Below are positions 1-64,000 of a DNA stretch of 64,000 nucleotides, one piece after another (the stretch's first letter is position 1; each line of letters begins with the position of its first letter). The DNA comes from a virus (lineage: Duplodnaviria > Caudoviricetes), in the IMG/VR virus record IMGVR_UViG_3300028832_000109, positions 32,001 through 96,000 of that record. One strand, written 5' to 3'. The position numbers and the translations under genes were made by a program. A model generated the notes under the pieces. That model saw nothing but the letters and a program-made list of their open reading frames with translations, searched no databases and had not been told where the DNA came from.

Positions 1-110
1 TTCGGTATCGACTGGTCATGATATATCTTGAAGCACGCGGTCTCGGCGTCCCTTCCGATAATCTCATAAGCGGAGGTCTCCTTTATCAGCAAGGATACAT
101 TCTCCCCCAT
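1..110 (-). CDS. Hypothetical protein, 5' part only (runs off window)
   Basis: ATG at 110, open frame MGENVSLLIKETSAYEIIGRDAETACFKIYHDQSIP to window edge; promoter at 156-184 points at it. Confidence 0.55.
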   Translation of the reverse strand, partial: MGENVSLLIKETSAYEIIGRDAETACFKIYHDQSIP

Positions 111-155
111 GTCAACTTTTTTAGCCATCTGATAGTTCCACAGTTAATTACCAGT

Positions 156-184
156 AATATAACCACATATCAACAATTTGTCAA
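156..184 (-). promoter_or_regulatory. Sigma70-type (early) promoter TTGACA-17-TATATT
   Basis: Minus strand TTGACA (184-179), 17-nt spacer, TATATT (161-156) in AT-rich intergenic DNA. Confidence 0.75.
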
Positions 185-206
185 CATGTTTTTTACAAAA
201 ACTTAC

Positions 207-214
207 TATAAACT
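207..214 (+). promoter_or_regulatory. Putative late promoter TATAAACT
   Basis: Recurrent intergenic ATAAACT motif, 8 nt before ATG 223. Confidence 0.65.
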
Positions 215-222
215 GAAAAAAT

Positions 223-546
223 ATGGAAGAAAACCGTTCAGACTATACGCTCATGGCCAACCTGGACCAGGCGGCATTCGCGGAACTTGCCGGAAAGGCC
301 GCGAAACAGCTGTGCAAAAGGGTCCAGTCGGTAGCCATGCTCAACTACAGAGGCCCAGGCTATCTGTACCAGGACTTCGTGGTTACCATCCGCCAGGATT
401 CCAAGCGAAAGAAGCTGGAAGTTGTGCGCAACCGTGACGCGGTGGTAGTGCTCGCCGTGGACAACGGGCGCATGATAGCGGTAAACTACGAGTACATCTT
501 CGTCGAACGCCACCTGAATGACAAGGTAAGTACGGGCAATGGCTAA
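223..546 (+). CDS. Hypothetical protein
   Basis: 107-aa ORF behind ATAAACT motif, overlaps IF-1 start. Confidence 0.7.
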   Translation: MEENRSDYTLMANLDQAAFAELAGKAAKQLCKRVQSVAMLNYRGPGYLYQDFVVTIRQDSKRKKLEVVRNRDAVVVLAVDNGRMIAVNYEYIFVERHLNDKVSTGNG

Positions 547-757
547 GGAATGCGGAGTAGTAGTCGAGGGCACCGTGAAGGATGCCCGAGGTAGCGGATT
601 CTTCACCGTGGTGCTCGACAACGGTTTCGAGGTACTCGCTCGGCCTAACGGGAAAATGACCAAGAACACAATAAGGATTAACCCGGACGACAGGGTAAAG
701 GTGGAACTCGGCCCATACGACCCGACGCGAGGCCGAATAATCTTCAGATACAAATGA
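539..757 (+). CDS. infA: Translation initiation factor IF-1
   Basis: 72 aa; MAKE...EGTV...F.V.LDNG...GKM.KN.IRI...DRV.VEL.PYD.TRGRIIFRYK matches IF-1. Confidence 0.93.
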   Translation: MAKECGVVVEGTVKDARGSGFFTVVLDNGFEVLARPNGKMTKNTIRINPDDRVKVELGPYDPTRGRIIFRYK

Positions 758-761
758 CAGA

Positions 762-784
762 AAGGACCGGGCAAGCCGGTCCTT
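762..784. terminator. Hairpin terminator between convergent genes
   Basis: AAGGACCGG-gcaag-CCGGTCCTT 9-bp stem right after IF-1 stop. Confidence 0.65.
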
Positions 785-810
785 GTTGTATCGACGTCTG
801 CTATTGAAAA

Positions 811-1557
811 CTACTTGTCCGCGGGCTTCGCCTGAGCCTTCGGGGCAGGCTTCTTCGCGGCGGCCTTCCGGGTTGCCGTCTTCTTCGCAGGGGCCTTTTT
901 AACCGGGGCCTTCATCTCCTTCTTGACAGTTACCTTCGGTGCCGTGATTTTCGGCGCCGTTTCGGTCTTTCCCGGATTGCGCTTGGCCTTGGCCATCGCT
1001 TTCTTCAGGTCGGCCAGGTTCGCCCTGTATTTCGCCAGGGTGCGGTCGGACGATTCCGGCATGCCGGCGACCTTCAGGACATCGATGCGGCGTGCGATGC
1101 GCTGCTCATAGAACTTGACGAGTTCCTCGGCAGTGGCCGGCTTGCTGCGGGTGGCAGGCTTCTTGGGTTCGGCCGGGGTAGCATCATCGCGCTTCGTCAG
1201 TGGCTTGCCCTTGGCGCCCGGAAGCTGCACCGTCACGGTATCCTTCCCGACTTTCTCCTCGAACGAGACATCGGCCGTAATGGACACGGGAACGGAAACA
1301 TCGTAGGCGACTGACTGGTCACCAAGACCTGCTGGGGTTAGCCCGCCGAATACCGAGTCGACCGAAGGGTTTACCCCCACCGGTTCGTGCTGTTCAGCAG
1401 GAGCTTCGGTGTCCGGGGTTTCGACTTCTGGCGCATCAGCTTCCGCAGTATCGGCGAACGCCTTGTCGATTGCCGACTTGCGTCGTTTCGCGATTACGCA
1501 AAAACCGATGATGAACGCTATGACAATGACCGCCGAAATCACATATTCCAATGTCAT
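811..1557 (-). CDS. Membrane-anchored protein with histone H1-like Lys/Ala/Pro tail
   Basis: N-terminal hydrophobic helix YVISAVIVIAFIIGFCVIA followed by KRRK; C-term KKAPAKKTATRKAAAKKPAPK. Confidence 0.75.
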   Translation of the reverse strand: MTLEYVISAVIVIAFIIGFCVIAKRRKSAIDKAFADTAEADAPEVETPDTEAPAEQHEPVGVNPSVDSVFGGLTPAGLGDQSVAYDVSVPVSITADVSFEEKVGKDTVTVQLPGAKGKPLTKRDDATPAEPKKPATRSKPATAEELVKFYEQRIARRIDVLKVAGMPESSDRTLAKYRANLADLKKAMAKAKRNPGKTETAPKITAPKVTVKKEMKAPVKKAPAKKTATRKAAAKKPAPKAQAKPADK

Positions 1558-1607
1558 CGTATTCTCCTTATTTTGGACTGTTACCCGATGAAACTATTAC
1601 ATTCCGC

Positions 1608-1615
1608 TATAAACT
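1608..1615 (+). promoter_or_regulatory. Putative late promoter TATAAACT
   Basis: 7 nt before ATG 1623. Confidence 0.6.
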
Positions 1616-1622
1616 GGATGTT

Positions 1623-1844
1623 ATGGCGAAACAAAAGTCCAAAAAAGTCAAGACCCTCCCGGAAAATACCGTACCACAGGTAGAAGCCGTACCGGCAAAA
1701 GAACAGCCCGCCCGTCCGGCAGTCTCCGGCGAATCATCGGCCCCCGTGGTGCCGAAGAAGCGGGTACGAATACGCAAGAAGGCGACGAAGCATCTCTCCG
1801 TCGCCGTACTGTGCACGAACCCGATAACCCGGCGGTTCATCTAG
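1623..1844 (+). CDS. Small basic hypothetical protein
   Basis: MAKQKSKKVK... start chosen from the adjacent ATAAACT motif (ORF track start 1551). Confidence 0.55.
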   Translation: MAKQKSKKVKTLPENTVPQVEAVPAKEQPARPAVSGESSAPVVPKKRVRIRKKATKHLSVAVLCTNPITRRFI

Positions 1845-2440
1845 GTTGCCGGGTAGACCACCGGTTCAAGTCCTTCCTCGTCATCGTCATCGTCACTGCG
1901 TCCGCCCTCGTTATTGACGGGGGCGTTTCCTATCGTGAACGACTCGCATTCCTCGATTATGATATTGAATCTCTTCGGGAGCATCTTTCCCTTGCGTTCT
2001 TCCTTGATGCCGAAGTAGAGTTCCTGGATGTCGTTGTCCGAGTTCTCCCCATTTTTTATGAAGGACATGACCGCCTCTCGGCATCCCTTCTTGACGGAAA
2101 ACGCGATGTTAATGAGCTGCGCCTTGAAGCATGTTCCGGGCACGTTGGCCGGAATATTGTGGCCAAAATCGATGTCGACGAAGATGCCCTTGTCGGCCAG
2201 CGGAATGCTGATTTTCCACGGAACGTTCGCCGTCGGAATCTTCTCGTCAAAATTGGCGAGCTCCGGGATAATGCCGTACGACGCCCACCGGCCGAACGCA
2301 CCGGCGAATAAGTCTATTTCGCTGTCGTTGTCGTCCGGAATAGTCTTGATTTCAAACTTGCGCACCGAGGAGTTCTTCGGCCCGAACTTGGCCAACCCGC
2401 CCATGAAGTTGAGCTTCAGCATACCTTCTTTCGATTTCAT
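1841..2440 (-). CDS. Hypothetical protein
   Basis: 199-aa ORF, GGAG RBS, TTGCTATATTT motif upstream. Confidence 0.75.
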   Translation of the reverse strand: MKSKEGMLKLNFMGGLAKFGPKNSSVRKFEIKTIPDDNDSEIDLFAGAFGRWASYGIIPELANFDEKIPTANVPWKISIPLADKGIFVDIDFGHNIPANVPGTCFKAQLINIAFSVKKGCREAVMSFIKNGENSDNDIQELYFGIKEERKGKMLPKRFNIIIEECESFTIGNAPVNNEGGRSDDDDDEEGLEPVVYPAT

Positions 2441-2471
2441 AGAAATGCTCCATAGTTTAAAGGTCCGTCAC

Positions 2472-2492
2472 AAATATAGCAAACAATAAACT
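2472..2492. promoter_or_regulatory. Divergent promoter pair: TTGCTATATTT (-, 2472-2482) and ATAAACT (+, 2486-2492)
   Basis: Both recurrent motifs back to back, each pointing to a start codon. Confidence 0.65.
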
Positions 2493-2511
2493 ACACGAAC
2501 GAGGACCAATC

Positions 2512-3081
2512 ATGAAAAACACACTTCTTCGCTTTACCCGCCAACTTACCCAGTACAGCCCGCTCCTCCGCCAGAGGGTGGAAAACATTTACAGCAAGAT
2601 ATTCGAGGGAATAGGAACCAACGCCGCCCTCAGCAACCTACGGGACAAGGTCGGGGACAATTCCCTTGAAACGGAAGGCGACGGGGTGTTCGGCCTCAGC
2701 GGTGCCGCCGGGTTCAAAGACTCCCCGACACCGGAAGCATCACTGGACAAGGCCATCGACGACGGAATCGAGTCCGGGAACCTGGAACAGTTCGGTACCG
2801 CCATCCCGACCGAGTCGCTACCGACGGAAGAGGACTTCGGCCTCGGCGCCGACCCCATGGAAACCACGGGCGACCCGCTTGCTGACCTGTTCGGCGACGA
2901 CAGCGGTTCGGCGAGCGACCTTGGCCTAGACGGCCTGGATGATGAGTTCCCGGAAGAGGAACCCGATATTGCGCCCGAACCCGAGTTGGCAACGGACGAC
3001 AAGCCGGTAGATTCGCCGGAAGGCGGAGTTGCTCCGGAAGACGGGATTGCGCCCGCGGGTGACGATGAACTGCCAGTCTAA
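2512..3081 (+). CDS. Acidic late protein, putative head-associated protein
   Basis: 189 aa, D/E-rich; N-terminal leader ending IFE-G similar to that of 33362. Confidence 0.7.
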   Translation: MKNTLLRFTRQLTQYSPLLRQRVENIYSKIFEGIGTNAALSNLRDKVGDNSLETEGDGVFGLSGAAGFKDSPTPEASLDKAIDDGIESGNLEQFGTAIPTESLPTEEDFGLGADPMETTGDPLADLFGDDSGSASDLGLDGLDDEFPEEEPDIAPEPELATDDKPVDSPEGGVAPEDGIAPAGDDELPV

Positions 3082-3100
3082 GTACGGGACATGTTGAAAC

Positions 3101-3127
3101 AAAAGAGCCGGCTTCCGCCGGCTTTTT
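3101..3127. terminator. Bidirectional intrinsic terminator
   Basis: AAAAG-AGCCGGC-ttcc-GCCGGCT-TTTT between convergent genes. Confidence 0.75.
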
Positions 3128-4234
3128 CTAGTTCGGTGTGATTGTGGCGTTGATTTTGGAACGCCGGCGCTTGTCCTCGCGCCTCTCGGCCTTCGCCACG
3201 TCCCGCGCGAGTCTTTCGGATTCCTTCTCGCGAATTCGGAGCTTTTTGAGGACGGTCTTGCGCACTTCCTTGTTGTATTCGCGGCGTTCGTCGGAGACGT
3301 TACCCTCGCGGACGAACTTGTCGATGTCGCCAATTATACGGCCGACCTTAATCTCTTCGTCGTTCAAGGTATTCAACGCGGTCAACCTGGCAGTCGACTG
3401 TTCACGGATGTGCTTCACCTTCTTGTCTATCTTGTCCCATACGCCGTATAGCGAGGCGTAATCGTCGGTGATATATTTCAGCAGGCCCTGCGCCGACATC
3501 GGAGACTGGTTAACGTTACCTTCCGGGATGTGGCGGTCGGCTTTCCATGCCTTGCCCTCGACGTATACCGGGACTATCTTAAACCGACCGTCCGCACCTA
3601 TCTGCACCAGTGTCATGTGTTCGGCATTGGCCGCCCAGGCTATGCACTTGCGACGGTTCACTCCGTTGTCATCGAAACCGAGACTGACGGTTTCCGGGCA
3701 TTGGAACACCACTCCCCAATAATACCCGGTAGTATCCTTCGGCTTGACTTCGCCTAGCTTGGAAACGTAGATGTATCCGTTACGGCGGCCACCGACTTCC
3801 TCGGACTTCGAATCGGTAGAAATTTTCCAAAACGCGTTAAGGTTCGGTGCCCCATGGTACACCTGCTCGGTCACAATCTGACGGGCTTCGACCTCCGACT
3901 GCATCATGTCGATGTACCAGCAGGCGTCATCTTCCTGGATAGGATTGTTGGTATGGTAGAAAAGGTTGAGAGTACCGTTCACGAATTCCAGCCAGTCCTT
4001 GTCGGTATCATTCTGGAAATCGTACTTGTTGAACCACTCCTCGTACTTCTCCTGGGCCTCGGTAGGCAGCTCGACAACGCGGAACATGTTCCGGAACTGG
4101 TACGGCGTATAGCCGCACTCGCCGCACTTCTTCATTATCCAGAAATCCAGGATAATGTCCTTGTGCGACTTCCATGTGATTCCGTCGTTGATATAGTTGA
4201 AGAGGCGGATGCCTGCAATTTTACGAGCTTTCAT
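3128..4234 (-). CDS. Hypothetical late protein (possible ART-like YHG motif, coiled-coil C-terminus)
   Basis: Long ORF, likely start MKARK at 4234 downstream of ATAAACT at 4258-4264. Confidence 0.7.
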   Translation of the reverse strand: MKARKIAGIRLFNYINDGITWKSHKDIILDFWIMKKCGECGYTPYQFRNMFRVVELPTEAQEKYEEWFNKYDFQNDTDKDWLEFVNGTLNLFYHTNNPIQEDDACWYIDMMQSEVEARQIVTEQVYHGAPNLNAFWKISTDSKSEEVGGRRNGYIYVSKLGEVKPKDTTGYYWGVVFQCPETVSLGFDDNGVNRRKCIAWAANAEHMTLVQIGADGRFKIVPVYVEGKAWKADRHIPEGNVNQSPMSAQGLLKYITDDYASLYGVWDKIDKKVKHIREQSTARLTALNTLNDEEIKVGRIIGDIDKFVREGNVSDERREYNKEVRKTVLKKLRIREKESERLARDVAKAERREDKRRRSKINATITPN

Positions 4235-4257
4235 GTGGATATCCCAGTGACAACCCA

Positions 4258-4297
4258 AGTTTATCGAGTAACCCCCGGGCTCGCGAGGATATAAACT
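4258..4297. promoter_or_regulatory. Divergent pair of ATAAACT late promoters (4258-4264 -, 4291-4297 +)
   Basis: AGTTTAT ... ATAAACT between divergent genes. Confidence 0.7.
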
Positions 4298-4327
4298 GCA
4301 ATCAAACTAGTACGAAAGGAACCTCTC

Positions 4328-5287
4328 ATGGACCGTTCAAAATGGATGAACTTCGATATGCCGAACGAAGAAGAGCTCGGGCAAATCATTCTCGAAGCAC
4401 AAAAGAAGGAAAAGGACAAGTCCGGTAATCTCGACCCGGAGACCTTCTTCCCATTCTGGTCCCCTAATGGACCCCAGTCTGCCGTGAAGCTCAGCGACAA
4501 GAGTGGAACGGTCAAGCCAAAGGTGGACTTTAATCCGGCCGAAACCCGCATAGACAAGGTGTGGGAAGACTTCCTCGGAAACAAGAAGGCAAAGGATAAG
4601 AAGAATGCCAAGCCGGTCACCGAAGTCGACAACTTCGGTAGCGTTGTGCTGGATTCGTTTGCGCAAAAGCCCGAGCCTAGCAAGCTGGTCGGTTCCATCA
4701 AGGCCCTCAAGCGGGTCGCTACGAAGGAAATCAGCGGAATGGCTCACAGCAAGACCGAAGTCCTCGGCGTGCCCACGTTCGTCGAAGTTTCCAAGGCCGC
4801 TAACCCATCCAAGAATTCTCTCGTCGGAATCGTAAAGCCGAAAGAATCCATGGGCAAGCAGAACATGCCTGACATGTTCAAGGGCGGGAAGCCAAAAGTC
4901 AACGACGTGAGCGGCGCTACCACGACTGTCGTCCACAGCTACGACGCGAAACTCAAGGCAACGCCGAACAACGTCGAAATCAAGAGCGATGCTGCAAAGC
5001 CAGGTTCCGGAGACCATACCGGTATCGTGAAGCCGAAGGCATCCATGGGCACGCAGAAGCTGCCCGGGATTTTCAACGTCACCAAGCCGAAGGTGAACGA
5101 CGTCAGCGGTACGGTCACGACGATTAAGAGCTTCGGCGGCACCATCAAAGCCACGCCGAACAACGTCACCGTGCAATCCAACGCCGCCAAACCGGGTAAG
5201 GGAGACCATACCGGCATCGTCAGTCCGAAATCCGCAATGAAGGAAGGGAAGAAAGTCTTTACCCCGATTGACGGATTCAAGGGGTAG
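4328..5287 (+). CDS. Lys-rich late protein with internal ~64-aa repeats
   Basis: 319 aa; AAGGA RBS; repeated GIVKPK..MG...KPKVNDVSG...KATPNNV...AAKPG.GDHT. Confidence 0.75.
   Translation: MDRSKWMNFDMPNEEELGQIILEAQKKEKDKSGNLDPETFFPFWSPNGPQSAVKLSDKSGTVKPKVDFNPAETRIDKVWEDFLGNKKAKDKKNAKPVTEVDNFGSVVLDSFAQKPEPSKLVGSIKALKRVATKEISGMAHSKTEVLGVPTFVEVSKAANPSKNSLVGIVKPKESMGKQNMPDMFKGGKPKVNDVSGATTTVVHSYDAKLKATPNNVEIKSDAAKPGSGDHTGIVKPKASMGTQKLPGIFNVTKPKVNDVSGTVTTIKSFGGTIKATPNNVTVQSNAAKPGKGDHTGIVSPKSAMKEGKKVFTPIDGFKG
4826..5230 (+). repeat. Two full plus one partial ~64-65-aa intragenic repeats
   Basis: GIV codons at 4826, 5021, 5213 (spacing 195 and 192 nt). Confidence 0.8.
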
Positions 5288-5290
5288 CCG

Positions 5291-5992
5291 ATGGCTACAC
5301 TGGATACAACGCGAGAAAGACCCCGCATAATGCGGAAAGCCCCGGTGCCAGTGCACCAGGGCTTCTGGCGTTGTACAATAGGCCCACTTCCAGTGTCATG
5401 GTACGACGCGGCGCACGACGCGGTGGATACGGCTATCCCGCATACCGCCCCGGTGCCGGAAATGGTAAACGCCCTCATCAAGACCTACATCTGCAACGGT
5501 CTTACCCAATCGTTCGAGAAGGAAGGGCATTACAAGTTTGTCACCCGCATTCCTACCCAGGAAGACAACCAATACGACGGTGCCCTCACCATAACCATGC
5601 TGACCGACCAAGGATACGAGAACTGGTGGGCGATTCACAGATACATGGATACCGTCATGAGCGGCGTAACCGGCGGTGTCCCCATATCGGACACCCGGAG
5701 CCGGGTATTCGGTCTCGATGGCAGGTACCGCAACCGTCTTACATACATTCCGTATATCGACATCCACTGCGCGGATGACAACTCGCAGGAAAGGATGATA
5801 GTCCGATACCGCAGATGCAGGATAACTAATCTAAGCGACATGCAGCCCAACCCGGGCTCGGTCGACCCCGTGCCTTTCAACCTTACCGTACTGTACGAGC
5901 TCAAGGACATAATACGTCTTCCCGACCCGAACAGCTACATGCGGGCGATATGCGTTAGTACGAGTACCAACGCATATAACGACAGAGGATAA
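5291..5992 (+). CDS. Tail completion/tube terminator-like protein (T4 gp3-like)
   Basis: YDGALTITMLTDQGYENWWAIHRYM and DDNS...RCRITNLSDM...FNLTVLYE resemble tube-fold gp3. Confidence 0.55.
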   Translation: MATLDTTRERPRIMRKAPVPVHQGFWRCTIGPLPVSWYDAAHDAVDTAIPHTAPVPEMVNALIKTYICNGLTQSFEKEGHYKFVTRIPTQEDNQYDGALTITMLTDQGYENWWAIHRYMDTVMSGVTGGVPISDTRSRVFGLDGRYRNRLTYIPYIDIHCADDNSQERMIVRYRRCRITNLSDMQPNPGSVDPVPFNLTVLYELKDIIRLPDPNSYMRAICVSTSTNAYNDRG

Positions 5993-7137
5993 TGACGATG
6001 GCAACAACGCAGGCGAACAACGTAATCCGCGCCGATGCCGACTGGCGCAGCGGGGCTCGCGCCGAGAACATGATGGGCTCGGCGTATTACTCTACGTCCG
6101 CCGCGTCGGGCCAGCACATCGGCCTGCTCGACTACTATATGCCTCGCTTTTATGCCATGGCCCGTGGCCACGTAATCAACAAGTACCATGTTGGGCTATA
6201 CGGGCCATACGTTGACGAGGCCCTTCGCATAATGGACCAGAACTCGTTCGCCGACAAGTATGACCTCGGACGGCACAAGTATTTCCCGGACAGCGGTGAC
6301 AATTTCCGCAAGACCCTGTTCGACCAGTGGCTCGAAATGTGCTACGAGGAACGCAGTGGGGTCCTCAACATGTACTGGGCAGCCAAGTCCATTACCATCA
6401 ATTCGCCCACGGCGGAAACAAAGATGGTGATGATGGACAGCACGAAACAAATCCAATATCCCGTAGTCACCGGTATACGGAGCGACAACACGATGACCAT
6501 CGAGGTTGTCGACGACCCGTACCTGATGTGGTACAACTTCTTCAACGCGCTCTTTAATGTGCAGTTCTCCCCCCTGCTCCTGAAACCGAGGAGCACTCTC
6601 CAGAAGATGAACGTGATGGTCGAACTGCTGACCGAAGGCCTGACTGTAGGCAACTCGATGAAAACCATGGATGAGCGCGAGGCGGGGAACCCCTGTATGA
6701 CCGACCTAGTAATCGGCCAGATGTTCGAATTCAACTCCTGCATAAGCCTGCAGGCCCCCTCCATACAGCCGCGGGCGGAAAGCCCGGCACCGTACACGTT
6801 CCAGGTCCAGCTGAAATACCCGAACGCGTTCCAGGGAACCTTCAAGGACCAGATGCGCTACCTTCGCGACAACACCACTCGCGGAATCGACCCTTCGAAG
6901 CGCCTAGAATACGGGGAGACCGCGTGCCAGCCGACACTACACCAGGTAAACTGGAGCCCGTACGGAGACTACAACCTCGAGTTCTTCGAGAGGGACTATG
7001 GCACGTGGCGCGGCGAATACAACGACGCCACCTACGAAGCGTTCCAGCCGAACGTATACAAGCAGTACGCCGCAACGGGACAGGCGGCTTTCAAGGACAC
7101 CAACTACAAGTACGACATGCACGGCAGGCGCCGCTAA
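5992..7137 (+). CDS. Tail tube-fold protein (gp54-like initiator)
   Basis: TMTIEVVDDPYLMWYNFFNAL...FEFNSC...FQVQLKY tube-protein pattern; coupled to gp3-like gene. Confidence 0.45.
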   Translation: MTMATTQANNVIRADADWRSGARAENMMGSAYYSTSAASGQHIGLLDYYMPRFYAMARGHVINKYHVGLYGPYVDEALRIMDQNSFADKYDLGRHKYFPDSGDNFRKTLFDQWLEMCYEERSGVLNMYWAAKSITINSPTAETKMVMMDSTKQIQYPVVTGIRSDNTMTIEVVDDPYLMWYNFFNALFNVQFSPLLLKPRSTLQKMNVMVELLTEGLTVGNSMKTMDEREAGNPCMTDLVIGQMFEFNSCISLQAPSIQPRAESPAPYTFQVQLKYPNAFQGTFKDQMRYLRDNTTRGIDPSKRLEYGETACQPTLHQVNWSPYGDYNLEFFERDYGTWRGEYNDATYEAFQPNVYKQYAATGQAAFKDTNYKYDMHGRRR

Positions 7138-7907
7138 GGCGTTATGTCGTCTATGGAAAGAGGATGCGCCATGAGATAGCGGCGCAGGTACGAGACTTCG
7201 CTGTCAAGAATTTCGGTGAATCCTTTCCCGTATTCCGGAAGAGGCCTAGGGTGGTCCATGTGCTTCACCGCATTGGCGCCCCGGGGCAGGTATGCCATCG
7301 GAACGCGATACGACCACGCCAGGTATCCCAGGTAGGCATCCTCGCCACCCCAGTGGCCGTCGAATGCCGGATTGAACAGGCGGTTGGCCTTGCGGACGGA
7401 AAGCATCGCGCGGCGCAGTAACCTGACGGCCGGCATGTTGAGACCGAGGTTGCATGACCACGTCGCGAGGCACTTGGTTACCCAGGCCGCGTTCTGTATT
7501 ACAGTACCGCGCGGCGAGAACATGTTCCACTGGCCGGCCTCGCCAATTTCCCTTGGGTCCTTCCACCCTAGCCCGCGTTCCAGCCTGCGGCCAATAGAAA
7601 CGACAGGAATCGAACGGAAAAGGGCAGACTCGTGGTCCTTTACCAGGTCATCCTGCGGGATGCAGTCCTCGTCGATGAAGAGCACGCCGTCGGCGAACCC
7701 ATACTTGTCGAGCACGTAGTCGATGCCAGCGTCCCGGGCGTAACCTGCCATGAACCCGTCGCCCTGCGCCACATCCACGTAGTCGTCAACCCCGTCGCAC
7801 TCGACCTTGCACCGGTCGCGCACCACGACGACGGTGGCATCGCCAAGTTTAGAGACGACCTCCTGCAGATGGTCGCCCCTGCGGCAGGGGATTATTGCAA
7901 CCAGCAT
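7134..7907 (-). CDS. Glycosyltransferase family 2 (GT-A)
   Basis: VAIIP, VVVRD, AGYARDAG, FIDEDCIP (DxD), WSCNLGL, WGGED, HMDH. Confidence 0.85.
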   Translation of the reverse strand: MLVAIIPCRRGDHLQEVVSKLGDATVVVVRDRCKVECDGVDDYVDVAQGDGFMAGYARDAGIDYVLDKYGFADGVLFIDEDCIPQDDLVKDHESALFRSIPVVSIGRRLERGLGWKDPREIGEAGQWNMFSPRGTVIQNAAWVTKCLATWSCNLGLNMPAVRLLRRAMLSVRKANRLFNPAFDGHWGGEDAYLGYLAWSYRVPMAYLPRGANAVKHMDHPRPLPEYGKGFTEILDSEVSYLRRYLMAHPLSIDDITP

Positions 7908-7908
7908 A

Positions 7909-8970
7909 TCATGCCTTGATTAGGCTTTCGACACGCTGCCTAAGGTCAAGGACCTTGTCGCCGTAGTGGGATATCAGGTCGCAATACTGGCTATGCAGCT
8001 TGATGTTCGTCTTGGTGGAGGGGATTTCCGACACGAACGTGTCGTACAGCGTGTTGACCGGCTCGGCCATGAACTTCCGGCATTCCCCGTCGAACGTTGT
8101 GACCGCCCAGCATGAATTTAACGGAGTGTAGTATATGCCTTCCCTCGCGTAACGTATTTCCGGAGGCATCTTCTCCTTGACGCACCACATCCGGGTACGG
8201 TCGAACTTGCCGGCGATGTAATCCAGGTACTGGTCTACACGGTTGTCCATCACGATTACCTTTCCCGGAATCGTACGGTCGGTTATGTACTTCCTGGCAG
8301 TCTCCCGCGTGATAGGGGTGACTGTGACGTTGAACATGTTCGTCAAGGCGGCACATATCTCGTGATAAGTGCGGTTCGGGCGGTAGTAGTATTCGTTGTA
8401 CGAGTCGTTGCAGAGCTCCTCGAGGGGGAACTCGTAGTCGAACCCGTGCATGGTGAGGTGCGAGAGCTGCGTTCCGCGCCACCGGGTCGTCTGCATCGCC
8501 TTGCAGAACGTATCGGCAAACTTCTGCGGCATCATTGCCTTGAATACGCTCACCAGCTTCGACGGAGGATTGGTCTTGTCCATGACGACGGCCTGTATCT
8601 CCGGCTTCTTGAACGCCTCCACGCACTCCTTCCATTCGGCATCGTCACAGAACGACTTCTTGCTGAGCGGGTACTGGATGACACCGTTGGTCGTGTTCTT
8701 GATTGCCACCTTGTCGAAGGGCATGTAGAAGAACCTTGGGTTCGGGTATTCCCTAAAAGTGAGCTCCCCCGCCTCGATGAGCCCGTGCATCAGGGTCTCG
8801 AGCACAGCCTTGTACCTTGAGGAAATGAGGTCGCCGTAGTCATCCAATGGCTGCGCGACCTTCGGGCCAGCCGTGACAAGCAGTTCCACGTCGTTCCCCT
8901 GCGTGGCCAGGCTCACCGCCTCCATGACGGCATCCATAGTATATCCGATGATGTAAACCTTGTCGCTCAT
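7909..8970 (-). CDS. Divergent UDP-galactopyranose mutase (Glf)-like protein
   Basis: KVYIIG...SLATQGNDVELL; QYPLS; RVDQYLDYIAGKFD; EIPS..NIKLHSQY follow Glf layout but GxGxxG is missing; ATGA overlap with thioredoxin-like stop. Confidence 0.5.
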   Translation of the reverse strand: MSDKVYIIGYTMDAVMEAVSLATQGNDVELLVTAGPKVAQPLDDYGDLISSRYKAVLETLMHGLIEAGELTFREYPNPRFFYMPFDKVAIKNTTNGVIQYPLSKKSFCDDAEWKECVEAFKKPEIQAVVMDKTNPPSKLVSVFKAMMPQKFADTFCKAMQTTRWRGTQLSHLTMHGFDYEFPLEELCNDSYNEYYYRPNRTYHEICAALTNMFNVTVTPITRETARKYITDRTIPGKVIVMDNRVDQYLDYIAGKFDRTRMWCVKEKMPPEIRYAREGIYYTPLNSCWAVTTFDGECRKFMAEPVNTLYDTFVSEIPSTKTNIKLHSQYCDLISHYGDKVLDLRQRVESLIKA

Positions 8971-9398
8971 AATATGTGTGAATCCTTCTGAATAAACGGT
9001 AAAATCACCCTGTCGAGCCATTCCTCTCCGGGAAACTCGAATATCTCGTCAATAATCTTCCCCTCGCCGTCAGTGAATATGTTCACCGGGGCGAAATCGA
9101 TGTGCAGGTCGTCGAGGATGGAGCTGTGCTCGGCATCGTCATCGACCACTATTCGTACGGCGCGGCTCTGGTTTTCAAGGAGCCCGTGCTTCCCGAACCA
9201 ACCGTACATCTCTTCAAGGCCATGCTTGCATACGGGGCACTCCTTCTTCGCGTCGAAGAAGCTGAACACCCACATCACTACCCTGGGCGTACTGGGAACG
9301 TCCTTGTATGCGTCCATCCCGTACTTTACGAGGGTATTGCATAGTGGCCTGTAAATCCCGTCGATGAGAACGGGTTCGCCACAGCATGGCTTTGCCAT
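8967..9398 (-). CDS. Thioredoxin-like protein
   Basis: FSFF...ECPVCK (CxxC), DFAPVNIF cis-Pro motif, GEGKII. Confidence 0.7.
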   Translation of the reverse strand: MAKPCCGEPVLIDGIYRPLCNTLVKYGMDAYKDVPSTPRVVMWVFSFFDAKKECPVCKHGLEEMYGWFGKHGLLENQSRAVRIVVDDDAEHSSILDDLHIDFAPVNIFTDGEGKIIDEIFEFPGEEWLDRVILPFIQKDSHIL

Positions 9399-9434
9399 CG
9401 TCGCGCCTCCTTTTGTAGTTAAAACTACAACAAT

Positions 9435-10043
9435 TCACTTTGCCGCGGGGGTGCGGAACAGGCCACGGGTATTATTCTCGTTGAAAATCATCCAGTTTAC
9501 GCCGTTCTCCTTGCACCACGCCTCTGCAGCCTCCCACTTGGCATAGTTGGTCGCCACGTCCAGACTTTTCCGCTGGTACGCGGCCATGCGCTTCTGGTAG
9601 CGGGCATGCTTCTCCGGGTCCTGGCATCCGGGAGGTGGCGGTTTTGGCGGTGTCGGAACCACCGAATAGGCGACCGGTTTGATTTCGATAAGCCATTTCT
9701 CGGTTCGCCCGTCAGTATAGCATATCTCAAGGTATACGTCAGGTCGGTACAGCGACTGCTTCATGAGGGCCGGCGAATAGTAGGATATGTCGAACGGCTC
9801 ATACGCCCATTTCGTCACCAACGGGTTCCCGTCGCACACCTTGAAGAATTCCATCTCCCAGCTAGACTTGTACTTGACGCGGTCAACGCCTTTCGTCATG
9901 TACCTCTCCGGGCGCGTAAGGATATAGTATCCCGAGCGGCAGTCCGTATAGTAGCTATGCTTCTTGCGTGCCCTCGTCGTCTTCCGCGAGCGCGGCTTTC
10001 TGCTATCCGGGGCATTCCCGTTATTTCCGGGGAGATTCGCCAT
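9435..10043 (-). CDS. Head completion nuclease (T4 gp4-like, TnsA-type fold)
   Basis: PERY...YKSSWE..FF..CD.NP.V..WAYEP..I.Y...YRPD...IEIKP...N.AKWEAA..WC; start likely 10043 (track start 10109). Confidence 0.85.
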   Translation of the reverse strand: MANLPGNNGNAPDSRKPRSRKTTRARKKHSYYTDCRSGYYILTRPERYMTKGVDRVKYKSSWEMEFFKVCDGNPLVTKWAYEPFDISYYSPALMKQSLYRPDVYLEICYTDGRTEKWLIEIKPVAYSVVPTPPKPPPPGCQDPEKHARYQKRMAAYQRKSLDVATNYAKWEAAEAWCKENGVNWMIFNENNTRGLFRTPAAK

Positions 10044-10044
10044 A

Positions 10045-11913
10045 TCAACCAACGCTCGCGTACATACGGGCATAGTAGCCCGAAAGTGACTCGCCTTCCG
10101 ACGGGCCATCCCACTTGATGTCCATTATTTTCGCCACGCGCTCGCCATCGAAATCCGAATCTACCCAATAGTTCGACTGTCGGTCTTCCGGGACTGTGCG
10201 CGACGGGATTCTCGCCTTGGTCGTCGGGAAATTCGTAGTGTTTCCTCCCCCGTAGTTTCCGCCCATCTTCCCGACATTCTCGCGGGCATTCCGCAATTCA
10301 TCGACCGTATTCTCGCTTATCGCGTACTGGCCAGCAAAGCGAAGATACTGGTACCATTTCTCGACGAAGTATGTATCCTCGTCGCATCCGGCAGAGACGG
10401 AAAGGCCGATTGCCCGAATCAATTCGTCCTCGCGCTGGGTCAACGGGAGCTGCCCGACGTTGATGTCGTTTTCCCGGTCCGGGGAATCGCTGAACTGGGC
10501 GGCCATGAGTACGGGGTCGTGCCGCATCTCGATTGCCGCATCCCCGGACGCACCCGTGCGCATCTCCTTGGTGTGCCAGGTAACCGCGCCGGTTCCGTCA
10601 AGACCGTAGGTGACCTTGGCGAAGGCGACCCGGTTCTTCGCGCGGCTGTTGCAGGTGCGCAGCCGGTCGAGCAGGTCATCCCACAGCGACTGCATTTCCT
10701 TCGGGGACATGTCGGACGCCATGGCCGCATCCGCACGCATACAGCACTGGTAAATGTCCACCTCGTATGCACGGCGCCAGAAATCCCCGGTAAGACGCAT
10801 GTCCTCGTTGAACTTCTTCACTCGGTTCTTTATCCTCTCGGCGAGAGCGCGGCACGGATATTCGAGACAGTTGACCCACATCTTCATGCTTTCCATCATG
10901 TCGAGTATGCTCATCGTGTATACGGTCTTCCCATCCTTCACCTCTTTCGTGTAAATGAGGAGGCAATCCAGGTGTGTACGCCGCAGCGGTTCCACCATGA
11001 ACGTGACATCCCACTTCTTGCGGAGGAACGTGGCATAGGACTTGATGAGCATGCGGAACGGCTTTATGAATAGCATGAACATGCTGTCTATCGCGAGACT
11101 AATCGCGTCAAACATGATGACGATGTAGTTCTTGATATAGTCGTCAAGGATGGCAGTCAGCCCCGTCGCCAGATTGAGTCCGTCTATGAACCAGAACTTG
11201 TCCCTTATGCAGTGGAGCACGAGGTCAGGCTGGTCGGATATGTTGTTCCCATCGGAATCCTTGTCGCAACCAGTGACGAACGCGACGAAACGGCAGACGC
11301 AGGGGCAGTTCTCGAGGAATTCCTCAAACGCTCCCCACTCGAAGTTGAGCGAAAGTTTCAGCATCCCGGTAAGATATTTCTCAATCATGTCGTATACGTC
11401 TAGTATGCAGCGCAGCACGGAGTCGTTGAGCGACTGCAACGCGGCCTGCATGCTTTCCCTTGCCGTATCAATCTTGTCAAAAAGCGCGAAGGCGGACCTG
11501 GACAACATTTCGAGCCAGGCATCCACCATGCCGAACACGGTAACCACGGCGGAACACATCGACTGCGTGACGGAATTGTTCTGCACCATCTCGCCGACCG
11601 ATATCCCGGACGTTATCCCATTGAGCCGGTTCACTATGCTGTCTACACCGTTTCCTACCGTCTTCAATGACGGGCATACGCGGTACATCCATTCCAGCAA
11701 GTGCGTTGAACAGTCGTAATTGTAGAGAGCATCGGCGGTGTTTCCAACCTTCCCGGCCGCAGCTATCACGGCGTCAAGGAAATCCCCGTCGCCACCTCCC
11801 GGCAGCCCCGCGACTGCAAGGTCGCTGTCGCGCGTGACCCTCTTTCCCTCGCTTCCATCGCCACCGGCATAGGAGGCGCCGTTAATCACTTCCTCGCATG
11901 TCTTAACCGCCAT
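10045..11913 (-). CDS. Cys-rich helical hypothetical protein of baseplate operon
   Basis: 622-aa ORF directly after gp5-like gene. Confidence 0.75.
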   Translation of the reverse strand: MAVKTCEEVINGASYAGGDGSEGKRVTRDSDLAVAGLPGGGDGDFLDAVIAAAGKVGNTADALYNYDCSTHLLEWMYRVCPSLKTVGNGVDSIVNRLNGITSGISVGEMVQNNSVTQSMCSAVVTVFGMVDAWLEMLSRSAFALFDKIDTARESMQAALQSLNDSVLRCILDVYDMIEKYLTGMLKLSLNFEWGAFEEFLENCPCVCRFVAFVTGCDKDSDGNNISDQPDLVLHCIRDKFWFIDGLNLATGLTAILDDYIKNYIVIMFDAISLAIDSMFMLFIKPFRMLIKSYATFLRKKWDVTFMVEPLRRTHLDCLLIYTKEVKDGKTVYTMSILDMMESMKMWVNCLEYPCRALAERIKNRVKKFNEDMRLTGDFWRRAYEVDIYQCCMRADAAMASDMSPKEMQSLWDDLLDRLRTCNSRAKNRVAFAKVTYGLDGTGAVTWHTKEMRTGASGDAAIEMRHDPVLMAAQFSDSPDRENDINVGQLPLTQREDELIRAIGLSVSAGCDEDTYFVEKWYQYLRFAGQYAISENTVDELRNARENVGKMGGNYGGGNTTNFPTTKARIPSRTVPEDRQSNYWVDSDFDGERVAKIMDIKWDGPSEGESLSGYYARMYASVG

Positions 11914-11914
11914 A

Positions 11915-13162
11915 TCAGTAACCTCCCTCGTACGTTTTCAACTTGAGGTACGTCACAAAACGGGTGTCTACAGGGGTAGGCGGCCGATAGGCTACAACGG
12001 TGACCTCGTCAACGTCCGAAGTACGCTTGATATGATTCACGATGTCCAGGAGCTTTCCTACCTGGTAGTCGTTCAGTTCTCCATTCCCGTAGAACATCAC
12101 GCCTATCGCGTCCAGGTTCGGCTTGCCCCGCATGTCGGCACCGAGGGTGCAGTCGTACGACACCTCGGCACACTGGATGAACCCGAGGTTCTTTGCCTGG
12201 GACGGGCTGCCCAGAGAGGAGAGCACATCGGGCTCCCCGTCGCCCAGCCCGACAAGGTAGTGCGCACAGTTCTTCGCGTTGTCGTCGGTATAGTTCGATA
12301 GGAATTCCGCGAGCGGGGACGCGCCCGTAGCCCCGACAATGATACGGCGGTTCCTCTTCCCGGCCCGGCGCTTCGCGGCCGGAGATTCCATGAAGGGTAT
12401 CTCGTAGGTGGAATCCTTCCCGTATATCTCCTTGGTAGGAAGGCCGTCTGTCTCCTCGTCCTTCACCGGCTTGGCAGTAACGACAGCGGCACTCCCGTTT
12501 CCACGAAGCGCATCAATCGTCGCGGAGGAAATGTGCGGGACGCGGAGGTATTCGGAACCCGCGCGGACACCGCTGGCCGGATTGCCTACCGGACGGCAGG
12601 TGAATATGTCTATCGTCTGCTCGGTGAGCACGGAAACCTGGTTTGCCGATTCCTCCGACGAGGCACTGTCCGCGGTAAGCGTCATCTCACCCGCGGCATT
12701 CCATGTGGCTTCTGAGCCGTTTCCCGGATTCTTCACTGTCGACGTGTGCGTGCGGCGGTTGTGCGTGTAGGTGTACCCGCTCTCGCCCATGTTGAGCACG
12801 GCGACGTCCGGGTACTCGGATACATACTTTTCCGGGAGGAACCCCTTGGTCTGGGAGACGCCGTAATACATCCCCTGGTTGATGTCGCCGTCTATGAACT
12901 TGACGAGCAGCCACTGCCCCTGCTGGGGAACCTGCTGCATGCCGGTAGTCAACTGCGGGGCGAACCACGGCTGGTCCTTGTCGGCCCACTTGTCCGTGAC
13001 GCCGCTGATTCTCGCCTGAACGCATCCGGCGCGGTTGGGGTCGACCGACGTGCCGACCACCTGGGCATAGTAATACTCGAACGTTAGGCGGCCCTTCTTC
13101 GCGGTACGCCCCGTATAGTCCGGGTGCCACTCGTGGTTGTTATTCGGCAGCGACTCCATCAT
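11915..13162 (-). CDS. Baseplate spike gp5/VgrG-like protein with C-terminal degenerate amidase_2 domain
   Basis: YYAQVV...DPNRAGCVQARI.G...PW..P...VPQQGQWLLVKFIDGDINQGMY (gp5 OB fold); C-term AHYLVG...N..AIGV..G...Q. Confidence 0.8.
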   Translation of the reverse strand: MMESLPNNNHEWHPDYTGRTAKKGRLTFEYYYAQVVGTSVDPNRAGCVQARISGVTDKWADKDQPWFAPQLTTGMQQVPQQGQWLLVKFIDGDINQGMYYGVSQTKGFLPEKYVSEYPDVAVLNMGESGYTYTHNRRTHTSTVKNPGNGSEATWNAAGEMTLTADSASSEESANQVSVLTEQTIDIFTCRPVGNPASGVRAGSEYLRVPHISSATIDALRGNGSAAVVTAKPVKDEETDGLPTKEIYGKDSTYEIPFMESPAAKRRAGKRNRRIIVGATGASPLAEFLSNYTDDNAKNCAHYLVGLGDGEPDVLSSLGSPSQAKNLGFIQCAEVSYDCTLGADMRGKPNLDAIGVMFYGNGELNDYQVGKLLDIVNHIKRTSDVDEVTVVAYRPPTPVDTRFVTYLKLKTYEGGY

Positions 13163-14499
13163 TTCTTCTCCGAGTTACGTATGTCCTGTGTCATGGCATC
13201 GGCAACGGACATGACCGCCTTGAACTCCGCGCCTTCCGCCCCGGAATATCCGGCGTTGCTCACCATGACGAGTTCGGTCACCATATCCGTCGTGGTCGCC
13301 ATGCGGGCCTTTCCCAGCATGCCGGTGCCTACAGTGGCGTTCTTCGTTATAGTCTTCCCGACAACGATGTACTTGGCGGTATAGTTCTCGTCCGGCAGGA
13401 AGTCGCCCGACTTCACGCGAGGGGATGCGGCATAGAAATGTACGCAGGAACCTACGGGAGGTCCGGGATGGTTGTAAATCTTCAATCGGACGGTCTTGGA
13501 ATATTCGGAGAGCATGAAGCTTCGCACGAACGGGGCTATCGCGTAAGTCTTGTGCGTGTTCGACGGGAACGGCTTCACCACGAACTGCTGCCCGTACGCG
13601 GAATCCTCGAAGTATTCTTGCGAGGCGCCCATGGACGAAAGTACAGCCTGCCAGCACTCGTTGTTGCATACACCGGTATCCTTCGTGGTGCCGGACGCCG
13701 TGCTGTCTATCACCAGGTTGGGCGAGCGGGGTTCCCGGGTCTCCCCGGCATGGTCCGACGGCAAGTACCCGGAATAATACCAGATTCCAGTGTCCGAACC
13801 TTTCAGCTGCTGCATCGCAGAATCGGTAGTCGTCACGGAATCCGTCGTGAACATGAAGAAGTGTTTCTTCTTCGCAGCCTTCGACACGTTGAACGTTCCG
13901 ATGCGGAATCCCATGCGGCTGTCATCAAAAGCCCAGAAGAGAATGTCTCCCGGAATGGACGCGTGTTCCACGACGCCATCCAGGTGGTCCGAAATGCTTC
14001 CTTCCACGAACCGCCAAGTCATGTTGTCGCTGACACCGCCGTTGCCCTTGGCCGGAGAAACCTCGTCGACCACTTCCTCGCCGACGATGGAGAACAGTTT
14101 CGCCATCGCCTCGACGCTAGTCCCGTTGATTGCCACGGGCTCCATCACGCCGTGCAGCGCGTTGTCCCCCAGCAGGAAGCTGAGCGCTATGGAATCGGAG
14201 TCCTGCGAAATTTCGGTACGGACGGCAGATACCACGTAAATCGGAAGCTCGAAGGATTTCGTGCTGCTACCGAGCCCGGTAATAATCATCTTACCGTAGG
14301 TACCGCTTATCGGGTTAGCGGTAGAACCGGACGAACCAACTATGTTCGCCGTGCCGTACGGTAGGCTGTCAAGCGGTATGTTCATGACAAACGCGCTCAC
14401 GGACGCGTCGTTGTACACGACGGCATCGCCATCACCGTGTCCGGATACGGGAAGCGCGAAACTGACCGAATACCTCTCTCCTACCCTGGATTTTCCCAT
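13159..14499 (-). CDS. Baseplate hub protein (gp27-like)
   Basis: Position between gp53-like and gp5-like; C-term PGPPVGS.V.F...ENYTAKYIVVG...TELVM hub motif. Confidence 0.55.
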   Translation of the reverse strand: MGKSRVGERYSVSFALPVSGHGDGDAVVYNDASVSAFVMNIPLDSLPYGTANIVGSSGSTANPISGTYGKMIITGLGSSTKSFELPIYVVSAVRTEISQDSDSIALSFLLGDNALHGVMEPVAINGTSVEAMAKLFSIVGEEVVDEVSPAKGNGGVSDNMTWRFVEGSISDHLDGVVEHASIPGDILFWAFDDSRMGFRIGTFNVSKAAKKKHFFMFTTDSVTTTDSAMQQLKGSDTGIWYYSGYLPSDHAGETREPRSPNLVIDSTASGTTKDTGVCNNECWQAVLSSMGASQEYFEDSAYGQQFVVKPFPSNTHKTYAIAPFVRSFMLSEYSKTVRLKIYNHPGPPVGSCVHFYAASPRVKSGDFLPDENYTAKYIVVGKTITKNATVGTGMLGKARMATTTDMVTELVMVSNAGYSGAEGAEFKAVMSVADAMTQDIRNSEKK

Positions 14500-14942
14500 C
14501 AGTCTTCCTCTTCAGCTTCGGCCAGCGTGTTGTAACGTTCGAGAAACGCGACCGAGGTGTTAGGCGACGGGATGAACAGTATCCTTCCCGGCGTCACGTC
14601 GGTGATGTTCCCGTTGGCCATGTCGTCGTATGCGAGCCAGTCCATCGAGCCCTGCACCCTGCGGTCATCAATCTCGTCGGCCACGTCCTGCACGTCGGCC
14701 GCCTTCACTCCACGTAAAACTAGCTCATTCTCCAATGCTTCCCGGGAAGGACGAATTCCAGGCCGGGTAGCGAACGCATCCACAATTCCGTTAGCCGCGG
14801 CGACAGCCTTGTACGCCCGCGGTTCGCCATACTTTTCCTGGACTATGAGGTCGAGACGGCCAGCAAGATAAGACGGCACCGTAATCGTGTCGACGTATTC
14901 GAACTGCTTGTTCCGCAGGCGCGGGAATTCTTCTTTCGCCAT
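14499..14942 (-). CDS. Baseplate wedge LysM-like protein (gp53-like)
   Basis: GRLDLIVQEKYG....KAVAAANGIVD...PGRILFIP. Confidence 0.75.
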   Translation of the reverse strand: MAKEEFPRLRNKQFEYVDTITVPSYLAGRLDLIVQEKYGEPRAYKAVAAANGIVDAFATRPGIRPSREALENELVLRGVKAADVQDVADEIDDRRVQGSMDWLAYDDMANGNITDVTPGRILFIPSPNTSVAFLERYNTLAEAEEED

Positions 14943-14953
14943 ATCCTACCTCG

Positions 14954-16153
14954 TCACTTCTTCAATTTAGGGTTCGACGTCGCTGAACCGGCCCCGGGGA
15001 CGGCCGCGCGTTTCCCGGACGCGAGCGGCTTGGAATCGGTAGGCTTCCCTGCAGGTCTAGTATTACCTGTAGCGGGAGCCGACGTGGACTGCGCGTTAGT
15101 GTAACCGATGTTGAACACGTCGTCGCCGAGCCAGCGAACAAATCCCTTGTTCGGGTCGGGAAGCATCCACATCGCGAACTGGATGTCCGCCGTCACGAAC
15201 AGCGGAATGTTCGTGCCGTCCGTCGTCATGAACTGCTCCTTGCTCCCGCTGACCTTGACGTTGGTAATCACAAGCGGCTCGATATCAAGGATGTGTCCCA
15301 TCGTCAGGCGAACCGGCATCGGGGCCACCGTGAGGGAACCACCGAAGAACTCGTTGATGTCTATTGCGGTATTCACCAGCTTGTCTATGCTGACCACGCT
15401 GTCCACAGCTTCCAGGCCTTCCGACATGAGGTTCATCGCACCGCCGACAACCGTATTGACGACACCGCCCTCCTCGCCGGGCTCGTTGAAACTGTTAAGC
15501 TGATTGGTGACCGCACTCAGCGCGTTGGCGACCTTGCGGGCATAATTCGTCCGCATGTTCGGGTCGAGGTTCCTCACATAGCACATTTTCAGGAGGCGCG
15601 TGATACCGACGCGGGCCTGCGCCTCCATCTCCGGCATGTACCAGCTGCACTTCACCGTCTTGTTAAAGGCAAACGAGGCCTTGCTGAACGTTTTCATCGT
15701 GCAGGAACCGGTGCTTATGTTGTCCAGCCCCATTGCCCGGGTAAGCGCCGTGCCTACCTTGGCGGCTCCGGCACCCCATGAAGCAAGTTTACCGATGCCA
15801 GGGAACTTGTTGAATTTCTGGGCCATGCCCTCAAAAGTGGCATCCTTGGATTCCACCCAGTTGGCCTGCAAGTCGAACCCGATGTCCCCATTGGCTGCCG
15901 GGTCGAAGAACCCGAGGAACGGCCGGTTTGCGTCGGGTGTCATTATGGAGTTGGCCAGCTCCTGCCGGAATCCGTCCATCATACTATGGAACTTTCCCAG
16001 ATACCTCGCCTTCACGTGCGGCGAAAGCACCTCAATGCGGACAATGTTCGGGTCCGGTAGAGCCGACGAGTGGTACTGCCGGTTTTCCGGGAGTCCCTTG
16101 TTGTCATGCTTCGGGAAAGGCTTGTACCTGGTTATCTTAGTCTTGTCGGCCAT
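14954..16153 (-). CDS. Tail tube initiator (gp48-like)
   Basis: PVRLTMG...LVITNVKVS......G..IPLFVTADIQF; follows tape measure. Confidence 0.6.
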   Translation of the reverse strand: MADKTKITRYKPFPKHDNKGLPENRQYHSSALPDPNIVRIEVLSPHVKARYLGKFHSMMDGFRQELANSIMTPDANRPFLGFFDPAANGDIGFDLQANWVESKDATFEGMAQKFNKFPGIGKLASWGAGAAKVGTALTRAMGLDNISTGSCTMKTFSKASFAFNKTVKCSWYMPEMEAQARVGITRLLKMCYVRNLDPNMRTNYARKVANALSAVTNQLNSFNEPGEEGGVVNTVVGGAMNLMSEGLEAVDSVVSIDKLVNTAIDINEFFGGSLTVAPMPVRLTMGHILDIEPLVITNVKVSGSKEQFMTTDGTNIPLFVTADIQFAMWMLPDPNKGFVRWLGDDVFNIGYTNAQSTSAPATGNTRPAGKPTDSKPLASGKRAAVPGAGSATSNPKLKK

Positions 16154-16156
16154 GCG

Positions 16157-18175
16157 CTAATCCCTCCCTACCATGCTCTCGTTAATCTGTCGCCCCTGCA
16201 GGCGTGCGTTTTCCTCGTTCTGCCTCTGGACATCCGCGTCGGTAAGGGCACGTTTTGAGCCCATATACATGGCATCCTCCATGCGCTTTGCCTGCTCGGC
16301 CGCGGTTTCGACCCGCTCGGGCTCGGCCTTCACCCCCGGTGTTGAGACGGTAGGTGCCGACGTCTGTTCAAGATTACCAGCTGCCAGCTTCGTGTGCCCG
16401 GAACGGTATGACTCGGCGAACCGGTTCATGGCATCTTCGTCCTTAGTATCCACGCCAGCTTCCCTGGCGGCCCTCACTACCTCATATCGCTCCGCTTTGA
16501 GCCGTCTGGATTTTTCAACTGCGGTATCAAGTTCCGCCTCACGCTTTTCAAGCTCTGTTGTGTAGACTTTCTCCCCGGCGACGTTTTCGGTAACGAAGTT
16601 CACAACACCGCCGACCGCCCGGTCGACTATGCCCAATGCCGACGCACTTTCCTTCGCGGCTGCCGCGCGGGCTTCATTCTCAGCCTTGACGGCCTCGATA
16701 GACTCGTTGTTCCACCCATGCTTGTAGCGGTCTAGGGAATCGTTGTTCTTCTTCGTCATCTCCTCGATATGACGCTGGGTCTCGTTACCGGATTTTACCA
16801 AGTCAGCAACAAGGCCAACGCCTTCGGCTATCTTATTTATAGAAGCCAATGCGGCAACGATGAGCGCACCGGTCGCGCCACCCTTGCCCGCACTCTTAAG
16901 ATTGACATTGCTTGTAATAGAGTCAAACAAATCCCCGTCGTTGGCCTTCTTGAAGAATTCCGTACCTTCCCGGTAAAACTCAGGGCGAACCTGCGTGTCC
17001 AGCTTGCGCTGTATGTCGTGCAGCTCCTTGTCATTGGCCTTCTTGAAGAATTCCATACCTTCCCGGTAAAGGTCAGGGCGAACCTGCGTGTCCAGCTTAC
17101 GCTGTATGTCGTGCAGCTCCTTGTCATTGGCATTCTTGAAGAATTCCGTACCTTCCCGGTAAAAGTCAGGGTGAACCTGCGTGTCCGGCTTTCGCTGTAT
17201 GTCGTGCAGCTCCTTGTCATCCGGAGCGGCTCCCGGCCTGCCCGGTGCACGTTCCGGGCGGTCAGCCATATCCTGTGTCCGGACGATGTTGTCATTTGCG
17301 GGAGCCGACGCGCCGAGGTTATCCGAAGCGCGGGCATCTCCGATATCCTTGTGGATGCCCGCATTGCGAGAGCCCATGACGTCGGCCATCCGCATCTCGA
17401 CAAGGTCGTTCATCGGGTCGCGAGAGCGTTCCTCGATACGGTGAGCCGCTTCCTCCATCTTGTCCTGTCGGGCACTGATGGCTTCCAGTATCTCGGTAAG
17501 CTCGTCTTCGGTAGCGTTGTCACGTTTAGCCTTGCGGTATTTCGCCCCGAGCCGCTCAATCGCGCGTGATTCCCTCTTTATTTCCCCGCGGTCCTTGGCA
17601 TCCGCCTTGGCTTCCTTCCTGATGTTACGGTCGGCAATCCAGTTTTTCGCGCTGTTTACGAACCCGAAGCCAAGGCTATCCAGGGCCTTCTCGCCGAATG
17701 TTCGCATGTCGGCGTTGCTGGACAACGCGGCCTTTATCGTGTTTCCTCCAAAGGATTCCCGCAAAGTCTTCTGGAAATCAAATTCTTCGAAAGCCTGTTT
17801 CAGGGCCCGGGCCTGCGTTTCCGCGGCAGTGGCCGGAGTTACCTCGAACGCCTTTGCCCAGAACCCGGCATCCCCGCGCTGCGGCCCTATTTCTCGGTTA
17901 GACTGCTCCAGCGCGGCGCGGTTCTGCGCCATCGCGTCCTCGTAGTAACGACGGTCCGTGTCCACCTGTTTCAGCGACTCGGTCAACTTTGAACCGAGCG
18001 CGGCGAAGAAGTTGCTCGACGGGTCGGACAGTGTGTCGTTGAGGTAATTCACCTCCTCGGTCAACGAGCTCGCGACACCGGACATCCCGTCCAGCTTCCT
18101 TTCGAGCGACTGCAGGGTATCGACAGTAGCCTGTCCCTGCTTGCTCAGCATTTCAAGATTGGTTAAACCCGCCAT
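16157..18175 (-). CDS. Putative tape measure protein
   Basis: 672 aa, helical/coiled-coil, first gene of baseplate operon in canonical TMP position. Confidence 0.6.
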   Translation of the reverse strand: MAGLTNLEMLSKQGQATVDTLQSLERKLDGMSGVASSLTEEVNYLNDTLSDPSSNFFAALGSKLTESLKQVDTDRRYYEDAMAQNRAALEQSNREIGPQRGDAGFWAKAFEVTPATAAETQARALKQAFEEFDFQKTLRESFGGNTIKAALSSNADMRTFGEKALDSLGFGFVNSAKNWIADRNIRKEAKADAKDRGEIKRESRAIERLGAKYRKAKRDNATEDELTEILEAISARQDKMEEAAHRIEERSRDPMNDLVEMRMADVMGSRNAGIHKDIGDARASDNLGASAPANDNIVRTQDMADRPERAPGRPGAAPDDKELHDIQRKPDTQVHPDFYREGTEFFKNANDKELHDIQRKLDTQVRPDLYREGMEFFKKANDKELHDIQRKLDTQVRPEFYREGTEFFKKANDGDLFDSITSNVNLKSAGKGGATGALIVAALASINKIAEGVGLVADLVKSGNETQRHIEEMTKKNNDSLDRYKHGWNNESIEAVKAENEARAAAAKESASALGIVDRAVGGVVNFVTENVAGEKVYTTELEKREAELDTAVEKSRRLKAERYEVVRAAREAGVDTKDEDAMNRFAESYRSGHTKLAAGNLEQTSAPTVSTPGVKAEPERVETAAEQAKRMEDAMYMGSKRALTDADVQRQNEENARLQGRQINESMVGRD
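16941..17219. repeat. Three tandem 93-bp (31-aa) near-identical repeats
   Basis: DKELHDIQRK(P/L)DTQV(H/R)P(D/E)(F/L)YREG(T/M)EFFK(N/K)AN x3; copies 16941-17033, 17034-17126, 17127-17219. Confidence 0.95.
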
Positions 18176-18194
18176 CTACTGACCTCAAATCAGC

Positions 18195-18202
18195 AGTTTA
18201 TA
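18195..18202 (-). promoter_or_regulatory. Late promoter TATAAACT of tape-measure/baseplate operon
   Basis: Motif 19 nt upstream of ATG 18175 with GAGG RBS between. Confidence 0.7.
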
Positions 18203-18215
18203 TGGCGGGAGGAGC

Positions 18216-18704
18216 CTAAATCCGTCTCATGATTTCGGCCAAGGCTGACTTCGGGTCCTTATACAGTATGGCCTGCCCGCCTGCAGCAATGAACCCGTCC
18301 ACGTTCTTGTCCGTGTCGTCGACAAGCAGGCGGTCGGGCCTGGCGAACTTTGCCTTGTCCTCGCCGTGGCGAACGATTATCAGGTGCTCGTTGTCGATAT
18401 CGGTATTCCAGTGGGTCCAGAGGGTCTTTCCCTTGACCCCGGCGGGCATCTCGATTGCCGTGAGAATGCCCATCTCTATTCCGGTAGCGTTGCAAAGCTC
18501 GCGGCACGCCGCGAAGAAGGCATCGGCGCCGGGCATCCACTTCATGTTGGCCCAGAAATCCGGTCCTATCCGTCGGGGAATGTCCCAGTCGATTGCGCTA
18601 GGGCTCTTCCCCGCAAACTTGCGGCATCCGAACTCCTCGACTCGGGAGTCGAAGTCGACCAGAACGCCATCCATGTCAAGATACAGCCGGTTAATGTTAC
18701 CCAT
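18216..18704 (-). CDS. HAD-family 5'(3')-deoxyribonucleotidase-like protein
   Basis: LYLDMDGVLVDF, ILTA, GK..W, LLVDD..KN...F.AAGG. Confidence 0.85.
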   Translation of the reverse strand: MGNINRLYLDMDGVLVDFDSRVEEFGCRKFAGKSPSAIDWDIPRRIGPDFWANMKWMPGADAFFAACRELCNATGIEMGILTAIEMPAGVKGKTLWTHWNTDIDNEHLIIVRHGEDKAKFARPDRLLVDDTDKNVDGFIAAGGQAILYKDPKSALAEIMRRI

Positions 18705-18712
18705 AGGATTCC

Positions 18713-18737
18713 AAATATAGCAAAAACAAAAGTTTAT
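18713..18737 (-). promoter_or_regulatory. Tandem ATAAACT (18731-18737) and TTGCTATATTTG (18712-18723) motifs
   Basis: Both motif classes upstream of nucleotidase gene. Confidence 0.55.
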
Positions 18738-18916
18738 GCCAGCTCAGCGGTAAGTTCGGAACCACGGTCCGGGGTATAGTACATCGCGTTGAACCGCATG
18801 TTGGCATAACGGGCAAGTTCGAGGAACTCCGGTATGAACATGTGGTCACAGTCTTCGAATGTGTTGCTAGTCATCTCGGAGATTATGCACTTGTCCTGCA
18901 CAATCTCCTTCTTGCT
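18734..18916 (-). CDS. gp51-like tail/baseplate chaperone segment, possibly expressed by +1 frameshift from gp26-like gene
   Basis: KCIISEMTSNTFEDCDHMFIPEF resembles gp51/'T' chaperone; no well-spaced RBS+start; in +1 frame at CTT-TAG. Confidence 0.55.
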   Translation of the reverse strand, partial: SKKEIVQDKCIISEMTSNTFEDCDHMFIPEFLELARYANMRFNAMYYTPDRGSELTAELA

Positions 18917-20693
18917 AAAGCGAGGCCACAAACTCAAAATATCGAAACGGATACGGCACGGATGCCGCACCTCCGCACCTTGGGCACTTCAACGTAACCA
19001 TGGTCTTCACCGTCATCTGCGCATCGAGAACGGCCTGCATGAAGTCGCGCTTAGCATACAGGGGGTACTTCTCGATGTAGTCAATTTTGTCGCTTATGGT
19101 TTCGCAGTCCTCAATCTCGACGATGACGGCCAGGTTGAGCGCCTTGCGCTTCCATTTCGGGAAAGCCATGCGGTTGGCATTCTCCCATCCATGCACGTAT
19201 TCCTCGCTGATGCGGTCATGCTTCCTGCGGCGGAGGTATATGTTACAGACGCGTCCGTCGCACAGGTCGTACGTCACGCATCCGTTCTGCATGTGCTTGG
19301 CCGCGACTTCCTCGGGGGAGCCGTCCATGATGAAGGACATGTAGCTGAACGACGGCGACTCCACCATAGACAGCGATTCGGCGTCGTGGTACTTGCGATG
19401 GCAATGCGGGCACTCGAACCGCACTCTCGGAAGCCCATAGTTCTGTTCCGGGTATGATGACGCGCGGAGCCAGTACATGAGGAACTCCTCGTCGCAAGTG
19501 AGGATATCTTCCGGGGACACTCCGCGCACCCTGCGCGAAATAACGGTGGAAAGCACGCTAGTTATGTCGTCCTCGTCCACTTCGCTGAGCATGAACGCGT
19601 CGACAGTCTGCAACGCCTGGGCGAACACCTTTCCCGTATAGAACAGGCCGTGAGACGGCCATCCGCTCACCTCGGTGAACACTTCGAAGTTCCGGTCCGG
19701 GCGGCACGGGTCGAATCCCATTACCCGGGGGAGGACTAGTCCTGCCTGCGCCCTGTTCGGCGCGGCCGGTGTCTGTACTGCCTGCGGCTCCTGCGCAGGA
19801 TGGTCCGGTTCGGCCGGGACGGGTTCTGCCGGATACTCCGCACGCATTTCGGCCTCGGGCAATTCCGGGAATTCCCTCGGGGCAGGCATGGCACCCGGCT
19901 CGATTGCCGCTGGACGGTATGCCGGGAATTCCTGCGCCAGATGTGGCGGAAGGGGTCTGGCCGCAATGGGACCCTGCGCCTGGAGCCGAGATTGGTTCAT
20001 CGACTGCTGAATGGGCAAGTTCGATTGCATGGGAGCATTCATAGAGGAAACCGGCTCGCGCTGCCGGAGGGGGGAATTGGCGGCGAAATCGGATGGCCGT
20101 AGTTCCGGCCCCACCATGTATGGTGCGGGTTCCTGTATTGGTTGCGGCATCCTACGCATGTCGACCGCTCCCGGATGTATTGTATCGTGATGCTCAAGGA
20201 AAGTATCCCTGGACCGTTCGCGTGAATTCTTGACCATGTTGATGAGCTCTATGTCGCCCGCCGTCAACGAAAGTGACGAATCCTGCCCCGGGGCCGATGG
20301 CTCCGGCTGTTCGGGCAACGGTATGGCCGGCGCTATCGGGCGAAAGTCGGTATGCGGGGTTTCCGGGAGGTTCACCTGTGCAGGCTCCTGCCGTACCATC
20401 CCGCGCTTCCCGCGTCGTTTCACCGGCTTCTGCTCAACTTCCGAGGGTGGAACCCGAATATCGCCGGTAGGTTCGCCAGCAAGAAGCCGGGCCCGGCGCT
20501 TCTGCACCTCCGCGTTCTTCCGCGTCATGTCGTCCGCAAGCTCTTTCTGCTCCCGGAGCATGGTTTCCCGTAACTGAGGGTCTACCCCGTTGGCCAGCCC
20601 CATCGATGCCTGGGCGGCAGCCGCGCTCATTCCCTGGGCGAGAAGCTGCTTCGTCTTGCTATCGTATTCCTCGAGATTCGTAGAATCACTCAT
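18915..20693 (-). CDS. Baseplate hub assembly chaperone (gp26-like) with long Pro/Gln-rich N-terminal extension
   Basis: WPSHGLFY, ILTCDEEFLMYWLRASSY, FECPHC, LKCPRCG. Confidence 0.75.
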   Translation of the reverse strand: MSDSTNLEEYDSKTKQLLAQGMSAAAAQASMGLANGVDPQLRETMLREQKELADDMTRKNAEVQKRRARLLAGEPTGDIRVPPSEVEQKPVKRRGKRGMVRQEPAQVNLPETPHTDFRPIAPAIPLPEQPEPSAPGQDSSLSLTAGDIELINMVKNSRERSRDTFLEHHDTIHPGAVDMRRMPQPIQEPAPYMVGPELRPSDFAANSPLRQREPVSSMNAPMQSNLPIQQSMNQSRLQAQGPIAARPLPPHLAQEFPAYRPAAIEPGAMPAPREFPELPEAEMRAEYPAEPVPAEPDHPAQEPQAVQTPAAPNRAQAGLVLPRVMGFDPCRPDRNFEVFTEVSGWPSHGLFYTGKVFAQALQTVDAFMLSEVDEDDITSVLSTVISRRVRGVSPEDILTCDEEFLMYWLRASSYPEQNYGLPRVRFECPHCHRKYHDAESLSMVESPSFSYMSFIMDGSPEEVAAKHMQNGCVTYDLCDGRVCNIYLRRRKHDRISEEYVHGWENANRMAFPKWKRKALNLAVIVEIEDCETISDKIDYIEKYPLYAKRDFMQAVLDAQMTVKTMVTLKCPRCGGAASVPYPFRYFEFVASL

Positions 20694-20971
20694 CGTGACA
20701 CCTCCCCTACTACAAATGTGTAACGTGGACCTTTGTATTGCATCCCGTTCGCCAGGGTTATTTCAATGATTTCTCCACCAGAAGTTTTGTTCAACGAGCT
20801 GGCGACGTTCTTGGCGTCTTCCAAGGTCGGGTACTTTGTTTCAAGCGGAAGAGGCGCCGATACTTCGCGGTCTTCATATGAACGGGAACGACCCGGGCGG
20901 TCCGGGTCCGGGTCGGCTTCGAGACTCAAGTTGTCATACTTGACAACGCAGAATCTTCCCTCGTCTTCCAT
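20690..20971 (-). CDS. Hypothetical protein
   Basis: 93-aa ORF coupled to neighbours at both ends. Confidence 0.65.
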   Translation of the reverse strand: MEDEGRFCVVKYDNLSLEADPDPDRPGRSRSYEDREVSAPLPLETKYPTLEDAKNVASSLNKTSGGEIIEITLANGMQYKGPRYTFVVGEVSR

Positions 20972-22512
20972 TACTTCTCCGTGTCACCGGTCGTCGCTGT
21001 ACCGTCGGCCAGTGGGCTAGTTTGTTCCGCTTCTTTCGACTTTTTGAGCTTGGCCATGCCTTCGTCGAACCTTGCCTTGAGAGCGAGGCTCACGCGGCGA
21101 CCGAGCATCGAGTGGAAGTAGCCGGACAGGACGGCCGGGTCGGACACCAGACGGTGTTCCATCAGGGTACGCTGCTTGGTGTAGGCCTCGTCCCAGTTGA
21201 CCGTGATGCGCCACTTCTCGATGATGGCATGAAGCTCGGCGGGCCTGATGTTATTGCCGAACACGAAATTAGGGCCGCACTCGTTGCAGAGATGCACGCC
21301 CTTGTCGAAATGCGCGTCGGCAATCTGGGCGAACACAACCGAGCCGGAAGCTACCGCGAGAAGAGCGTCCGTGTCGGTAATGGTAATGTTGTAGATGTCG
21401 CTCTCCACCGTTTCCGGTTCCGTCAGGATGACAAAGTCGAACCCGGCGTCACGTTCCATGGCCATCGTCTCGGTGATGTTCTTTTCGGTGACGTACGGGT
21501 TGGCCCAGTGCATGACATGGCGGACAATCGGAGGGAGCTTCTTCCCGCCAACCGACATGCGCGGGGCAAGAAGCTTCATGAGGCGCGGGTCGAGGTCACA
21601 GACAGTGGAAAGTGTGAACTCGTACTCGTTGCACGAGTGGATGATGAAGTTCTGGACACCTTGCGGTATGTCGGTACCCTTGACGAGAATCTTCGGCTTG
21701 CTGATGGATGTGTATCCATCGCTTGCCTTGAGGAAGACCTTGTGAGTCGGGTAGAAGAAGCTGGAGACATATGTCGGGATGACCACGATGTCCTTGTCCA
21801 TTGGCGTAAGTTTCAGCTGTTCGAGCGCGATACGGAGCTCGTTATTCGGAACGACAACCGTGTCGGCGTAGCTCAGGCAGTCCGTAACAATCTTGGCCTC
21901 GACTATCGACTTGTTGCGGGCAACCGGGGCATCCCACACGAACTCATCGAGCGTGTATACGACGCGGAGTGTCAAGGAACGGTACTCGTTCGCCTGCGCC
22001 ATGTACTTGTCATAGACGGTACCGGCCTCGCGCAATTCGGTAAGTTTCTTGTCGACGCTAGCGAGGTATTCCTCGATGGCCTTCTCATCGTCCCCAAGTG
22101 CGGCGACCCTGCTGTCCACCGCGTCCTGGAATTCCTCGTACGCCTTCTGGGCGGGCTCGTTTTCCACGCGCACCCGTTCGGCATCTTCCTTCCAACCCGG
22201 CGCCACGCGTTCGAAAGCGTTACGCATGCTTTCGACGATGATGTCGTTGAACTCGCGACTGATGATATTGTCGACCCAGACCACGCTGTACACTGAGAGG
22301 TCGGGCTTTGTCCGGCAGAATGTCTTGCTGTCCATCGTGGTCATCGTGACTTCGGCGATGGTACTGTAGAACTGCTTGAACTGCTGCATCGCGTCGTAAC
22401 CGCGAACGCAGGACAGACGGGATTTCCCGTCGGTGATAAAGAGGACGTTGAACTCGCGCTTCGTTTCCAGAATTTGGTTGAGGCGCTCCTCGATTTTCTT
22501 GGTGTAATCCAT
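20971..22512 (-). CDS. Divergent glycosyltransferase-like (GT-B/GT4-like) protein
   Basis: RVVYTLDEFVW, LSYADTVVVPNNEL, IVVIPTYV, FDFVIL...DIYN...LLAVASG. Confidence 0.55.
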   Translation of the reverse strand: MDYTKKIEERLNQILETKREFNVLFITDGKSRLSCVRGYDAMQQFKQFYSTIAEVTMTTMDSKTFCRTKPDLSVYSVVWVDNIISREFNDIIVESMRNAFERVAPGWKEDAERVRVENEPAQKAYEEFQDAVDSRVAALGDDEKAIEEYLASVDKKLTELREAGTVYDKYMAQANEYRSLTLRVVYTLDEFVWDAPVARNKSIVEAKIVTDCLSYADTVVVPNNELRIALEQLKLTPMDKDIVVIPTYVSSFFYPTHKVFLKASDGYTSISKPKILVKGTDIPQGVQNFIIHSCNEYEFTLSTVCDLDPRLMKLLAPRMSVGGKKLPPIVRHVMHWANPYVTEKNITETMAMERDAGFDFVILTEPETVESDIYNITITDTDALLAVASGSVVFAQIADAHFDKGVHLCNECGPNFVFGNNIRPAELHAIIEKWRITVNWDEAYTKQRTLMEHRLVSDPAVLSGYFHSMLGRRVSLALKARFDEGMAKLKKSKEAEQTSPLADGTATTGDTEK

Positions 22513-22602
22513 CTCGCTAGTTTCCTTGGTAAGAGTGTCCCGGGCAGGATTATCCCGGGTCGGAAGTTCCTTTGCAAGGAAAACTAGTGCATTTCGGTCT
22601 TA

Positions 22603-23712
22603 CTATGTCGGATAAGTGGCCAAAATTCCGAGAATCTTCTCTTTTGGGTCCTCCCCGGACCAGAAAGTGGGCAGGGACTCCGGGTAACGGTCCATGTACA
22701 TGGCGGCCATGGATATGCTGTCCGACCCGAGTATCCGGCGGGTCTCCTCGTCGTCGAGCCGGCGGGCCTCATCCACGGTGGACACCTCGCCACCATACGG
22801 GACCGGCTTTACGTACAGCGGGTTGGCCGCGTTCAGCTTCTTCTTGCGCTCGCACGAATCGTCGAACGCCCGGCTGTTGAGGAAGCAGTAGCGAACAAAA
22901 CAGTTCGACAGGTCACCCAGGCCGTCAAGGTGTTCGTCATCCACATCCACGAAACGCGGGGACATGGTGTTCTCGACGAACTCCACCTGGCCGTCATCGT
23001 CCATCACATAGTACCCGCACTTGGTTCCAACGTGCGCGAACGAAAGCTGGTACGGGGTCCCGAGATACATGATGTATGAATTCGGGTCCTTCCCCTTGTT
23101 CAGGGACTTGCAATGGTAGTGCCCGCTTATCACGCGGGTAGCCGCCTTGTAGAACTTTTCCGGGGGGAGGCCGACGTCGGATATCCTCCCGCCCTCCATC
23201 AGGCAGTCCATGATGTCGAAATGCCCGAACAGGACGGTCTTCTCCCGGACAGCCTTGGGTTTCTTGGCCAGCGCGGATAGCCAGTCGCTGAACGCGGGGA
23301 GCTTGTCCGGGAATATCCACGGTACCATGTACCAGGTCAGCCCGTTGAGCTCGAGCTTCTCTATCCCGGAACGGTACACATGAACGTTCGGCAGGAGTTC
23401 GAGCAGCGCGAGGGAGCTCAGCGATTCCTTGTTCTCGTAGAGATAGTCGTGGTTGCCGGCTATGACGTGCACGTCGAAGTCGCGCATCATGTCCCGGAAG
23501 AGGTGTATGGCGTATGTCATCACCTCGATTGTCATGAACGGGCGGATTGTGAACACGTCGCCGCTCAGCAGGATGGTCTTAATGCCCCTCGCGCGGAACT
23601 CGTCGAGCATCGCCTGGTGCAGCTTCGGGTACCAGGAAACAACATGCTCCTTGATGGTGTTCTGTTCGCATTTGGGGCCAAGATGTAGGTCTCCGACGAT
23701 TCCTATCGGCAT
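22603..23712 (-). CDS. Recombination nuclease, Mre11/SbcD family (T4 gp47-like)
   Basis: GDLHLG, GDVF, GNHD, GHFD, SGHYH, YLGTPYQ. Confidence 0.92.
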   Translation of the reverse strand: MPIGIVGDLHLGPKCEQNTIKEHVVSWYPKLHQAMLDEFRARGIKTILLSGDVFTIRPFMTIEVMTYAIHLFRDMMRDFDVHVIAGNHDYLYENKESLSSLALLELLPNVHVYRSGIEKLELNGLTWYMVPWIFPDKLPAFSDWLSALAKKPKAVREKTVLFGHFDIMDCLMEGGRISDVGLPPEKFYKAATRVISGHYHCKSLNKGKDPNSYIMYLGTPYQLSFAHVGTKCGYYVMDDDGQVEFVENTMSPRFVDVDDEHLDGLGDLSNCFVRYCFLNSRAFDDSCERKKKLNAANPLYVKPVPYGGEVSTVDEARRLDDEETRRILGSDSISMAAMYMDRYPESLPTFWSGEDPKEKILGILATYPT

Positions 23713-24269
23713 CTGTCATTCTCCGTGGTTTTATCGCGACCGCTAACGATACGGTCGAAAAGTTCCTTGATTGGAAGACGGGTTTCCTCGGTCCTCCCGT
23801 CCGCGGTGTGCACAGTGGTGCGGATGTCGGGAAATTCCGGCGTAAAGGAACGCTCATCCGGGTCCATCGCCTTTTTCTTCCACTCCGTCCAGCATTCCTT
23901 GCACAGGGGAAGTATGTACCCGCGGGTCATCATTACAGGATAAGCGCCGCACTTGGCACAGAACGCCTGCGACACACCCTCGTAGAGCCGGGTGACCTCG
24001 GCCAGTCGTCTGGAATTCCCCGTACGCCCCCAGTACCACCTTAGGCCACCGAACTTTTCCTTGACGTCGATTACGCGCAAGTCGTCGAGCTTTTGCCCGT
24101 CCTCCTTGGCGGCATTGGCGAAGTCATTCAGCATCTGGCTCCCGAAAGCGGCCATCCATCCCTTTGGGATGCCGGACAGGTAGGTCTGCCCCGGTATGAC
24201 GGTATCGTCGACCCGGCGGACCTGGATAAAGGGATAACGTTCGAGAAGTTCTGATTCCTGGTTAGTCAT
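23703..24269 (-). CDS. Conserved phage hypothetical protein
   Basis: PKGW...VKEKFGGLRWY...CAKCG...LCKEC pattern. Confidence 0.75.
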   Translation of the reverse strand: MTNQESELLERYPFIQVRRVDDTVIPGQTYLSGIPKGWMAAFGSQMLNDFANAAKEDGQKLDDLRVIDVKEKFGGLRWYWGRTGNSRRLAEVTRLYEGVSQAFCAKCGAYPVMMTRGYILPLCKECWTEWKKKAMDPDERSFTPEFPDIRTTVHTADGRTEETRLPIKELFDRIVSGRDKTTENDRCR

Positions 24270-24293
24270 TGGAGTTCCTCGTTGCTATCCGGC

Positions 24294-24304
24294 AAATATA
24301 GCAA
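24294..24304 (-). promoter_or_regulatory. TTGCTATATTT promoter motif
   Basis: Upstream of 24269-gp47 operon. Confidence 0.65.
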
Positions 24305-24306
24305 AA

Positions 24307-25083
24307 CTACTGCGCGGCATCCCCGTCCTGGTCCCGTGGACCGTCCAGCAGACGCTCGTTGTACTTAGTATGCAAGTCGGCCATGACATCGGCCTCGCCC
24401 TCTTCCGCCCATTTTGCAAGCCAACTGTTCGTGTCCTGCGGAGTGACGACGATGGCGTCCTCGGCGACGACTTCCCCTCCGGGAACGAGCGTGGTTCCGC
24501 CCGGGCCCTTGCCGGGTGCCGCCCCAGTCTGCTGCCTGTGGGCTTCCTCCTCCTTACGAAGCATGACCAGCGCCTCCCGGATGCTGTCGAGCATCTTCAG
24601 CATAAGGGCCATCTGGTGCTGGTAGCTCGCCCAGTCTGCCGGTTCTGGGTTCACCAGGTCGTTGATGTCGTTCTCTATCCTAGTGAGCATGACCTTTCCG
24701 CGGCGGAACAGCTCCATGTACTGGTCCCTGAGCGCGTGGCGGTCCTCCGCGAGGGTTTCTATGCTGAACCCGGCGGACAGCTCCTCCTCCCCGGAAAGCG
24801 CGAGCTTCTCCTTTGAGTCGATAATGTCCTTTTTCGACTTCAGCGCCTTGGCCTCGTTAGAAATCTCCTTGACTTCCTTCTTGGTCGCGGCGAGCCCCTG
24901 CTTGGTCGAGCCTCGGGGAAGCCCAAGAGCATCCTCGACCCCCTCGAACGGGTTGGCCTTGTTTTTCGCGGGCGGTTCCGGAGCGGCAGTGTCCGGCTTT
25001 TCTACCGACATGGGATTGGAGGTAAAGTCCACGTCAAAAACGGATTCCGCGTCCACGGTGTCGTTTCCATGGTACTCGCTCAT
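24307..25083 (-). CDS. Hypothetical protein, possibly small terminase (gp16-like)
   Basis: D...LR....L...GK..L...P...Y..M..ML helical pattern and AIVVTPQD tail loosely recall gp16. Confidence 0.4.
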   Translation of the reverse strand: MSEYHGNDTVDAESVFDVDFTSNPMSVEKPDTAAPEPPAKNKANPFEGVEDALGLPRGSTKQGLAATKKEVKEISNEAKALKSKKDIIDSKEKLALSGEEELSAGFSIETLAEDRHALRDQYMELFRRGKVMLTRIENDINDLVNPEPADWASYQHQMALMLKMLDSIREALVMLRKEEEAHRQQTGAAPGKGPGGTTLVPGGEVVAEDAIVVTPQDTNSWLAKWAEEGEADVMADLHTKYNERLLDGPRDQDGDAAQ

Positions 25084-25328
25084 CCAAGGACCGCCTTTTT
25101 CTTTTCAAGTGGTATCCCGTCCACAATCGGGGGCTTACCCTCAGCCAACTGGCGCGTGGTTTGCTCCGGGATGTCGCCATCGTGCTGGTACAGCTTTTTC
25201 ACCGCATCAGCCAGGCTCAACTGCTCGCCAGTATCCTCGTCGACAGCCGGCGCGTCCATTGGTGGATACACGTGGCCGGAATCCGGAGATGGTTTCTCTT
25301 CGGTTAAAGCGTTATTCTCTTCACTCAT
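25080..25328 (-). CDS. Hypothetical protein
   Basis: MSEENN start overlapping UvsY stop (ATGA). Confidence 0.6.
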   Translation of the reverse strand: MSEENNALTEEKPSPDSGHVYPPMDAPAVDEDTGEQLSLADAVKKLYQHDGDIPEQTTRQLAEGKPPIVDGIPLEKKKAVLG

Positions 25329-25852
25329 CTTGGCATCCTCGGGTTGCGAACCACTATAATTTTTCCGATTTCGGTACCGAAATTGTGCACTCGCACCATA
25401 GCGTCGGCATTCCTGGCATAATAGCGTATGTTGTCCTGCATATTTTCGAGAAACTTGACGAAATCCTCCTGGCATTCGAGACGCTCCTTGATGTCAACCA
25501 GGTCAGGGTCACCTTCCAGCATTATGGTTTCGCCTTCCTTGGACGGAATCCACTTGTGCTTTGTCGTAGCTATCCGCACGTATACGTCGCGTTTCGCCTT
25601 GTTGTACTGCTTGCGAAGGGCGTTGAGTTTCAGCTTGTTTTTGAATGCCAGCATGGCTATATGTATAGCGTTCTCGCCCATGTTGTAGTTGCCCTGACGG
25701 TAGACTACATTCGGGTCGGGTTCACCGTTATCGTCGGTTGTCCGGAGCGCCTCGGCACACCATTGCCTCAGACGCGCTATCTGCACATTCACCGGGTCAT
25801 TCTGGTTTCCCACCATCTCGTTGATGGCGTCTTCATCTATAGAAAAGGGCAT
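25325..25852 (-). CDS. uvsY: Recombination mediator UvsY-like
   Basis: SKE...MLEGDPDLVDIKERLE.QE..VKFLE..DNIR helical UvsY pattern. Confidence 0.6.
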   Translation of the reverse strand: MPFSIDEDAINEMVGNQNDPVNVQIARLRQWCAEALRTTDDNGEPDPNVVYRQGNYNMGENAIHIAMLAFKNKLKLNALRKQYNKAKRDVYVRIATTKHKWIPSKEGETIMLEGDPDLVDIKERLECQEDFVKFLENMQDNIRYYARNADAMVRVHNFGTEIGKIIVVRNPRMPR

Positions 25853-25901
25853 ATTCGTTCCTCTCCAATGAAAACTAACAATTTTTTATCGGAAATGCAA
25901 C

Positions 25902-25925
25902 AAGAAAGGGGGCCGAAGCCCCCTT
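25902..25925 (-). terminator. Intrinsic terminator of sheath-tube operon
   Basis: Minus strand AAGGGGGC-TTCG-GCCCCCTT-TCTT. Confidence 0.8.
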
Positions 25926-25950
25926 GCCTGCAAGTTTTTCACGGTTAACG

Positions 25951-26691
25951 TTACTGGCCGACCTTGATAACCTTGTAGTCCGGGTTGAACCAGATGTTCC
26001 ACCTGTCATAGGTAATATCAAAGTTGAACTTCATGAGCGTCGCGTTGTTGTAGTTCAGGGTCTGACCCACACCAACCTTAGACGGCCATGCGTTGATGTA
26101 ACGAATGCCCATGATGACGTTCCCGTACTGCCAGTCGTACAGTTCGAGAGTGACATGGGAGTTACGCAGGAGCACCGCCGTCGGGTTGAGGTAGTTCTCC
26201 TGCTGGCCGGTACCGAGGTATAGCTTGTTGGCGCCTTCCTCGATTCGGTTGGTCTCGCTGTTCGTGTCACCCGTACCCTCCTTGTTGAGGATACCGCTGT
26301 TGAGGCAGCTCTGGTTCCAGATGAGCATGGACTCGTAGCAGCGCCCGTCTTCCAGCAGCAACGCGTTGAGCGTCGTCGTGCCGGCGAGGTTCATCTGCTG
26401 GACAGGGTACTTCTTCTCGTAACCCATGTACCAAATGGAGTCAGACTTGATTGCCGCATCAGGAATCTTCGCGCCATCAGAAATGTGGATGCTGAACTCC
26501 TTGGCCGTCTCGTTGTTGGTCCCGAAGCTCTCGCCGTTGGTAGGCGCGAGCCCGCAGGCCTTGAAGATGGCTGAACTGCAGCAGAAACGCCAACGGGTGC
26601 TTCGCACCGGGTCTGACAAGTGGTCAACGTTCGAGCCGAAGAATATCTTCTTCTTGTCGGTAACTTGTACTCCAAACGGATTGCTAGCCAT
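25951..26691 (-). CDS. Tail tube protein (gp19-like)
   Basis: DPVRSTRWR, YINAWPSKVG...LNY...FNFDITYDRW; directly after sheath. Confidence 0.85.
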   Translation of the reverse strand: MASNPFGVQVTDKKKIFFGSNVDHLSDPVRSTRWRFCCSSAIFKACGLAPTNGESFGTNNETAKEFSIHISDGAKIPDAAIKSDSIWYMGYEKKYPVQQMNLAGTTTLNALLLEDGRCYESMLIWNQSCLNSGILNKEGTGDTNSETNRIEEGANKLYLGTGQQENYLNPTAVLLRNSHVTLELYDWQYGNVIMGIRYINAWPSKVGVGQTLNYNNATLMKFNFDITYDRWNIWFNPDYKVIKVGQ

Positions 26692-26706
26692 GTTTTCCTC
26701 CTTTTA

Positions 26707-29700
26707 TTAACGTTCGCCCGTTCTGATGTCGGTGGTTACGATGTTCCCGTTAGCCCGGCTGAGAACGTTAGTGGTCAAGAAGATGTACCGGGTACTGAGC
26801 GTCGGGTACAGCATCAAGTCCACGTTAAGGCGCTTGGCCGCGACAACTTCCGGCGGGTTGTTGCTATCGTCGCACACGACCTTGCTGCCAGTTTCCAGAC
26901 CGCCGGGGTTGGCAGCAATAATCTGGTCGAGCTTGGACTGGAGGTCTTCCGTGATATCGGAACGAAGGCCCGGAGTGTTGAGCTGGAACACCTTGGCGTC
27001 GAGGTAGTCGTAGAACATTTTGTGGATTCCAGCGACAAGCATCGTCACGTTAATCGCGTCGAACGCGCTGTCCTCCATCTGCATCGTGAAGTCGCCGAAG
27101 TAGTAGATTCCCTTCTTGTTGGAACGGATTGCGTTCACGTGAAGGTCGGACAGCTTCGCGATTTCGGATTCAGCATCCTCAGGAATGTTGTACTTCCTCT
27201 TGTACTTCAAGCGGTCACACCATGCGCCAGGAACCCTACCAGTATCCACGCCGGCAGGAACATGCCAGAATATCGACTTGCGGTTCGAAGTGATGAGCGA
27301 AGCCATCGCCACGGACGGAGCCAGTTCGACATTGGTTTTGGTAATGATGGTATCGTGGAATACGAGTCGTCCATCGAAAATCGCGCCCCAGCGTCCAAGG
27401 GTCGAACCGAACTGGCTCGCCGGGGAATCCAGCTTGAGCACCTTCTCGATTTTCTTCTCATCCACGCCGTCAAACAGCGCGAAGCAGTCTTTACGAAGTT
27501 CGCAAACATTCAGGACGGCCTGCATGAACTGCGTATCCAGGGTTTCGTATCCGCGGAGCCCGAAATTCTTGACACCGAGACCGGCACTCACGAAGAACGT
27601 AAGGTCGGACTCATCCTTATCCAAGAAGAGGTTGACCGCGTTGGAAAGCGTGCTGGTCGACATGTTGTTCTTCGGGTCATATTTCCACACCGCATTCTTG
27701 ATTATTGCCGGGTCATCGATGTTGAAGGCCGGGCAAATCATCGTTCCGGACGGAGCGGGCTTGATACCATGAGGCGTAGAAACACCGGCAACCGTAGAGG
27801 AAAGGTCGTAGGAGTTGTCCTCCCTGAACATTTCCATCACGCCGCTGTCATTCAAGATGAACGTCACGCCGGAACCTTCCAGCTCCCTTTCTGCAGTGTC
27901 GCCGATGTAAAGCTGGCGGTCGTTGTACACATACTGCACGACAGTACCGTCAAATTCATACCGGACACCCTTGTAGCTGTAGGCGATGGACATGTACAGC
28001 CGAGATACCGCCTCGCCGTCATCGGTGAGGTCATACACTCGTTCAGACTTTCCGGTGAAGTTGACATCCATGTACCTGATGTTTGCCAACCCGAGGCCGA
28101 CAAAGGTCGCGCCGATAGTTGAATCGGTCAAAACCTTCTCCGAATGGTCGATAACGCATCCGTTGCTCGGTTCAGCGTACTTGAATGCGGCACCCGCCGA
28201 TATACCAACCGTAGTTTCGTCCAAGGCAGCAGCCGTTGTCGAATTCTGAATCGCTTCCGGCACATACACCGTGAAGTTACCGATGAAATAGATGTCGGCA
28301 ACCTGCTTGGACGTGTCGTCGGCAGCAACATGCACCTTTAATGTAGTGCTGGTTGGCGTAGGGGCAACATCCTGGTCGCTATCCCGGGTACCCGGGACTT
28401 CCTGGTTGATGTTGTCGCAGCGAATAACCACGGAAGATGCATCGACCGTCTTGACGATACCCGTAACCGGGTCGGTGAGTTCGTCACATTCGAACGTGAC
28501 AGTATCACCAGCAGCGATGCCCTCCGGCATATCGGAAATATCCGCAGTAATTTCGACCGCCTGAACGAGATACACCGGGTCAACCGATTCCCCGCCCACA
28601 GACACTTGCTTCAGGTCGAATTCCGCAGTATATCCGCTTGCCACGGTCTTATCGGCAGAATGATTCGAGACCGTCGAGATTGAGGCATACACCGTCTTGT
28701 TTGTTTGGGTAAGATTCAGCAACTGGAATTCACCGTAATCGGTTTCAATCCCATCGCCGAAAGCTTCGACCAACTCAACCGTATCGGTTATCGGGTCAGA
28801 ATTCTTTACCATACCGAAGTACAGTATATTCGAATTGTCGAAATCGCCAAGGTCAACGTTCTCGGCTTCCTGAACCGTTTCCGAACTGGCTCGCGTGATG
28901 GCCACGCGGTCACCCGGCATAAAGTCGATGGCGCCGCCCGGGGCAAGCGTTATTGTCTTGCCGTCCTCGGACTTGACTATCGAGCCTTCCTTCTTGAGAA
29001 GGTCACCGACTATCATGCTGTTGCCATACGCAAGGTCTTCACCATGCAAAATATCAAGCAACGCGTTTACCGTACTAGATACGGTAGATTCGCTGTCCAG
29101 GTACAGTGTATGGGTATGTTCCGTATCCGCCCATCCGGTGCTTTCGTTGAGAACGTTGACGGATGCGCTTTCAGCAAGTTCAGCGATTGAATCGCCGGAT
29201 TCTGCCTTTAACGTGAATTCCGTCCCATTGATTGCCGTAACGGCGACGGTTGCTACCTTATCGCTCCATTTCACCAATACGGTATCGCCAACCCAGATAG
29301 AGTTCTTTGCGGTCGGGATGTCAACCACCAACGACGTATCGTTCTCGTGAACCGTGCCGGGGCTTGGCACATCCGTAGACAGGCGAACATACACTTCACC
29401 CCCGTCCTGGCTGCTAAACACCATCGGAGTACCGGATGGCAGCGCAGCGAGTTTTTCCAGTCCTTCCGGCGACAGGAACAGGGAGCTAAATGTCTTCGCG
29501 CCCTTCCCGGAAACGGCGGTCTTGATGCTCAGATAATCCGAACCGTCATCGACGATGCCGGCCGTATCGGAGTACATCAGCACTGAAGGGATGTAGCGGT
29601 ACGTGTCGACATTCAGCTTCGTCTGGTCGTCAGCGGCTTCAAGATAGACGGTCTTGTCGACTATCTGGGTAACCCTGAACGTACTCATCGTAGAAACGCG

Positions 29701-30453
29701 GCCTTCTGCAGGGCCGTAAACGATATCGTCTACCGCAAACCCTACCTTGCTCTTGGAAAGTACGGTAAGCTCGCCCGAACCGGTACGTGCACTCATCGCA
29801 GTATCGACGGGGTACGAACTGTACGCCCTGTTAGCGCCGCTCGGGTCGGCATTCATCAGGGCAAACATGACCATGTCGGTTTCTCCGCGGGCCACGCCAC
29901 CTGCAGAAATCCAGTTATTCCTGCTCGTGAAGTCCTCGGCGGCATCGACATTGAAGTCGACGTTGCTGTTGTTGACTATCGTCTCGGCAATGTTGTTGAT
30001 TTTACGGGTGACGCCGAACTTCGCCGCGCCATCCACCTTGTAACGGGTAGATGCGAAATGATGCACCCCGATGGATGTGCAGTCAGCGTTTTCCGGGTTG
30101 TTTGCCGCGTTGCGGTCGTAGGTCACGACGAACGTATCGGTTTTCAAGTCGCGCTTGTAGTCGCTGGTCTTGTCGATTTCCTCGCCGTAAGGCCTGACAA
30201 ACTCAACATGACCACCCGAGCTGAGAACGGCGCGTGCACCGTACATGCCCTGGTTGTACCGGGGGTTGTTGAACCCGAGACCGAAATAGTCTTCCTGCTG
30301 GGCAGTATTCGTCAGGAGGCAAATCTTGTTCAGCTCTCCCTTGGGGGCAAAGCCGACCACCGCGCCTATAGCCCTTGGAGATTCGACCAGGCTGTAACCG
30401 GAACTGTCATTTATCCCAGTGCGGACGCCGGCCGCTCCCATCCTTGTTGCCAT
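26707..30453 (-). CDS. Tail sheath protein (gp18-like) with large insertion
   Basis: GAVVGFAPKG N-term; CELRKDCFALFD, WHVPAG..G, VNAI..GI..FGD.T, SAFD.INV..L, VVCDDSNNPP C-term; start MATRMG. Confidence 0.92.
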   Translation of the reverse strand: MATRMGAAGVRTGINDSSGYSLVESPRAIGAVVGFAPKGELNKICLLTNTAQQEDYFGLGFNNPRYNQGMYGARAVLSSGGHVEFVRPYGEEIDKTSDYKRDLKTDTFVVTYDRNAANNPENADCTSIGVHHFASTRYKVDGAAKFGVTRKINNIAETIVNNSNVDFNVDAAEDFTSRNNWISAGGVARGETDMVMFALMNADPSGANRAYSSYPVDTAMSARTGSGELTVLSKSKVGFAVDDIVYGPAEGRVSTMSTFRVTQIVDKTVYLEAADDQTKLNVDTYRYIPSVLMYSDTAGIVDDGSDYLSIKTAVSGKGAKTFSSLFLSPEGLEKLAALPSGTPMVFSSQDGGEVYVRLSTDVPSPGTVHENDTSLVVDIPTAKNSIWVGDTVLVKWSDKVATVAVTAINGTEFTLKAESGDSIAELAESASVNVLNESTGWADTEHTHTLYLDSESTVSSTVNALLDILHGEDLAYGNSMIVGDLLKKEGSIVKSEDGKTITLAPGGAIDFMPGDRVAITRASSETVQEAENVDLGDFDNSNILYFGMVKNSDPITDTVELVEAFGDGIETDYGEFQLLNLTQTNKTVYASISTVSNHSADKTVASGYTAEFDLKQVSVGGESVDPVYLVQAVEITADISDMPEGIAAGDTVTFECDELTDPVTGIVKTVDASSVVIRCDNINQEVPGTRDSDQDVAPTPTSTTLKVHVAADDTSKQVADIYFIGNFTVYVPEAIQNSTTAAALDETTVGISAGAAFKYAEPSNGCVIDHSEKVLTDSTIGATFVGLGLANIRYMDVNFTGKSERVYDLTDDGEAVSRLYMSIAYSYKGVRYEFDGTVVQYVYNDRQLYIGDTAERELEGSGVTFILNDSGVMEMFREDNSYDLSSTVAGVSTPHGIKPAPSGTMICPAFNIDDPAIIKNAVWKYDPKNNMSTSTLSNAVNLFLDKDESDLTFFVSAGLGVKNFGLRGYETLDTQFMQAVLNVCELRKDCFALFDGVDEKKIEKVLKLDSPASQFGSTLGRWGAIFDGRLVFHDTIITKTNVELAPSVAMASLITSNRKSIFWHVPAGVDTGRVPGAWCDRLKYKRKYNIPEDAESEIAKLSDLHVNAIRSNKKGIYYFGDFTMQMEDSAFDAINVTMLVAGIHKMFYDYLDAKVFQLNTPGLRSDITEDLQSKLDQIIAANPGGLETGSKVVCDDSNNPPEVVAAKRLNVDLMLYPTLSTRYIFLTTNVLSRANGNIVTTDIRTGER

Positions 30454-30493
30454 ATCCCACCTCACATGGTTTTATATGTTTGTTCTGGCGGGA

Positions 30494-30547
30494 AGTTTAT
30501 CCGGTGGTCACATTTTTTTCTGATTTTGCCCCCTCTAGCGATAAACT
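30494..30547. promoter_or_regulatory. Divergent ATAAACT late promoters (30494-30500 -, 30541-30547 +)
   Basis: Serve the sheath operon and ORF 30580. Confidence 0.7.
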
Positions 30548-30579
30548 TGGCTTAAACCGAGCAAAACACGGAAATTACT

Positions 30580-31479
30580 ATGGATAAAAGGGAACTGAAC
30601 CGCCGAATCAACGGGCTGAAGGAGGCCTATCCAGACGAACTGGCCCTAATCGAGGGTATCCAGGACCTGATGAACCGTAAAGTGGAGGTCATTTCCGCAC
30701 AGGAACGGCACGCGCTCCGCCAGTTCCCAATGCAGTTCACCCGCAAGGTCAACCTCCCGGACGGGGAGTGGACGACGAAGCTGCACCAGTGGGCCGACAA
30801 CATGGAGGAAACCCTCCTCGATATCGACCCGTTAATCCTTACAAGGTCCAACTCGCGAGGGGAGTCCGTGCTCCACGCCCTCGTGTTCGCCGCGACAGGG
30901 CGGTTCACGCAAATGGTGAACTACGAACTGATTCAGAAGATGCTCAACAAGAACATGAGCTATATCGAGATGGTCATACCCAACAACGTGAACTCCAAGA
31001 TGGAGGGAAACGCGTGGATGGCCAAAGATAGCCTGCAGAAGACCCCGATGGACTACCTGGTCGAGTTCGCCAACGGGGACGGCGAGGTGGCCCCGGACGA
31101 GCAACTGAAGCAGATGCTGTACAATTTCGGCACGACCCCGGCCGTGGAGGCCCCGGTCGACAACACTCCCAACATCGAGGAAATCACCGAAATCGACCCG
31201 ACCGGCAATGCCGGACCGACCGACTCCGCCCAGGCAGAGGGGCCCGGGCAGCCACAGGCAAATCCCGGACAACCACAGGAAAATCCATCGCAGCCTCAGG
31301 GAACCCCGGGCCAGCAGCAGGAACCTCCGGGACAGCAGGGGCAGGACGGGGAAGACGACCAGAACATCAACGCCACCGAAGACGAAATACGCGCGGCCGA
31401 GTCGGTCGCGCGGGCTGGCGCTCAGGAAAAACACGAAGAGAACCCTATTCTCGAGACTTTGCTCGGGATGACTCCTTGA
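30580..31479 (+). CDS. Late protein with ankyrin-like motifs and PGQ-rich tail
   Basis: SNSRGESVLHAL and KDSLQKTPMDY; 7-aa PGQPQxx repeats. Confidence 0.65.
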   Translation: MDKRELNRRINGLKEAYPDELALIEGIQDLMNRKVEVISAQERHALRQFPMQFTRKVNLPDGEWTTKLHQWADNMEETLLDIDPLILTRSNSRGESVLHALVFAATGRFTQMVNYELIQKMLNKNMSYIEMVIPNNVNSKMEGNAWMAKDSLQKTPMDYLVEFANGDGEVAPDEQLKQMLYNFGTTPAVEAPVDNTPNIEEITEIDPTGNAGPTDSAQAEGPGQPQANPGQPQENPSQPQGTPGQQQEPPGQQGQDGEDDQNINATEDEIRAAESVARAGAQEKHEENPILETLLGMTP

Positions 31480-31753
31480 TTGAATCGACCTCCCGTTCCA
31501 TACGGGATACCCTGGGGCCTATCCCGGAATCATCCATGAACTTGCGGCTGGCCGTCCCGTCCCGTAGCTCGTCTACCCGGAGCCCGTTCGATATCGCCAT
31601 GCGAGCCTCGCGCTCCCCTATCCTGAACTTCTCCATGACGTAGCGGACCTCCGCCGGGATTTCCGGGATTTCCTGCCCGTATTCTTCCTGGAACCGCTTC
31701 TCGTCCATCTCCGGCCAGACGTAGCCTCCATCGCATGCCGCATTATTTTCCAT
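31445..31753 (-). CDS. Hypothetical protein
   Basis: 102-aa ORF overlapping gp62-like stop. Confidence 0.6.
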   Translation of the reverse strand: MENNAACDGGYVWPEMDEKRFQEEYGQEIPEIPAEVRYVMEKFRIGEREARMAISNGLRVDELRDGTASRKFMDDSGIGPRVSRMEREVDSIKESSRAKSRE

Positions 31754-32222
31754 TTCCGTTCACCTTCGCCGCGTGCACCTTGCGTGCCGGGGCCTTCTTT
31801 TTCTTGGTGAGAAGCGCAAGCAGCTTCTCCGGTTCATATATCCGGGCATACCGTTCCTCGATGGCGTCGAGGTCGAACAATCCGTAGCGCAACGTGTGCA
31901 CCACGTCGTTATTGCTGAGCCCGGTTACCTTCATGATGTGGTCAATCTGCTCCTTCTTCGCGCGGACGACTTCCCCCTTGGCGATGTTCCAGCGGTTGGA
32001 CCAGTGGACGTTGTTTAGCCCGTTGAATGTCATCGCCTGGATGTCCCTGGGGAGATGGGCGAAAGAGAGCTCGTTCAACTCGTGGGTAATCTTCCGGAGG
32101 GACGGGTCCATCGACAGCGCCTGCACGACGTTGTACAGCTGGAACTCGTCCTTGTCCAGTTCGCTTACGGGAAGTCCCCGGCGCCGGTCGTCGAGAAACT
32201 TGAAGAAGTTGAACGCGGCCAT
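31743..32222 (-). CDS. Clamp loader small subunit (gp62-like)
   Basis: FNFFKFL...FQLYNVVQALSM...ELN; coupled to gp44-like gene. Confidence 0.65.
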   Translation of the reverse strand: MAAFNFFKFLDDRRRGLPVSELDKDEFQLYNVVQALSMDPSLRKITHELNELSFAHLPRDIQAMTFNGLNNVHWSNRWNIAKGEVVRAKKEQIDHIMKVTGLSNNDVVHTLRYGLFDLDAIEERYARIYEPEKLLALLTKKKKAPARKVHAAKVNGNGK

Positions 32223-33310
32223 CAGGACACCGCCTTTGGCACGGCAACCTCTTCCAGCGGCATCTTCCCCACCATCTGGTACTGGGCGAGGAGGAGCTGC
32301 ACGTCGGCGAGGAACTCCTCGAGGGTGACCATTTGGTTGACCTGCGACTGGGTGGCACGGAGCGCCTTTCCGAGCAAGGAGGCAAACGAGATGGACAGGT
32401 AGTCAATCTGCCCGTTCGTCGGGAGCGGGATGCGTTTCTGGAAGTATACACCAAAGGGGACGTACACGCTTCGGTAGTCCTGGACATGGGTCGACAGGTA
32501 ATACTGCAGCTTGCGGAAATCCATCGCAATGGTCAGCTTGTATATGTCGGCGATGGTCTGTTCCCTGATGACGTTCGGGTGGCCAACTATGCTCCCGCCG
32601 TTTTCGAGGAACGTGAGGTGCATCGCGTTAATCATCGCGCGGATGTCCGGGTAGCAAGCCGATATGGTCTCCGCCAGGGTGTCCTTGCTCCACGTCCCCT
32701 TGCTGATGTCGGTCTCGGTCTTCGCAATGTAGCGAAGCCTCTTGTATATGCGGCGCCTGTACTCGACATCGTCCTCCGAGTGGTCGAATGAAATCGGCTG
32801 GCAGCGGGAACGGATGGCCTCACGAATCTGCCAGATTGAGTTGCAGGTAAGTATAAAACGAAGGTTGGACGAGGTTGCCTCGATGAGACTCTGTAGCTTC
32901 GTGTAGAAGGAATCGGGATTGGACGGGTTGTCCGCCTCGTCGATGACGTAGTATTTCGGAAGACCGTTCCCGGACCTGTACATGCCGCCCTCCTCGATTG
33001 ACTGCAGAATCTCGGAGTCGCGCCTGGCATAGATTACCTCGCGCTCGGCGCCAAGCATCAGGGGGAACGCCATGGCCAGGCTCGTCTTCCCTGTACCGGG
33101 GGAGCCGGAATGGAATATGTAGTTGTTGTACCCGCCAAGCTTGATGGCGTTGCGTATGATGTTGTCGAGCCTTGTCGGGAGTATGATTTCGTCCAGGTTC
33201 ACACCCCGATACTTCTCCACCCAGGCACGCGTACGGTCGTCGGACACATTTACCGTTGACTGGTCGTTCTGTAAGGGCTGACCCGTTATAAGGTCCACTT
33301 CTTGTTCCAT
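32222..33310 (-). CDS. Clamp loader large subunit (gp44/RFC AAA+)
   Basis: WVEKYR, GSPGTGKTS, IDEAD, FILTCN, AIRSRC, PDIR. Confidence 0.95.
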   Translation of the reverse strand: MEQEVDLITGQPLQNDQSTVNVSDDRTRAWVEKYRGVNLDEIILPTRLDNIIRNAIKLGGYNNYIFHSGSPGTGKTSLAMAFPLMLGAEREVIYARRDSEILQSIEEGGMYRSGNGLPKYYVIDEADNPSNPDSFYTKLQSLIEATSSNLRFILTCNSIWQIREAIRSRCQPISFDHSEDDVEYRRRIYKRLRYIAKTETDISKGTWSKDTLAETISACYPDIRAMINAMHLTFLENGGSIVGHPNVIREQTIADIYKLTIAMDFRKLQYYLSTHVQDYRSVYVPFGVYFQKRIPLPTNGQIDYLSISFASLLGKALRATQSQVNQMVTLEEFLADVQLLLAQYQMVGKMPLEEVAVPKAVS

Positions 33311-33328
33311 AGGTTATACCTCGCTACC

Positions 33329-33354
33329 AAATATAGCAAAGACCGGCATAAACT
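33329..33354. promoter_or_regulatory. Divergent pair TTGCTATATTT (-, 33329-33339) / ATAAACT (+, 33348-33354)
   Basis: Serve clamp loader operon and ORF 33362. Confidence 0.7.
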
Positions 33355-33361
33355 GTCGGAT

Positions 33362-33718
33362 ATGAGCGTCATTCTCAACTTCATGAACAAGGTCACCGAG
33401 AAGGACCCCGAACTCCGGGGCAAGGTCGCCGGCATGTACCGGAACATCTTCGAAAGCTCGGCCACCGACATCAACGCAAAGCAGATTGCCGCACAACCGG
33501 GAACTTGCCAGCAGGGAATAGCCCCGAACGGGCGCCTTGACCGGAACACGGAAATGCCTACGGACGAAACAGTGGCGCGACTGATGAAGAACTCGTACGC
33601 GGCCCGGTTCGGCCAATGGTGCGGCTCGGTTTCTCCGGGAAGGACTTCACTCGGAATGTGGGGTGGTACCGGCCCTCAGAACGTTAACGCGTCCACGGAT
33701 TCCGGGACCACTAAGTAA
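33362..33718 (+). CDS. Small late protein with shared leader (IFE-S)
   Basis: MSVILNFMNKVTEKDPELRGKVAGMYRNIFES; ATG 7 nt after ATAAACT. Confidence 0.65.
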   Translation: MSVILNFMNKVTEKDPELRGKVAGMYRNIFESSATDINAKQIAAQPGTCQQGIAPNGRLDRNTEMPTDETVARLMKNSYAARFGQWCGSVSPGRTSLGMWGGTGPQNVNASTDSGTTK

Positions 33719-34042
33719 TCAAACGACGGCGTCTAAATCGACATCGACCCGTTTCGCTTTGGGAGCCATATCATTGATTTCGCCAGCATCGTCCTGGACC
33801 TGGGCGCTAGGTACTTTGTTCACGTGAACAGAAAAATCTACCGATACGTTGTATCTCCCCGTCTCGCGCGTCATGACGCTCGACTCTAGCGCTGCCATAA
33901 TCTCCTTTGCAATGCCGTCCGCGAGCTTGCACGATAGTGGCTGAGACACATACTCGCGAAACTCCTCTTTACTGAGAAGAGTAATCATGGGCATACTAAG
34001 CGACAATGAGATAGTCGGAGATTTCGATTCGGACGTCCCCAT
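33719..34042 (-). CDS. Hypothetical protein
   Basis: 107-aa ORF with AGGA RBS and TTGCTATATTT motif at 34073-34083. Confidence 0.6.
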   Translation of the reverse strand: MGTSESKSPTISLSLSMPMITLLSKEEFREYVSQPLSCKLADGIAKEIMAALESSVMTRETGRYNVSVDFSVHVNKVPSAQVQDDAGEINDMAPKAKRVDVDLDAVV

Positions 34043-34100
34043 AAGAATTTCCTATTGATGGTTTCCTGGGGCAAATATAGCAATTAATACACCGGCTGCA

Positions 34101-37088
34101 TCAAATCAGTTCCAGCATAGCGTCGCTCTCGTCATATTCCAGCTCTTCGGGCCAGCCAACGGCGGTGAAGAGTCGCCCGATGACCTGGGCGACAGACACC
34201 TTCCACTGTTCATCCCAGTCAATATAGAACATGTCTATCAGACGCTGTGGGCAATGGTCCCCGGTATAGCAAATGATACTCACGCCGAAATCATCGTCAG
34301 CCTTCTTGATGAATTTCATCTTTTCACCGGCGACGACCGGCTCGTACGTTTCCTGCGATAGCACGGGGTCGGTTTCGATAAGGTAGTTCCAGACCGATGC
34401 CGCCCGGCGACGCCAATCCAACTTGGCCAGCTGCTCTTGCGGAAGACGGAGTTGAATCGGGTACGGAATCGGTTCCTCCTTCATGCCGGACGGAATGGAA
34501 ATCTTCGTGTAGTCGCCCTTGTCAAGGGCATCGTAGAACTCGCGCTTGATATCGAGCAATCTTTCCCGCACCGCCTTACGGTCCATGGTCTTGAGCATGA
34601 GCTTCACCATGTCCATCATGCGTTCACGCGAGAAAAGCGTAGTGGAGCTGCGAACGATTTCCAGGCCGGTCACGGCGAAATCCGGAGTGAGCTCCATAGT
34701 ACCCGTACGTACGATGTTCCCGTCCTCGTCCTTCACCGGGTCCTTGTCAAGGTACACAATGTCTTCGTTGGATTCCGCTTCGCAGATGTACTTCTTCTTT
34801 GCCGTGACGATGGCCTTGTATATGCACTTCTCGCGTTTCAGGAAAAGCTCGTTCTTCAGGTATCCCCAGCGGTTCGCGTAGGCGAGCATGAACTCGTCCA
34901 GTTTTTCTTCCAGTATGACGGCATCCATCATTCGGCAGAAATCCGTCAGGCGGTAGCGGTTATAGATGATGCGGTACCCGTCTCCCCACACGATACCGTC
35001 ATGGAACATAATCTTCACCTTGGTAAGACCGCTCTTCGGGTCAACAACGCGGTTTTCCGGGTCATGCCATGTATCGTGGGCATAGCGGTTGCACATGCGA
35101 TTAAAGCACTTCTTCGATGCGAGTTCTTCATCATCGGAGTTGCCAAAAGTGTACCGCTCAACTTGCTCATGCCCCTTGTACACGATGACCTCTGTGCCCG
35201 TGCCCTGTTTCTGCCGGAAATTCTCGAACAGGTCCCCGACTTTACAGTAGAATGAGTCGGTGTCGCCATGTGACATGCGCTTGTAGAGAATCTGATTGTC
35301 AACGTCCTGCACCGTTCCAAGGTAGTCCGGGTTGATTGTCGGAACGTACCCGAAAGCGTTGATGAACCGCTGGTCCGAGACGACCTCCTCGTTCAAGTAA
35401 TGGGCCAGCTGCTCGATGGTGAACTTGATTAGATTGCGTCCATATGCCGTGATTGACGCGGCGTTGTCCACGTCGTAAAGCGGGAAGATGTTGGCGCCGA
35501 GCAGGCCGTATAGCGAGTTTCCAAGGACCTTGTACACCTTCTGCATCATGTCATAGATGTTGGTCATCTCGTGGTCGCCGGCCTTCTTCGCGGCCTTCAT
35601 CTTATTCTTCAAGTTCGCACGGCCGTCAAAAAGGAGACGGGTAACCTTCGGGACGATTCCTTCCTTGTCCTTCCGGAAGTATACCTTGTACCGGCCGTTG
35701 TGCGTCCACGGACTCTCTATGAGAGTAGCACGCTCTTCCGCAGTCATTATGTAGTCGAGAGGCTTAATGACCTTGGTCTCCGGGCTGGTATTGAATGTCA
35801 TCATTATGGACGGGTAAAGCGAACGGTAGTCATACGAGACGAGCCACTCGTAGAAACCTGGGATGGAGTAGACAAATGCTCCGGGATACTCCTCCTTCTC
35901 CTTCAGCTTGTATGCCGGGAACACCATGTTGTTCTGGTGGAGGTAGTTCATGACGAACCCCACCAGCATCTTCTTGGACTCGAAAACGAAAGAGAACGGG
36001 ACGTGGGCCTCGGCAGCAGCGGCAACGCAGAGCTGGAACATGCGCTCGTGGAGCTCGATTTTCTTCAGAAGCCTGACGTCCTGCCAGTTATACAGGATGA
36101 ACTGTGACCAGTAGTTCTTCCACGACCGATAGCCATCCGGGAGCGGGGCCTTGTGTTCGCCGCACACCTTGTTGCCGATGTAGTCGAGCTTGTACGAAGG
36201 CTCCTCGGTAAAGGTGTACTTGCGGTATAGCGCAAGGAAGTCGATAACTTCGGTACCCGCTATCTGCAGCTCGCCCTTATCTGTCATCCAGGCCTTCTTG
36301 AACTGAGCCGGGAGCCTGGACAACTGCTTGAGTTCTACGCCGAGCTGCTCGGCGCGGTTCGCCATGTACGTAGTATCGTAAGAGAAGTTCCAGCCGGAGA
36401 GTATCGCTACCTCGTTGCGGCCTATTTCAGAGAAAAGCTGGTTGAGGAGGTCTTTCTCGGTGGCGCACAGGACGTACTTTCCGTTCTCCTTGGCCATCTC
36501 CTCCTTGACGTAATCCTCGACATCCTTCCCGACCCCGTAGGTTATGTAGTTGTCGGTAGTCGAGAAGTAAATCGTCACACAATTAATTGGGTATTCGGCG
36601 CGGTGGGCCGCTGGAAAGCGGCCTGTAGTCTCCACCTCTATATCGAGGAAGCATATGTTGATTTTCTTCATGTCCGGCTTCAACATGCCGGTATGTTCGT
36701 AATGCTTCTGGAGGAACCTGGCCCGGGGGTCAATGTCTATCTCCGCAATCTCGTTGTGCGGCCCGCGATTGTTGTTCCAAATGTCACGTTCCTTCCTTGT
36801 ATGGGCACGAGCGACATACATGGGTTTCCCGTATATGTCAGTCATACCACATGGTATAGCGCCATACTGCCCGCGGTTTGGCGTATAGAACGTGTTAACG
36901 ATGCGCTGCTGCTCCATCGTCCCGTCATCATACCACAGAAACAGGTTGTCTGTATCCCTGTCGTGGTATATGGCCGACCACATCCTGTACTGCTTCGGTG
37001 GCTCGTTAGCGGAGTATAGGCTTGCCGAGCCGATGGCAGTCTGCCAGGTGGTCTGCACCGGGTCACTAGCTGTCATTAACTGTTCCAT
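34101..37088 (-). CDS. Family B DNA polymerase (gp43-like)
   Basis: ExoI FLDIEVE, ExoII GWN..YD, ExoIII YNWQDV; YDYRSLYPSI, KVLGNSLYG, GDTDS, KKKY, GLEIVRS. Confidence 0.97.
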   Translation of the reverse strand: MEQLMTASDPVQTTWQTAIGSASLYSANEPPKQYRMWSAIYHDRDTDNLFLWYDDGTMEQQRIVNTFYTPNRGQYGAIPCGMTDIYGKPMYVARAHTRKERDIWNNNRGPHNEIAEIDIDPRARFLQKHYEHTGMLKPDMKKINICFLDIEVETTGRFPAAHRAEYPINCVTIYFSTTDNYITYGVGKDVEDYVKEEMAKENGKYVLCATEKDLLNQLFSEIGRNEVAILSGWNFSYDTTYMANRAEQLGVELKQLSRLPAQFKKAWMTDKGELQIAGTEVIDFLALYRKYTFTEEPSYKLDYIGNKVCGEHKAPLPDGYRSWKNYWSQFILYNWQDVRLLKKIELHERMFQLCVAAAAEAHVPFSFVFESKKMLVGFVMNYLHQNNMVFPAYKLKEKEEYPGAFVYSIPGFYEWLVSYDYRSLYPSIMMTFNTSPETKVIKPLDYIMTAEERATLIESPWTHNGRYKVYFRKDKEGIVPKVTRLLFDGRANLKNKMKAAKKAGDHEMTNIYDMMQKVYKVLGNSLYGLLGANIFPLYDVDNAASITAYGRNLIKFTIEQLAHYLNEEVVSDQRFINAFGYVPTINPDYLGTVQDVDNQILYKRMSHGDTDSFYCKVGDLFENFRQKQGTGTEVIVYKGHEQVERYTFGNSDDEELASKKCFNRMCNRYAHDTWHDPENRVVDPKSGLTKVKIMFHDGIVWGDGYRIIYNRYRLTDFCRMMDAVILEEKLDEFMLAYANRWGYLKNELFLKREKCIYKAIVTAKKKYICEAESNEDIVYLDKDPVKDEDGNIVRTGTMELTPDFAVTGLEIVRSSTTLFSRERMMDMVKLMLKTMDRKAVRERLLDIKREFYDALDKGDYTKISIPSGMKEEPIPYPIQLRLPQEQLAKLDWRRRAASVWNYLIETDPVLSQETYEPVVAGEKMKFIKKADDDFGVSIICYTGDHCPQRLIDMFYIDWDEQWKVSVAQVIGRLFTAVGWPEELEYDESDAMLELI

Positions 37089-37103
37089 AGGTCTTTATGG
37101 AAT

Positions 37104-37113
37104 AAATATAGCA
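37104..37113 (-). promoter_or_regulatory. TGCTATATTT promoter of polymerase gene
   Basis: Motif 15 nt upstream of ATG 37088. Confidence 0.65.
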
Positions 37114-37137
37114 CATAGTGGGCGGGGATGCTAGAGA

Positions 37138-37160
37138 AAATCCCGGAAAATCCGGGATTT
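37138..37160. terminator. Hairpin terminator downstream of ORF 37204-37860
   Basis: AAATCCCGG-aaaat-CCGGGATTT, T-rich flank on minus strand. Confidence 0.65.
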
Positions 37161-37203
37161 ATTAAATGTGTGCTGATGTTCGGATAATCCGATTCGTTAA
37201 GAA

Positions 37204-37860
37204 TTAATCTTTTTTAGCATCGGATTTTCCCGACTTATTTGCGCCGGGCATTTTCTTGCCAAGGTAAGGTGACAGCTCGTCGATTTTCTTCAAAACCTTC
37301 GCTGCATCGGACTTGGTTTTCTCGTCGACCCCAAGGCCCTTCACGAATCCTTTGAGCATCTCGATTTTTCTTTGCCGGCGGCTTTCCTCGGAAAACTTCT
37401 TGTTGGACTCGGCACCGGAACGCTGGGTAGCGGCTGCATTCTTGGCGGCAGTGTCGAAACTCCCGGACTTGGGCTTGGGTTCCCCCTTGGCCTCATGGGA
37501 AGCATCCTCGGTCACCAGTTGCGTGACCTGCTTGTCTTCCTTCTTCTCGGTGACGGTGACGTTTTCGGTGACCTGGTCCTTGGTCTGTTTAGTCGGCACC
37601 TCGGTGCCCTTGGCTGCCTTAGAGCCCTTGCTCATGTCAGGGTTCGTTGCCGTCTTGGCCTTGCCGACCTTCTTGGAATCGGCCGTCCAGGTACCGAAGT
37701 CCACCTTCTTTCCTTCGAAAATGCCGATGGACTCGACAATGGGACGGGGGTTCCGGACCTCGTTGTACGGTAGCTGTTCTTCGATTGGCTGATTTGCAAT
37801 GCTTTCAAACAATGCAAGAGTGCGGTCTTCTTCTTCGAGGCTGTAGTAACCAATACCCAT
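37204..37860 (-). CDS. Lys-rich late protein with LFE-S/IVE-S/IFE-G sites
   Basis: 218 aa; ATAAACT at 37896-37902. Confidence 0.7.
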   Translation of the reverse strand: MGIGYYSLEEEDRTLALFESIANQPIEEQLPYNEVRNPRPIVESIGIFEGKKVDFGTWTADSKKVGKAKTATNPDMSKGSKAAKGTEVPTKQTKDQVTENVTVTEKKEDKQVTQLVTEDASHEAKGEPKPKSGSFDTAAKNAAATQRSGAESNKKFSEESRRQRKIEMLKGFVKGLGVDEKTKSDAAKVLKKIDELSPYLGKKMPGANKSGKSDAKKD

Positions 37861-37925
37861 GTCGATACCTGCCTAAGGAAATGCGTTTTGTGAACAGTTT
37901 ATAATCCGAGTCTTCTTTTTTATCG

Positions 37926-38672
37926 CTAAAAGTCCCAATCGAGCAACAACCCGACACGCCCTCGCCATGGTTCGGTGTATTTTGCGGTCATTCCTCTCTT
38001 TTTGCAGGCATTGATAAATTCGTTTGCGGCAACCGGGTCAAATTCTTCCTCATGGAACCATATACCGGTATGGCCGTGTGCCCAGTGAACCTGTCCACTG
38101 CTTATCTGCGACTTTATGCCATCAAGGCCCGGTATTGCCTTGCCGACTTCCTTTTCGGCCGCATCAATCTCGCCAACGAGAAGCTTGTCCTTTTCCTTTT
38201 CCAAGGCCTCGTCGGTGAAGTTTACCCTCATCATGATATCCGTCGCGTTCATTGTCCAGAAGTTTGACCGGATACCGGCATCGGCTAGCATTTGGACCAG
38301 TTCCGCCATGGTTGACTGCACCACGGGATTGTTTGCCTCGTTCTGTACATTTAAAGCGGATAACTGTATTCTTCCGGTAGGCTCGCGCTCGGACAGTATA
38401 TCGTTAAGCCCGGCCAGTATTTTTCTACCGAATGTCCCAAGGACCCTGAGATGATATTTTGCACTTGCAGGACCTTCTGCAGTCGGGGCCTCGTTGGCCA
38501 GACCGGAAATCTTCTCGTCCAGACGTGCAGAAAAATTCTTAATTCTGTCGCCCACCGGCTGCAGCGTGTATTTTGTTGACTCCATGAGCGCACACTCAGC
38601 GAACGCTCGTTCCGCCGACTCGAAATTGGGACACAACAAGCTCAAATCCATTACCGGCATATCATCCTCCAT
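37926..38672 (-). CDS. Late hypothetical protein (FE-S, LME-S sites)
   Basis: 248 aa; ATAAACT at 38683-38689. Confidence 0.7.
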   Translation of the reverse strand: MEDDMPVMDLSLLCPNFESAERAFAECALMESTKYTLQPVGDRIKNFSARLDEKISGLANEAPTAEGPASAKYHLRVLGTFGRKILAGLNDILSEREPTGRIQLSALNVQNEANNPVVQSTMAELVQMLADAGIRSNFWTMNATDIMMRVNFTDEALEKEKDKLLVGEIDAAEKEVGKAIPGLDGIKSQISSGQVHWAHGHTGIWFHEEEFDPVAANEFINACKKRGMTAKYTEPWRGRVGLLLDWDF

Positions 38673-38682
38673 GTTATTCCAT

Positions 38683-38706
38683 AGTTTATGCTCCAGTCGA
38701 TAAACT
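38683..38706. promoter_or_regulatory. Divergent ATAAACT late promoters (38683-38689 -, 38700-38706 +)
   Basis: AGTTTAT-gctccagtcg-ATAAACT. Confidence 0.7.
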
Positions 38707-38727
38707 GCATTTCACGGAGATACCGCA

Positions 38728-39324
38728 ATGAACAAACCGAGGATTACCACAATGTCGTCTCCCCTTTGGAAAGCACTGGCGACTGGATACCAGGTTTGCC
38801 TGGAAAGCGAGTCATACAATCCCGGACAAGTCCGGGAGGCTACCCGCGAAGAATACGACCGAGTATGCACAGCAATAGCCGAGAACGAGGTAACCGAGTA
38901 TTATCCCGGACTTACCCCGGAAGAACACGCGGCCAAGGTGCAGAGCTTCCTTTCCGACAACGACCGGGTGTGGAACTGCCATCTGCACGCCTATACCTAT
39001 GACGGGAACCAGATGCTCGTAACCGTCCCGAACAAGGACGGCAGCTCGTACATCTTCCTGGCATACATCGAGCCGACCAAGCGCGGTACTGGCCTGGCAA
39101 CGATGGTCCTGAAGAAGTGCATAGCCGACCACCCGGAAGGCCTGTCCTTGCATACAAACAAGGAGAACCGTCTAGTACGTGGCCTGTGCAAGCATTTCGG
39201 GTTCGCCGAATACCCGTCCAGAATCCCCGACGAGGTATTCATGGCAAACAAGCCCGGTATCGGAGGCGAGGAATGGTGGGACGACCCGGAACAGGAGAAG
39301 AGCAATGGACCTGAACTTACCTAA
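38728..39324 (+). CDS. GNAT-family acetyltransferase with N-terminal leader
   Basis: AYIEPTKRGTGLATMVL (motif A), LHTNKEN...LCKHFGF (motif B). Confidence 0.8.
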   Translation: MNKPRITTMSSPLWKALATGYQVCLESESYNPGQVREATREEYDRVCTAIAENEVTEYYPGLTPEEHAAKVQSFLSDNDRVWNCHLHAYTYDGNQMLVTVPNKDGSSYIFLAYIEPTKRGTGLATMVLKKCIADHPEGLSLHTNKENRLVRGLCKHFGFAEYPSRIPDEVFMANKPGIGGEEWWDDPEQEKSNGPELT

Positions 39325-39964
39325 GACTTCCACGGCCAGCCACGAGCTGCCCATATTCAACGAATTGAGCAAGGAATCCGGACTCCCGGTAAGCGAGATA
39401 AAGGCCAGGTTCCGCAACAAGATGCTCGAACTCCATCAGGAGGCGCTCGACGACCCATCCACGCAGGTGATGGGCGGGGATTCTCAAGAAATGGTGCACA
39501 ACGCAATCAACGAGTTGCGCAAGGAACTCCAGCACCCCGAAGAAACATCCAGCGACTCCGAAGAATACGATTCCATCATGGGTTTCGACCCGTCGCAGCC
39601 GGTGCCCGGTGCAGACATCTTCTCATCCGATGGCGGAGGTTTCGGAGGTGGCGGATTCGGTGGAGGGTTCGGTGGCGACATTGGCGGAACCGGTGGTGAC
39701 ATTGGCGGGTCTGCCGGCGGTGGATTCGGCGGAGGCATAGACAATATGGACCTCGGGTTCTCTGATGAAGGCATGGACGCCGTAAACTCCGTAGCCAGCG
39801 AAGGATACGAAGACCCGAACATGTCCCCGGCCGAGTCGGCTGGAGAAGTAAACGCCATGTCGGAGCTCGAACCGGACATCCCGGACGGGACCGACAATAC
39901 TGAAAACGGCGGTTCCGAAGAACCGCCGCCAGAAAATCCGGAACCCACCGAAGACAACGGCTAG
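39305..39964 (+). CDS. Acidic Gly-rich late protein
   Basis: Start MDLNLP (GGAG RBS) overlapping GNAT end; GGGFGG repeats at ~39630-39740. Confidence 0.65.
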   Translation: MDLNLPKTSTASHELPIFNELSKESGLPVSEIKARFRNKMLELHQEALDDPSTQVMGGDSQEMVHNAINELRKELQHPEETSSDSEEYDSIMGFDPSQPVPGADIFSSDGGGFGGGGFGGGFGGDIGGTGGDIGGSAGGGFGGGIDNMDLGFSDEGMDAVNSVASEGYEDPNMSPAESAGEVNAMSELEPDIPDGTDNTENGGSEEPPPENPEPTEDNG

Positions 39965-41184
39965 CCGCCGAAATACATGCACTTCCTTGAGAACTTTTTG
40001 TCCCTGAACATAAGGAAGAGCCTGCCGTCCTCGCCGTAGAGCATTTCAAGGACGGCCTGTCCGGCATTCCTCACCATCATGGTGCTCACGTCCATCGGGA
40101 ACATGATGCGCTTGGACGTGTCCTTCATCAGCACGCCGCTCATGGTAATCGTACCGGAATACCTGTTTTCGTGCTTGTAATGAATCTCCACCGTCTTCTC
40201 GTCAAGCGGGACGAGTTCGACCGGCGCAATCGGGTCCTTGTAGTTCAGGCCGTATATCATGTTGATGGTGGCCATCATACCGATTGTATCGAACTTCATG
40301 TATGAAGTCATCCCTTCCGAGCTTTCCGAACGCAACGTTCCTTCGCTGTACTTGTAGTTGACAGCGTACAGCTTTCCAGCAGAGCGCACCCTGCCCCGGC
40401 TCCAGTCGATGTCGAATGTGCACAGCGGCTCGGTATTCACGAGCGGCATGATGCGGAACACGTTGACCGGTATGGATATGGCGAAATCCTTGCGGTCGGC
40501 TTCGTTCTCGGTTCCAAGCATCTTGACGAGGGAAGGCAGCGTGGCGATGCAGACCCTCTCGTTACCGGTACGGAACGAGAGCGTGCCGCCGATACGGACC
40601 AGCTCGACCCGTTCGAACTCGTAGCAGCTCTCGAGAATCGAGGCGATGACCATCTGCTCGACCTGGATTGTCTCGTCGGTGCAGAAAGTCTCGTCCAGCT
40701 CGAACGGCTCGACGAATGGCATGCTGGCCTCGACCTCGAAGCATTGAAGCTGTTCGTTGTAGGAAGAACCGATATAGAGACGGTCGTTCGCAATCCAAAG
40801 GGACACCAGGCCTTCCTGGACACCCTTGTCGCATGCAATATAGAAATCCTGCAGGTTCACGTACACATCGTGCTCGAGGCATTCCGACTTCAACGTAGTG
40901 TCCACCAACGCCGTCACGCCCTTCTCGGTGGTCATCTTCATGTAGACCATCCCGTCGTCATCGTTGACGAACGTCTCGAGATGAAGCCTGTTGTCCTCGG
41001 ACTCGCTAGAAAAACCAATGAACGATACCGCCTCGCGGAAACCGGTTACCGTGCTGAACGTGGTAAGTTTTGGCCCCTCATCCTCTTCCTGGACAGGTTC
41101 TTCCGCCGGGGCCGTCGAGGCCTCCTGCACCGGTTCTTCCACTGGGTTGATTTCGGTTTCCTGGGTAACATCTGATTCGGCCAT
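39961..41184 (-). CDS. Hypothetical protein, possibly DnaN (beta-clamp)-like fold
   Basis: Start MAESD with AAGGAG RBS; FREAV...S...NR..L, VYVNL..F, L.FRT.N, ISIP...F pattern over ~360 aa. Confidence 0.45.
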   Translation of the reverse strand: MAESDVTQETEINPVEEPVQEASTAPAEEPVQEEDEGPKLTTFSTVTGFREAVSFIGFSSESEDNRLHLETFVNDDDGMVYMKMTTEKGVTALVDTTLKSECLEHDVYVNLQDFYIACDKGVQEGLVSLWIANDRLYIGSSYNEQLQCFEVEASMPFVEPFELDETFCTDETIQVEQMVIASILESCYEFERVELVRIGGTLSFRTGNERVCIATLPSLVKMLGTENEADRKDFAISIPVNVFRIMPLVNTEPLCTFDIDWSRGRVRSAGKLYAVNYKYSEGTLRSESSEGMTSYMKFDTIGMMATINMIYGLNYKDPIAPVELVPLDEKTVEIHYKHENRYSGTITMSGVLMKDTSKRIMFPMDVSTMMVRNAGQAVLEMLYGEDGRLFLMFRDKKFSRKCMYFGG

Positions 41185-41230
41185 AAAATTCGCTCCTTTT
41201 CCGTTAAAACTATGACATTTCAAGGCAACG

Positions 41231-41255
41231 AAAAAACGCGGGCTTTCGCCCGCGT
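41231..41255 (-). terminator. Intrinsic terminator
   Basis: Minus strand ACGCGGGC-GAAA-GCCCGCGT-TTTTT. Confidence 0.85.
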
Positions 41256-41271
41256 CTCGAATATCTGTCAG

Positions 41272-42798
41272 CTAGAACAGGTTGTCCAGCGACTCGATTG
41301 CCAAGTCGGTCTTGTCCTTCCCACCGCCTTCCGCGGCATTCCCGTTCTCGGACATGTCTATCCCGGCGTTCATCTCGCCGGCATCCATCCCGCCCATGGG
41401 GCCGAACTTCTCTTGGGCGGAATCCATCAGGTCGCCCATTTCGCCGGCCCCGCCGAAATTCACGGTAGAGTCCATGTCGAGGCCTCCGTTTCCGGCAGGA
41501 GCGAAGTCGTCTTCGGGGAAAGTCATCGCGGCGGCTTCCTTGGCCACGTCGTGCATGGCGGTGCCGTCAGTATTGTAGACTTCAGGGAACCACTTCCCGA
41601 GGTCCGTCTTGAACTTGGTGACGTCGACCTTCCCGCCTTCGAGGGCGTGAGCGAACTGCTGCAGGCCCTTGATTGGAAGCACCGTGTCGAGGGCCTTGTA
41701 GTCGTCGAATGAAAGGAACTGCTCGAGAATCTCGTCAGGAATCATGTTCTTGACACCCGGGAAGCCCTCATACCACTCGGTCGCGGATGGCTTGACACCG
41801 CCGGACTGGTTGTCGTTGATGTAGTTGATTGCGTCGGCCACAATCTGCGCCAGGTTGTCCCAGGCAGCCTGTGAAAGACCGGAGCCGTTGTCCGGGTCGC
41901 TCGGAAGGACAAACTCACGGAATTCCATCATGTTGTCGCCATCGCCGTTGCCATCGGTCACGCCGTTTACGTCGCCCGCATTCTGCGGGTGCTCGGTACC
42001 GTCGGCCCCGTTCGGAACCTGTGGCGCGTTCGGGTCAGTGGTTGCGCCCGGTGCGGTGCTCCCGTCGGGAGGTGCGCTGAAGTCGTCCGGCCCGAAGTCT
42101 CCCCCGGCCTCGAACATGGCCACCGTGTCATTGCACACGTCAAGCAGCTTCTGCAGGCGCCAGTCAACCGATTCGTAAGCGGTGATGTTGTTTGGGTCGG
42201 AATTAGCCACGCCGAGCGTATCGTTGAAGTCGTTTCCCGGAGTCTTCACGGCGCCTATACCGTAAGACAGGTCGTCGAGCGATGTCTCGTTCTCCTGCTG
42301 GATGAGGTTCTTCGCGTTTTCCCGGATAGACTGGGCGAAGTTCCCCTGGAACTGGTCGGAATCAAGCGCCACGTCATACAGCATGGAACGCCCGCCCTTC
42401 AAGCTCAGCTCGACGCTGATGGCGTTGTGCGCGTTGGGATATTTGAGGTTGATTGTTACCGGAACCCCGTTGCACGAGAACTCGCCGTTCAGCGAGGCCT
42501 GGTCCATGTCCATCCCGGAAAGGTTGAGCCGCATCGGGGAATACGATGTAGACGAAGTGGCCTCGGTCATAATCTTGATGCCGATGTCTTTCAGGGACAG
42601 GTAGTTCCTGTCCATGAGCAGACTCTTGTTCTCGTACGTCCGATGGTCCCAGTTCTTCCTGGTCTGGTCGCCTACGGGACCGAGAGTCCCCTTCATCATC
42701 TTCACCGTAGTGGTACGGGCCGGCTTGACCGGGCCGCTTTCCGTCTTGGTATATGCGAAAGCCTTCTGGAAGTCTTTCAGTGAAATGCCATTGCTCAC
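41272..42798 (-). CDS. Acidic late protein (putative head/core protein)
   Basis: 508 aa, GTG start with GAGG RBS, ATAAACT at 42832-42838, AYE-S/MFE-A sites. Confidence 0.7.
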   Translation of the reverse strand: MSNGISLKDFQKAFAYTKTESGPVKPARTTTVKMMKGTLGPVGDQTRKNWDHRTYENKSLLMDRNYLSLKDIGIKIMTEATSSTSYSPMRLNLSGMDMDQASLNGEFSCNGVPVTINLKYPNAHNAISVELSLKGGRSMLYDVALDSDQFQGNFAQSIRENAKNLIQQENETSLDDLSYGIGAVKTPGNDFNDTLGVANSDPNNITAYESVDWRLQKLLDVCNDTVAMFEAGGDFGPDDFSAPPDGSTAPGATTDPNAPQVPNGADGTEHPQNAGDVNGVTDGNGDGDNMMEFREFVLPSDPDNGSGLSQAAWDNLAQIVADAINYINDNQSGGVKPSATEWYEGFPGVKNMIPDEILEQFLSFDDYKALDTVLPIKGLQQFAHALEGGKVDVTKFKTDLGKWFPEVYNTDGTAMHDVAKEAAAMTFPEDDFAPAGNGGLDMDSTVNFGGAGEMGDLMDSAQEKFGPMGGMDAGEMNAGIDMSENGNAAEGGGKDKTDLAIESLDNLF

Positions 42799-42847
42799 GG
42801 GAACCTCGCCATCGTGGAAAAATTTCCCGTAAGTTTATATTCCGAGG

Positions 42848-43732
42848 CTATTCCACCAGGCTTTCGTGGTTGATTTCGCCACCGTCGCTCTCCATGCCGG
42901 CAACGTACATGGAAATCGGGTCGGCTGGGTCGGCGCCCGGTATGTTGGAAAACGCCTTCACGGTCACCTTGTCGCGCTGGGCAGACTTGATGTGGCGAAC
43001 CTCCACCTCGTAGTCCGTGTCGATGCCTTTCAGGATGTTGAAGTAGATTGCCGGAATCTTGCGGAACTTGTCGTGCGAGCTGGCGTAAGCGGCATCTATG
43101 TTGGCCGCGGCCCCCATCTTGGTGCAGTTCCTCGGGATGACGTTGGTAATCTGCTGTCCGGTTCGTCCCTTCATGTAAATGCTGACCTTGGTGTGGGTGA
43201 GCACGACGGAGACAAACTGGCAACCTGGGACCATCTTCAGCTCGTCGCACATCGTCTTCAACTCGTTGCGGTCCAGTATGACGGTAGACAGCAGGTTCAT
43301 GGGGTCCTTGTCGCGGTCGCAGGGGCAGTGCCTGGACTTGGCGTCGAAACGGGTCGGGTCGGCGCATATGCTACGCGCGACCTTCGTCGCGGCCCCATCC
43401 GCGTCGTTCATGAACCTGACCATAGGGTATACGTGACCGTTCGTCAGGGTCTCGTCGAGTACGCTGACGTTTGCGACAGGATTTCCGGGAAAGCCGACGA
43501 GTTCGCAGAACCTGATGAATTCCATCATCGAGGCGACACATACCTCGTTCCCGGAAAAGTTAAGGTCGCTCGGACCAGCCGAGATGTGCAGGAAGGTCGC
43601 GGTTGTCGGCACCGTTATGCGGCACCGCCCGTTTCCCTTGAAGAACACGGTGGCCTTGGACTTGCTTACCATCGTGAGTTTTTTCAGCAGGGCAAAAAAC
43701 TGCGGGCTCATTGTAATTATTTGAGGTTCCAT
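42848..43732 (-). CDS. Sliding clamp (gp45-like)
   Basis: MS..FFALLKK...VS....F.KG, CVASMMEFIRFCELV, ADP motif; in replication operon. Confidence 0.65.
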   Translation of the reverse strand: MEPQIITMSPQFFALLKKLTMVSKSKATVFFKGNGRCRITVPTTATFLHISAGPSDLNFSGNEVCVASMMEFIRFCELVGFPGNPVANVSVLDETLTNGHVYPMVRFMNDADGAATKVARSICADPTRFDAKSRHCPCDRDKDPMNLLSTVILDRNELKTMCDELKMVPGCQFVSVVLTHTKVSIYMKGRTGQQITNVIPRNCTKMGAAANIDAAYASSHDKFRKIPAIYFNILKGIDTDYEVEVRHIKSAQRDKVTVKAFSNIPGADPADPISMYVAGMESDGGEINHESLVE

Positions 43733-43743
43733 AGGTCCATCCT

Positions 43744-45750
43744 TTAAATGTCTTCCATAGCTTTAGACTCAAAAGTAGCAATTCTGTCGATTGCCAGATT
43801 CATCTCGGTAGTTCCCGGCCGCACGTAATACTCCATCCCGGCCCAGCTGTCGACCGGTATCTGCATCATGGGCACTCCAGTCTTGCGGCATATCCCGGAC
43901 AACACAGGTCCCAGCAAGCCGCGCTGGTCCCCGAGCTGCTGGAAGAACCGCATGTTATCCAGTTCCCTTATGAAGTCGCCGCGGATGGCGACGAACGGGC
44001 CGTCCATTACCTGGACCGCGTGCGGGCCATGCCCGGAAATTCCGCGCACCTTCCGGTGCTCCCCGGTAATCTCGCTGTACAGCCCGTATTCTCCGTAGGA
44101 TTCCGGGCAGCGGTCCCAGGAACCGTCCGGGAGAAGATAGCCGTACCCGAACGGGGCTACCGCGCCGACGTTGGGAGGAACCTCCTCGAGCTGCCGGTGG
44201 AACGAGGGGTCGGTTATGAACGAAGTGGCCGCGACTATGACGACCCACGATGGAGTGACCTTCACCGACTGCTGCCCGTATATCTTCAGTGCGTTGTATA
44301 TCGCTCGGGCGAATGACGGCGGAATCTGCCTGCGGCCGAACGAAATGCCGCACCCGACCCTGAACAGGCACTCGTCCTTCGCGTTTGGATACTCGTCGTA
44401 CCGGCCGCGGTATCCGTTCGAGCTGAACACGAAGGTCACTATCTGCGGGTCGTCGGAAAGCCGGAGCACGTCGTTACGGCTAGGACGGCTCTGCCTGGTG
44501 GCGGGTCCCCCGGAAAGCACGTTGCGTATCGCGTCAAGCCTGGCCTTCTCGGCGTGAACCTTGGCGAGTACATCTTTGCGGTGCGTGTTCCTGGCTTCCT
44601 CCGATGCCTTGAACGCCCCCGCGATTGCCGCCTCCATCTGTTCGACAGGGTTGGAGAACACCACTTCCGGCGTGGCCGACTGCACTATGCTGGAATATTT
44701 GCGGCTGGTCCTCGAGGGCTTGTGCTTGCGCACTATCTTGACATCCACGCCGGATGCGTATACCGCGTCGACATCGGACTGCAGCCATCCGCGAGGGGGT
44801 ACTTTCGTGCTCCCGGTAGGCGGCACAATCTCCCCGGTCGGCAGAACTCGGCGGCATTTCCCGGATATGAACTCGTCGACCCAGCGCTCGCTCTTCATGA
44901 ACTTGTATCGGATGGCACGCCTGGTGTAGTGCTGGAATCCCTCGCAGTAGAACAGGCGCATGTTCTCCTTCTCTATCGCCTCCTCTATCTCCATGCGGGA
45001 ATAGCACCACTTCGCCGACCCGGAACCTACGGGATTGGATTGAACCTTCACTATCCCGAGCATGCGCATGTTCTCGAACTTCGCATCCCCGAATCCGGCA
45101 TATACGGAAGCCACGTACGGAGAGAGGTAATCCGGGAGTGGCTCCTTCCGGTATCTCCGGCGGTCGGATTTCCGCAGGTAGGCAAGGAGCTGGGCCTTGC
45201 TGTAGAGGTATGGGCAGCGTGGCTTGCGCGGTTCGGCGGAAATAAGGCCCTTCCGGGTCTGCTCCCTGAGGTACTTGGGGGACATGTCGATGAGCAGCGC
45301 GGCGACACGGCGGGGGACCGGGTGGGTAAGCTGCCCTACAAGATACTCGGGGAACCATTCCCGGTTGAACCGCTCGATGTCCTTGCGGTATACCGCGTTG
45401 TGCCCGGTTCGCGCCGATATGTGGGTTATCAGTTTCCCCTGCCTGACATAGCGGGTGAACTGGCGCGGAACCATGTGAAGTTCGAGCATCGCGTCCGCCA
45501 ACGTAAACTCGTGGAGAGGATGCAGGGTGTCGGGAGGCGAGACACGATACTTGGCGATGGCGTCCATCGCGGCAGCATACCGGAACATCTTCTTCCTGGC
45601 CTTGTTGTACCTGTACGGCAGGTCGGCGAATATGCCGCTGGAACGGAGCTTATGTCCGGGAATTCCTAGGTATTTTGACAGGAATTCGAACCCGATGAAT
45701 TCCGGTACAGTGCCGCGGCGCCGGTATGCATTTTTTAGTATCGCGGGCAT
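43744..45750 (-). CDS. Multi-HTH (MerR/Xis-like) protein fused to degenerate GT-A-like domain
   Basis: About five wHTH units, e.g. TLADAMLELHMVPRQFTRYVRQGKL...YRKDIERF; C-term PNVGAVAPFG...VQVMDGPFVAIR. Confidence 0.65.
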   Translation of the reverse strand: MPAILKNAYRRRGTVPEFIGFEFLSKYLGIPGHKLRSSGIFADLPYRYNKARKKMFRYAAAMDAIAKYRVSPPDTLHPLHEFTLADAMLELHMVPRQFTRYVRQGKLITHISARTGHNAVYRKDIERFNREWFPEYLVGQLTHPVPRRVAALLIDMSPKYLREQTRKGLISAEPRKPRCPYLYSKAQLLAYLRKSDRRRYRKEPLPDYLSPYVASVYAGFGDAKFENMRMLGIVKVQSNPVGSGSAKWCYSRMEIEEAIEKENMRLFYCEGFQHYTRRAIRYKFMKSERWVDEFISGKCRRVLPTGEIVPPTGSTKVPPRGWLQSDVDAVYASGVDVKIVRKHKPSRTSRKYSSIVQSATPEVVFSNPVEQMEAAIAGAFKASEEARNTHRKDVLAKVHAEKARLDAIRNVLSGGPATRQSRPSRNDVLRLSDDPQIVTFVFSSNGYRGRYDEYPNAKDECLFRVGCGISFGRRQIPPSFARAIYNALKIYGQQSVKVTPSWVVIVAATSFITDPSFHRQLEEVPPNVGAVAPFGYGYLLPDGSWDRCPESYGEYGLYSEITGEHRKVRGISGHGPHAVQVMDGPFVAIRGDFIRELDNMRFFQQLGDQRGLLGPVLSGICRKTGVPMMQIPVDSWAGMEYYVRPGTTEMNLAIDRIATFESKAMEDI

Positions 45751-46910
45751 CAGAACAAGACCTCCGCCTTGCGAGAATTGGCGTGATTCTCCTTGTATTT
45801 CTTGATTCCCTCGAATCGCTTTGCTGCAGCTGTCTTGCTCATGTTGCCATATTTCAGCGCGAACAGCACCGCTGACCCTTCCGGTTCGCGGACCCTGGCC
45901 TCGATTACGTCGCGGCGGACGAATCCGTCCTCGTCAAGCGGGAATTCCCCGGCCGTCACGGCAGCATTCACGTCCTTGCTGTGTATTCCTTCCCAGGTGA
46001 ACCACTTGAAGCCGAGCTTGCACGTCTTCTCCCTCGCTTCCCTGGCCTTATCATCGTTGTCCCATATGACTACCACGCGGTCCTTGTGCTGCATGATGTC
46101 CGGATTCTTCATAACAAGGCTGTCGAAATGCTCGATACCGCCTATCGCTATCGCGTTATGGACGAACAGCGAGTCAACTGTACCTTCAAGGACATAGAGG
46201 GGTTCATCAAAATTAACGAAGCCGATATTGTACGCCTCCCGGTGAACCCCGGCAAAGTTCAGGTACCTCAGAGGATTCCTCTTATCAATCGCTCGAGCGT
46301 CAAACTGGCTCCACCCGCCTCCAAACCGGTAAAACGGGATAATTAGACGGTTTTTGTACTTGTTCCCGGTTGGGCGCCCATTCGCGTCAAGAATGTAATT
46401 GCCGTTGGCATCGCGGTCGAGAAATTGGTCACCCTGAAGACATACGAACCAGTCGGAATATACTTCCTCTCGTATCATACGTTCTCGGCAATAGGCCAGT
46501 GCCGCCTCGGCGAGTGGATGATTCGCCGTTATCGGGATAATCTCCCCTTCCTTGAACGGCAATGTAGTGGGAACTTCGATTCTTGCGGTCGGCGCGTTCC
46601 GGACCTCCTTGGGTTGCTTGCCCTCGTTTGGGCCAAACGCCTGAAACATTAACTGATGGTACGCAGTCTCATCACGCTCCTTCAGCCATTTTGCATAAGG
46701 AATTTTGGGCGTACACTTGTAACATACATATAACCAGGTGTCGGTATATATGTATGCCTTCTTCTTGTTTGGCTGGTCCGGGCTGCCGCATTGCGGACAT
46801 ACGAAGTTATAGAACCTAGGGTTCGTGTCGTCTAAATTATAGCTCCCCAGCTGTTCCCTAATTGACGTATCGTACACCGAGGCCGGTATGTCATCAAAAC
46901 TAAATGCCAT
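45750..46910 (-). CDS. DNA primase (gp61-like)
   Basis: YNFVCPQCG...YVCYKC zinc finger, RLIIPF, ARAI, YVLEGTVDSLF, IWDND, KDVN. Confidence 0.92.
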   Translation of the reverse strand: MAFSFDDIPASVYDTSIREQLGSYNLDDTNPRFYNFVCPQCGSPDQPNKKKAYIYTDTWLYVCYKCTPKIPYAKWLKERDETAYHQLMFQAFGPNEGKQPKEVRNAPTARIEVPTTLPFKEGEIIPITANHPLAEAALAYCRERMIREEVYSDWFVCLQGDQFLDRDANGNYILDANGRPTGNKYKNRLIIPFYRFGGGWSQFDARAIDKRNPLRYLNFAGVHREAYNIGFVNFDEPLYVLEGTVDSLFVHNAIAIGGIEHFDSLVMKNPDIMQHKDRVVVIWDNDDKAREAREKTCKLGFKWFTWEGIHSKDVNAAVTAGEFPLDEDGFVRRDVIEARVREPEGSAVLFALKYGNMSKTAAAKRFEGIKKYKENHANSRKAEVLF

Positions 46911-46915
46911 GCTTT

Positions 46916-46957
46916 AAATATAGCAACTGCGGGTCGACTGGTAGCCGGCCCGCAGTT
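46916..46957 (-). terminator. SSB terminator hairpin (46925-46957) abutting primase promoter TTGCTATATTT (46916-46926)
   Basis: AACTGCGGGCCGGCT-acc-AGTCGACCCGCAGTT then GCTATATTT. Confidence 0.6.
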
Positions 46958-46972
46958 ATTTTCCGATGTCAA

Positions 46973-48652
46973 TTAGAACGGGAGGTCGTCGTCGCTATCG
47001 GTCTCGACAATCGGACCATTCGGGTCCACTGCCGGAGCCCCGTTGTGCGTGAACTGCACAGGGTTGGACAGTGGTGGCGCACTTTGCGGTACGTATCCCG
47101 TGGACGCCGGCTGACCCATCGGCGCAGCGGGTGCTGCTGGCGAAGGTGTGGCAGGGGCAACGCCCATCCCGAAGTTGGGCATAGCTGCGGGCTGTGCGGT
47201 AGGCATGGCTGCTGGCTGTGCGGTAGGCATGGCTGCGGGCTGTGCGGAAGGCATAGCGGCGGGCATAGCTCCAGGCATTCCAAACCCTGCACCAGGAACG
47301 GCATTCTGTGCGGAGATACCGGCAGCGAAACCTGGGGTTGCAGGAGCCTGAGCCGGGGTGGCAGGTGCAGACGGAATGCCGACATTCATCGCATTCGGTG
47401 TCTGGGCATATGCCGTGGTCACCGGGGCAGCGGATTCAGGAATCGGATTGGGCATAGCGCAATTCGGGATTGCTGCTTCCGCCTGACCCATAAACGCAGC
47501 GGGATTGCTATTAGTAACAATCTTTGCGTTTGCCGGAACACTCGGGATGCTGTTTTGCGGCATGGCGGCACCACCGGTGGGGAACGGCTGCGAAGCGAAT
47601 GACGGAGACAGCGGAGAGACCTGAGCCGGCTGACCAAACTGTGGCTGCTGTCCGAACTGGGGCTGCTGGCCATACTGTGGCTGCTGGCCGAACTGCTGCT
47701 GGCCGTACTGCTGCCGACCGTATCCACCTTTAGCGGCCATCTTCTGCTGAGCGAGCTTGTTGGCTTCCTGCCAGAATTCGGCAAGGTCCTGGATAGCCTG
47801 GTCAGGTGTCGGGATGTCGTCGAAAACGAACCTCAAGTCATGGCACTGGTCAAGAAGAGCCATGATAGCATTCTCATCCGCGGCAATACCGATTGGTGCA
47901 CCAGTATTCGGGTCGGTCACCTGCTTGAATGCAAGCGGGTACGACTTTTCAACGAACTTGCTGCCCTTGTATGTCGGAGCGCCCTGGCGGCCGTCGCCGT
48001 AAGTCTTGGTGGCATCCCATGCGCCAACAAGGAAGTAATCCTTTCCGTTCACGGGGTCATACGGGATGAATGCGTCGCCAGTATCAACATTGATTGTTCC
48101 CTGCTGCTGAGGCTGCTGGGCCTGCTTCTGCTTTTCCATATAATTGTCGACAGGGGTCTGGAACTGCTCGTGCTGGTACTTGGAATGGGCCCAAACCTTC
48201 ACCTGGTTATTGAGTTCGGGGTGGTTTTCGTCCTGACGAATGAGGAAGTTCCCGTACCATTCTTCTTCTGCAAGCTGGCGGAGGAATTTCTTGAGCTCCT
48301 CCTTACTGGCTCCCCGCTCCTTTGCAGCATTGTATCGAGCCCATACATCCTCGCAGTAAGGGCATGAGATAACACCGGGGATATTCTTGCAGCATTTCTT
48401 AACAAGCATCTTCCCGGAACCCAGGTCCTTGATGCGGTGCACCAAGACGGAGGTGTAGGGGTAGGCCCTCATGTCGTGGCCAAGAGGCATTGGACGGAGA
48501 AGGGCCTTGTATGAGGGATTGTTCTTTGTTACTCTTGCACGGTAGATTCGCGGGTCTTCTGCTACGCCGCCTTGGGGTGAGACCGTCGGCATTGCTGCCG
48601 GCATCTGCACTGTGAGCATACCCATGTTGGGTACCTGAGTATTCTGTTCCAT
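46973..48652 (-). CDS. Single-stranded DNA-binding protein (gp32-like) with long low-complexity tail ending DDDLPF
   Basis: LLRPMP, H..K, C...CPYCE, WYGNFLIRQD..HPELN..VKVW, PYDPVNG.D, PTY..SKF. Confidence 0.85.
   Translation of the reverse strand: MEQNTQVPNMGMLTVQMPAAMPTVSPQGGVAEDPRIYRARVTKNNPSYKALLRPMPLGHDMRAYPYTSVLVHRIKDLGSGKMLVKKCCKNIPGVISCPYCEDVWARYNAAKERGASKEELKKFLRQLAEEEWYGNFLIRQDENHPELNNQVKVWAHSKYQHEQFQTPVDNYMEKQKQAQQPQQQGTINVDTGDAFIPYDPVNGKDYFLVGAWDATKTYGDGRQGAPTYKGSKFVEKSYPLAFKQVTDPNTGAPIGIAADENAIMALLDQCHDLRFVFDDIPTPDQAIQDLAEFWQEANKLAQQKMAAKGGYGRQQYGQQQFGQQPQYGQQPQFGQQPQFGQPAQVSPLSPSFASQPFPTGGAAMPQNSIPSVPANAKIVTNSNPAAFMGQAEAAIPNCAMPNPIPESAAPVTTAYAQTPNAMNVGIPSAPATPAQAPATPGFAAGISAQNAVPGAGFGMPGAMPAAMPSAQPAAMPTAQPAAMPTAQPAAMPNFGMGVAPATPSPAAPAAPMGQPASTGYVPQSAPPLSNPVQFTHNGAPAVDPNGPIVETDSDDDLPF
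47178..47716 (-). repeat. Intragenic SSB repeats: 24-bp (AAMPTAQP) x3 at 47178-47249 and 15-18-bp (QQPQFG) units at ~47630-47716
   Basis: Directly visible in DNA and protein. Confidence 0.85.
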
Positions 48653-48728
48653 AGGAGATTTCCTTATAATGTGTCCGGTTTAACTTGCCGGCATTAATAA
48701 ATATAGTAAAATCCAAAGACAAAAAGTG

Positions 48729-49424
48729 TCATCCGGATGATTTTTCTTCGCTCGGGGTATCTTTTTTCGCCTTCAGGTGCGGAATAGCGAGTTTCGGACC
48801 CAGGTCGTGCCCGAGCAATTTCATCTGTTCCGCCTTTTCCAGGGACGCCTCAACAAGCTGTTCGAAGTCATCGGGCACGGTATATTCCTCACCAAAGTCC
48901 GACATGGCCTTCTCCAGCTCGGCCGCACACTCGCTAAGGATGTCCTCGAACTTCCAGTCAATGCACTTGGCAACCGTATTGTCGATGGTGCACGCCTCGA
49001 CGAACCGCTTGGAAATCTCGTCGTGGCTAAGCGCCTCCTCGGTAACGTTCGGGTTGTACTCGTCATCCACGTGCATGACGCCCTCGTGTTTCTCGTCCTT
49101 GACCGTGAGAATCTTCTTCGCTTCGGTATCGGCCATGTATTCGGCGCCGGTGACTTCCTCGGTCTCGCGCTCGAACTCGGGCGCACGCATCATGTAGTCC
49201 TTCCCGAGGAACTCGTTCTTTCGCGCCTTGCGCAGGTCGACCAGCCATTTCTGGCAGGCTTCGGTTTTGACGAGCTGCCCGTGGGATGACTTTTCCAGGT
49301 CGGCATTGACGATGAGCGCCGACGTACGCGCGATTTCCTTCTCGCGCGGTGCGAACTTCTTGTCGAATTCCTCGTTTTCTTCCTGGACACGCTTTCCATA
49401 TCTCGGGAATTTAAACTCAGCCAT
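48729..49424 (-). CDS. Hypothetical acidic protein
   Basis: 231 aa, overlapping upstream ORF. Confidence 0.7.
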   Translation of the reverse strand: MAEFKFPRYGKRVQEENEEFDKKFAPREKEIARTSALIVNADLEKSSHGQLVKTEACQKWLVDLRKARKNEFLGKDYMMRAPEFERETEEVTGAEYMADTEAKKILTVKDEKHEGVMHVDDEYNPNVTEEALSHDEISKRFVEACTIDNTVAKCIDWKFEDILSECAAELEKAMSDFGEEYTVPDDFEQLVEASLEKAEQMKLLGHDLGPKLAIPHLKAKKDTPSEEKSSG

Positions 49425-50115
49425 TGTTGCTCATCTCCTGCATGATTTCGTCGATTTGGTCCATATCGATGTCGATGTTGGACAGGTCCGGCTCGATTGA
49501 CGGCACATCCTCTACCACACGGCGTACTTTCCCCTCGCCAAGGCACAGACGGCACGGTTTCCCGTTCACTTCGCCGGTACCGCCGCATTCGGGACACTCC
49601 ACTATGTCCGGTTGTTCCTCGAGCCGCTTCTCCCCTACCTTGACGGGATGCTTGGCCACGTAATCTAGTTCGCTGTCGGTAATCTTGATATTCTTTTCCG
49701 CCGCCATCTTCTGCTTGATGTCGTTCTCGAGGATGAGGGTGAACTTGTTCGCATCTACATGGGGGGCCAGTGCTAGCACAATGTCAACCATGCCGAAGCC
49801 CGGAACTTTCGTGGAATCTTCCATTATCCTCTCCGGGCGAGCATACTTGTTGTAGACCTGCCAGATGGCCAGGTTCACCTTGTCCTTCGCTTTCTTGAGA
49901 TAGGAATCCGGCATCTTCAGCGTGATACAGATATCTCCAGGGAACCTCGACGTCTGAAGGAAAGCATTAATTTCCCCCACTATATCGTCTACCCCGAACT
50001 TCCTCTGCGCTTCCGAGCCGCTGGGCCCCATCTCGTCGCCACGATTGATGCCGTCAGTCTCTTGCGGGTCCCCGCTCAGACCGTCGTTGTCAGCATATTC
50101 TTCACCGTACCTCAT
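49417..50115 (-). CDS. Possible gp33-like late-transcription co-activator with CxxCxGxG zinc finger
   Basis: MVDIVLAL.....KF..IL...IKQKMAAE resembles gp33 core; CPECGGTG...CRLCLGEG; near gp32. Confidence 0.4.
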   Translation of the reverse strand: MRYGEEYADNDGLSGDPQETDGINRGDEMGPSGSEAQRKFGVDDIVGEINAFLQTSRFPGDICITLKMPDSYLKKAKDKVNLAIWQVYNKYARPERIMEDSTKVPGFGMVDIVLALAPHVDANKFTLILENDIKQKMAAEKNIKITDSELDYVAKHPVKVGEKRLEEQPDIVECPECGGTGEVNGKPCRLCLGEGKVRRVVEDVPSIEPDLSNIDIDMDQIDEIMQEMSNNG

Positions 50116-50150
50116 GTATATTCCGCCATAGGTGTATTCCGGTGTTGAAA

Positions 50151-50897
50151 CTATGCTTTTTTCTTTCTCACCGGTTTCTTGCGGCGGGCCAATGCTTCCA
50201 GGTCGATGGGCCAGTCATCGCGATGCACCACCTTGTAGTCGGCCAGGGCCTTTGTGCGGGAATCCGAGCGGAACAGAAGCAGTGCACGGGTGTCTTCCGG
50301 GATACTGTCGGGCCCAAGGAGTTCCAGCTTGATATGGTTACGGAGAATCTCGCACATCCAGAAGGCATCGCAAAGGTCGGCGTGAGGACTCTCGTACTGC
50401 TTAGGGAATTGCTCGAACTCAGGAAAATAGAACTGGGGATACAGCGCCTTGACTGCCTCGCACATGGCCGGTTTACCGGCATTACCGTTCCCCGTGGCGA
50501 AATGCTTAATCTGGGTAATCCCGTATGTGATTATCCCCTTCCCCTTTAGATAGAAGTGCCTGCGGTATATCCCACAATACTCCCCTATTTGGAAAATCGC
50601 ATTACTGTTACCCTTGTTGGCTTCCTCGTATGCATAATCCTCGAAAGCGATATACTTCACGTCATCCATGTCGCGGTCGAGAATGGCGAGTGCCCGTTCC
50701 TGCCTAACCAGGTGAGGAATCTTGTCGTAATCCGTGCCGATACACATGATGTGTACGTGGTCGGTTTCCAAGATAGCGTTCAGATGCGCCTGGAAACCGT
50801 AATAGTGGATGTCCTTGATGTCGAAGGTCTTGTCGTCGAGGTCCATTATGACCTTTCCGGTAGAGTCCATCGACGGGTCTATGCCTGCTATCTTCAT
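50151..50897 (-). CDS. RuvC-like Holliday junction resolvase
   Basis: IAGIDPS..STG, IAFEDY, IKHFATGNGNA.K, DLCDAF. Confidence 0.85.
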   Translation of the reverse strand: MKIAGIDPSMDSTGKVIMDLDDKTFDIKDIHYYGFQAHLNAILETDHVHIMCIGTDYDKIPHLVRQERALAILDRDMDDVKYIAFEDYAYEEANKGNSNAIFQIGEYCGIYRRHFYLKGKGIITYGITQIKHFATGNGNAGKPAMCEAVKALYPQFYFPEFEQFPKQYESPHADLCDAFWMCEILRNHIKLELLGPDSIPEDTRALLLFRSDSRTKALADYKVVHRDDWPIDLEALARRKKPVRKKKA

Positions 50898-50911
50898 GCG
50901 TTAAACCTACA

Positions 50912-52621
50912 TCAGATATAGTCCGACACGGTATCGTGCACGGTCGTTTCCGCGGTATTCGATACCTCAACTCCAAGCTTGCTTACTCCGCCGGGAATGC
51001 TGGCGTTCTCCTGCTTGGAAATGGCGCGTTTCGGTCCCTGTTTCTGCCCTCGTTGTGGAGAATTGATTTGCGGTTCGACCTCGGCCATAGCCGTATTGTA
51101 TGCGTTGACCTCGTCGGCCGTCGGGCTGAACCACCGCATCTTTCGGAAATCGCACCGGGTAAGGAACATGACTAGAGCCTGTCCGAGACGGGATTTCAGG
51201 ATGTAATGGCAGAACATGCCCATTGAGCGGAGTACGTCGTTCGCCGCGATGGAAATCATGAGGTCCGCCGTTTCGGCATACCCCGAGGAACCCTCGACCG
51301 ACTCTATACCAGCTTCCACGTTGTGGTAGCCGCTCCTGTTGAACTGCACGGCAGACACGCAGGCAAAGTTGCGCTCTATTGCAATGTCCCTCAACTGCTC
51401 GGCCTTCATCACGCCGTCGTTGTACATGCTGCTCTCGGTAAGCCGACCGCGGCTGGCCGGCTTCATGATTCCGATATAGTCGACGACCAGGAGGTCGAGC
51501 TTTCCATGGGCGAGTTCGAATGAATCTATCACCGCCTCGATTTCCACCGGGGTGGTCGTGGTCTTCATGTAGCGAACGTGCAGCTGGCCCGGCTTGGCGC
51601 CGACCGTTCCTGTGGCAGCGGCCGCTGCATCGATGCGTTCGCGTATTACGTCACCGGTAAGGTTGACGACATCATACATATCAACGCCGCATATGTTGGC
51701 CGCGAGACGCTGCCATACGTAATCTTCTGCAAGTTCCAGTGTAATGTAAAGTACGTTGAACCCGCTCTTGTATGCAAAGGCCGCCTCGCTACATAGAGTA
51801 AGCGACTTACCGATGTTTGGCTGACCGACGAAGAGGGTCAGCGTCTTGCGGTAATAACCGCCACCGGCCATCATCCCGTTCTGGTCCGGTCTACCTGTAT
51901 AGTAACGTATTTCGTTGATGCCAGACGGTATGCACTGCTTCTGCTCGCGGAGCTTCGCCAGCGCCAGTTCGGCATCGCTGTACATGTTCAGGCCGAGGTC
52001 AGTATGCAAACTGAAATTAACGGAAGCCTGCAAACGAGGAATAAGGTCTCGTATGCCGTCCACTCGCTTGTCGTGGATGGACTCCGCCGCACTTACGAGA
52101 ACTTCCTCGGAAAGACGCTCCTTGAAGAACGATTCCACCATCAGGACAACGTAGTCCTGGTGCATCGTCTGAATCGGGGTGTTGTATATGAAAATCAGCT
52201 TGTCGCGGGCCTGCAACGCGTATTCGTTGGCGCCCATCCCGGTAATCAGCTCCTGTGCAGTGGGAATCCGGTCATGTTTCTTCTCGAACATGCGCACGAT
52301 TTCCACGATTGTCCTGTTTATCGGGTCCCGGAACAGTTCCGGGCGCAGCGTATCCCTCAGCTTCGGCCCAACGGCGGCATCCTGGAAGAATACCCGTATT
52401 ACCAGGTCTTCCTGAGTGAGTGCATACACCTGCTGAGGAGGCTGCAAGTAACCGGGCTGCTGCCCGTTCAACTGAGCCTGCACTACCTGATTGGCTGCCT
52501 GCACAGCGGCCAACTGGGTATTCATCGCAGGATATATCGCCTGCTGTTGTACCATAGGCGCATACGCACCCTGCATAGTTGGTTGTGGCTGCGCATACGA
52601 CGGGTTAGCTAATTGTTCCAT
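50912..52621 (-). CDS. Replicative helicase (gp41/DnaB-like)
   Basis: GQPNIGKS, YITLELAE, VVDYIGIM, SAVQFNRSG, ETAD, KSR.G. Confidence 0.95.
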   Translation of the reverse strand: MEQLANPSYAQPQPTMQGAYAPMVQQQAIYPAMNTQLAAVQAANQVVQAQLNGQQPGYLQPPQQVYALTQEDLVIRVFFQDAAVGPKLRDTLRPELFRDPINRTIVEIVRMFEKKHDRIPTAQELITGMGANEYALQARDKLIFIYNTPIQTMHQDYVVLMVESFFKERLSEEVLVSAAESIHDKRVDGIRDLIPRLQASVNFSLHTDLGLNMYSDAELALAKLREQKQCIPSGINEIRYYTGRPDQNGMMAGGGYYRKTLTLFVGQPNIGKSLTLCSEAAFAYKSGFNVLYITLELAEDYVWQRLAANICGVDMYDVVNLTGDVIRERIDAAAAATGTVGAKPGQLHVRYMKTTTTPVEIEAVIDSFELAHGKLDLLVVDYIGIMKPASRGRLTESSMYNDGVMKAEQLRDIAIERNFACVSAVQFNRSGYHNVEAGIESVEGSSGYAETADLMISIAANDVLRSMGMFCHYILKSRLGQALVMFLTRCDFRKMRWFSPTADEVNAYNTAMAEVEPQINSPQRGQKQGPKRAISKQENASIPGGVSKLGVEVSNTAETTVHDTVSDYI

Positions 52622-52651
52622 AGGTCCACAAGTCCGTCAGTTATCTGTCGT

Positions 52652-52662
52652 AAATATAGCAA
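52652..52662 (-). promoter_or_regulatory. TTGCTATATTT promoter of helicase
   Basis: Upstream of ATG 52621. Confidence 0.65.
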
Positions 52663-52710
52663 AGGCGAGAACCTCGATTCTCGCCTTTTTTAATGTTTTT
52701 GAGCAAGAAA

Positions 52711-54066
52711 TTACTGGGCGCCTTCGCTGTCCAGTTCCTTCTCCGCATCGAGCCCGAGGGCCTCGGCCTGTTGGATTGCCTTCTGCAGAAGAGCACCATT
52801 TGTGGCAGCATCGGCCATGTCCAGCATCTTCTCGTCGACATCCGCCAATTCCATTTCGGTTTCGTTCTCGGTTTGGTCGTCCCCGAATATGCCGAGCTTC
52901 TGGTTCTTGTACTTCTCCTTGACATAGTCGTTGATTGGGTCAAGAATAGAACCGATGTAGCGGGCAGTGTGCAACTGAGGTTCCGGCGCGACGAGCCATT
53001 CGCTCTCGGGTTTCCTCGGGTCACGGATGACCCACTTGTTGCCTCGGAACGGAACGCCGTCTACCTTTGGGATTTCAAGGTTAGGCCAGTCGGTCTTATT
53101 GGTGTACGGAACGATAAGTCCGGCTTCCTGTGCCCAAACGTGCAAGCCGTAGTATCGGCTGAGCCCGTTCTTGTAACTGAGATACAAACGGGTCCCGAAA
53201 CCTTCGTGAACCATGCGGTTCTTGATGTTCCCGACCTGGATGAATATGCCCTTGACTTCCTTCTTCTTCGCTTCGCCCTCGCCGGTCGCCTTGTCCGCTC
53301 GGTCGAGATACTTGTACACGGAGAGAATGACTGACGCGGAATACTTCGCGCCTTCGCCGCCAGCCACCTTCTTCGGGTCGGTACGAGTCCTGGCGGCATT
53401 CGGGTCGATATACATGTGGTTCGTGACATACATCGGAACACCGAGTTCGCCAAGGCGGAACGTAATATCCCTGTACATGGCGGCCAATTTCTTGGCCTTG
53501 GTAAGGTCGACCTTGTCTTCACCGGATAGAACGTCGTTGATGGCCTTCTCGGTGCTGAGCATACCCTGGGAATCCAGAACAATGGCGAGCTTGTTCGGGT
53601 TAATCAGCGTCTTGTGCTCAGTCATGTAATTTTCCATCTGATGCAAGATGGTCGAAATACCGCCATGGCAGCGTTCAACCGTATGGAAATGAAGAACCTT
53701 GAACTGCTGAGGGGGGAACCCGGCATAATTGATGAGGTCCTCGCGGGTGGTTTCGTTCTCGGTGTCAATGTAGAACACGAAATACTGGTCGGCGAACAAA
53801 GCGGGGCAGAAATTGTATTTCCCAATGAGGGACTTGCCCGAACCGTAAAGGCCGGCGGCCTGTACCACCTTGTTCTTCGGGAATCCGCCGTAGCAATCCC
53901 CGCAAATTATCGCGTTCAACGCATAGCACCCGGAGTCGGCAAATCCGTATGTCGGGCGTTCAACCCCGGCGTCGACGTAAGGGTCGGTTGTTGTAATGTT
54001 ATCCCAGAACCCCCATGGGTTCTGAAGGGTCGCGGCCGTAACGTCGGCCTTCTTCCTTGCAGCCAT
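52711..54066 (-). CDS. uvsX: RecA-like recombinase UvsX
   Basis: DSG.YALN.I..G...GG.P, GLYGSGKS, YIDTE, VLDS.G.L, TNH.Y, GG.G..YSAS, KNR. Confidence 0.93.
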   Translation of the reverse strand: MAARKKADVTAATLQNPWGFWDNITTTDPYVDAGVERPTYGFADSGCYALNAIICGDCYGGFPKNKVVQAAGLYGSGKSLIGKYNFCPALFADQYFVFYIDTENETTREDLINYAGFPPQQFKVLHFHTVERCHGGISTILHQMENYMTEHKTLINPNKLAIVLDSQGMLSTEKAINDVLSGEDKVDLTKAKKLAAMYRDITFRLGELGVPMYVTNHMYIDPNAARTRTDPKKVAGGEGAKYSASVILSVYKYLDRADKATGEGEAKKKEVKGIFIQVGNIKNRMVHEGFGTRLYLSYKNGLSRYYGLHVWAQEAGLIVPYTNKTDWPNLEIPKVDGVPFRGNKWVIRDPRKPESEWLVAPEPQLHTARYIGSILDPINDYVKEKYKNQKLGIFGDDQTENETEMELADVDEKMLDMADAATNGALLQKAIQQAEALGLDAEKELDSEGAQ

Positions 54067-54099
54067 ATGTCCTCTTTATCCAAAAAACCCTGATGGACG

Positions 54100-54378
54100 C
54101 TAGTCCTTCAGGATACTGTAACAGTGAAACACTCGTTTCTTGCGAGCATCCTTGAACGTTGAATGCTCGATTTTGCGGCCGGCATCTTTAAGTGCCCTAT
54201 ACAGGCGTGCTGCCGGATTATCGCTTTTTGATGAGCGTGTGTCCAGGTTGCATGCTGAGATGAACCCGAAATCGGCGTCACCTAGGTAAACGCCTTGCCG
54301 TTTGAGCTCGCCTGTACTCAGGCCACTAAAACGGCTGATGCCATAGGCATCCCGATAAATTAAGATTGCTTCTTCCAT
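54100..54378 (-). CDS. Small hypothetical (early) protein
   Basis: 92 aa, directly behind -35/-10 promoter. Confidence 0.6.
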   Translation of the reverse strand: MEEAILIYRDAYGISRFSGLSTGELKRQGVYLGDADFGFISACNLDTRSSKSDNPAARLYRALKDAGRKIEHSTFKDARKKRVFHCYSILKD

Positions 54379-54390
54379 AGTCCATTAATC

Positions 54391-54419
54391 AATATAATCA
54401 TCAAAAAATAAAAAAGCAA
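54391..54419 (-). promoter_or_regulatory. Sigma70-type (early) promoter TTGCTT-17-TATATT
   Basis: TTGCTT (54419-54414), 17 nt, TATATT (54396-54391), AT-rich upstream. Confidence 0.7.
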
Positions 54420-54455
54420 GCACATCGAACCGAAAAAAATGAAGAAAAATCATTT

Positions 54456-55367
54456 TTATTGCCGCGGGGAGAGCAAGTCTATCATGCTCTTCATGTTAGT
54501 CCACGTCCCGCGCAGACTCATAACCGGAATCAGGAATACTGAATGATTCTGGAACTCGACCTTGCTCCAGTGGAACTTGACATCCTGCCTGAGTTCGAAT
54601 GGACGATTCGCCACGAGAACGTACGGGCGGAACTGCTTATCCTTCTCACGGTCAATCACGATGACATCGTTGAGCGAAAGTACGGCCTGCCCGGTCGTCG
54701 GCTCGATGGATGTAACCGAAACGGTCGGATTCTTCCCCAGTTCGACATTAATCAGCGCGTCCCCGGACTGGCGGCTAAACATGTGGCGCCTTTCGTCGCG
54801 GACCACGCACAGGTAGTCATGAAGGTCGAGATACCCTACCGGCTGAAACCGAGCCGGACGTTTTCCCAGGTGCCATATAAGCGACATGTACCTGGCTATC
54901 ACGGGCTCGAAGAGTGCCCCATTGTTCTCGTCAAGGTGCGCCATTAGGGTGTATATGCCGGGAAAGTCCTTGGTAAGTTCGGAACAGGTTGTAATCTTCC
55001 TCCCCGCCTTGTCCTGGAACGTGTATCGTCCGGGCTCTCCCGTAAATTTCCCGGTAAACACGTATTTTCCAAAGCGATATAACGGGGAATTGAACGAATT
55101 TAGCGCCTTCGCGAAATCCAACCCATTCCCGGTGGGTATCTTGACCCGGTCAGGAAGAACGTATACCTCGACGGTCTCTCCGACCATCTTCCAGGCGTCC
55201 ACGACCACGCCGCAATCGGTCGTGTACTTCACCTTGGCTATGTGCGCGTGGAATTCCGGATGCCCGTGTATGTCGCACAGCCCCATCGACTCGCCGAGAA
55301 CGATATGCCCGGCGTCAATATCGGGCATGTACACTACCTGCGTATTTCCCCGGTGCTGCAGAATCAT
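54456..55367 (-). CDS. Hypothetical protein
   Basis: 303 aa, coupled to gp25-like stop. Confidence 0.7.
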   Translation of the reverse strand: MILQHRGNTQVVYMPDIDAGHIVLGESMGLCDIHGHPEFHAHIAKVKYTTDCGVVVDAWKMVGETVEVYVLPDRVKIPTGNGLDFAKALNSFNSPLYRFGKYVFTGKFTGEPGRYTFQDKAGRKITTCSELTKDFPGIYTLMAHLDENNGALFEPVIARYMSLIWHLGKRPARFQPVGYLDLHDYLCVVRDERRHMFSRQSGDALINVELGKNPTVSVTSIEPTTGQAVLSLNDVIVIDREKDKQFRPYVLVANRPFELRQDVKFHWSKVEFQNHSVFLIPVMSLRGTWTNMKSMIDLLSPRQ

Positions 55368-57739
55368 CAGGCGCGTCCCCTATTCTTGAAGGGTATGCTG
55401 ATTGTCTCGACATTTCCTGACGGCAGGATTACCCCGAGCGTGAGGTATATGCCGTGCGGGCCCATGTCGGTAATCTTGCAGTGCTCGTAGACGAGGGTGA
55501 TGCGGGGCTCGTACGTCTCGAGAACGGATATGCATTCCTTCAGGATGGTTTCCGCGGAGCCTCCCGTACGTATACTGTAGATACGGTCCTCTATTGTCGT
55601 TCCAAAATCCGGGTTGAACATGCGCTCTCCCCGACGGGTGAGGAGGCATGAGTACAGGTTCTGAATCATGCTGTTCTCGTCGGTAATCTCGCAGAATCCG
55701 TTGAATGCAAAATCGCGGTTGTACGCCGCGCTGCGGCTGACCTTCTTGTCTATTACCCCCGGCTTCATCCGGTCGTTCAGCTTGACGACCCGCGTGACCT
55801 CGGCGACCGCATATATGTCCACTGGTTCGGAACATTCGAACGCTTCCCCGGACGACCAGTCGGCGTGAGGCGGCTTTTCCATGACGGTGAGCGATACGTC
55901 TCCCGAATAGCCGGACGGCATGACGAACGATAGCGACTCCCCGGTATTGGAAATCACCTGGGACCATTCGTCCGGGTTGGCGGATTCACCCACGCGCACC
56001 CTGTAGTTTCCGGTCATAGCGTCAAACGTACCCGCGTTGTTCGTGTACACGGTAACCCGGTCGCCCGCGGACGCCCTTCCAGGCACCACGGTAACAGGAA
56101 GGGGTACATGTTCCCCGCCATCGACCATGTGCTGCAGCTCTATCCTGAACGCCGACGGGTCCACTCCAGGTCCGGGCATGGAAAGGGTGACTTCCGCACC
56201 TTCCCGGCCGCGAAGAATGAACATCATCGAGACCGGTACGCCGGCCCGGCAAAGATTCTCGCTTACCGATACGGGTAGCTCAAAAGTGAATACCCTCGGC
56301 TCGATATCGTAGTTGCATGACTGCTCCGCGCCCTGGTCACTCTGTATGACCACGCTGGAAAGAGGCGACCTCTCCGCCATGCGGTAGACTTCCGCGGTCG
56401 TGCTTCCCTCAGTCCACGATGTCCCGGACAGCGCCGAGAGGTACATGACGGCGGAAACTTCCGTGCTGGCCCTTGCGACGACACTTATGCGAAAACAGTT
56501 TCCCTCGATTCCGCCCTCCGTTACCGGGGGCATGAAGGAAATCACGGCGAATTTCCGGTTAGAAACGGTTATCTTCCCATCCTGTACCGTACCACTCTTC
56601 CCGAACCTGTAGTCGCCGAACTGGTAGTCGGGAGCCAGCTCGAACGCCCCATAAGCATACGGGTATATCGGGTCGGGAGACATGTTCATGAGTGTCGACG
56701 AGTTGTCCAGCGACACCGAGCCGGCCTTCGCACCAGACACCATCGGAATATAGTTGGCGGGGACGTTCGCTACGGGCGTGCGCGGCGCATATAGCACGGT
56801 GTCCACCTCGTCGGTAATGTCCAAGTTCCCCGAACGGCAGACGAACGAGTTCGGCGCGACCGAACATACCACTGCGTTCTCGGCAACGACGGAATTCCCC
56901 TTCATAAGGGTCACGCGGTCCCCCGGTACAAAGGTGTGCGATTCCCATATTACGATTGCTTCGGACGCCCCGAGCATCGGCGAACGCCGAGCACTATACG
57001 TGCATACGCGCCATTTCGAAACGGTCATCCGGGAAACGTCGAGTTCCTCGGAACCAGAGAAGTCAGGCCTAGCCTCGGTGACATAATAGAAGCTGTCTGG
57101 AGATAACCGGGTTATCCGGTATGTCCCGTTAAACCGCTCCCCTGAAACACCGTACGAGTGGTCGGTTACCTGGTATCCGGTAACGGTAACTGCATCCCCA
57201 TCAGAAAACCCGTGGTCGCCACGGGTGACGACGGTCACCCTTCCGGATACCGGGTCGAAGGCAGCCGATTCAACGGAAACCTCGGAAACCAGCTTCTCGA
57301 AGAGGATGTTTACCGGGAGGGAATCTCCCGTATAATCCCCGTCCAGTACGGATTCTCCAGTCAATTTCGCCGGGCTACCCGCGTGATTGCAGAACTCGAA
57401 CGAGTGCTCCACTGTGTCATCAGAAAACTCGCACACGACCTCGGTATTGAAAGACGAATCATGGTAGCGGGGGGACATGTCATAGTACGGTTTGCGGAAC
57501 TTCCCATCCCAACTCTCATAAGACACGGTGTCGCACGGATTGGATGGTACCGCATACAGACCTAACCCGGAATCCCCGCTCAAGTCGTTCACCGCAGAAT
57601 AGAGAAAGAAGAGTCGAGCGCGGTACTTTCCGCTCTTTCCAAAATCCTTCGCCAGCTCGAACGAGCACCGATACTTACCGGAGCCGTCAATGCCGCCCGA
57701 CACCCTCTCCACGATATCATCCACAACAGCCATCCTCAC
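55367..57739 (-). CDS. Baseplate wedge gp25-like protein with large N-terminal beta-domain extension
   Basis: C-term MIQNL..CLLTRRGERMFNPDFGT...LETYEPRI; N-term DHGFSDGDAVTVTG...FNGTYRIT modules and IPT-like segment. Confidence 0.85.
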   Translation of the reverse strand: MRMAVVDDIVERVSGGIDGSGKYRCSFELAKDFGKSGKYRARLFFLYSAVNDLSGDSGLGLYAVPSNPCDTVSYESWDGKFRKPYYDMSPRYHDSSFNTEVVCEFSDDTVEHSFEFCNHAGSPAKLTGESVLDGDYTGDSLPVNILFEKLVSEVSVESAAFDPVSGRVTVVTRGDHGFSDGDAVTVTGYQVTDHSYGVSGERFNGTYRITRLSPDSFYYVTEARPDFSGSEELDVSRMTVSKWRVCTYSARRSPMLGASEAIVIWESHTFVPGDRVTLMKGNSVVAENAVVCSVAPNSFVCRSGNLDITDEVDTVLYAPRTPVANVPANYIPMVSGAKAGSVSLDNSSTLMNMSPDPIYPYAYGAFELAPDYQFGDYRFGKSGTVQDGKITVSNRKFAVISFMPPVTEGGIEGNCFRISVVARASTEVSAVMYLSALSGTSWTEGSTTAEVYRMAERSPLSSVVIQSDQGAEQSCNYDIEPRVFTFELPVSVSENLCRAGVPVSMMFILRGREGAEVTLSMPGPGVDPSAFRIELQHMVDGGEHVPLPVTVVPGRASAGDRVTVYTNNAGTFDAMTGNYRVRVGESANPDEWSQVISNTGESLSFVMPSGYSGDVSLTVMEKPPHADWSSGEAFECSEPVDIYAVAEVTRVVKLNDRMKPGVIDKKVSRSAAYNRDFAFNGFCEITDENSMIQNLYSCLLTRRGERMFNPDFGTTIEDRIYSIRTGGSAETILKECISVLETYEPRITLVYEHCKITDMGPHGIYLTLGVILPSGNVETISIPFKNRGRA

Positions 57740-57745
57740 CTTCCA

Positions 57746-60700
57746 TTACTCTACGCTTGGGAACAGCAGGAACTCGTACGACGTAACGACGTTGTATATC
57801 TCGTCGAAACGCTCGATTATCTCGTTCCTACGCTCGGTTTCCTCCGGTTGACCCGGGATTTCTTCACCGAACGGAACATCTGTACCCAGAATGTAAACTA
57901 GGTCGGAGAACGCGGCCCCGCCATCCTGTGAAATCGCCCCAACCAAAGAAACGACGCGCTCCGCGCCATATTTGACTAGGAATTCCACCAGTGACTGGTT
58001 CTTTGCGGTGAGCGCGGTGACCGACTGCTCGCTCGAAGTCTTCTGCGAATCGGCGATATCCTCGTCACGACGACGGAGAACCACGTAAATAAGCCCGAGT
58101 ACCAGCATGAACATCTCGCAAGGGTCGCCCTTGTGGAGGTATTCGTCCGAGAGCCATCCGGAAATTTCACCCGGGGACATGTCAATAGCACGAACGTCGC
58201 CCCGTGATTCGGATTTCAGGTACTCGTAATCGTTCATGTTCAAGCCGTTACGAGCCAACCATGCGGAGGCCTTCATGAAAGAGGGCTTCTTCGCAAGCAC
58301 GGCGTCATACTTGGCAATCAGTCTCTGGGTCAGCGGGTCGACGTTACCCGCTCCCGATGCCACATCCTCGGGTGGTATCAGGTGTCCCGGCTCGCTGTAG
58401 GAAATTCCCGACATCGCGAACCGCAGTACGCACCAGGGGAGAAGTTCATCGGGGTTCTCCGAGGGTGTGACACTCGCCTTGCGAAGCATCTCCTCCTGCT
58501 CATCCCCATAAATCATGCGAATCCCATCGAACACGTCCTCTATCGCGCCCGGGGAGAATACATCCACGCGGTTGTCCTTCATTACACCGGACACCACTCG
58601 CTTAATGAAGTCGAACGCCTCCTTCGCACTGCAACGCTCCCCGGCCCCGTGGTGCAGAACGTCGCTCTCGATGAGCGCCTTCACGAAATCGAACTCGTTG
58701 ATATACGGGTTGAGGCACCTCTTGGCGTGCTCGAATTCCTCCATGCTTCCGCAGAGGCCTACCTTGAGCTCGTCGTTGTTCATACCAAACACGGAGTACG
58801 TGTTCAGCCATGCGAGAGAAGTCTTGAGGAAGCGCCACATGCCGTAACCCTTGTGGGTAGGGCTAAGGGAACAGCTACGGAGCACCGCTCGGGCGTTCAC
58901 ATCATGCTGGCTGTCCCCCTTCATGCCGACTGCAGTCACGCCCGGATGTTCCTCGGAGTAACGCCGGATGAAGTCCCGCCATACATGCACGATGCTATCG
59001 CCTGAAACATCAGAATCTTCCGAACTGATTTCTTCCACGATTTTGCCGTCCGGCCCTGTGACAAGTCTGGACGTAGAACCCAGCGTGGTAAACCCATCGG
59101 ATATGCGCAACAGCATGTCCTTGATGAAGCGAACCTTCTCCTTCTCGGAACTTTGGCTACGCGGAATACTGTCCGTGGTAAAGCCGAACATAGTACACAT
59201 CGTTCGGTAGCTTCCGGTGTCCAATAGCGTATCGACCCTAGTATCGTGCACGTCATGCATCACGCTTCCGGAATCAACGTCAGCCATATCCTTCGTTTCG
59301 TTGGAAAGATATTCGCGGCCGGCACCGATTTCCTCGCCATCCCGGTCCACGCCGGTCATTGTGGTATTTGTCTCGCTGTAATTGTCGATAAAGAAATCGA
59401 ACAGCGGCTCGTCGGAGCCCGGCATGAGCTTCAAGGACCCGTTCACCATCATGCGACGGGGAGGCGTCTTGTAGGTGGCGTTCTCAACCCCGAGCCGGTA
59501 GAGTGCAGGGGATACGAACTCGTACACCCCGCGAGTCTTAGACTTGGCCTTAGACATGTCATTCAGTACCGTTGTCAGCAATGACTTATCGGCACTCTTC
59601 CCGTCAAGGTTCAGCGTACTCGCGGTCTTGACGGCCTTCTCGATGATTTCCTTCAAGTTGTATATGACGGCCTGGGTGGCACGGAATTTCCCTTCCTCAG
59701 TATTGGGGAACTGGATATATGAAGAGCCACTCGTCATCCGTCCCGGTGACGAATACACCGCATGCGCGGCCACGCCGTACTTTTCACTGAACCGCGCGAC
59801 ACCGATAAAGGCTAGCTCCGCAGCCAAGTCCTCCACCGAATAGCCCAGCTTCTTGATGGCATCTATGCCGGCACGGGTAACCTTCCGGCTTCCCGTACTG
59901 TTTCGCATTTCAAGCGCGTCTATGATATCGGTGAACAGCTTGTGGGGTATGGCAAACACTGAACCACGGGTGACACGGGGATACGTCGTCCCCATATAAC
60001 GTATGTTGATGTTCTTACTGAACCCGCCAGAACTCTTTACTTGCGTACTGCCTGGAACTGAGCGGGTATCGTTGTACTGGCGGTCGCTCTTGCGGACGGC
60101 GTTCGTATAGTAAAGAGCGCGGTCCCCCTCGCCGTCATTTCCCCTGTACGGAGCGAGTCTCGGTTCGCCGCCAGTCTTTCCGGCGATATGCGAGTTGATT
60201 ATGCCCGCAGCCAGGCGAACGGCATCCTTGTCCCGCAAGTCGATGCCAAAGAACGTACCGCCCGAATAGAAATCCTTCATGGCGCGGCGGTAATGCATCG
60301 TGAGATAGAAAAGCGACACCAGGGTTTCCTGCGTAAGGACCCCGTCAGGCAATCCCGGAGGGACAAAGTCGTTGTCATGGGCAGCGATGCCCAGGGATTC
60401 CATGCACCACCATACGTGCTGGGCTACCCTAGCCGGATTCATCTCATCACTCGGGCTTTCGTTCGGTTCACGCGCCATGGCCTCGGCCAGAGCATCCATC
60501 CCCTTCTGGACAGCTTCCGGTGTTTCCCCTCGCTCCCCGGAAAACTCGCGATACTTTTCCAGGATGTCCCCCGCGATTTTCAGCGTATTCCGAAGGAGGT
60601 CGCGCCGTTCGTAGTTCAGACGGGCCAGGTAGAGCGAGCGGTCGGCCTTCGATTGAGGCTCGTCGATTCCGGTATCGGTTTCCTCGGCCGTCCCGTCGAC

Positions 60701-60949
60701 CACATTCATACCGAGCCTGTCAGTGTCGCTATCGAGGGAACTGTCCGCGGATGGCTCGGAATAGCCCATCTCGTCCTCACCCTCGTAGTCCACAATGCGA
60801 CCGTAATCCCCTATGCCACCAGAGATGTCCTCGCTCCGGTCGACCTGTTCGTCGGATTCAGCTTCGAGCGCGGCACGCGGCTTGGAGGGCTTCCGAACGA
60901 CGGCGCCCCATGATTCCACCAAATTGCGATTGTAAAGATTGAGCGGCAT
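57746..60949 (-). CDS. Large late hypothetical protein
   Basis: 1067 aa; ATAAACT at 60978-60984; LVE-S and ALE-A near N-terminus. Confidence 0.75.
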   Translation of the reverse strand: MPLNLYNRNLVESWGAVVRKPSKPRAALEAESDEQVDRSEDISGGIGDYGRIVDYEGEDEMGYSEPSADSSLDSDTDRLGMNVVDGTAEETDTGIDEPQSKADRSLYLARLNYERRDLLRNTLKIAGDILEKYREFSGERGETPEAVQKGMDALAEAMAREPNESPSDEMNPARVAQHVWWCMESLGIAAHDNDFVPPGLPDGVLTQETLVSLFYLTMHYRRAMKDFYSGGTFFGIDLRDKDAVRLAAGIINSHIAGKTGGEPRLAPYRGNDGEGDRALYYTNAVRKSDRQYNDTRSVPGSTQVKSSGGFSKNINIRYMGTTYPRVTRGSVFAIPHKLFTDIIDALEMRNSTGSRKVTRAGIDAIKKLGYSVEDLAAELAFIGVARFSEKYGVAAHAVYSSPGRMTSGSSYIQFPNTEEGKFRATQAVIYNLKEIIEKAVKTASTLNLDGKSADKSLLTTVLNDMSKAKSKTRGVYEFVSPALYRLGVENATYKTPPRRMMVNGSLKLMPGSDEPLFDFFIDNYSETNTTMTGVDRDGEEIGAGREYLSNETKDMADVDSGSVMHDVHDTRVDTLLDTGSYRTMCTMFGFTTDSIPRSQSSEKEKVRFIKDMLLRISDGFTTLGSTSRLVTGPDGKIVEEISSEDSDVSGDSIVHVWRDFIRRYSEEHPGVTAVGMKGDSQHDVNARAVLRSCSLSPTHKGYGMWRFLKTSLAWLNTYSVFGMNNDELKVGLCGSMEEFEHAKRCLNPYINEFDFVKALIESDVLHHGAGERCSAKEAFDFIKRVVSGVMKDNRVDVFSPGAIEDVFDGIRMIYGDEQEEMLRKASVTPSENPDELLPWCVLRFAMSGISYSEPGHLIPPEDVASGAGNVDPLTQRLIAKYDAVLAKKPSFMKASAWLARNGLNMNDYEYLKSESRGDVRAIDMSPGEISGWLSDEYLHKGDPCEMFMLVLGLIYVVLRRRDEDIADSQKTSSEQSVTALTAKNQSLVEFLVKYGAERVVSLVGAISQDGGAAFSDLVYILGTDVPFGEEIPGQPEETERRNEIIERFDEIYNVVTSYEFLLFPSVE

Positions 60950-60989
60950 AAATATGGATTCCAGCTAAGATATCCATAGTTTATGGTGT

Positions 60990-61955
60990 TCAGGTGGGTT
61001 CGTTACCGCCGGATTCTTCGGAATAGTATTCCTCGTAGTCGAAATTGGGGACGTCGGAATCGTCCGGCAAACCTTCGCCGTCCTCCTCCATGCTATCCGC
61101 CCGCAGTTTCTCGTCGTACATAACGAATGCCTGCTCCAGCTCGAGCTCGTCCACGAACAACACGTCATGGGGAATGTCATCCTGTTGGAGCATATGAATG
61201 GCACAGTCGACCAAGGAAGCCTCGTTGGGTACCCATACGTTGAACAGCCACCCATCTATCCCGGCGATTGCCCCAACGCACACGATGTCCGGATTTCCAC
61301 CGCAGAGTATCACTTCCACGCGGCCGCGGATTCCATCCGTGTCGTTTTCAGCGTCAGGCTCCCCGCCCATGAAATCCTTGTTCGGCCGGAACATGGCCGA
61401 CTCGGTGGCGTTTACGGCATATACCTCGAACAGTGTTCCCCCCATGCGCTGTATCGTGCCGACGTGGTTCATCCTGTACGGGTTGGATGCGAGGTACCCG
61501 TTCACTATTTCAGGGTCTATCCCGCTATCCTCCGATGGCACGTGCTTGCTGGTGAACTCCACCGCATAAGCGTACGCCTCGCACGGGTCGTCCACGTATC
61601 CGATACTGTACACGTTGGAATTGTCCCTGGAATACAGGTCAGTTATGAACCGACCCGGCTTGTCTGTCATGTACATGTCCCCGCCGCCACGGCCCTCGAC
61701 AGAAATGCCCGGTTCGAGAATGAGGGGCACTCCCCCGAGCATATAGATGTACAGTATCTCGGTGGTTATCATACCGATAGAGCCACCGACAATGTATATG
61801 GGAACAGGACGGCCCTGGCATTCGGGGTCGTCCGACAACTTGTCCAGTTCCCCCATGAGCTCCATGTACTGGTCAACACCGTCATAGTCCGCCTGCACTA
61901 CTGCAAAAGGCGGCCGAACGGATGAAAGGCCATTCATGTAGCTCAACGACGGCAT
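60990..61955 (-). CDS. Hypothetical acidic protein
   Basis: 321-aa ORF in minus-strand run. Confidence 0.7.
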   Translation of the reverse strand: MPSLSYMNGLSSVRPPFAVVQADYDGVDQYMELMGELDKLSDDPECQGRPVPIYIVGGSIGMITTEILYIYMLGGVPLILEPGISVEGRGGGDMYMTDKPGRFITDLYSRDNSNVYSIGYVDDPCEAYAYAVEFTSKHVPSEDSGIDPEIVNGYLASNPYRMNHVGTIQRMGGTLFEVYAVNATESAMFRPNKDFMGGEPDAENDTDGIRGRVEVILCGGNPDIVCVGAIAGIDGWLFNVWVPNEASLVDCAIHMLQQDDIPHDVLFVDELELEQAFVMYDEKLRADSMEEDGEGLPDDSDVPNFDYEEYYSEESGGNEPT

Positions 61956-61959
61956 CTAC

Positions 61960-62421
61960 TTATCTCTTGGTAATCCTGAACACAGGAGTCCGCGGCGCAG
62001 GCTGCGGGGCGACCTTCTTGGGCTCAGTCTCGGCCAGTTCCTCTTCCGTGAGGAACACCTTCAACGTTTCCACCATGTTGACGAAAAGCGGCGGGTCGGT
62101 ATATGACGGATTGGCCTTGTTGGCCTCGCGCAGCTTATGCATCTCGTCCTTGTAGTCGGTGATGCGCATCTTGATGGCGTCGTGGATTCCTTCCGGGATG
62201 TCCGAAATGTCGATGTCGAACTTCTTCTCGGGGAAGTCGCATGTCGCCTCACCGTCCACAATCCTGATTCCGAGTTCGGCCTGTTCTTCCGGGCTGAACT
62301 CGAACTTCGGGAGGAAAACCCTGAAGAATGGAAAGTACGTCTGCAACGTGCTAGGGAGGTTGTAAGCGTACTTGACGATGTTGTAGCGGTCTTTGACAGT
62401 CAAATGAAGAATCTTTTCCAT
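61960..62421 (-). CDS. Hypothetical protein
   Basis: 153 aa, GAGG RBS. Confidence 0.7.
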   Translation of the reverse strand: MEKILHLTVKDRYNIVKYAYNLPSTLQTYFPFFRVFLPKFEFSPEEQAELGIRIVDGEATCDFPEKKFDIDISDIPEGIHDAIKMRITDYKDEMHKLREANKANPSYTDPPLFVNMVETLKVFLTEEELAETEPKKVAPQPAPRTPVFRITKR

Positions 62422-62457
62422 ATTATCCTCGGCGGGGATACACCCCTGGTTCCAAAA

Positions 62458-63462
62458 TTATGTCTTTTCTGCTTTCCTGGCGGTCTTTCTCGCATCGCGC
62501 AATGCCGAATAGGCCTTCTTGACCCATTCCCCATCCTCTTCCGGGGCAAGTTCGATGTTAACCATGGCCCGCAACCCGGTGCCGCAAAGGTTGTCTACGG
62601 GATATCCGTACGTGAAGTCGAGCGTCTTGGGTGGGACGGATACCACGAGCAGCCTCCCGTATACGTCGAAATCTAGCGTTGTGCCCAAAATGAAGTCCTC
62701 CGGAGGTATCCGGCGGGTAAAACTGATGAACGGGAACCCGTCGGGGGACATGAACGCCTCCATCCCGCGTTCCTCGTCGATGAGGGGGTTGATTGAAACC
62801 CGGAGGTCACCGTTCGCGCCACCCTTTATGCCCTCGTTGCCATGTCCCGGAGCCACAATTTCGGTCATTCCCGGCATCAGGTCAAACTGATAGGTGCATT
62901 CCTTGACAAATTTGCCCTCCCCATGGCATATTGGGCATTCTCCAGTGGCAATATAGCTAGCCCCGTTGCATTTCGGGCACGTTTTTTCCTTTTTTCGGAA
63001 GACAATCTTTCCCGTCGCCCCGCATCTCGGGCAGTTTACTACCTTTTCAGCACCCCGCCCGGAGCACATCAAGCACTCGGTAGTCTTCTCGTATTTCAAC
63101 TCGTACCCGTACTTGCCGAAAATGAACGTCTCCAGAGGAACATTCTCGGTAACTTCGATGTCACTTCCCCTATCGGCGCATCGGTCATCAACGGGAGGCT
63201 TTCCGAAATTGGCCGCCACATCAGATTTCCCGAAAACTTTCTCCGTCCACTTGAACATTACGGTAAAGTCGTTGCCGTTCACGTACTTCTTGCGCAGTTC
63301 CGGAGTCTTGATGAGGGCGTAGGCCTCGTTTATCTTCGCCATCTCGTCAGCGCTGCCGCCTATGTCCGGGTGATTCTTGCGGGCAAGCTCTTTGTACCGG
63401 GCCAAAATCTCTTCGTCAGTGGCCGATGGACTGACCCCGAGTATCCCATATGCGTCTATCAT
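62458..63462 (-). CDS. dnaJ: DnaJ co-chaperone
   Basis: J-domain YGILGV...HPD...INEAY; four CxxC zinc-finger motifs; RGSDI, G.GNEG..GG..GDL.V. Confidence 0.92.
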   Translation of the reverse strand: MIDAYGILGVSPSATDEEILARYKELARKNHPDIGGSADEMAKINEAYALIKTPELRKKYVNGNDFTVMFKWTEKVFGKSDVAANFGKPPVDDRCADRGSDIEVTENVPLETFIFGKYGYELKYEKTTECLMCSGRGAEKVVNCPRCGATGKIVFRKKEKTCPKCNGASYIATGECPICHGEGKFVKECTYQFDLMPGMTEIVAPGHGNEGIKGGANGDLRVSINPLIDEERGMEAFMSPDGFPFISFTRRIPPEDFILGTTLDFDVYGRLLVVSVPPKTLDFTYGYPVDNLCGTGLRAMVNIELAPEEDGEWVKKAYSALRDARKTARKAEKT

Positions 63463-63477
63463 CGAAAACCTCCGCCC

Positions 63478-63485
63478 TATAAACT
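63478..63485 (+). promoter_or_regulatory. Late promoter TATAAACT
   Basis: Upstream of GAGG RBS and ATG 63519. Confidence 0.65.
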
Positions 63486-63518
63486 ACGATTAAATTCCCG
63501 AACGCGCGAGGGCCATCG

Positions 63519-64000
63519 ATGACACCGGAAGAATTAGTCAACCTGTATTACCAGAAACCGCCAAAAAAGCCGGAAGACCCGAAAATTCCGTCCGGGCTCA
63601 ACGAATCCAGCGAAACATCCGACTCCGACGGGGTCGGCAAGGTAAAGGTAACCCACCCGGTCGACGGCACAAAGAAGCACCCGAAAAACGGTTGCGCCTG
63701 GGATGCCATGGGTCCCCTGGCCGGTTCCGGGGAATCCGGGCCGTTTGACGGCCTCAATGATGGAGAGGGGGCACAAATAGGCGAAAGCTCCGTTCCTGCA
63801 GCTCCGGCCGCACCGGCATCCGGTGGCGCAATGGGTGAATCGATGCTGACACGCAAGGAGTTCAACGCCATCCTGGAAGGCTTGATGGAAAAGTACCCGA
63901 ACTCCTCGGCGCCAGCCCAAATTCGGGCGATGTTCAACAGCATGCAGTCCGGCGGCAACGGCCAGCTTTATTGTGGAGCGGACGGATGCGAATCGTTGGG
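63519..64000 (+). CDS. Late protein, partial (runs off window)
   Basis: MTPEELVNLYYQKPPKK...LNES...IGES...MGES...ILEG open to window end (not in ORF track). Confidence 0.65.
   Translation, partial: MTPEELVNLYYQKPPKKPEDPKIPSGLNESSETSDSDGVGKVKVTHPVDGTKKHPKNGCAWDAMGPLAGSGESGPFDGLNDGEGAQIGESSVPAAPAAPASGGAMGESMLTRKEFNAILEGLMEKYPNSSAPAQIRAMFNSMQSGGNGQLYCGADGCESL

Follow-up and report, generated by a model that had tools for sequence, protein, structure and literature searches.

Translational control of the replisome is a textbook subject in phage T4, where RegA, gp32 and gp43 are the known examples. RegA is not known outside T4-like phages carrying regA. Its binding sites are linear and unstructured and are placed either across the AUG or directly 5′ of it (PMC3014915). 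In the T4-like replication cluster, regA is the next gene distal to gene 62 (PMC3014915). The other T4 operators are gene-specific and structured, with a pseudoknot plus an unstructured tract in gene 32 and a hairpin in gene 43 (PMC3014915, PMC535899).

The DNA analyzed here comes from an uncultivated jumbo phage of the cattle rumen, whose record of 108,608 bp (108.6 kb) is labelled G000. Its lineage, very distant T4-like jumbo phages, turns up commonly in gut metagenomes of cattle and sheep (11 studies). A stretch of 64,000 nucleotides (the window) was analyzed, and G001–G005 as well as L-type loci were compared as relatives; all records but G004 (91% complete) are fragments. In the window the motif CCTATGGAAC matches exactly five times, each time on the minus strand, and the record has no further copies (Table 1). 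A first-pass annotation of this DNA had reported these copies, and each was found again at its position. The N-termini it quoted (MEQEV, MEQLM, MEPQI, MEQNT and MEQLA) are also correct. All five full copies head replisome genes. The clamp loader was identified by phrog_168 (4e-40), the family-B DNA polymerase (PolB) by PF00136 (7e-34), the gp32-like SSB by phrog_224 (7e-8) and the DnaB-like helicase by phrog_19 (6e-61). The 294-aa protein had no direct family match and is probably the sliding clamp, judged by its position, a beta-alpha-beta-beta-beta pattern in a poor model and its relative L122 (30% identical), which matches phrog_223 'processivity factor' (5e-4).

Table 1. Motif copies, promoters and candidate reader genes in the window
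Feature	Position	Strand	Gene or context
IF-1, phage translation initiation factor, 72 aa	539..757	+	
Partial motif CCTATGG	18701..18707	-	start of 5'-3' deoxyribonucleotidase (18216-18704)
p102, 102-aa ORF	31445..31753	-	immediately distal to gp62-like 159-aa gene
CCTATGGAAC	33304..33313	-	start of clamp-loader large subunit, ORF 32222-33310, 362 aa
Extended -10 promoter TGCTATATT	33330-33338		clamp loader; 19 nt from ATG
CCTATGGAAC	37082..37091	-	start of PolB, ORF 34101-37088, 995 aa
Promoter TGCTATATT	37105-37113		PolB; 16 nt from ATG
ACTATGGAATAA, two-codon Met-Glu-stop ORF	38674..38684	-	4 nt before ATG of 248-aa gene (37926-38672)
CCTATGGAAC	43726..43735	-	start of 294-aa probable sliding clamp, ORF 42848-43732
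Weaker second copy GCTATGGAAG	43751..43760	-	26 nt upstream of clamp start, in 3' end of preceding gene
CCTATGGAAC	48646..48655	-	start of gp32-like SSB, ORF 46973-48652, 559 aa
Promoter-like TACTATATT	48700-48708		SSB; 46 nt from ATG
CCTATGG-led 5-codon mini-ORF (MAEYT)	50112..50132	-	TGA overlaps ATG of 232-aa gene (49417-50115) as ATGA
CCTATGGAAC	52615..52624	-	start of DnaB-like replicative helicase, ORF 50912-52621, 569 aa
Promoter TGCTATATT	52653-52661		helicase; 31 nt from ATG
CTATGGAA (A at -3)	54373..54380	-	start of conserved 92-aa ORF p92 (54100-54378)

The motif is non-random, locked to start codons and confined to replication and early genes. In 100 dinucleotide shuffles of the window the mean was 0.13 matches to CCTATGGAAC, and five were reached in 0 of 100. 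A count over the whole record, of the kind that the first-pass annotation had proposed, bore out the enrichment at start codons and in one functional class: CCT...GAAC stands at five genes, all of the replisome, against an expectation of 0.014-0.047 genes derived from the starts of the remaining ATG genes (binomial P~4e-12). The full copies span -3 to +7, overlapping the AUG, and the weaker copies do likewise. All five ATGs are the first start codon after an in-frame stop, with 1-10 open codons upstream and no alternative start. Thirteen called genes start with ATGGAA; CCT in front together with C behind was found in the five CCTATGGAAC genes only. Another seven Met-Glu (ATGGAA) genes, all outside the replisome, do not have C-U at -2/-1. 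As the annotation had stated, the motif is absent from the primase, UvsX-like and RuvC-like genes and from the structural genes, which have strong Shine-Dalgarno sequences (SDs). The invariant GAA codon, which it had taken as evidence, carries little weight alone, because GAA:GAG is 8:2 at codon 2 of non-motif genes too.

Among the relatives, the motif is conserved amid diverging surroundings. In relatives with ~76% or more protein identity, the orthologous PolB, helicase and clamp genes still begin with it, and SSB does so less constantly. The form CCTATGGAA heads PolB, helicase and clamp in the G003-, G004- and L094-L099-type lineages (the G003 clamp has lost the motif), and the G001-type lineage carries (G/A)CTATGGAA. 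Relatives at ≤74% PolB identity keep the promoter and lack the motif, so that the conservation proposed as a check holds down to about 76% identity and fails in more distant clades. Positions -4 to -30 and residues 3-8 vary freely around the motif. Ortholog conservation, measured across four lineages only, is modest outside -2, -1 and +6. The idea of a signal at the nucleic-acid level is supported, and the motif is start-locked, specific to the replication class and conserved while leaders and later residues diverge.

The evolutionary unit is CCUAUGGAA, with A preferred at -4, and the conserved core is (R)ACCUAUGGAA. Of the 10-mer originally described, the tenth base (C) is found in this genome alone and is not kept in relatives. 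The consensus of 26 sites is RACCUAUGGAA, with -3, +5 and +6 near-invariant. This set was chosen for CU-AUG-G, so C(-2) and U(-1) are fixed by that choice; C(-3) and A(-4) played no part in it and are strongly preferred. Several variants are shared by the sites of one lineage: +7/+8 is CA at five sites of this genome and AA or AC in G003, and every G001 site has G or A at -3. Such concerted variants are expected if many sites co-evolve with one reader. Sites also turn over, with the motif at the clamp loader only in this genome and at SSB in two lineages; therefore it is dispensable gene by gene.

The restriction to five genes in the first-pass annotation was too narrow, as weaker copies were found on the p92, deoxyribonucleotidase and 75-aa membrane (p75) genes and on mini-uORFs. 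The p92 gene lies directly upstream of the UvsX-like gene, and its -10 is 12 nt from the ATG. Its product gave no family or atlas lead, and its orthologues carry the full CCTATGGAA in G003 and ACTATGGAA in G001. The -10 to ATG distance is 14 nt for p75 and 10 nt for the deoxyribonucleotidase, whose motif lies 9 nt after the TATATT of an early promoter. In the record, 12 of the 17 CTATGGA sites lie at, or 0-60 nt upstream of, same-strand gene starts. Near called-gene starts 10 were observed against 0.43 expected, and p92 and p75 are two more.

No common fold or hairpin was found at the motif, nor a multi-copy non-coding RNA, and the mean unpaired probability was 0.15-0.92 (19 sites). The three CCU/AGG pairings quoted earlier, in clamp loader, clamp and SSB, are indeed present in the sequence, and about half of all sites could form such stems (3-4 bp). 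However, the pairing is not general: PolB and helicase here, like several orthologues, have no AGG upstream, and it is impossible at PolB and at the majority of helicase and p92 sites for lack of AGG. A second GGA upstream is common (SD or GGA at -8 to -5) at varying positions.

The early promoters TGCTATATT match the extended -10 form TGnTATAAT and lie 6-16 nt before many ATGs. Promoter distances refer to transcription starts inferred from sequence, and by this spacing a quarter to a half of the early genes would be leaderless or nearly so. The predicted leaders of PolB, p92, p75 and deoxyribonucleotidase have 3-10 nt and are nearly all motif; that of PolB (~10 nt) has no SD. In the helicase, SSB and clamp genes the motif sits on long leaders or within an operon, together with ordinary AGGA/GGA SDs, and the clamp gene, with no promoter of its own, comes after a 668-aa gene. 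CCT-ATG-GAA keeps one phase at promoter distances of 9 to 46 nt and also at the promoterless clamp, which speaks for a translational signal and against a DNA operator.

Compared with RegA of T4/RB69, the layout is similar. In both cases one signal marks the initiation regions of many early replication and nucleotide-metabolism mRNAs, including clamp loader and clamp, and the sites are on or beside the AUG, linear and with no shared fold. In the slot that regA has in T4-like phages, distal to the gp62-like gene, lies the clade-specific, non-homologous p102. RegA sites are A+U-rich and degenerate with a 5' poly(A) tract; the motif is not A+U-rich, lacks such a tract and is sharply defined as a near-invariant CCUAUGGAA. 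In T4, gp43 and gp32 each repress their own mRNA via separate operators, whereas PolB and SSB share the motif here. CsrA/RsmA provides a further parallel, since the A(N)GGA core occurs within AUGGA, a further GGA lies a few nt upstream at many sites and the site overlaps the ribosome-binding region. However, CsrA targets display the GGA in the loop of a short hairpin, as a rule at two or more sites per mRNA, and the GGA here is not in such a loop. In addition, C-2 and U-1 fall outside the CsrA core, and the motif flanks do not resemble the CsrA SELEX consensus RUACARGGAUGU. The T4 gp32 and gp43 operators show that nucleic-acid-binding replisome proteins repress translation at the initiation region, although with no shared linear motif on five genes. 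By analogy, the shared motif could be read by one of the phage's own replisome proteins.

Based on these observations, we tentatively read the motif, with confidence a little short of even, as a linear RNA operator for coordinate translational control of the replisome genes. We infer its action in RNA, its reading by a trans factor and the sign of regulation. The signal (R)ACCUAUGGAA would be unstructured, with the initiation codon at its centre, in the mRNAs of PolB, helicase, clamp, SSB and clamp loader and of a few small early genes. A sequence-specific factor exclusive to this phage clade would bind it at the ribosome-binding site and compete with or guide the 30S subunit, so that translation of all replisome parts is set together. 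The most plausible outcome would be shut-off or feedback after enough replisome has been made. This would follow the logic of the T4 RegA regulon with an operator sequence and a regulator unrelated to those of T4.

The RegA/CsrA-like factor suggested by the annotation did not emerge among the phage genes. A six-frame family search of G000 and G001-G005, including the 91%-complete G004, gave no match to RegA (PF01818, about 122 aa) at E<=10, and no phage copy of CsrA (PF02599) was found in G000-G004. Two genes are candidate readers. The p102 ORF occupies the regA position of T4-like phages and is present wherever a motif-clade locus covers that position, while all motif-less clades lack it. Its low-confidence model is all-helical and gave no informative structure match, family or atlas lead; RegA has a helical core and two beta-sheets (PMC3014915). 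The other candidate, as reader or co-factor, is the phage IF-1, which the annotation had correctly identified. It is encoded in G000, G003 and G001 and absent from the motif-less G002 and G005. However, p102 and IF-1 follow the motif across one clade boundary only, and every gene specific to the clade would do likewise.

The short early leaders also suit the main rival account, possible though rather unlikely, in which the motif is a cis start context read by the translation machinery itself and tuned for short-leader early mRNAs. It may act with the phage IF-1 or an initiator-like tRNA and give similar moderate initiation rates across replisome genes. The close promoters, the many nearly leaderless early genes, the leaders made almost entirely of motif (that of PolB without SD) and the distribution of IF-1 all fit, and mini-ORFs with an ATGA overlap are expected of a ribosome landing site feeding a coupled gene. 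The core UAUGG could extend the initiator anticodon-loop pairing (U-1 with A37), and G004 encodes an initiator-like tRNA-Met with C at position 33. However, this C33 loop is also present in the motif-less G002, and we know of no sequence-specific A-site codon reading by IF-1. The motif is also missing from the structural genes, the most highly expressed class, and from most other early genes, while helicase, SSB and clamp have it despite long leaders or operon position and ordinary SDs. A signal for the host ribosome would further leave the genome-specific concerted variants unexplained unless hosts differ. On a further, quite unlikely reading, a clade-specific phage factor, the divergent IF-1 or p102, possibly with the C33 initiator-like tRNA, would read UAUGGAA as a private initiation code where it occupies the P and A sites of the 30S subunit and their surroundings, and so select or gate exactly the replisome mRNAs. 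If true, this would be start-context recognition by a virus-encoded initiation component and not by a classical repressor.

A linear signal of 8-10 nt without structure that directly abuts the AUG could also be the site of a sequence-specific endoribonuclease, like T4 RegB at GGAG with its long consensus (PMC3014915). Cutting beside the AUG would make leadered or polycistronic replisome messages leaderless, or inactivate them, and this phage family depends heavily on leaderless or near-leaderless early mRNAs. We regard this as very improbable, as no nuclease candidate was found and PolB and several small genes, with promoters within ~10 nt already, would gain little from processing. We give very little credence to a DNA operator at which a transcription factor blocks or times transcription just 3' of early promoters. 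Four of the five sites do lie 15-46 nt past an early-promoter -10 (p92, p75 and deoxyribonucleotidase closer), and CTATGGA follows a late-promoter-like ATAAACT in several places. Against this stand the exact ATG phase at any promoter distance, the promoterless clamp site, the single orientation with no dyad symmetry and the mini-ORF copies, which hold their reading-frame relation to the main start. A constraint on the protein, with a Met-Glu(-Gln/Asn) N-terminus as stability or processing mark (Met retained, deformylation slow before an acidic residue) and an incidental CCU, is scarcely credible. Met-Glu is kept in orthologues as later residues change, and MEQ is found on five proteins of this genome. 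However, the unselected C(-3) and A(-4) are strongly preferred, the upstream bases are missing at the seven other Met-Glu proteins, which are outside the replisome, and the motif is also carried by reading frames that yield no protein, the mini-ORFs and the two-codon one. In addition, CCTATGG persists in L091-type clamp loaders whose second residue is Ala.

On the operator reading, a distant T4-like lineage would show the same layout of one signal on replisome start codons, with a sharper, different sequence and no RegA. A reader protein, if found, would stand for a new family of sequence-specific RNA-binding proteins whose target, of 9 nt, is defined, and would offer a way into how huge phages that encode IF-1 and tRNAs direct host ribosomes.

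The CCTATGG-led mini-ORFs have 5-6 codons, with the stop overlapping the main start as ATGA. Overlap and frame are kept in three sequence variants of the G004-type clamp loader. These mini-uORFs fit an initiation-promoting signal at least as well as the operator reading. The two-codon ORF ACTATGGAATAA is itself fused to ATAAACT.

The first-pass annotation had reported an identical 10-mer across the start codons of five core replisome genes; the 64-kb window indeed contains CCTATGGAAC at five places, each of them on the minus strand, against a mean of 0.13 copies in shuffled sequences. The window covers bases 32001-96000 of an IMG/VR virus record of 108,608 bp, and the whole record holds no copy beyond these five window sites. 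In each gene the motif ATG was the earliest possible start of the long ORF, preceded by 1-10 open codons that offered no alternative. Start contexts of the other ATG-initiated genes served as background. Against these, CCT...ATG...GAAC was observed in 5 genes versus 0.014-0.047 expected (P ~4e-12), so that the suggested genome-wide count and start-codon enrichment both bear the observation out. Thirteen called genes start with ATGGAA, only five of them with CCT before and C after. Among the gene starts of the record, primase, UvsX-like, RuvC-like and structural genes lacked the motif, as had been claimed. As RNA the motif reads GGACCUAUGGAACA, and the variant of the type seen in the related record G001 reads GCUAUGGAA. 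The 294-aa protein is probably the sliding clamp, on three weak grounds: it occupies the place expected for a clamp gene, its predicted model (poor, pLDDT 42) has a repeated beta-alpha-beta-beta-beta pattern, and a relative in locus L122 (30% identical) matches phrog_223, 'processivity factor' (5e-4). Its profile found no match in the PDB.

Motif sites, related sites, candidate readers and promoter-like words (window coordinates unless stated otherwise)
Feature	Position	Strand	Remark
Motif, clamp-loader large subunit start	33304-33313	-	phrog_168, 4e-40
Motif, family-B DNA polymerase (PolB) start	37082-37091	-	PF00136, 7e-34
Motif, 294-aa probable sliding clamp start	43726-43735	-	no direct family match
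Motif, gp32-like SSB start	48646-48655	-	phrog_224, 7e-8; PF08804 weak
Motif, DnaB-like helicase start	52615-52624	-	phrog_19, 6e-61
Weaker motif, conserved 92-aa ORF (p92) upstream of UvsX	54100-54378		full motif in G003
Weaker motif, 75-aa membrane-type ORF (p75)	record position 24907		outside window
CCTATGG, deoxyribonucleotidase	18216-18704		phrog_2643
Mini-ORF before 232-aa gene	50112-50132		CCTATGG start, ATGA overlap
Mini-ORF before 425-aa ATPase	G004		CCTATGG start, ATGA overlap
Mini-ORF before G004-type clamp loader			frame and overlap kept in three sequence variants
102-aa ORF (p102), directly distal to gp62-like gene	31445-31753		candidate reader
Phage IF-1	539-757	+	candidate reader
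Promoter-like word TGCTATATT	15-46 nt before four of five motif genes
Promoter-like word ATAAACT			resembles T4-type late promoter
Promoter-like word GTAGTTT			recurrent

Conservation was followed in five related records (G001-G005), which were taken whole, with genes called and orthologues matched; more starts came from other related loci (L numbers). At the PolB start, aCCTATGGAA was present in the G003, L094-L096, G004/L098/L099 and L152 types, with the variants gCTATGGAA in G001, aCTATGGAA in L110 and CTTATGGAA in L097. The helicase start kept the motif in G003 and G004 and read gCTATGGAA in G001. The clamp start was CCTATGGAA in all relatives of at least 76% identity save the G003 type, and aCTATGGAA in G001. 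At the SSB start the motif was retained in G003 only, and the clamp loader carried the full motif in the studied record (G000) alone, the L091 type having CCTATGG followed by an Ala codon. Leaders and the residues past Met-Glu varied freely (PolB: MEQLMT, MENVST, MEATIT, METMEL). In pairwise comparison, conservation in motif genes versus other genes was 100% versus 48% at -1, 62% versus 37% at -2 and 76% versus 41% at +6, with positions -4 to -30 at the background of ~30%. Clades of at most 74% polymerase identity retained the promoter 6-11 nt from the ATG and lacked the motif. The tenth base, C, was replaced by A, G or T in relatives. Thus, the proposed check on conservation succeeded for the PolB, helicase and clamp starts, where the flanks have diverged, and it is the core without the final C, rather than the 10-mer as a unit, that was kept.

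Positions +7/+8 were CA at five G000 sites (MEQ) and AA or AC in G003, and -3 was G or A, not C, at all G001 sites. Joint drift of this kind across many sites would fit their co-evolution with one common reader. A logo of 26 sites gave R(-5) A(-4) C(-3) C U AUG G A A N M(+8); these sites had been chosen for CU-AUG-G, so independent information lies only at -5, -4, -3, +5, +6 and +8. Natural strains were compared over 43001-53000 using contigs of four DNA runs (0.5-2% diverged), for which less than one change was expected in 30 motif bases. Among the variants listed, the sole change beside a site was at 43724 (clamp codon 3, CCT>CCC), outside the motif. In the SSB gene (47178-47680), natural strains are distinguished by indels of 24, 18 and 3 nt that preserve the reading frame; they fall in the repeat-rich central part of the 559-aa protein, whose G004 counterpart is extended at the N-terminus by ~65 aa rich in Q, G, M and P.

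A relaxed search showed a similar placement. Of 17 CTATGGA sites in the record, 12 lay at, or up to 60 nt upstream of, same-strand gene starts; 10 were near called-gene starts (0.43 expected), and the remaining two belong to the uncalled p92 and p75. CCTATGG also heads mini-ORFs of 5-6 codons, each ending in a TGA that forms an overlapping ATGA with the main start. In the G004-type clamp loader the motif thus seems to survive, shifted upstream by one coupled step. At G004 55637 (-) the promoter and motif module upstream of UvsX is conserved, and the ORF behind it, of 68 aa, is unrelated to the p92 of G000, G003 and G001.

Several promoter-like words surround these starts. TGCTATATT matches the extended -10 form TGnTATAAT. 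In between a quarter and half of the genes behind it, at most 9 nt separate the -10 element from the ATG; many early promoters of this kind end 6-9 nt before the ATG, such as 46905-46925 (-) of primase and 18698-18722 (-), and they do so genome-wide in G004 and G002. With the element so near the ATG, the prediction for this phage family is that a quarter to half of its early genes lack a leader or have one of at most 3 nt. A subclass of ATAAACT runs straight into ATGGA (ATAAACTATGGA; 38668-38690 (-), 60977 (-), 2438-2481 (-); G004 82828 and 171000). ATAAACTATGGA made up 2 of ~16 ATAAACT sites in the window, besides one TTAAACTATGGA, and occurred at least twice in G004, which is far above chance; the fusions yield tiny ORFs, e.g. 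Met-Glu-stop. In every clade the conserved word (G/A)TAGTTT(T/C)C is found 15-30 nt upstream of several starts (49417-50115, 39961-41223, 61960-62421 and orthologues); it may be a middle-type promoter.

The motif kept a constant phase to the ATG regardless of promoter distance, also within an operon, and it has one orientation and no dyad symmetry. To judge from this arrangement, it probably acts in RNA and on translation, and a DNA operator is improbable. An endonuclease site appears hardly more probable, and a mark on the proteins through their Met-Glu N-terminus is the least credible of the explanations weighed. RNA folding of 19 sites revealed neither a common structure nor a shared hairpin. 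The AGG/CCU pairing put forward in the annotation can form in roughly half of the sites, those that happen to have AGG as their Shine-Dalgarno; PolB and most helicase sites cannot form it. Shine-Dalgarno strength was -5.2 kcal/mol in motif genes versus -5.6 kcal/mol in the comparison; four of the genes are average in this respect and PolB has none. No Rfam family or tRNA was detected in the window. An antisense partner was rejected: plus-strand copies of CTATGGAA fall within genes of the opposite strand. Likewise, a search for a sponge RNA found no clustered or tandem motif copies in non-coding DNA, and the orphans in G004 were only two (225290 and 244571).

We tentatively favour a linear RNA operator, through which a putative clade-specific factor would control the replisome genes together. 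The main rival, a start context read by the ribosome on short-leader early mRNAs, perhaps with the phage IF-1, is somewhat less likely: the short leaders and the mini-uORFs speak for it, but the motif is present on long leaders and absent from structural and most early genes. The operator reading has a counterpart in T4 RegA, a translational repressor whose sites overlap the AUG, without structure, on about 30 early mRNAs including those of genes 44 and 45, and whose gene is directly distal to gene 62 (PMC3014915). In overlapping the AUG, lacking a shared structure and lying on early replication genes, the motif has the same layout. In contrast, RegA sites are A+U-rich and the motif found here is sharp and not A+U-rich. 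The suggested search for RegA/CsrA homologues was negative: six-frame searches of G000-G005 gave neither RegA (PF01818) nor CsrA (PF02599). On the operator reading, the finding is RegA-like logic with a different operator and without RegA. No paper describing the motif was found in the literature.

Candidate readers were sought among genes confined to the motif clade, i.e. the relatives with the motif, of ~76% protein identity or more. The C-terminal domain of the 102-aa p102 is conserved, and the N-terminus is basic in relatives. It was present in 7/7 motif-clade loci covering its slot. At least nine motif-less loci with a clamp loader lacked it, as did G002, in which its two neighbours directly adjoin. 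Its AlphaFold model is all-helical and of low confidence (pLDDT 63.5). The profile found nothing below E 0.1 among PDB sequences, and the model had no Foldseek match at E<=0.001, a VIA-wide best Z of 3.6 and only TM 0.35-0.42 to HhH/NusA-type rows of the atlas. The p102 and gp62-like genes lie at 31445-31753 and 31743-32222 (-). In the G003, G001 and G004 orthologues the frame of the domain remains open for a further 38-75 codons on the 5' side and runs, in a different frame, across the 3' end of the gp62-like gene. The protein may start within this stretch or be joined to the gp62-like protein by a frameshift.

The phage IF-1, correctly recognized in the annotation, is encoded by G000, G003 and G001 but not by the motif-less G002 and G005; the G004 contig stops just short of where it would be expected. 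In the phage protein, Phe, Thr and Thr replace the conserved His, Arg and Tyr of the bacterial one (..NGHE.., ..KIR.NY..). Its ~50% identity to Gram-positive IF-1 hints at a Firmicute host. Phage-encoded IF-1 is known in huge phages (PMC7162821); our search for further IF-1-bearing phages found only two unrelated contigs. The gene of the 92-aa p92 has the motif at its own start, which would suit a repressor that controls itself; the protein had no Pfam, PHROG or atlas lead. The co-distributions of p102, IF-1 and p92 rest on a single clade boundary, and these candidates are leads, not evidence. G004 also encodes an initiator-like tRNA-Met (1:72 mismatch, three G-C pairs in the anticodon stem; L039:18002-18076 (+), G004 198002-198076). 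Its loop, CCCAUAA, has C33 where U33 is near-universal. As a motif-specific reader this tRNA is weakened, because the motif-less G002 has the identical loop.

In phage collections, PolB was only 25-29% identical to cultured T4-like phages, and the nucleotide search gave no match. Relatives in IMG/VR and JGI metagenomes had 24-86% polymerase identity on contigs up to 473 kb, and the 260-kb G004 has an estimated completeness of 91%. The record is thus a piece of a jumbo phage genome, and it runs collinear with portions of relatives of 160-260 kb. Inverted terminal repeats are listed for it, yet its CheckV completeness is 26%. Runs that contain the record, all those listed being DNA, come from gut metagenomes of cattle, sheep and other animals in 11 studies. 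Two giant ORFs of ~2510 aa each lie near the two record ends, and tRNA genes number 24 in G004, 53 in G002 and 0 in the G000 record.
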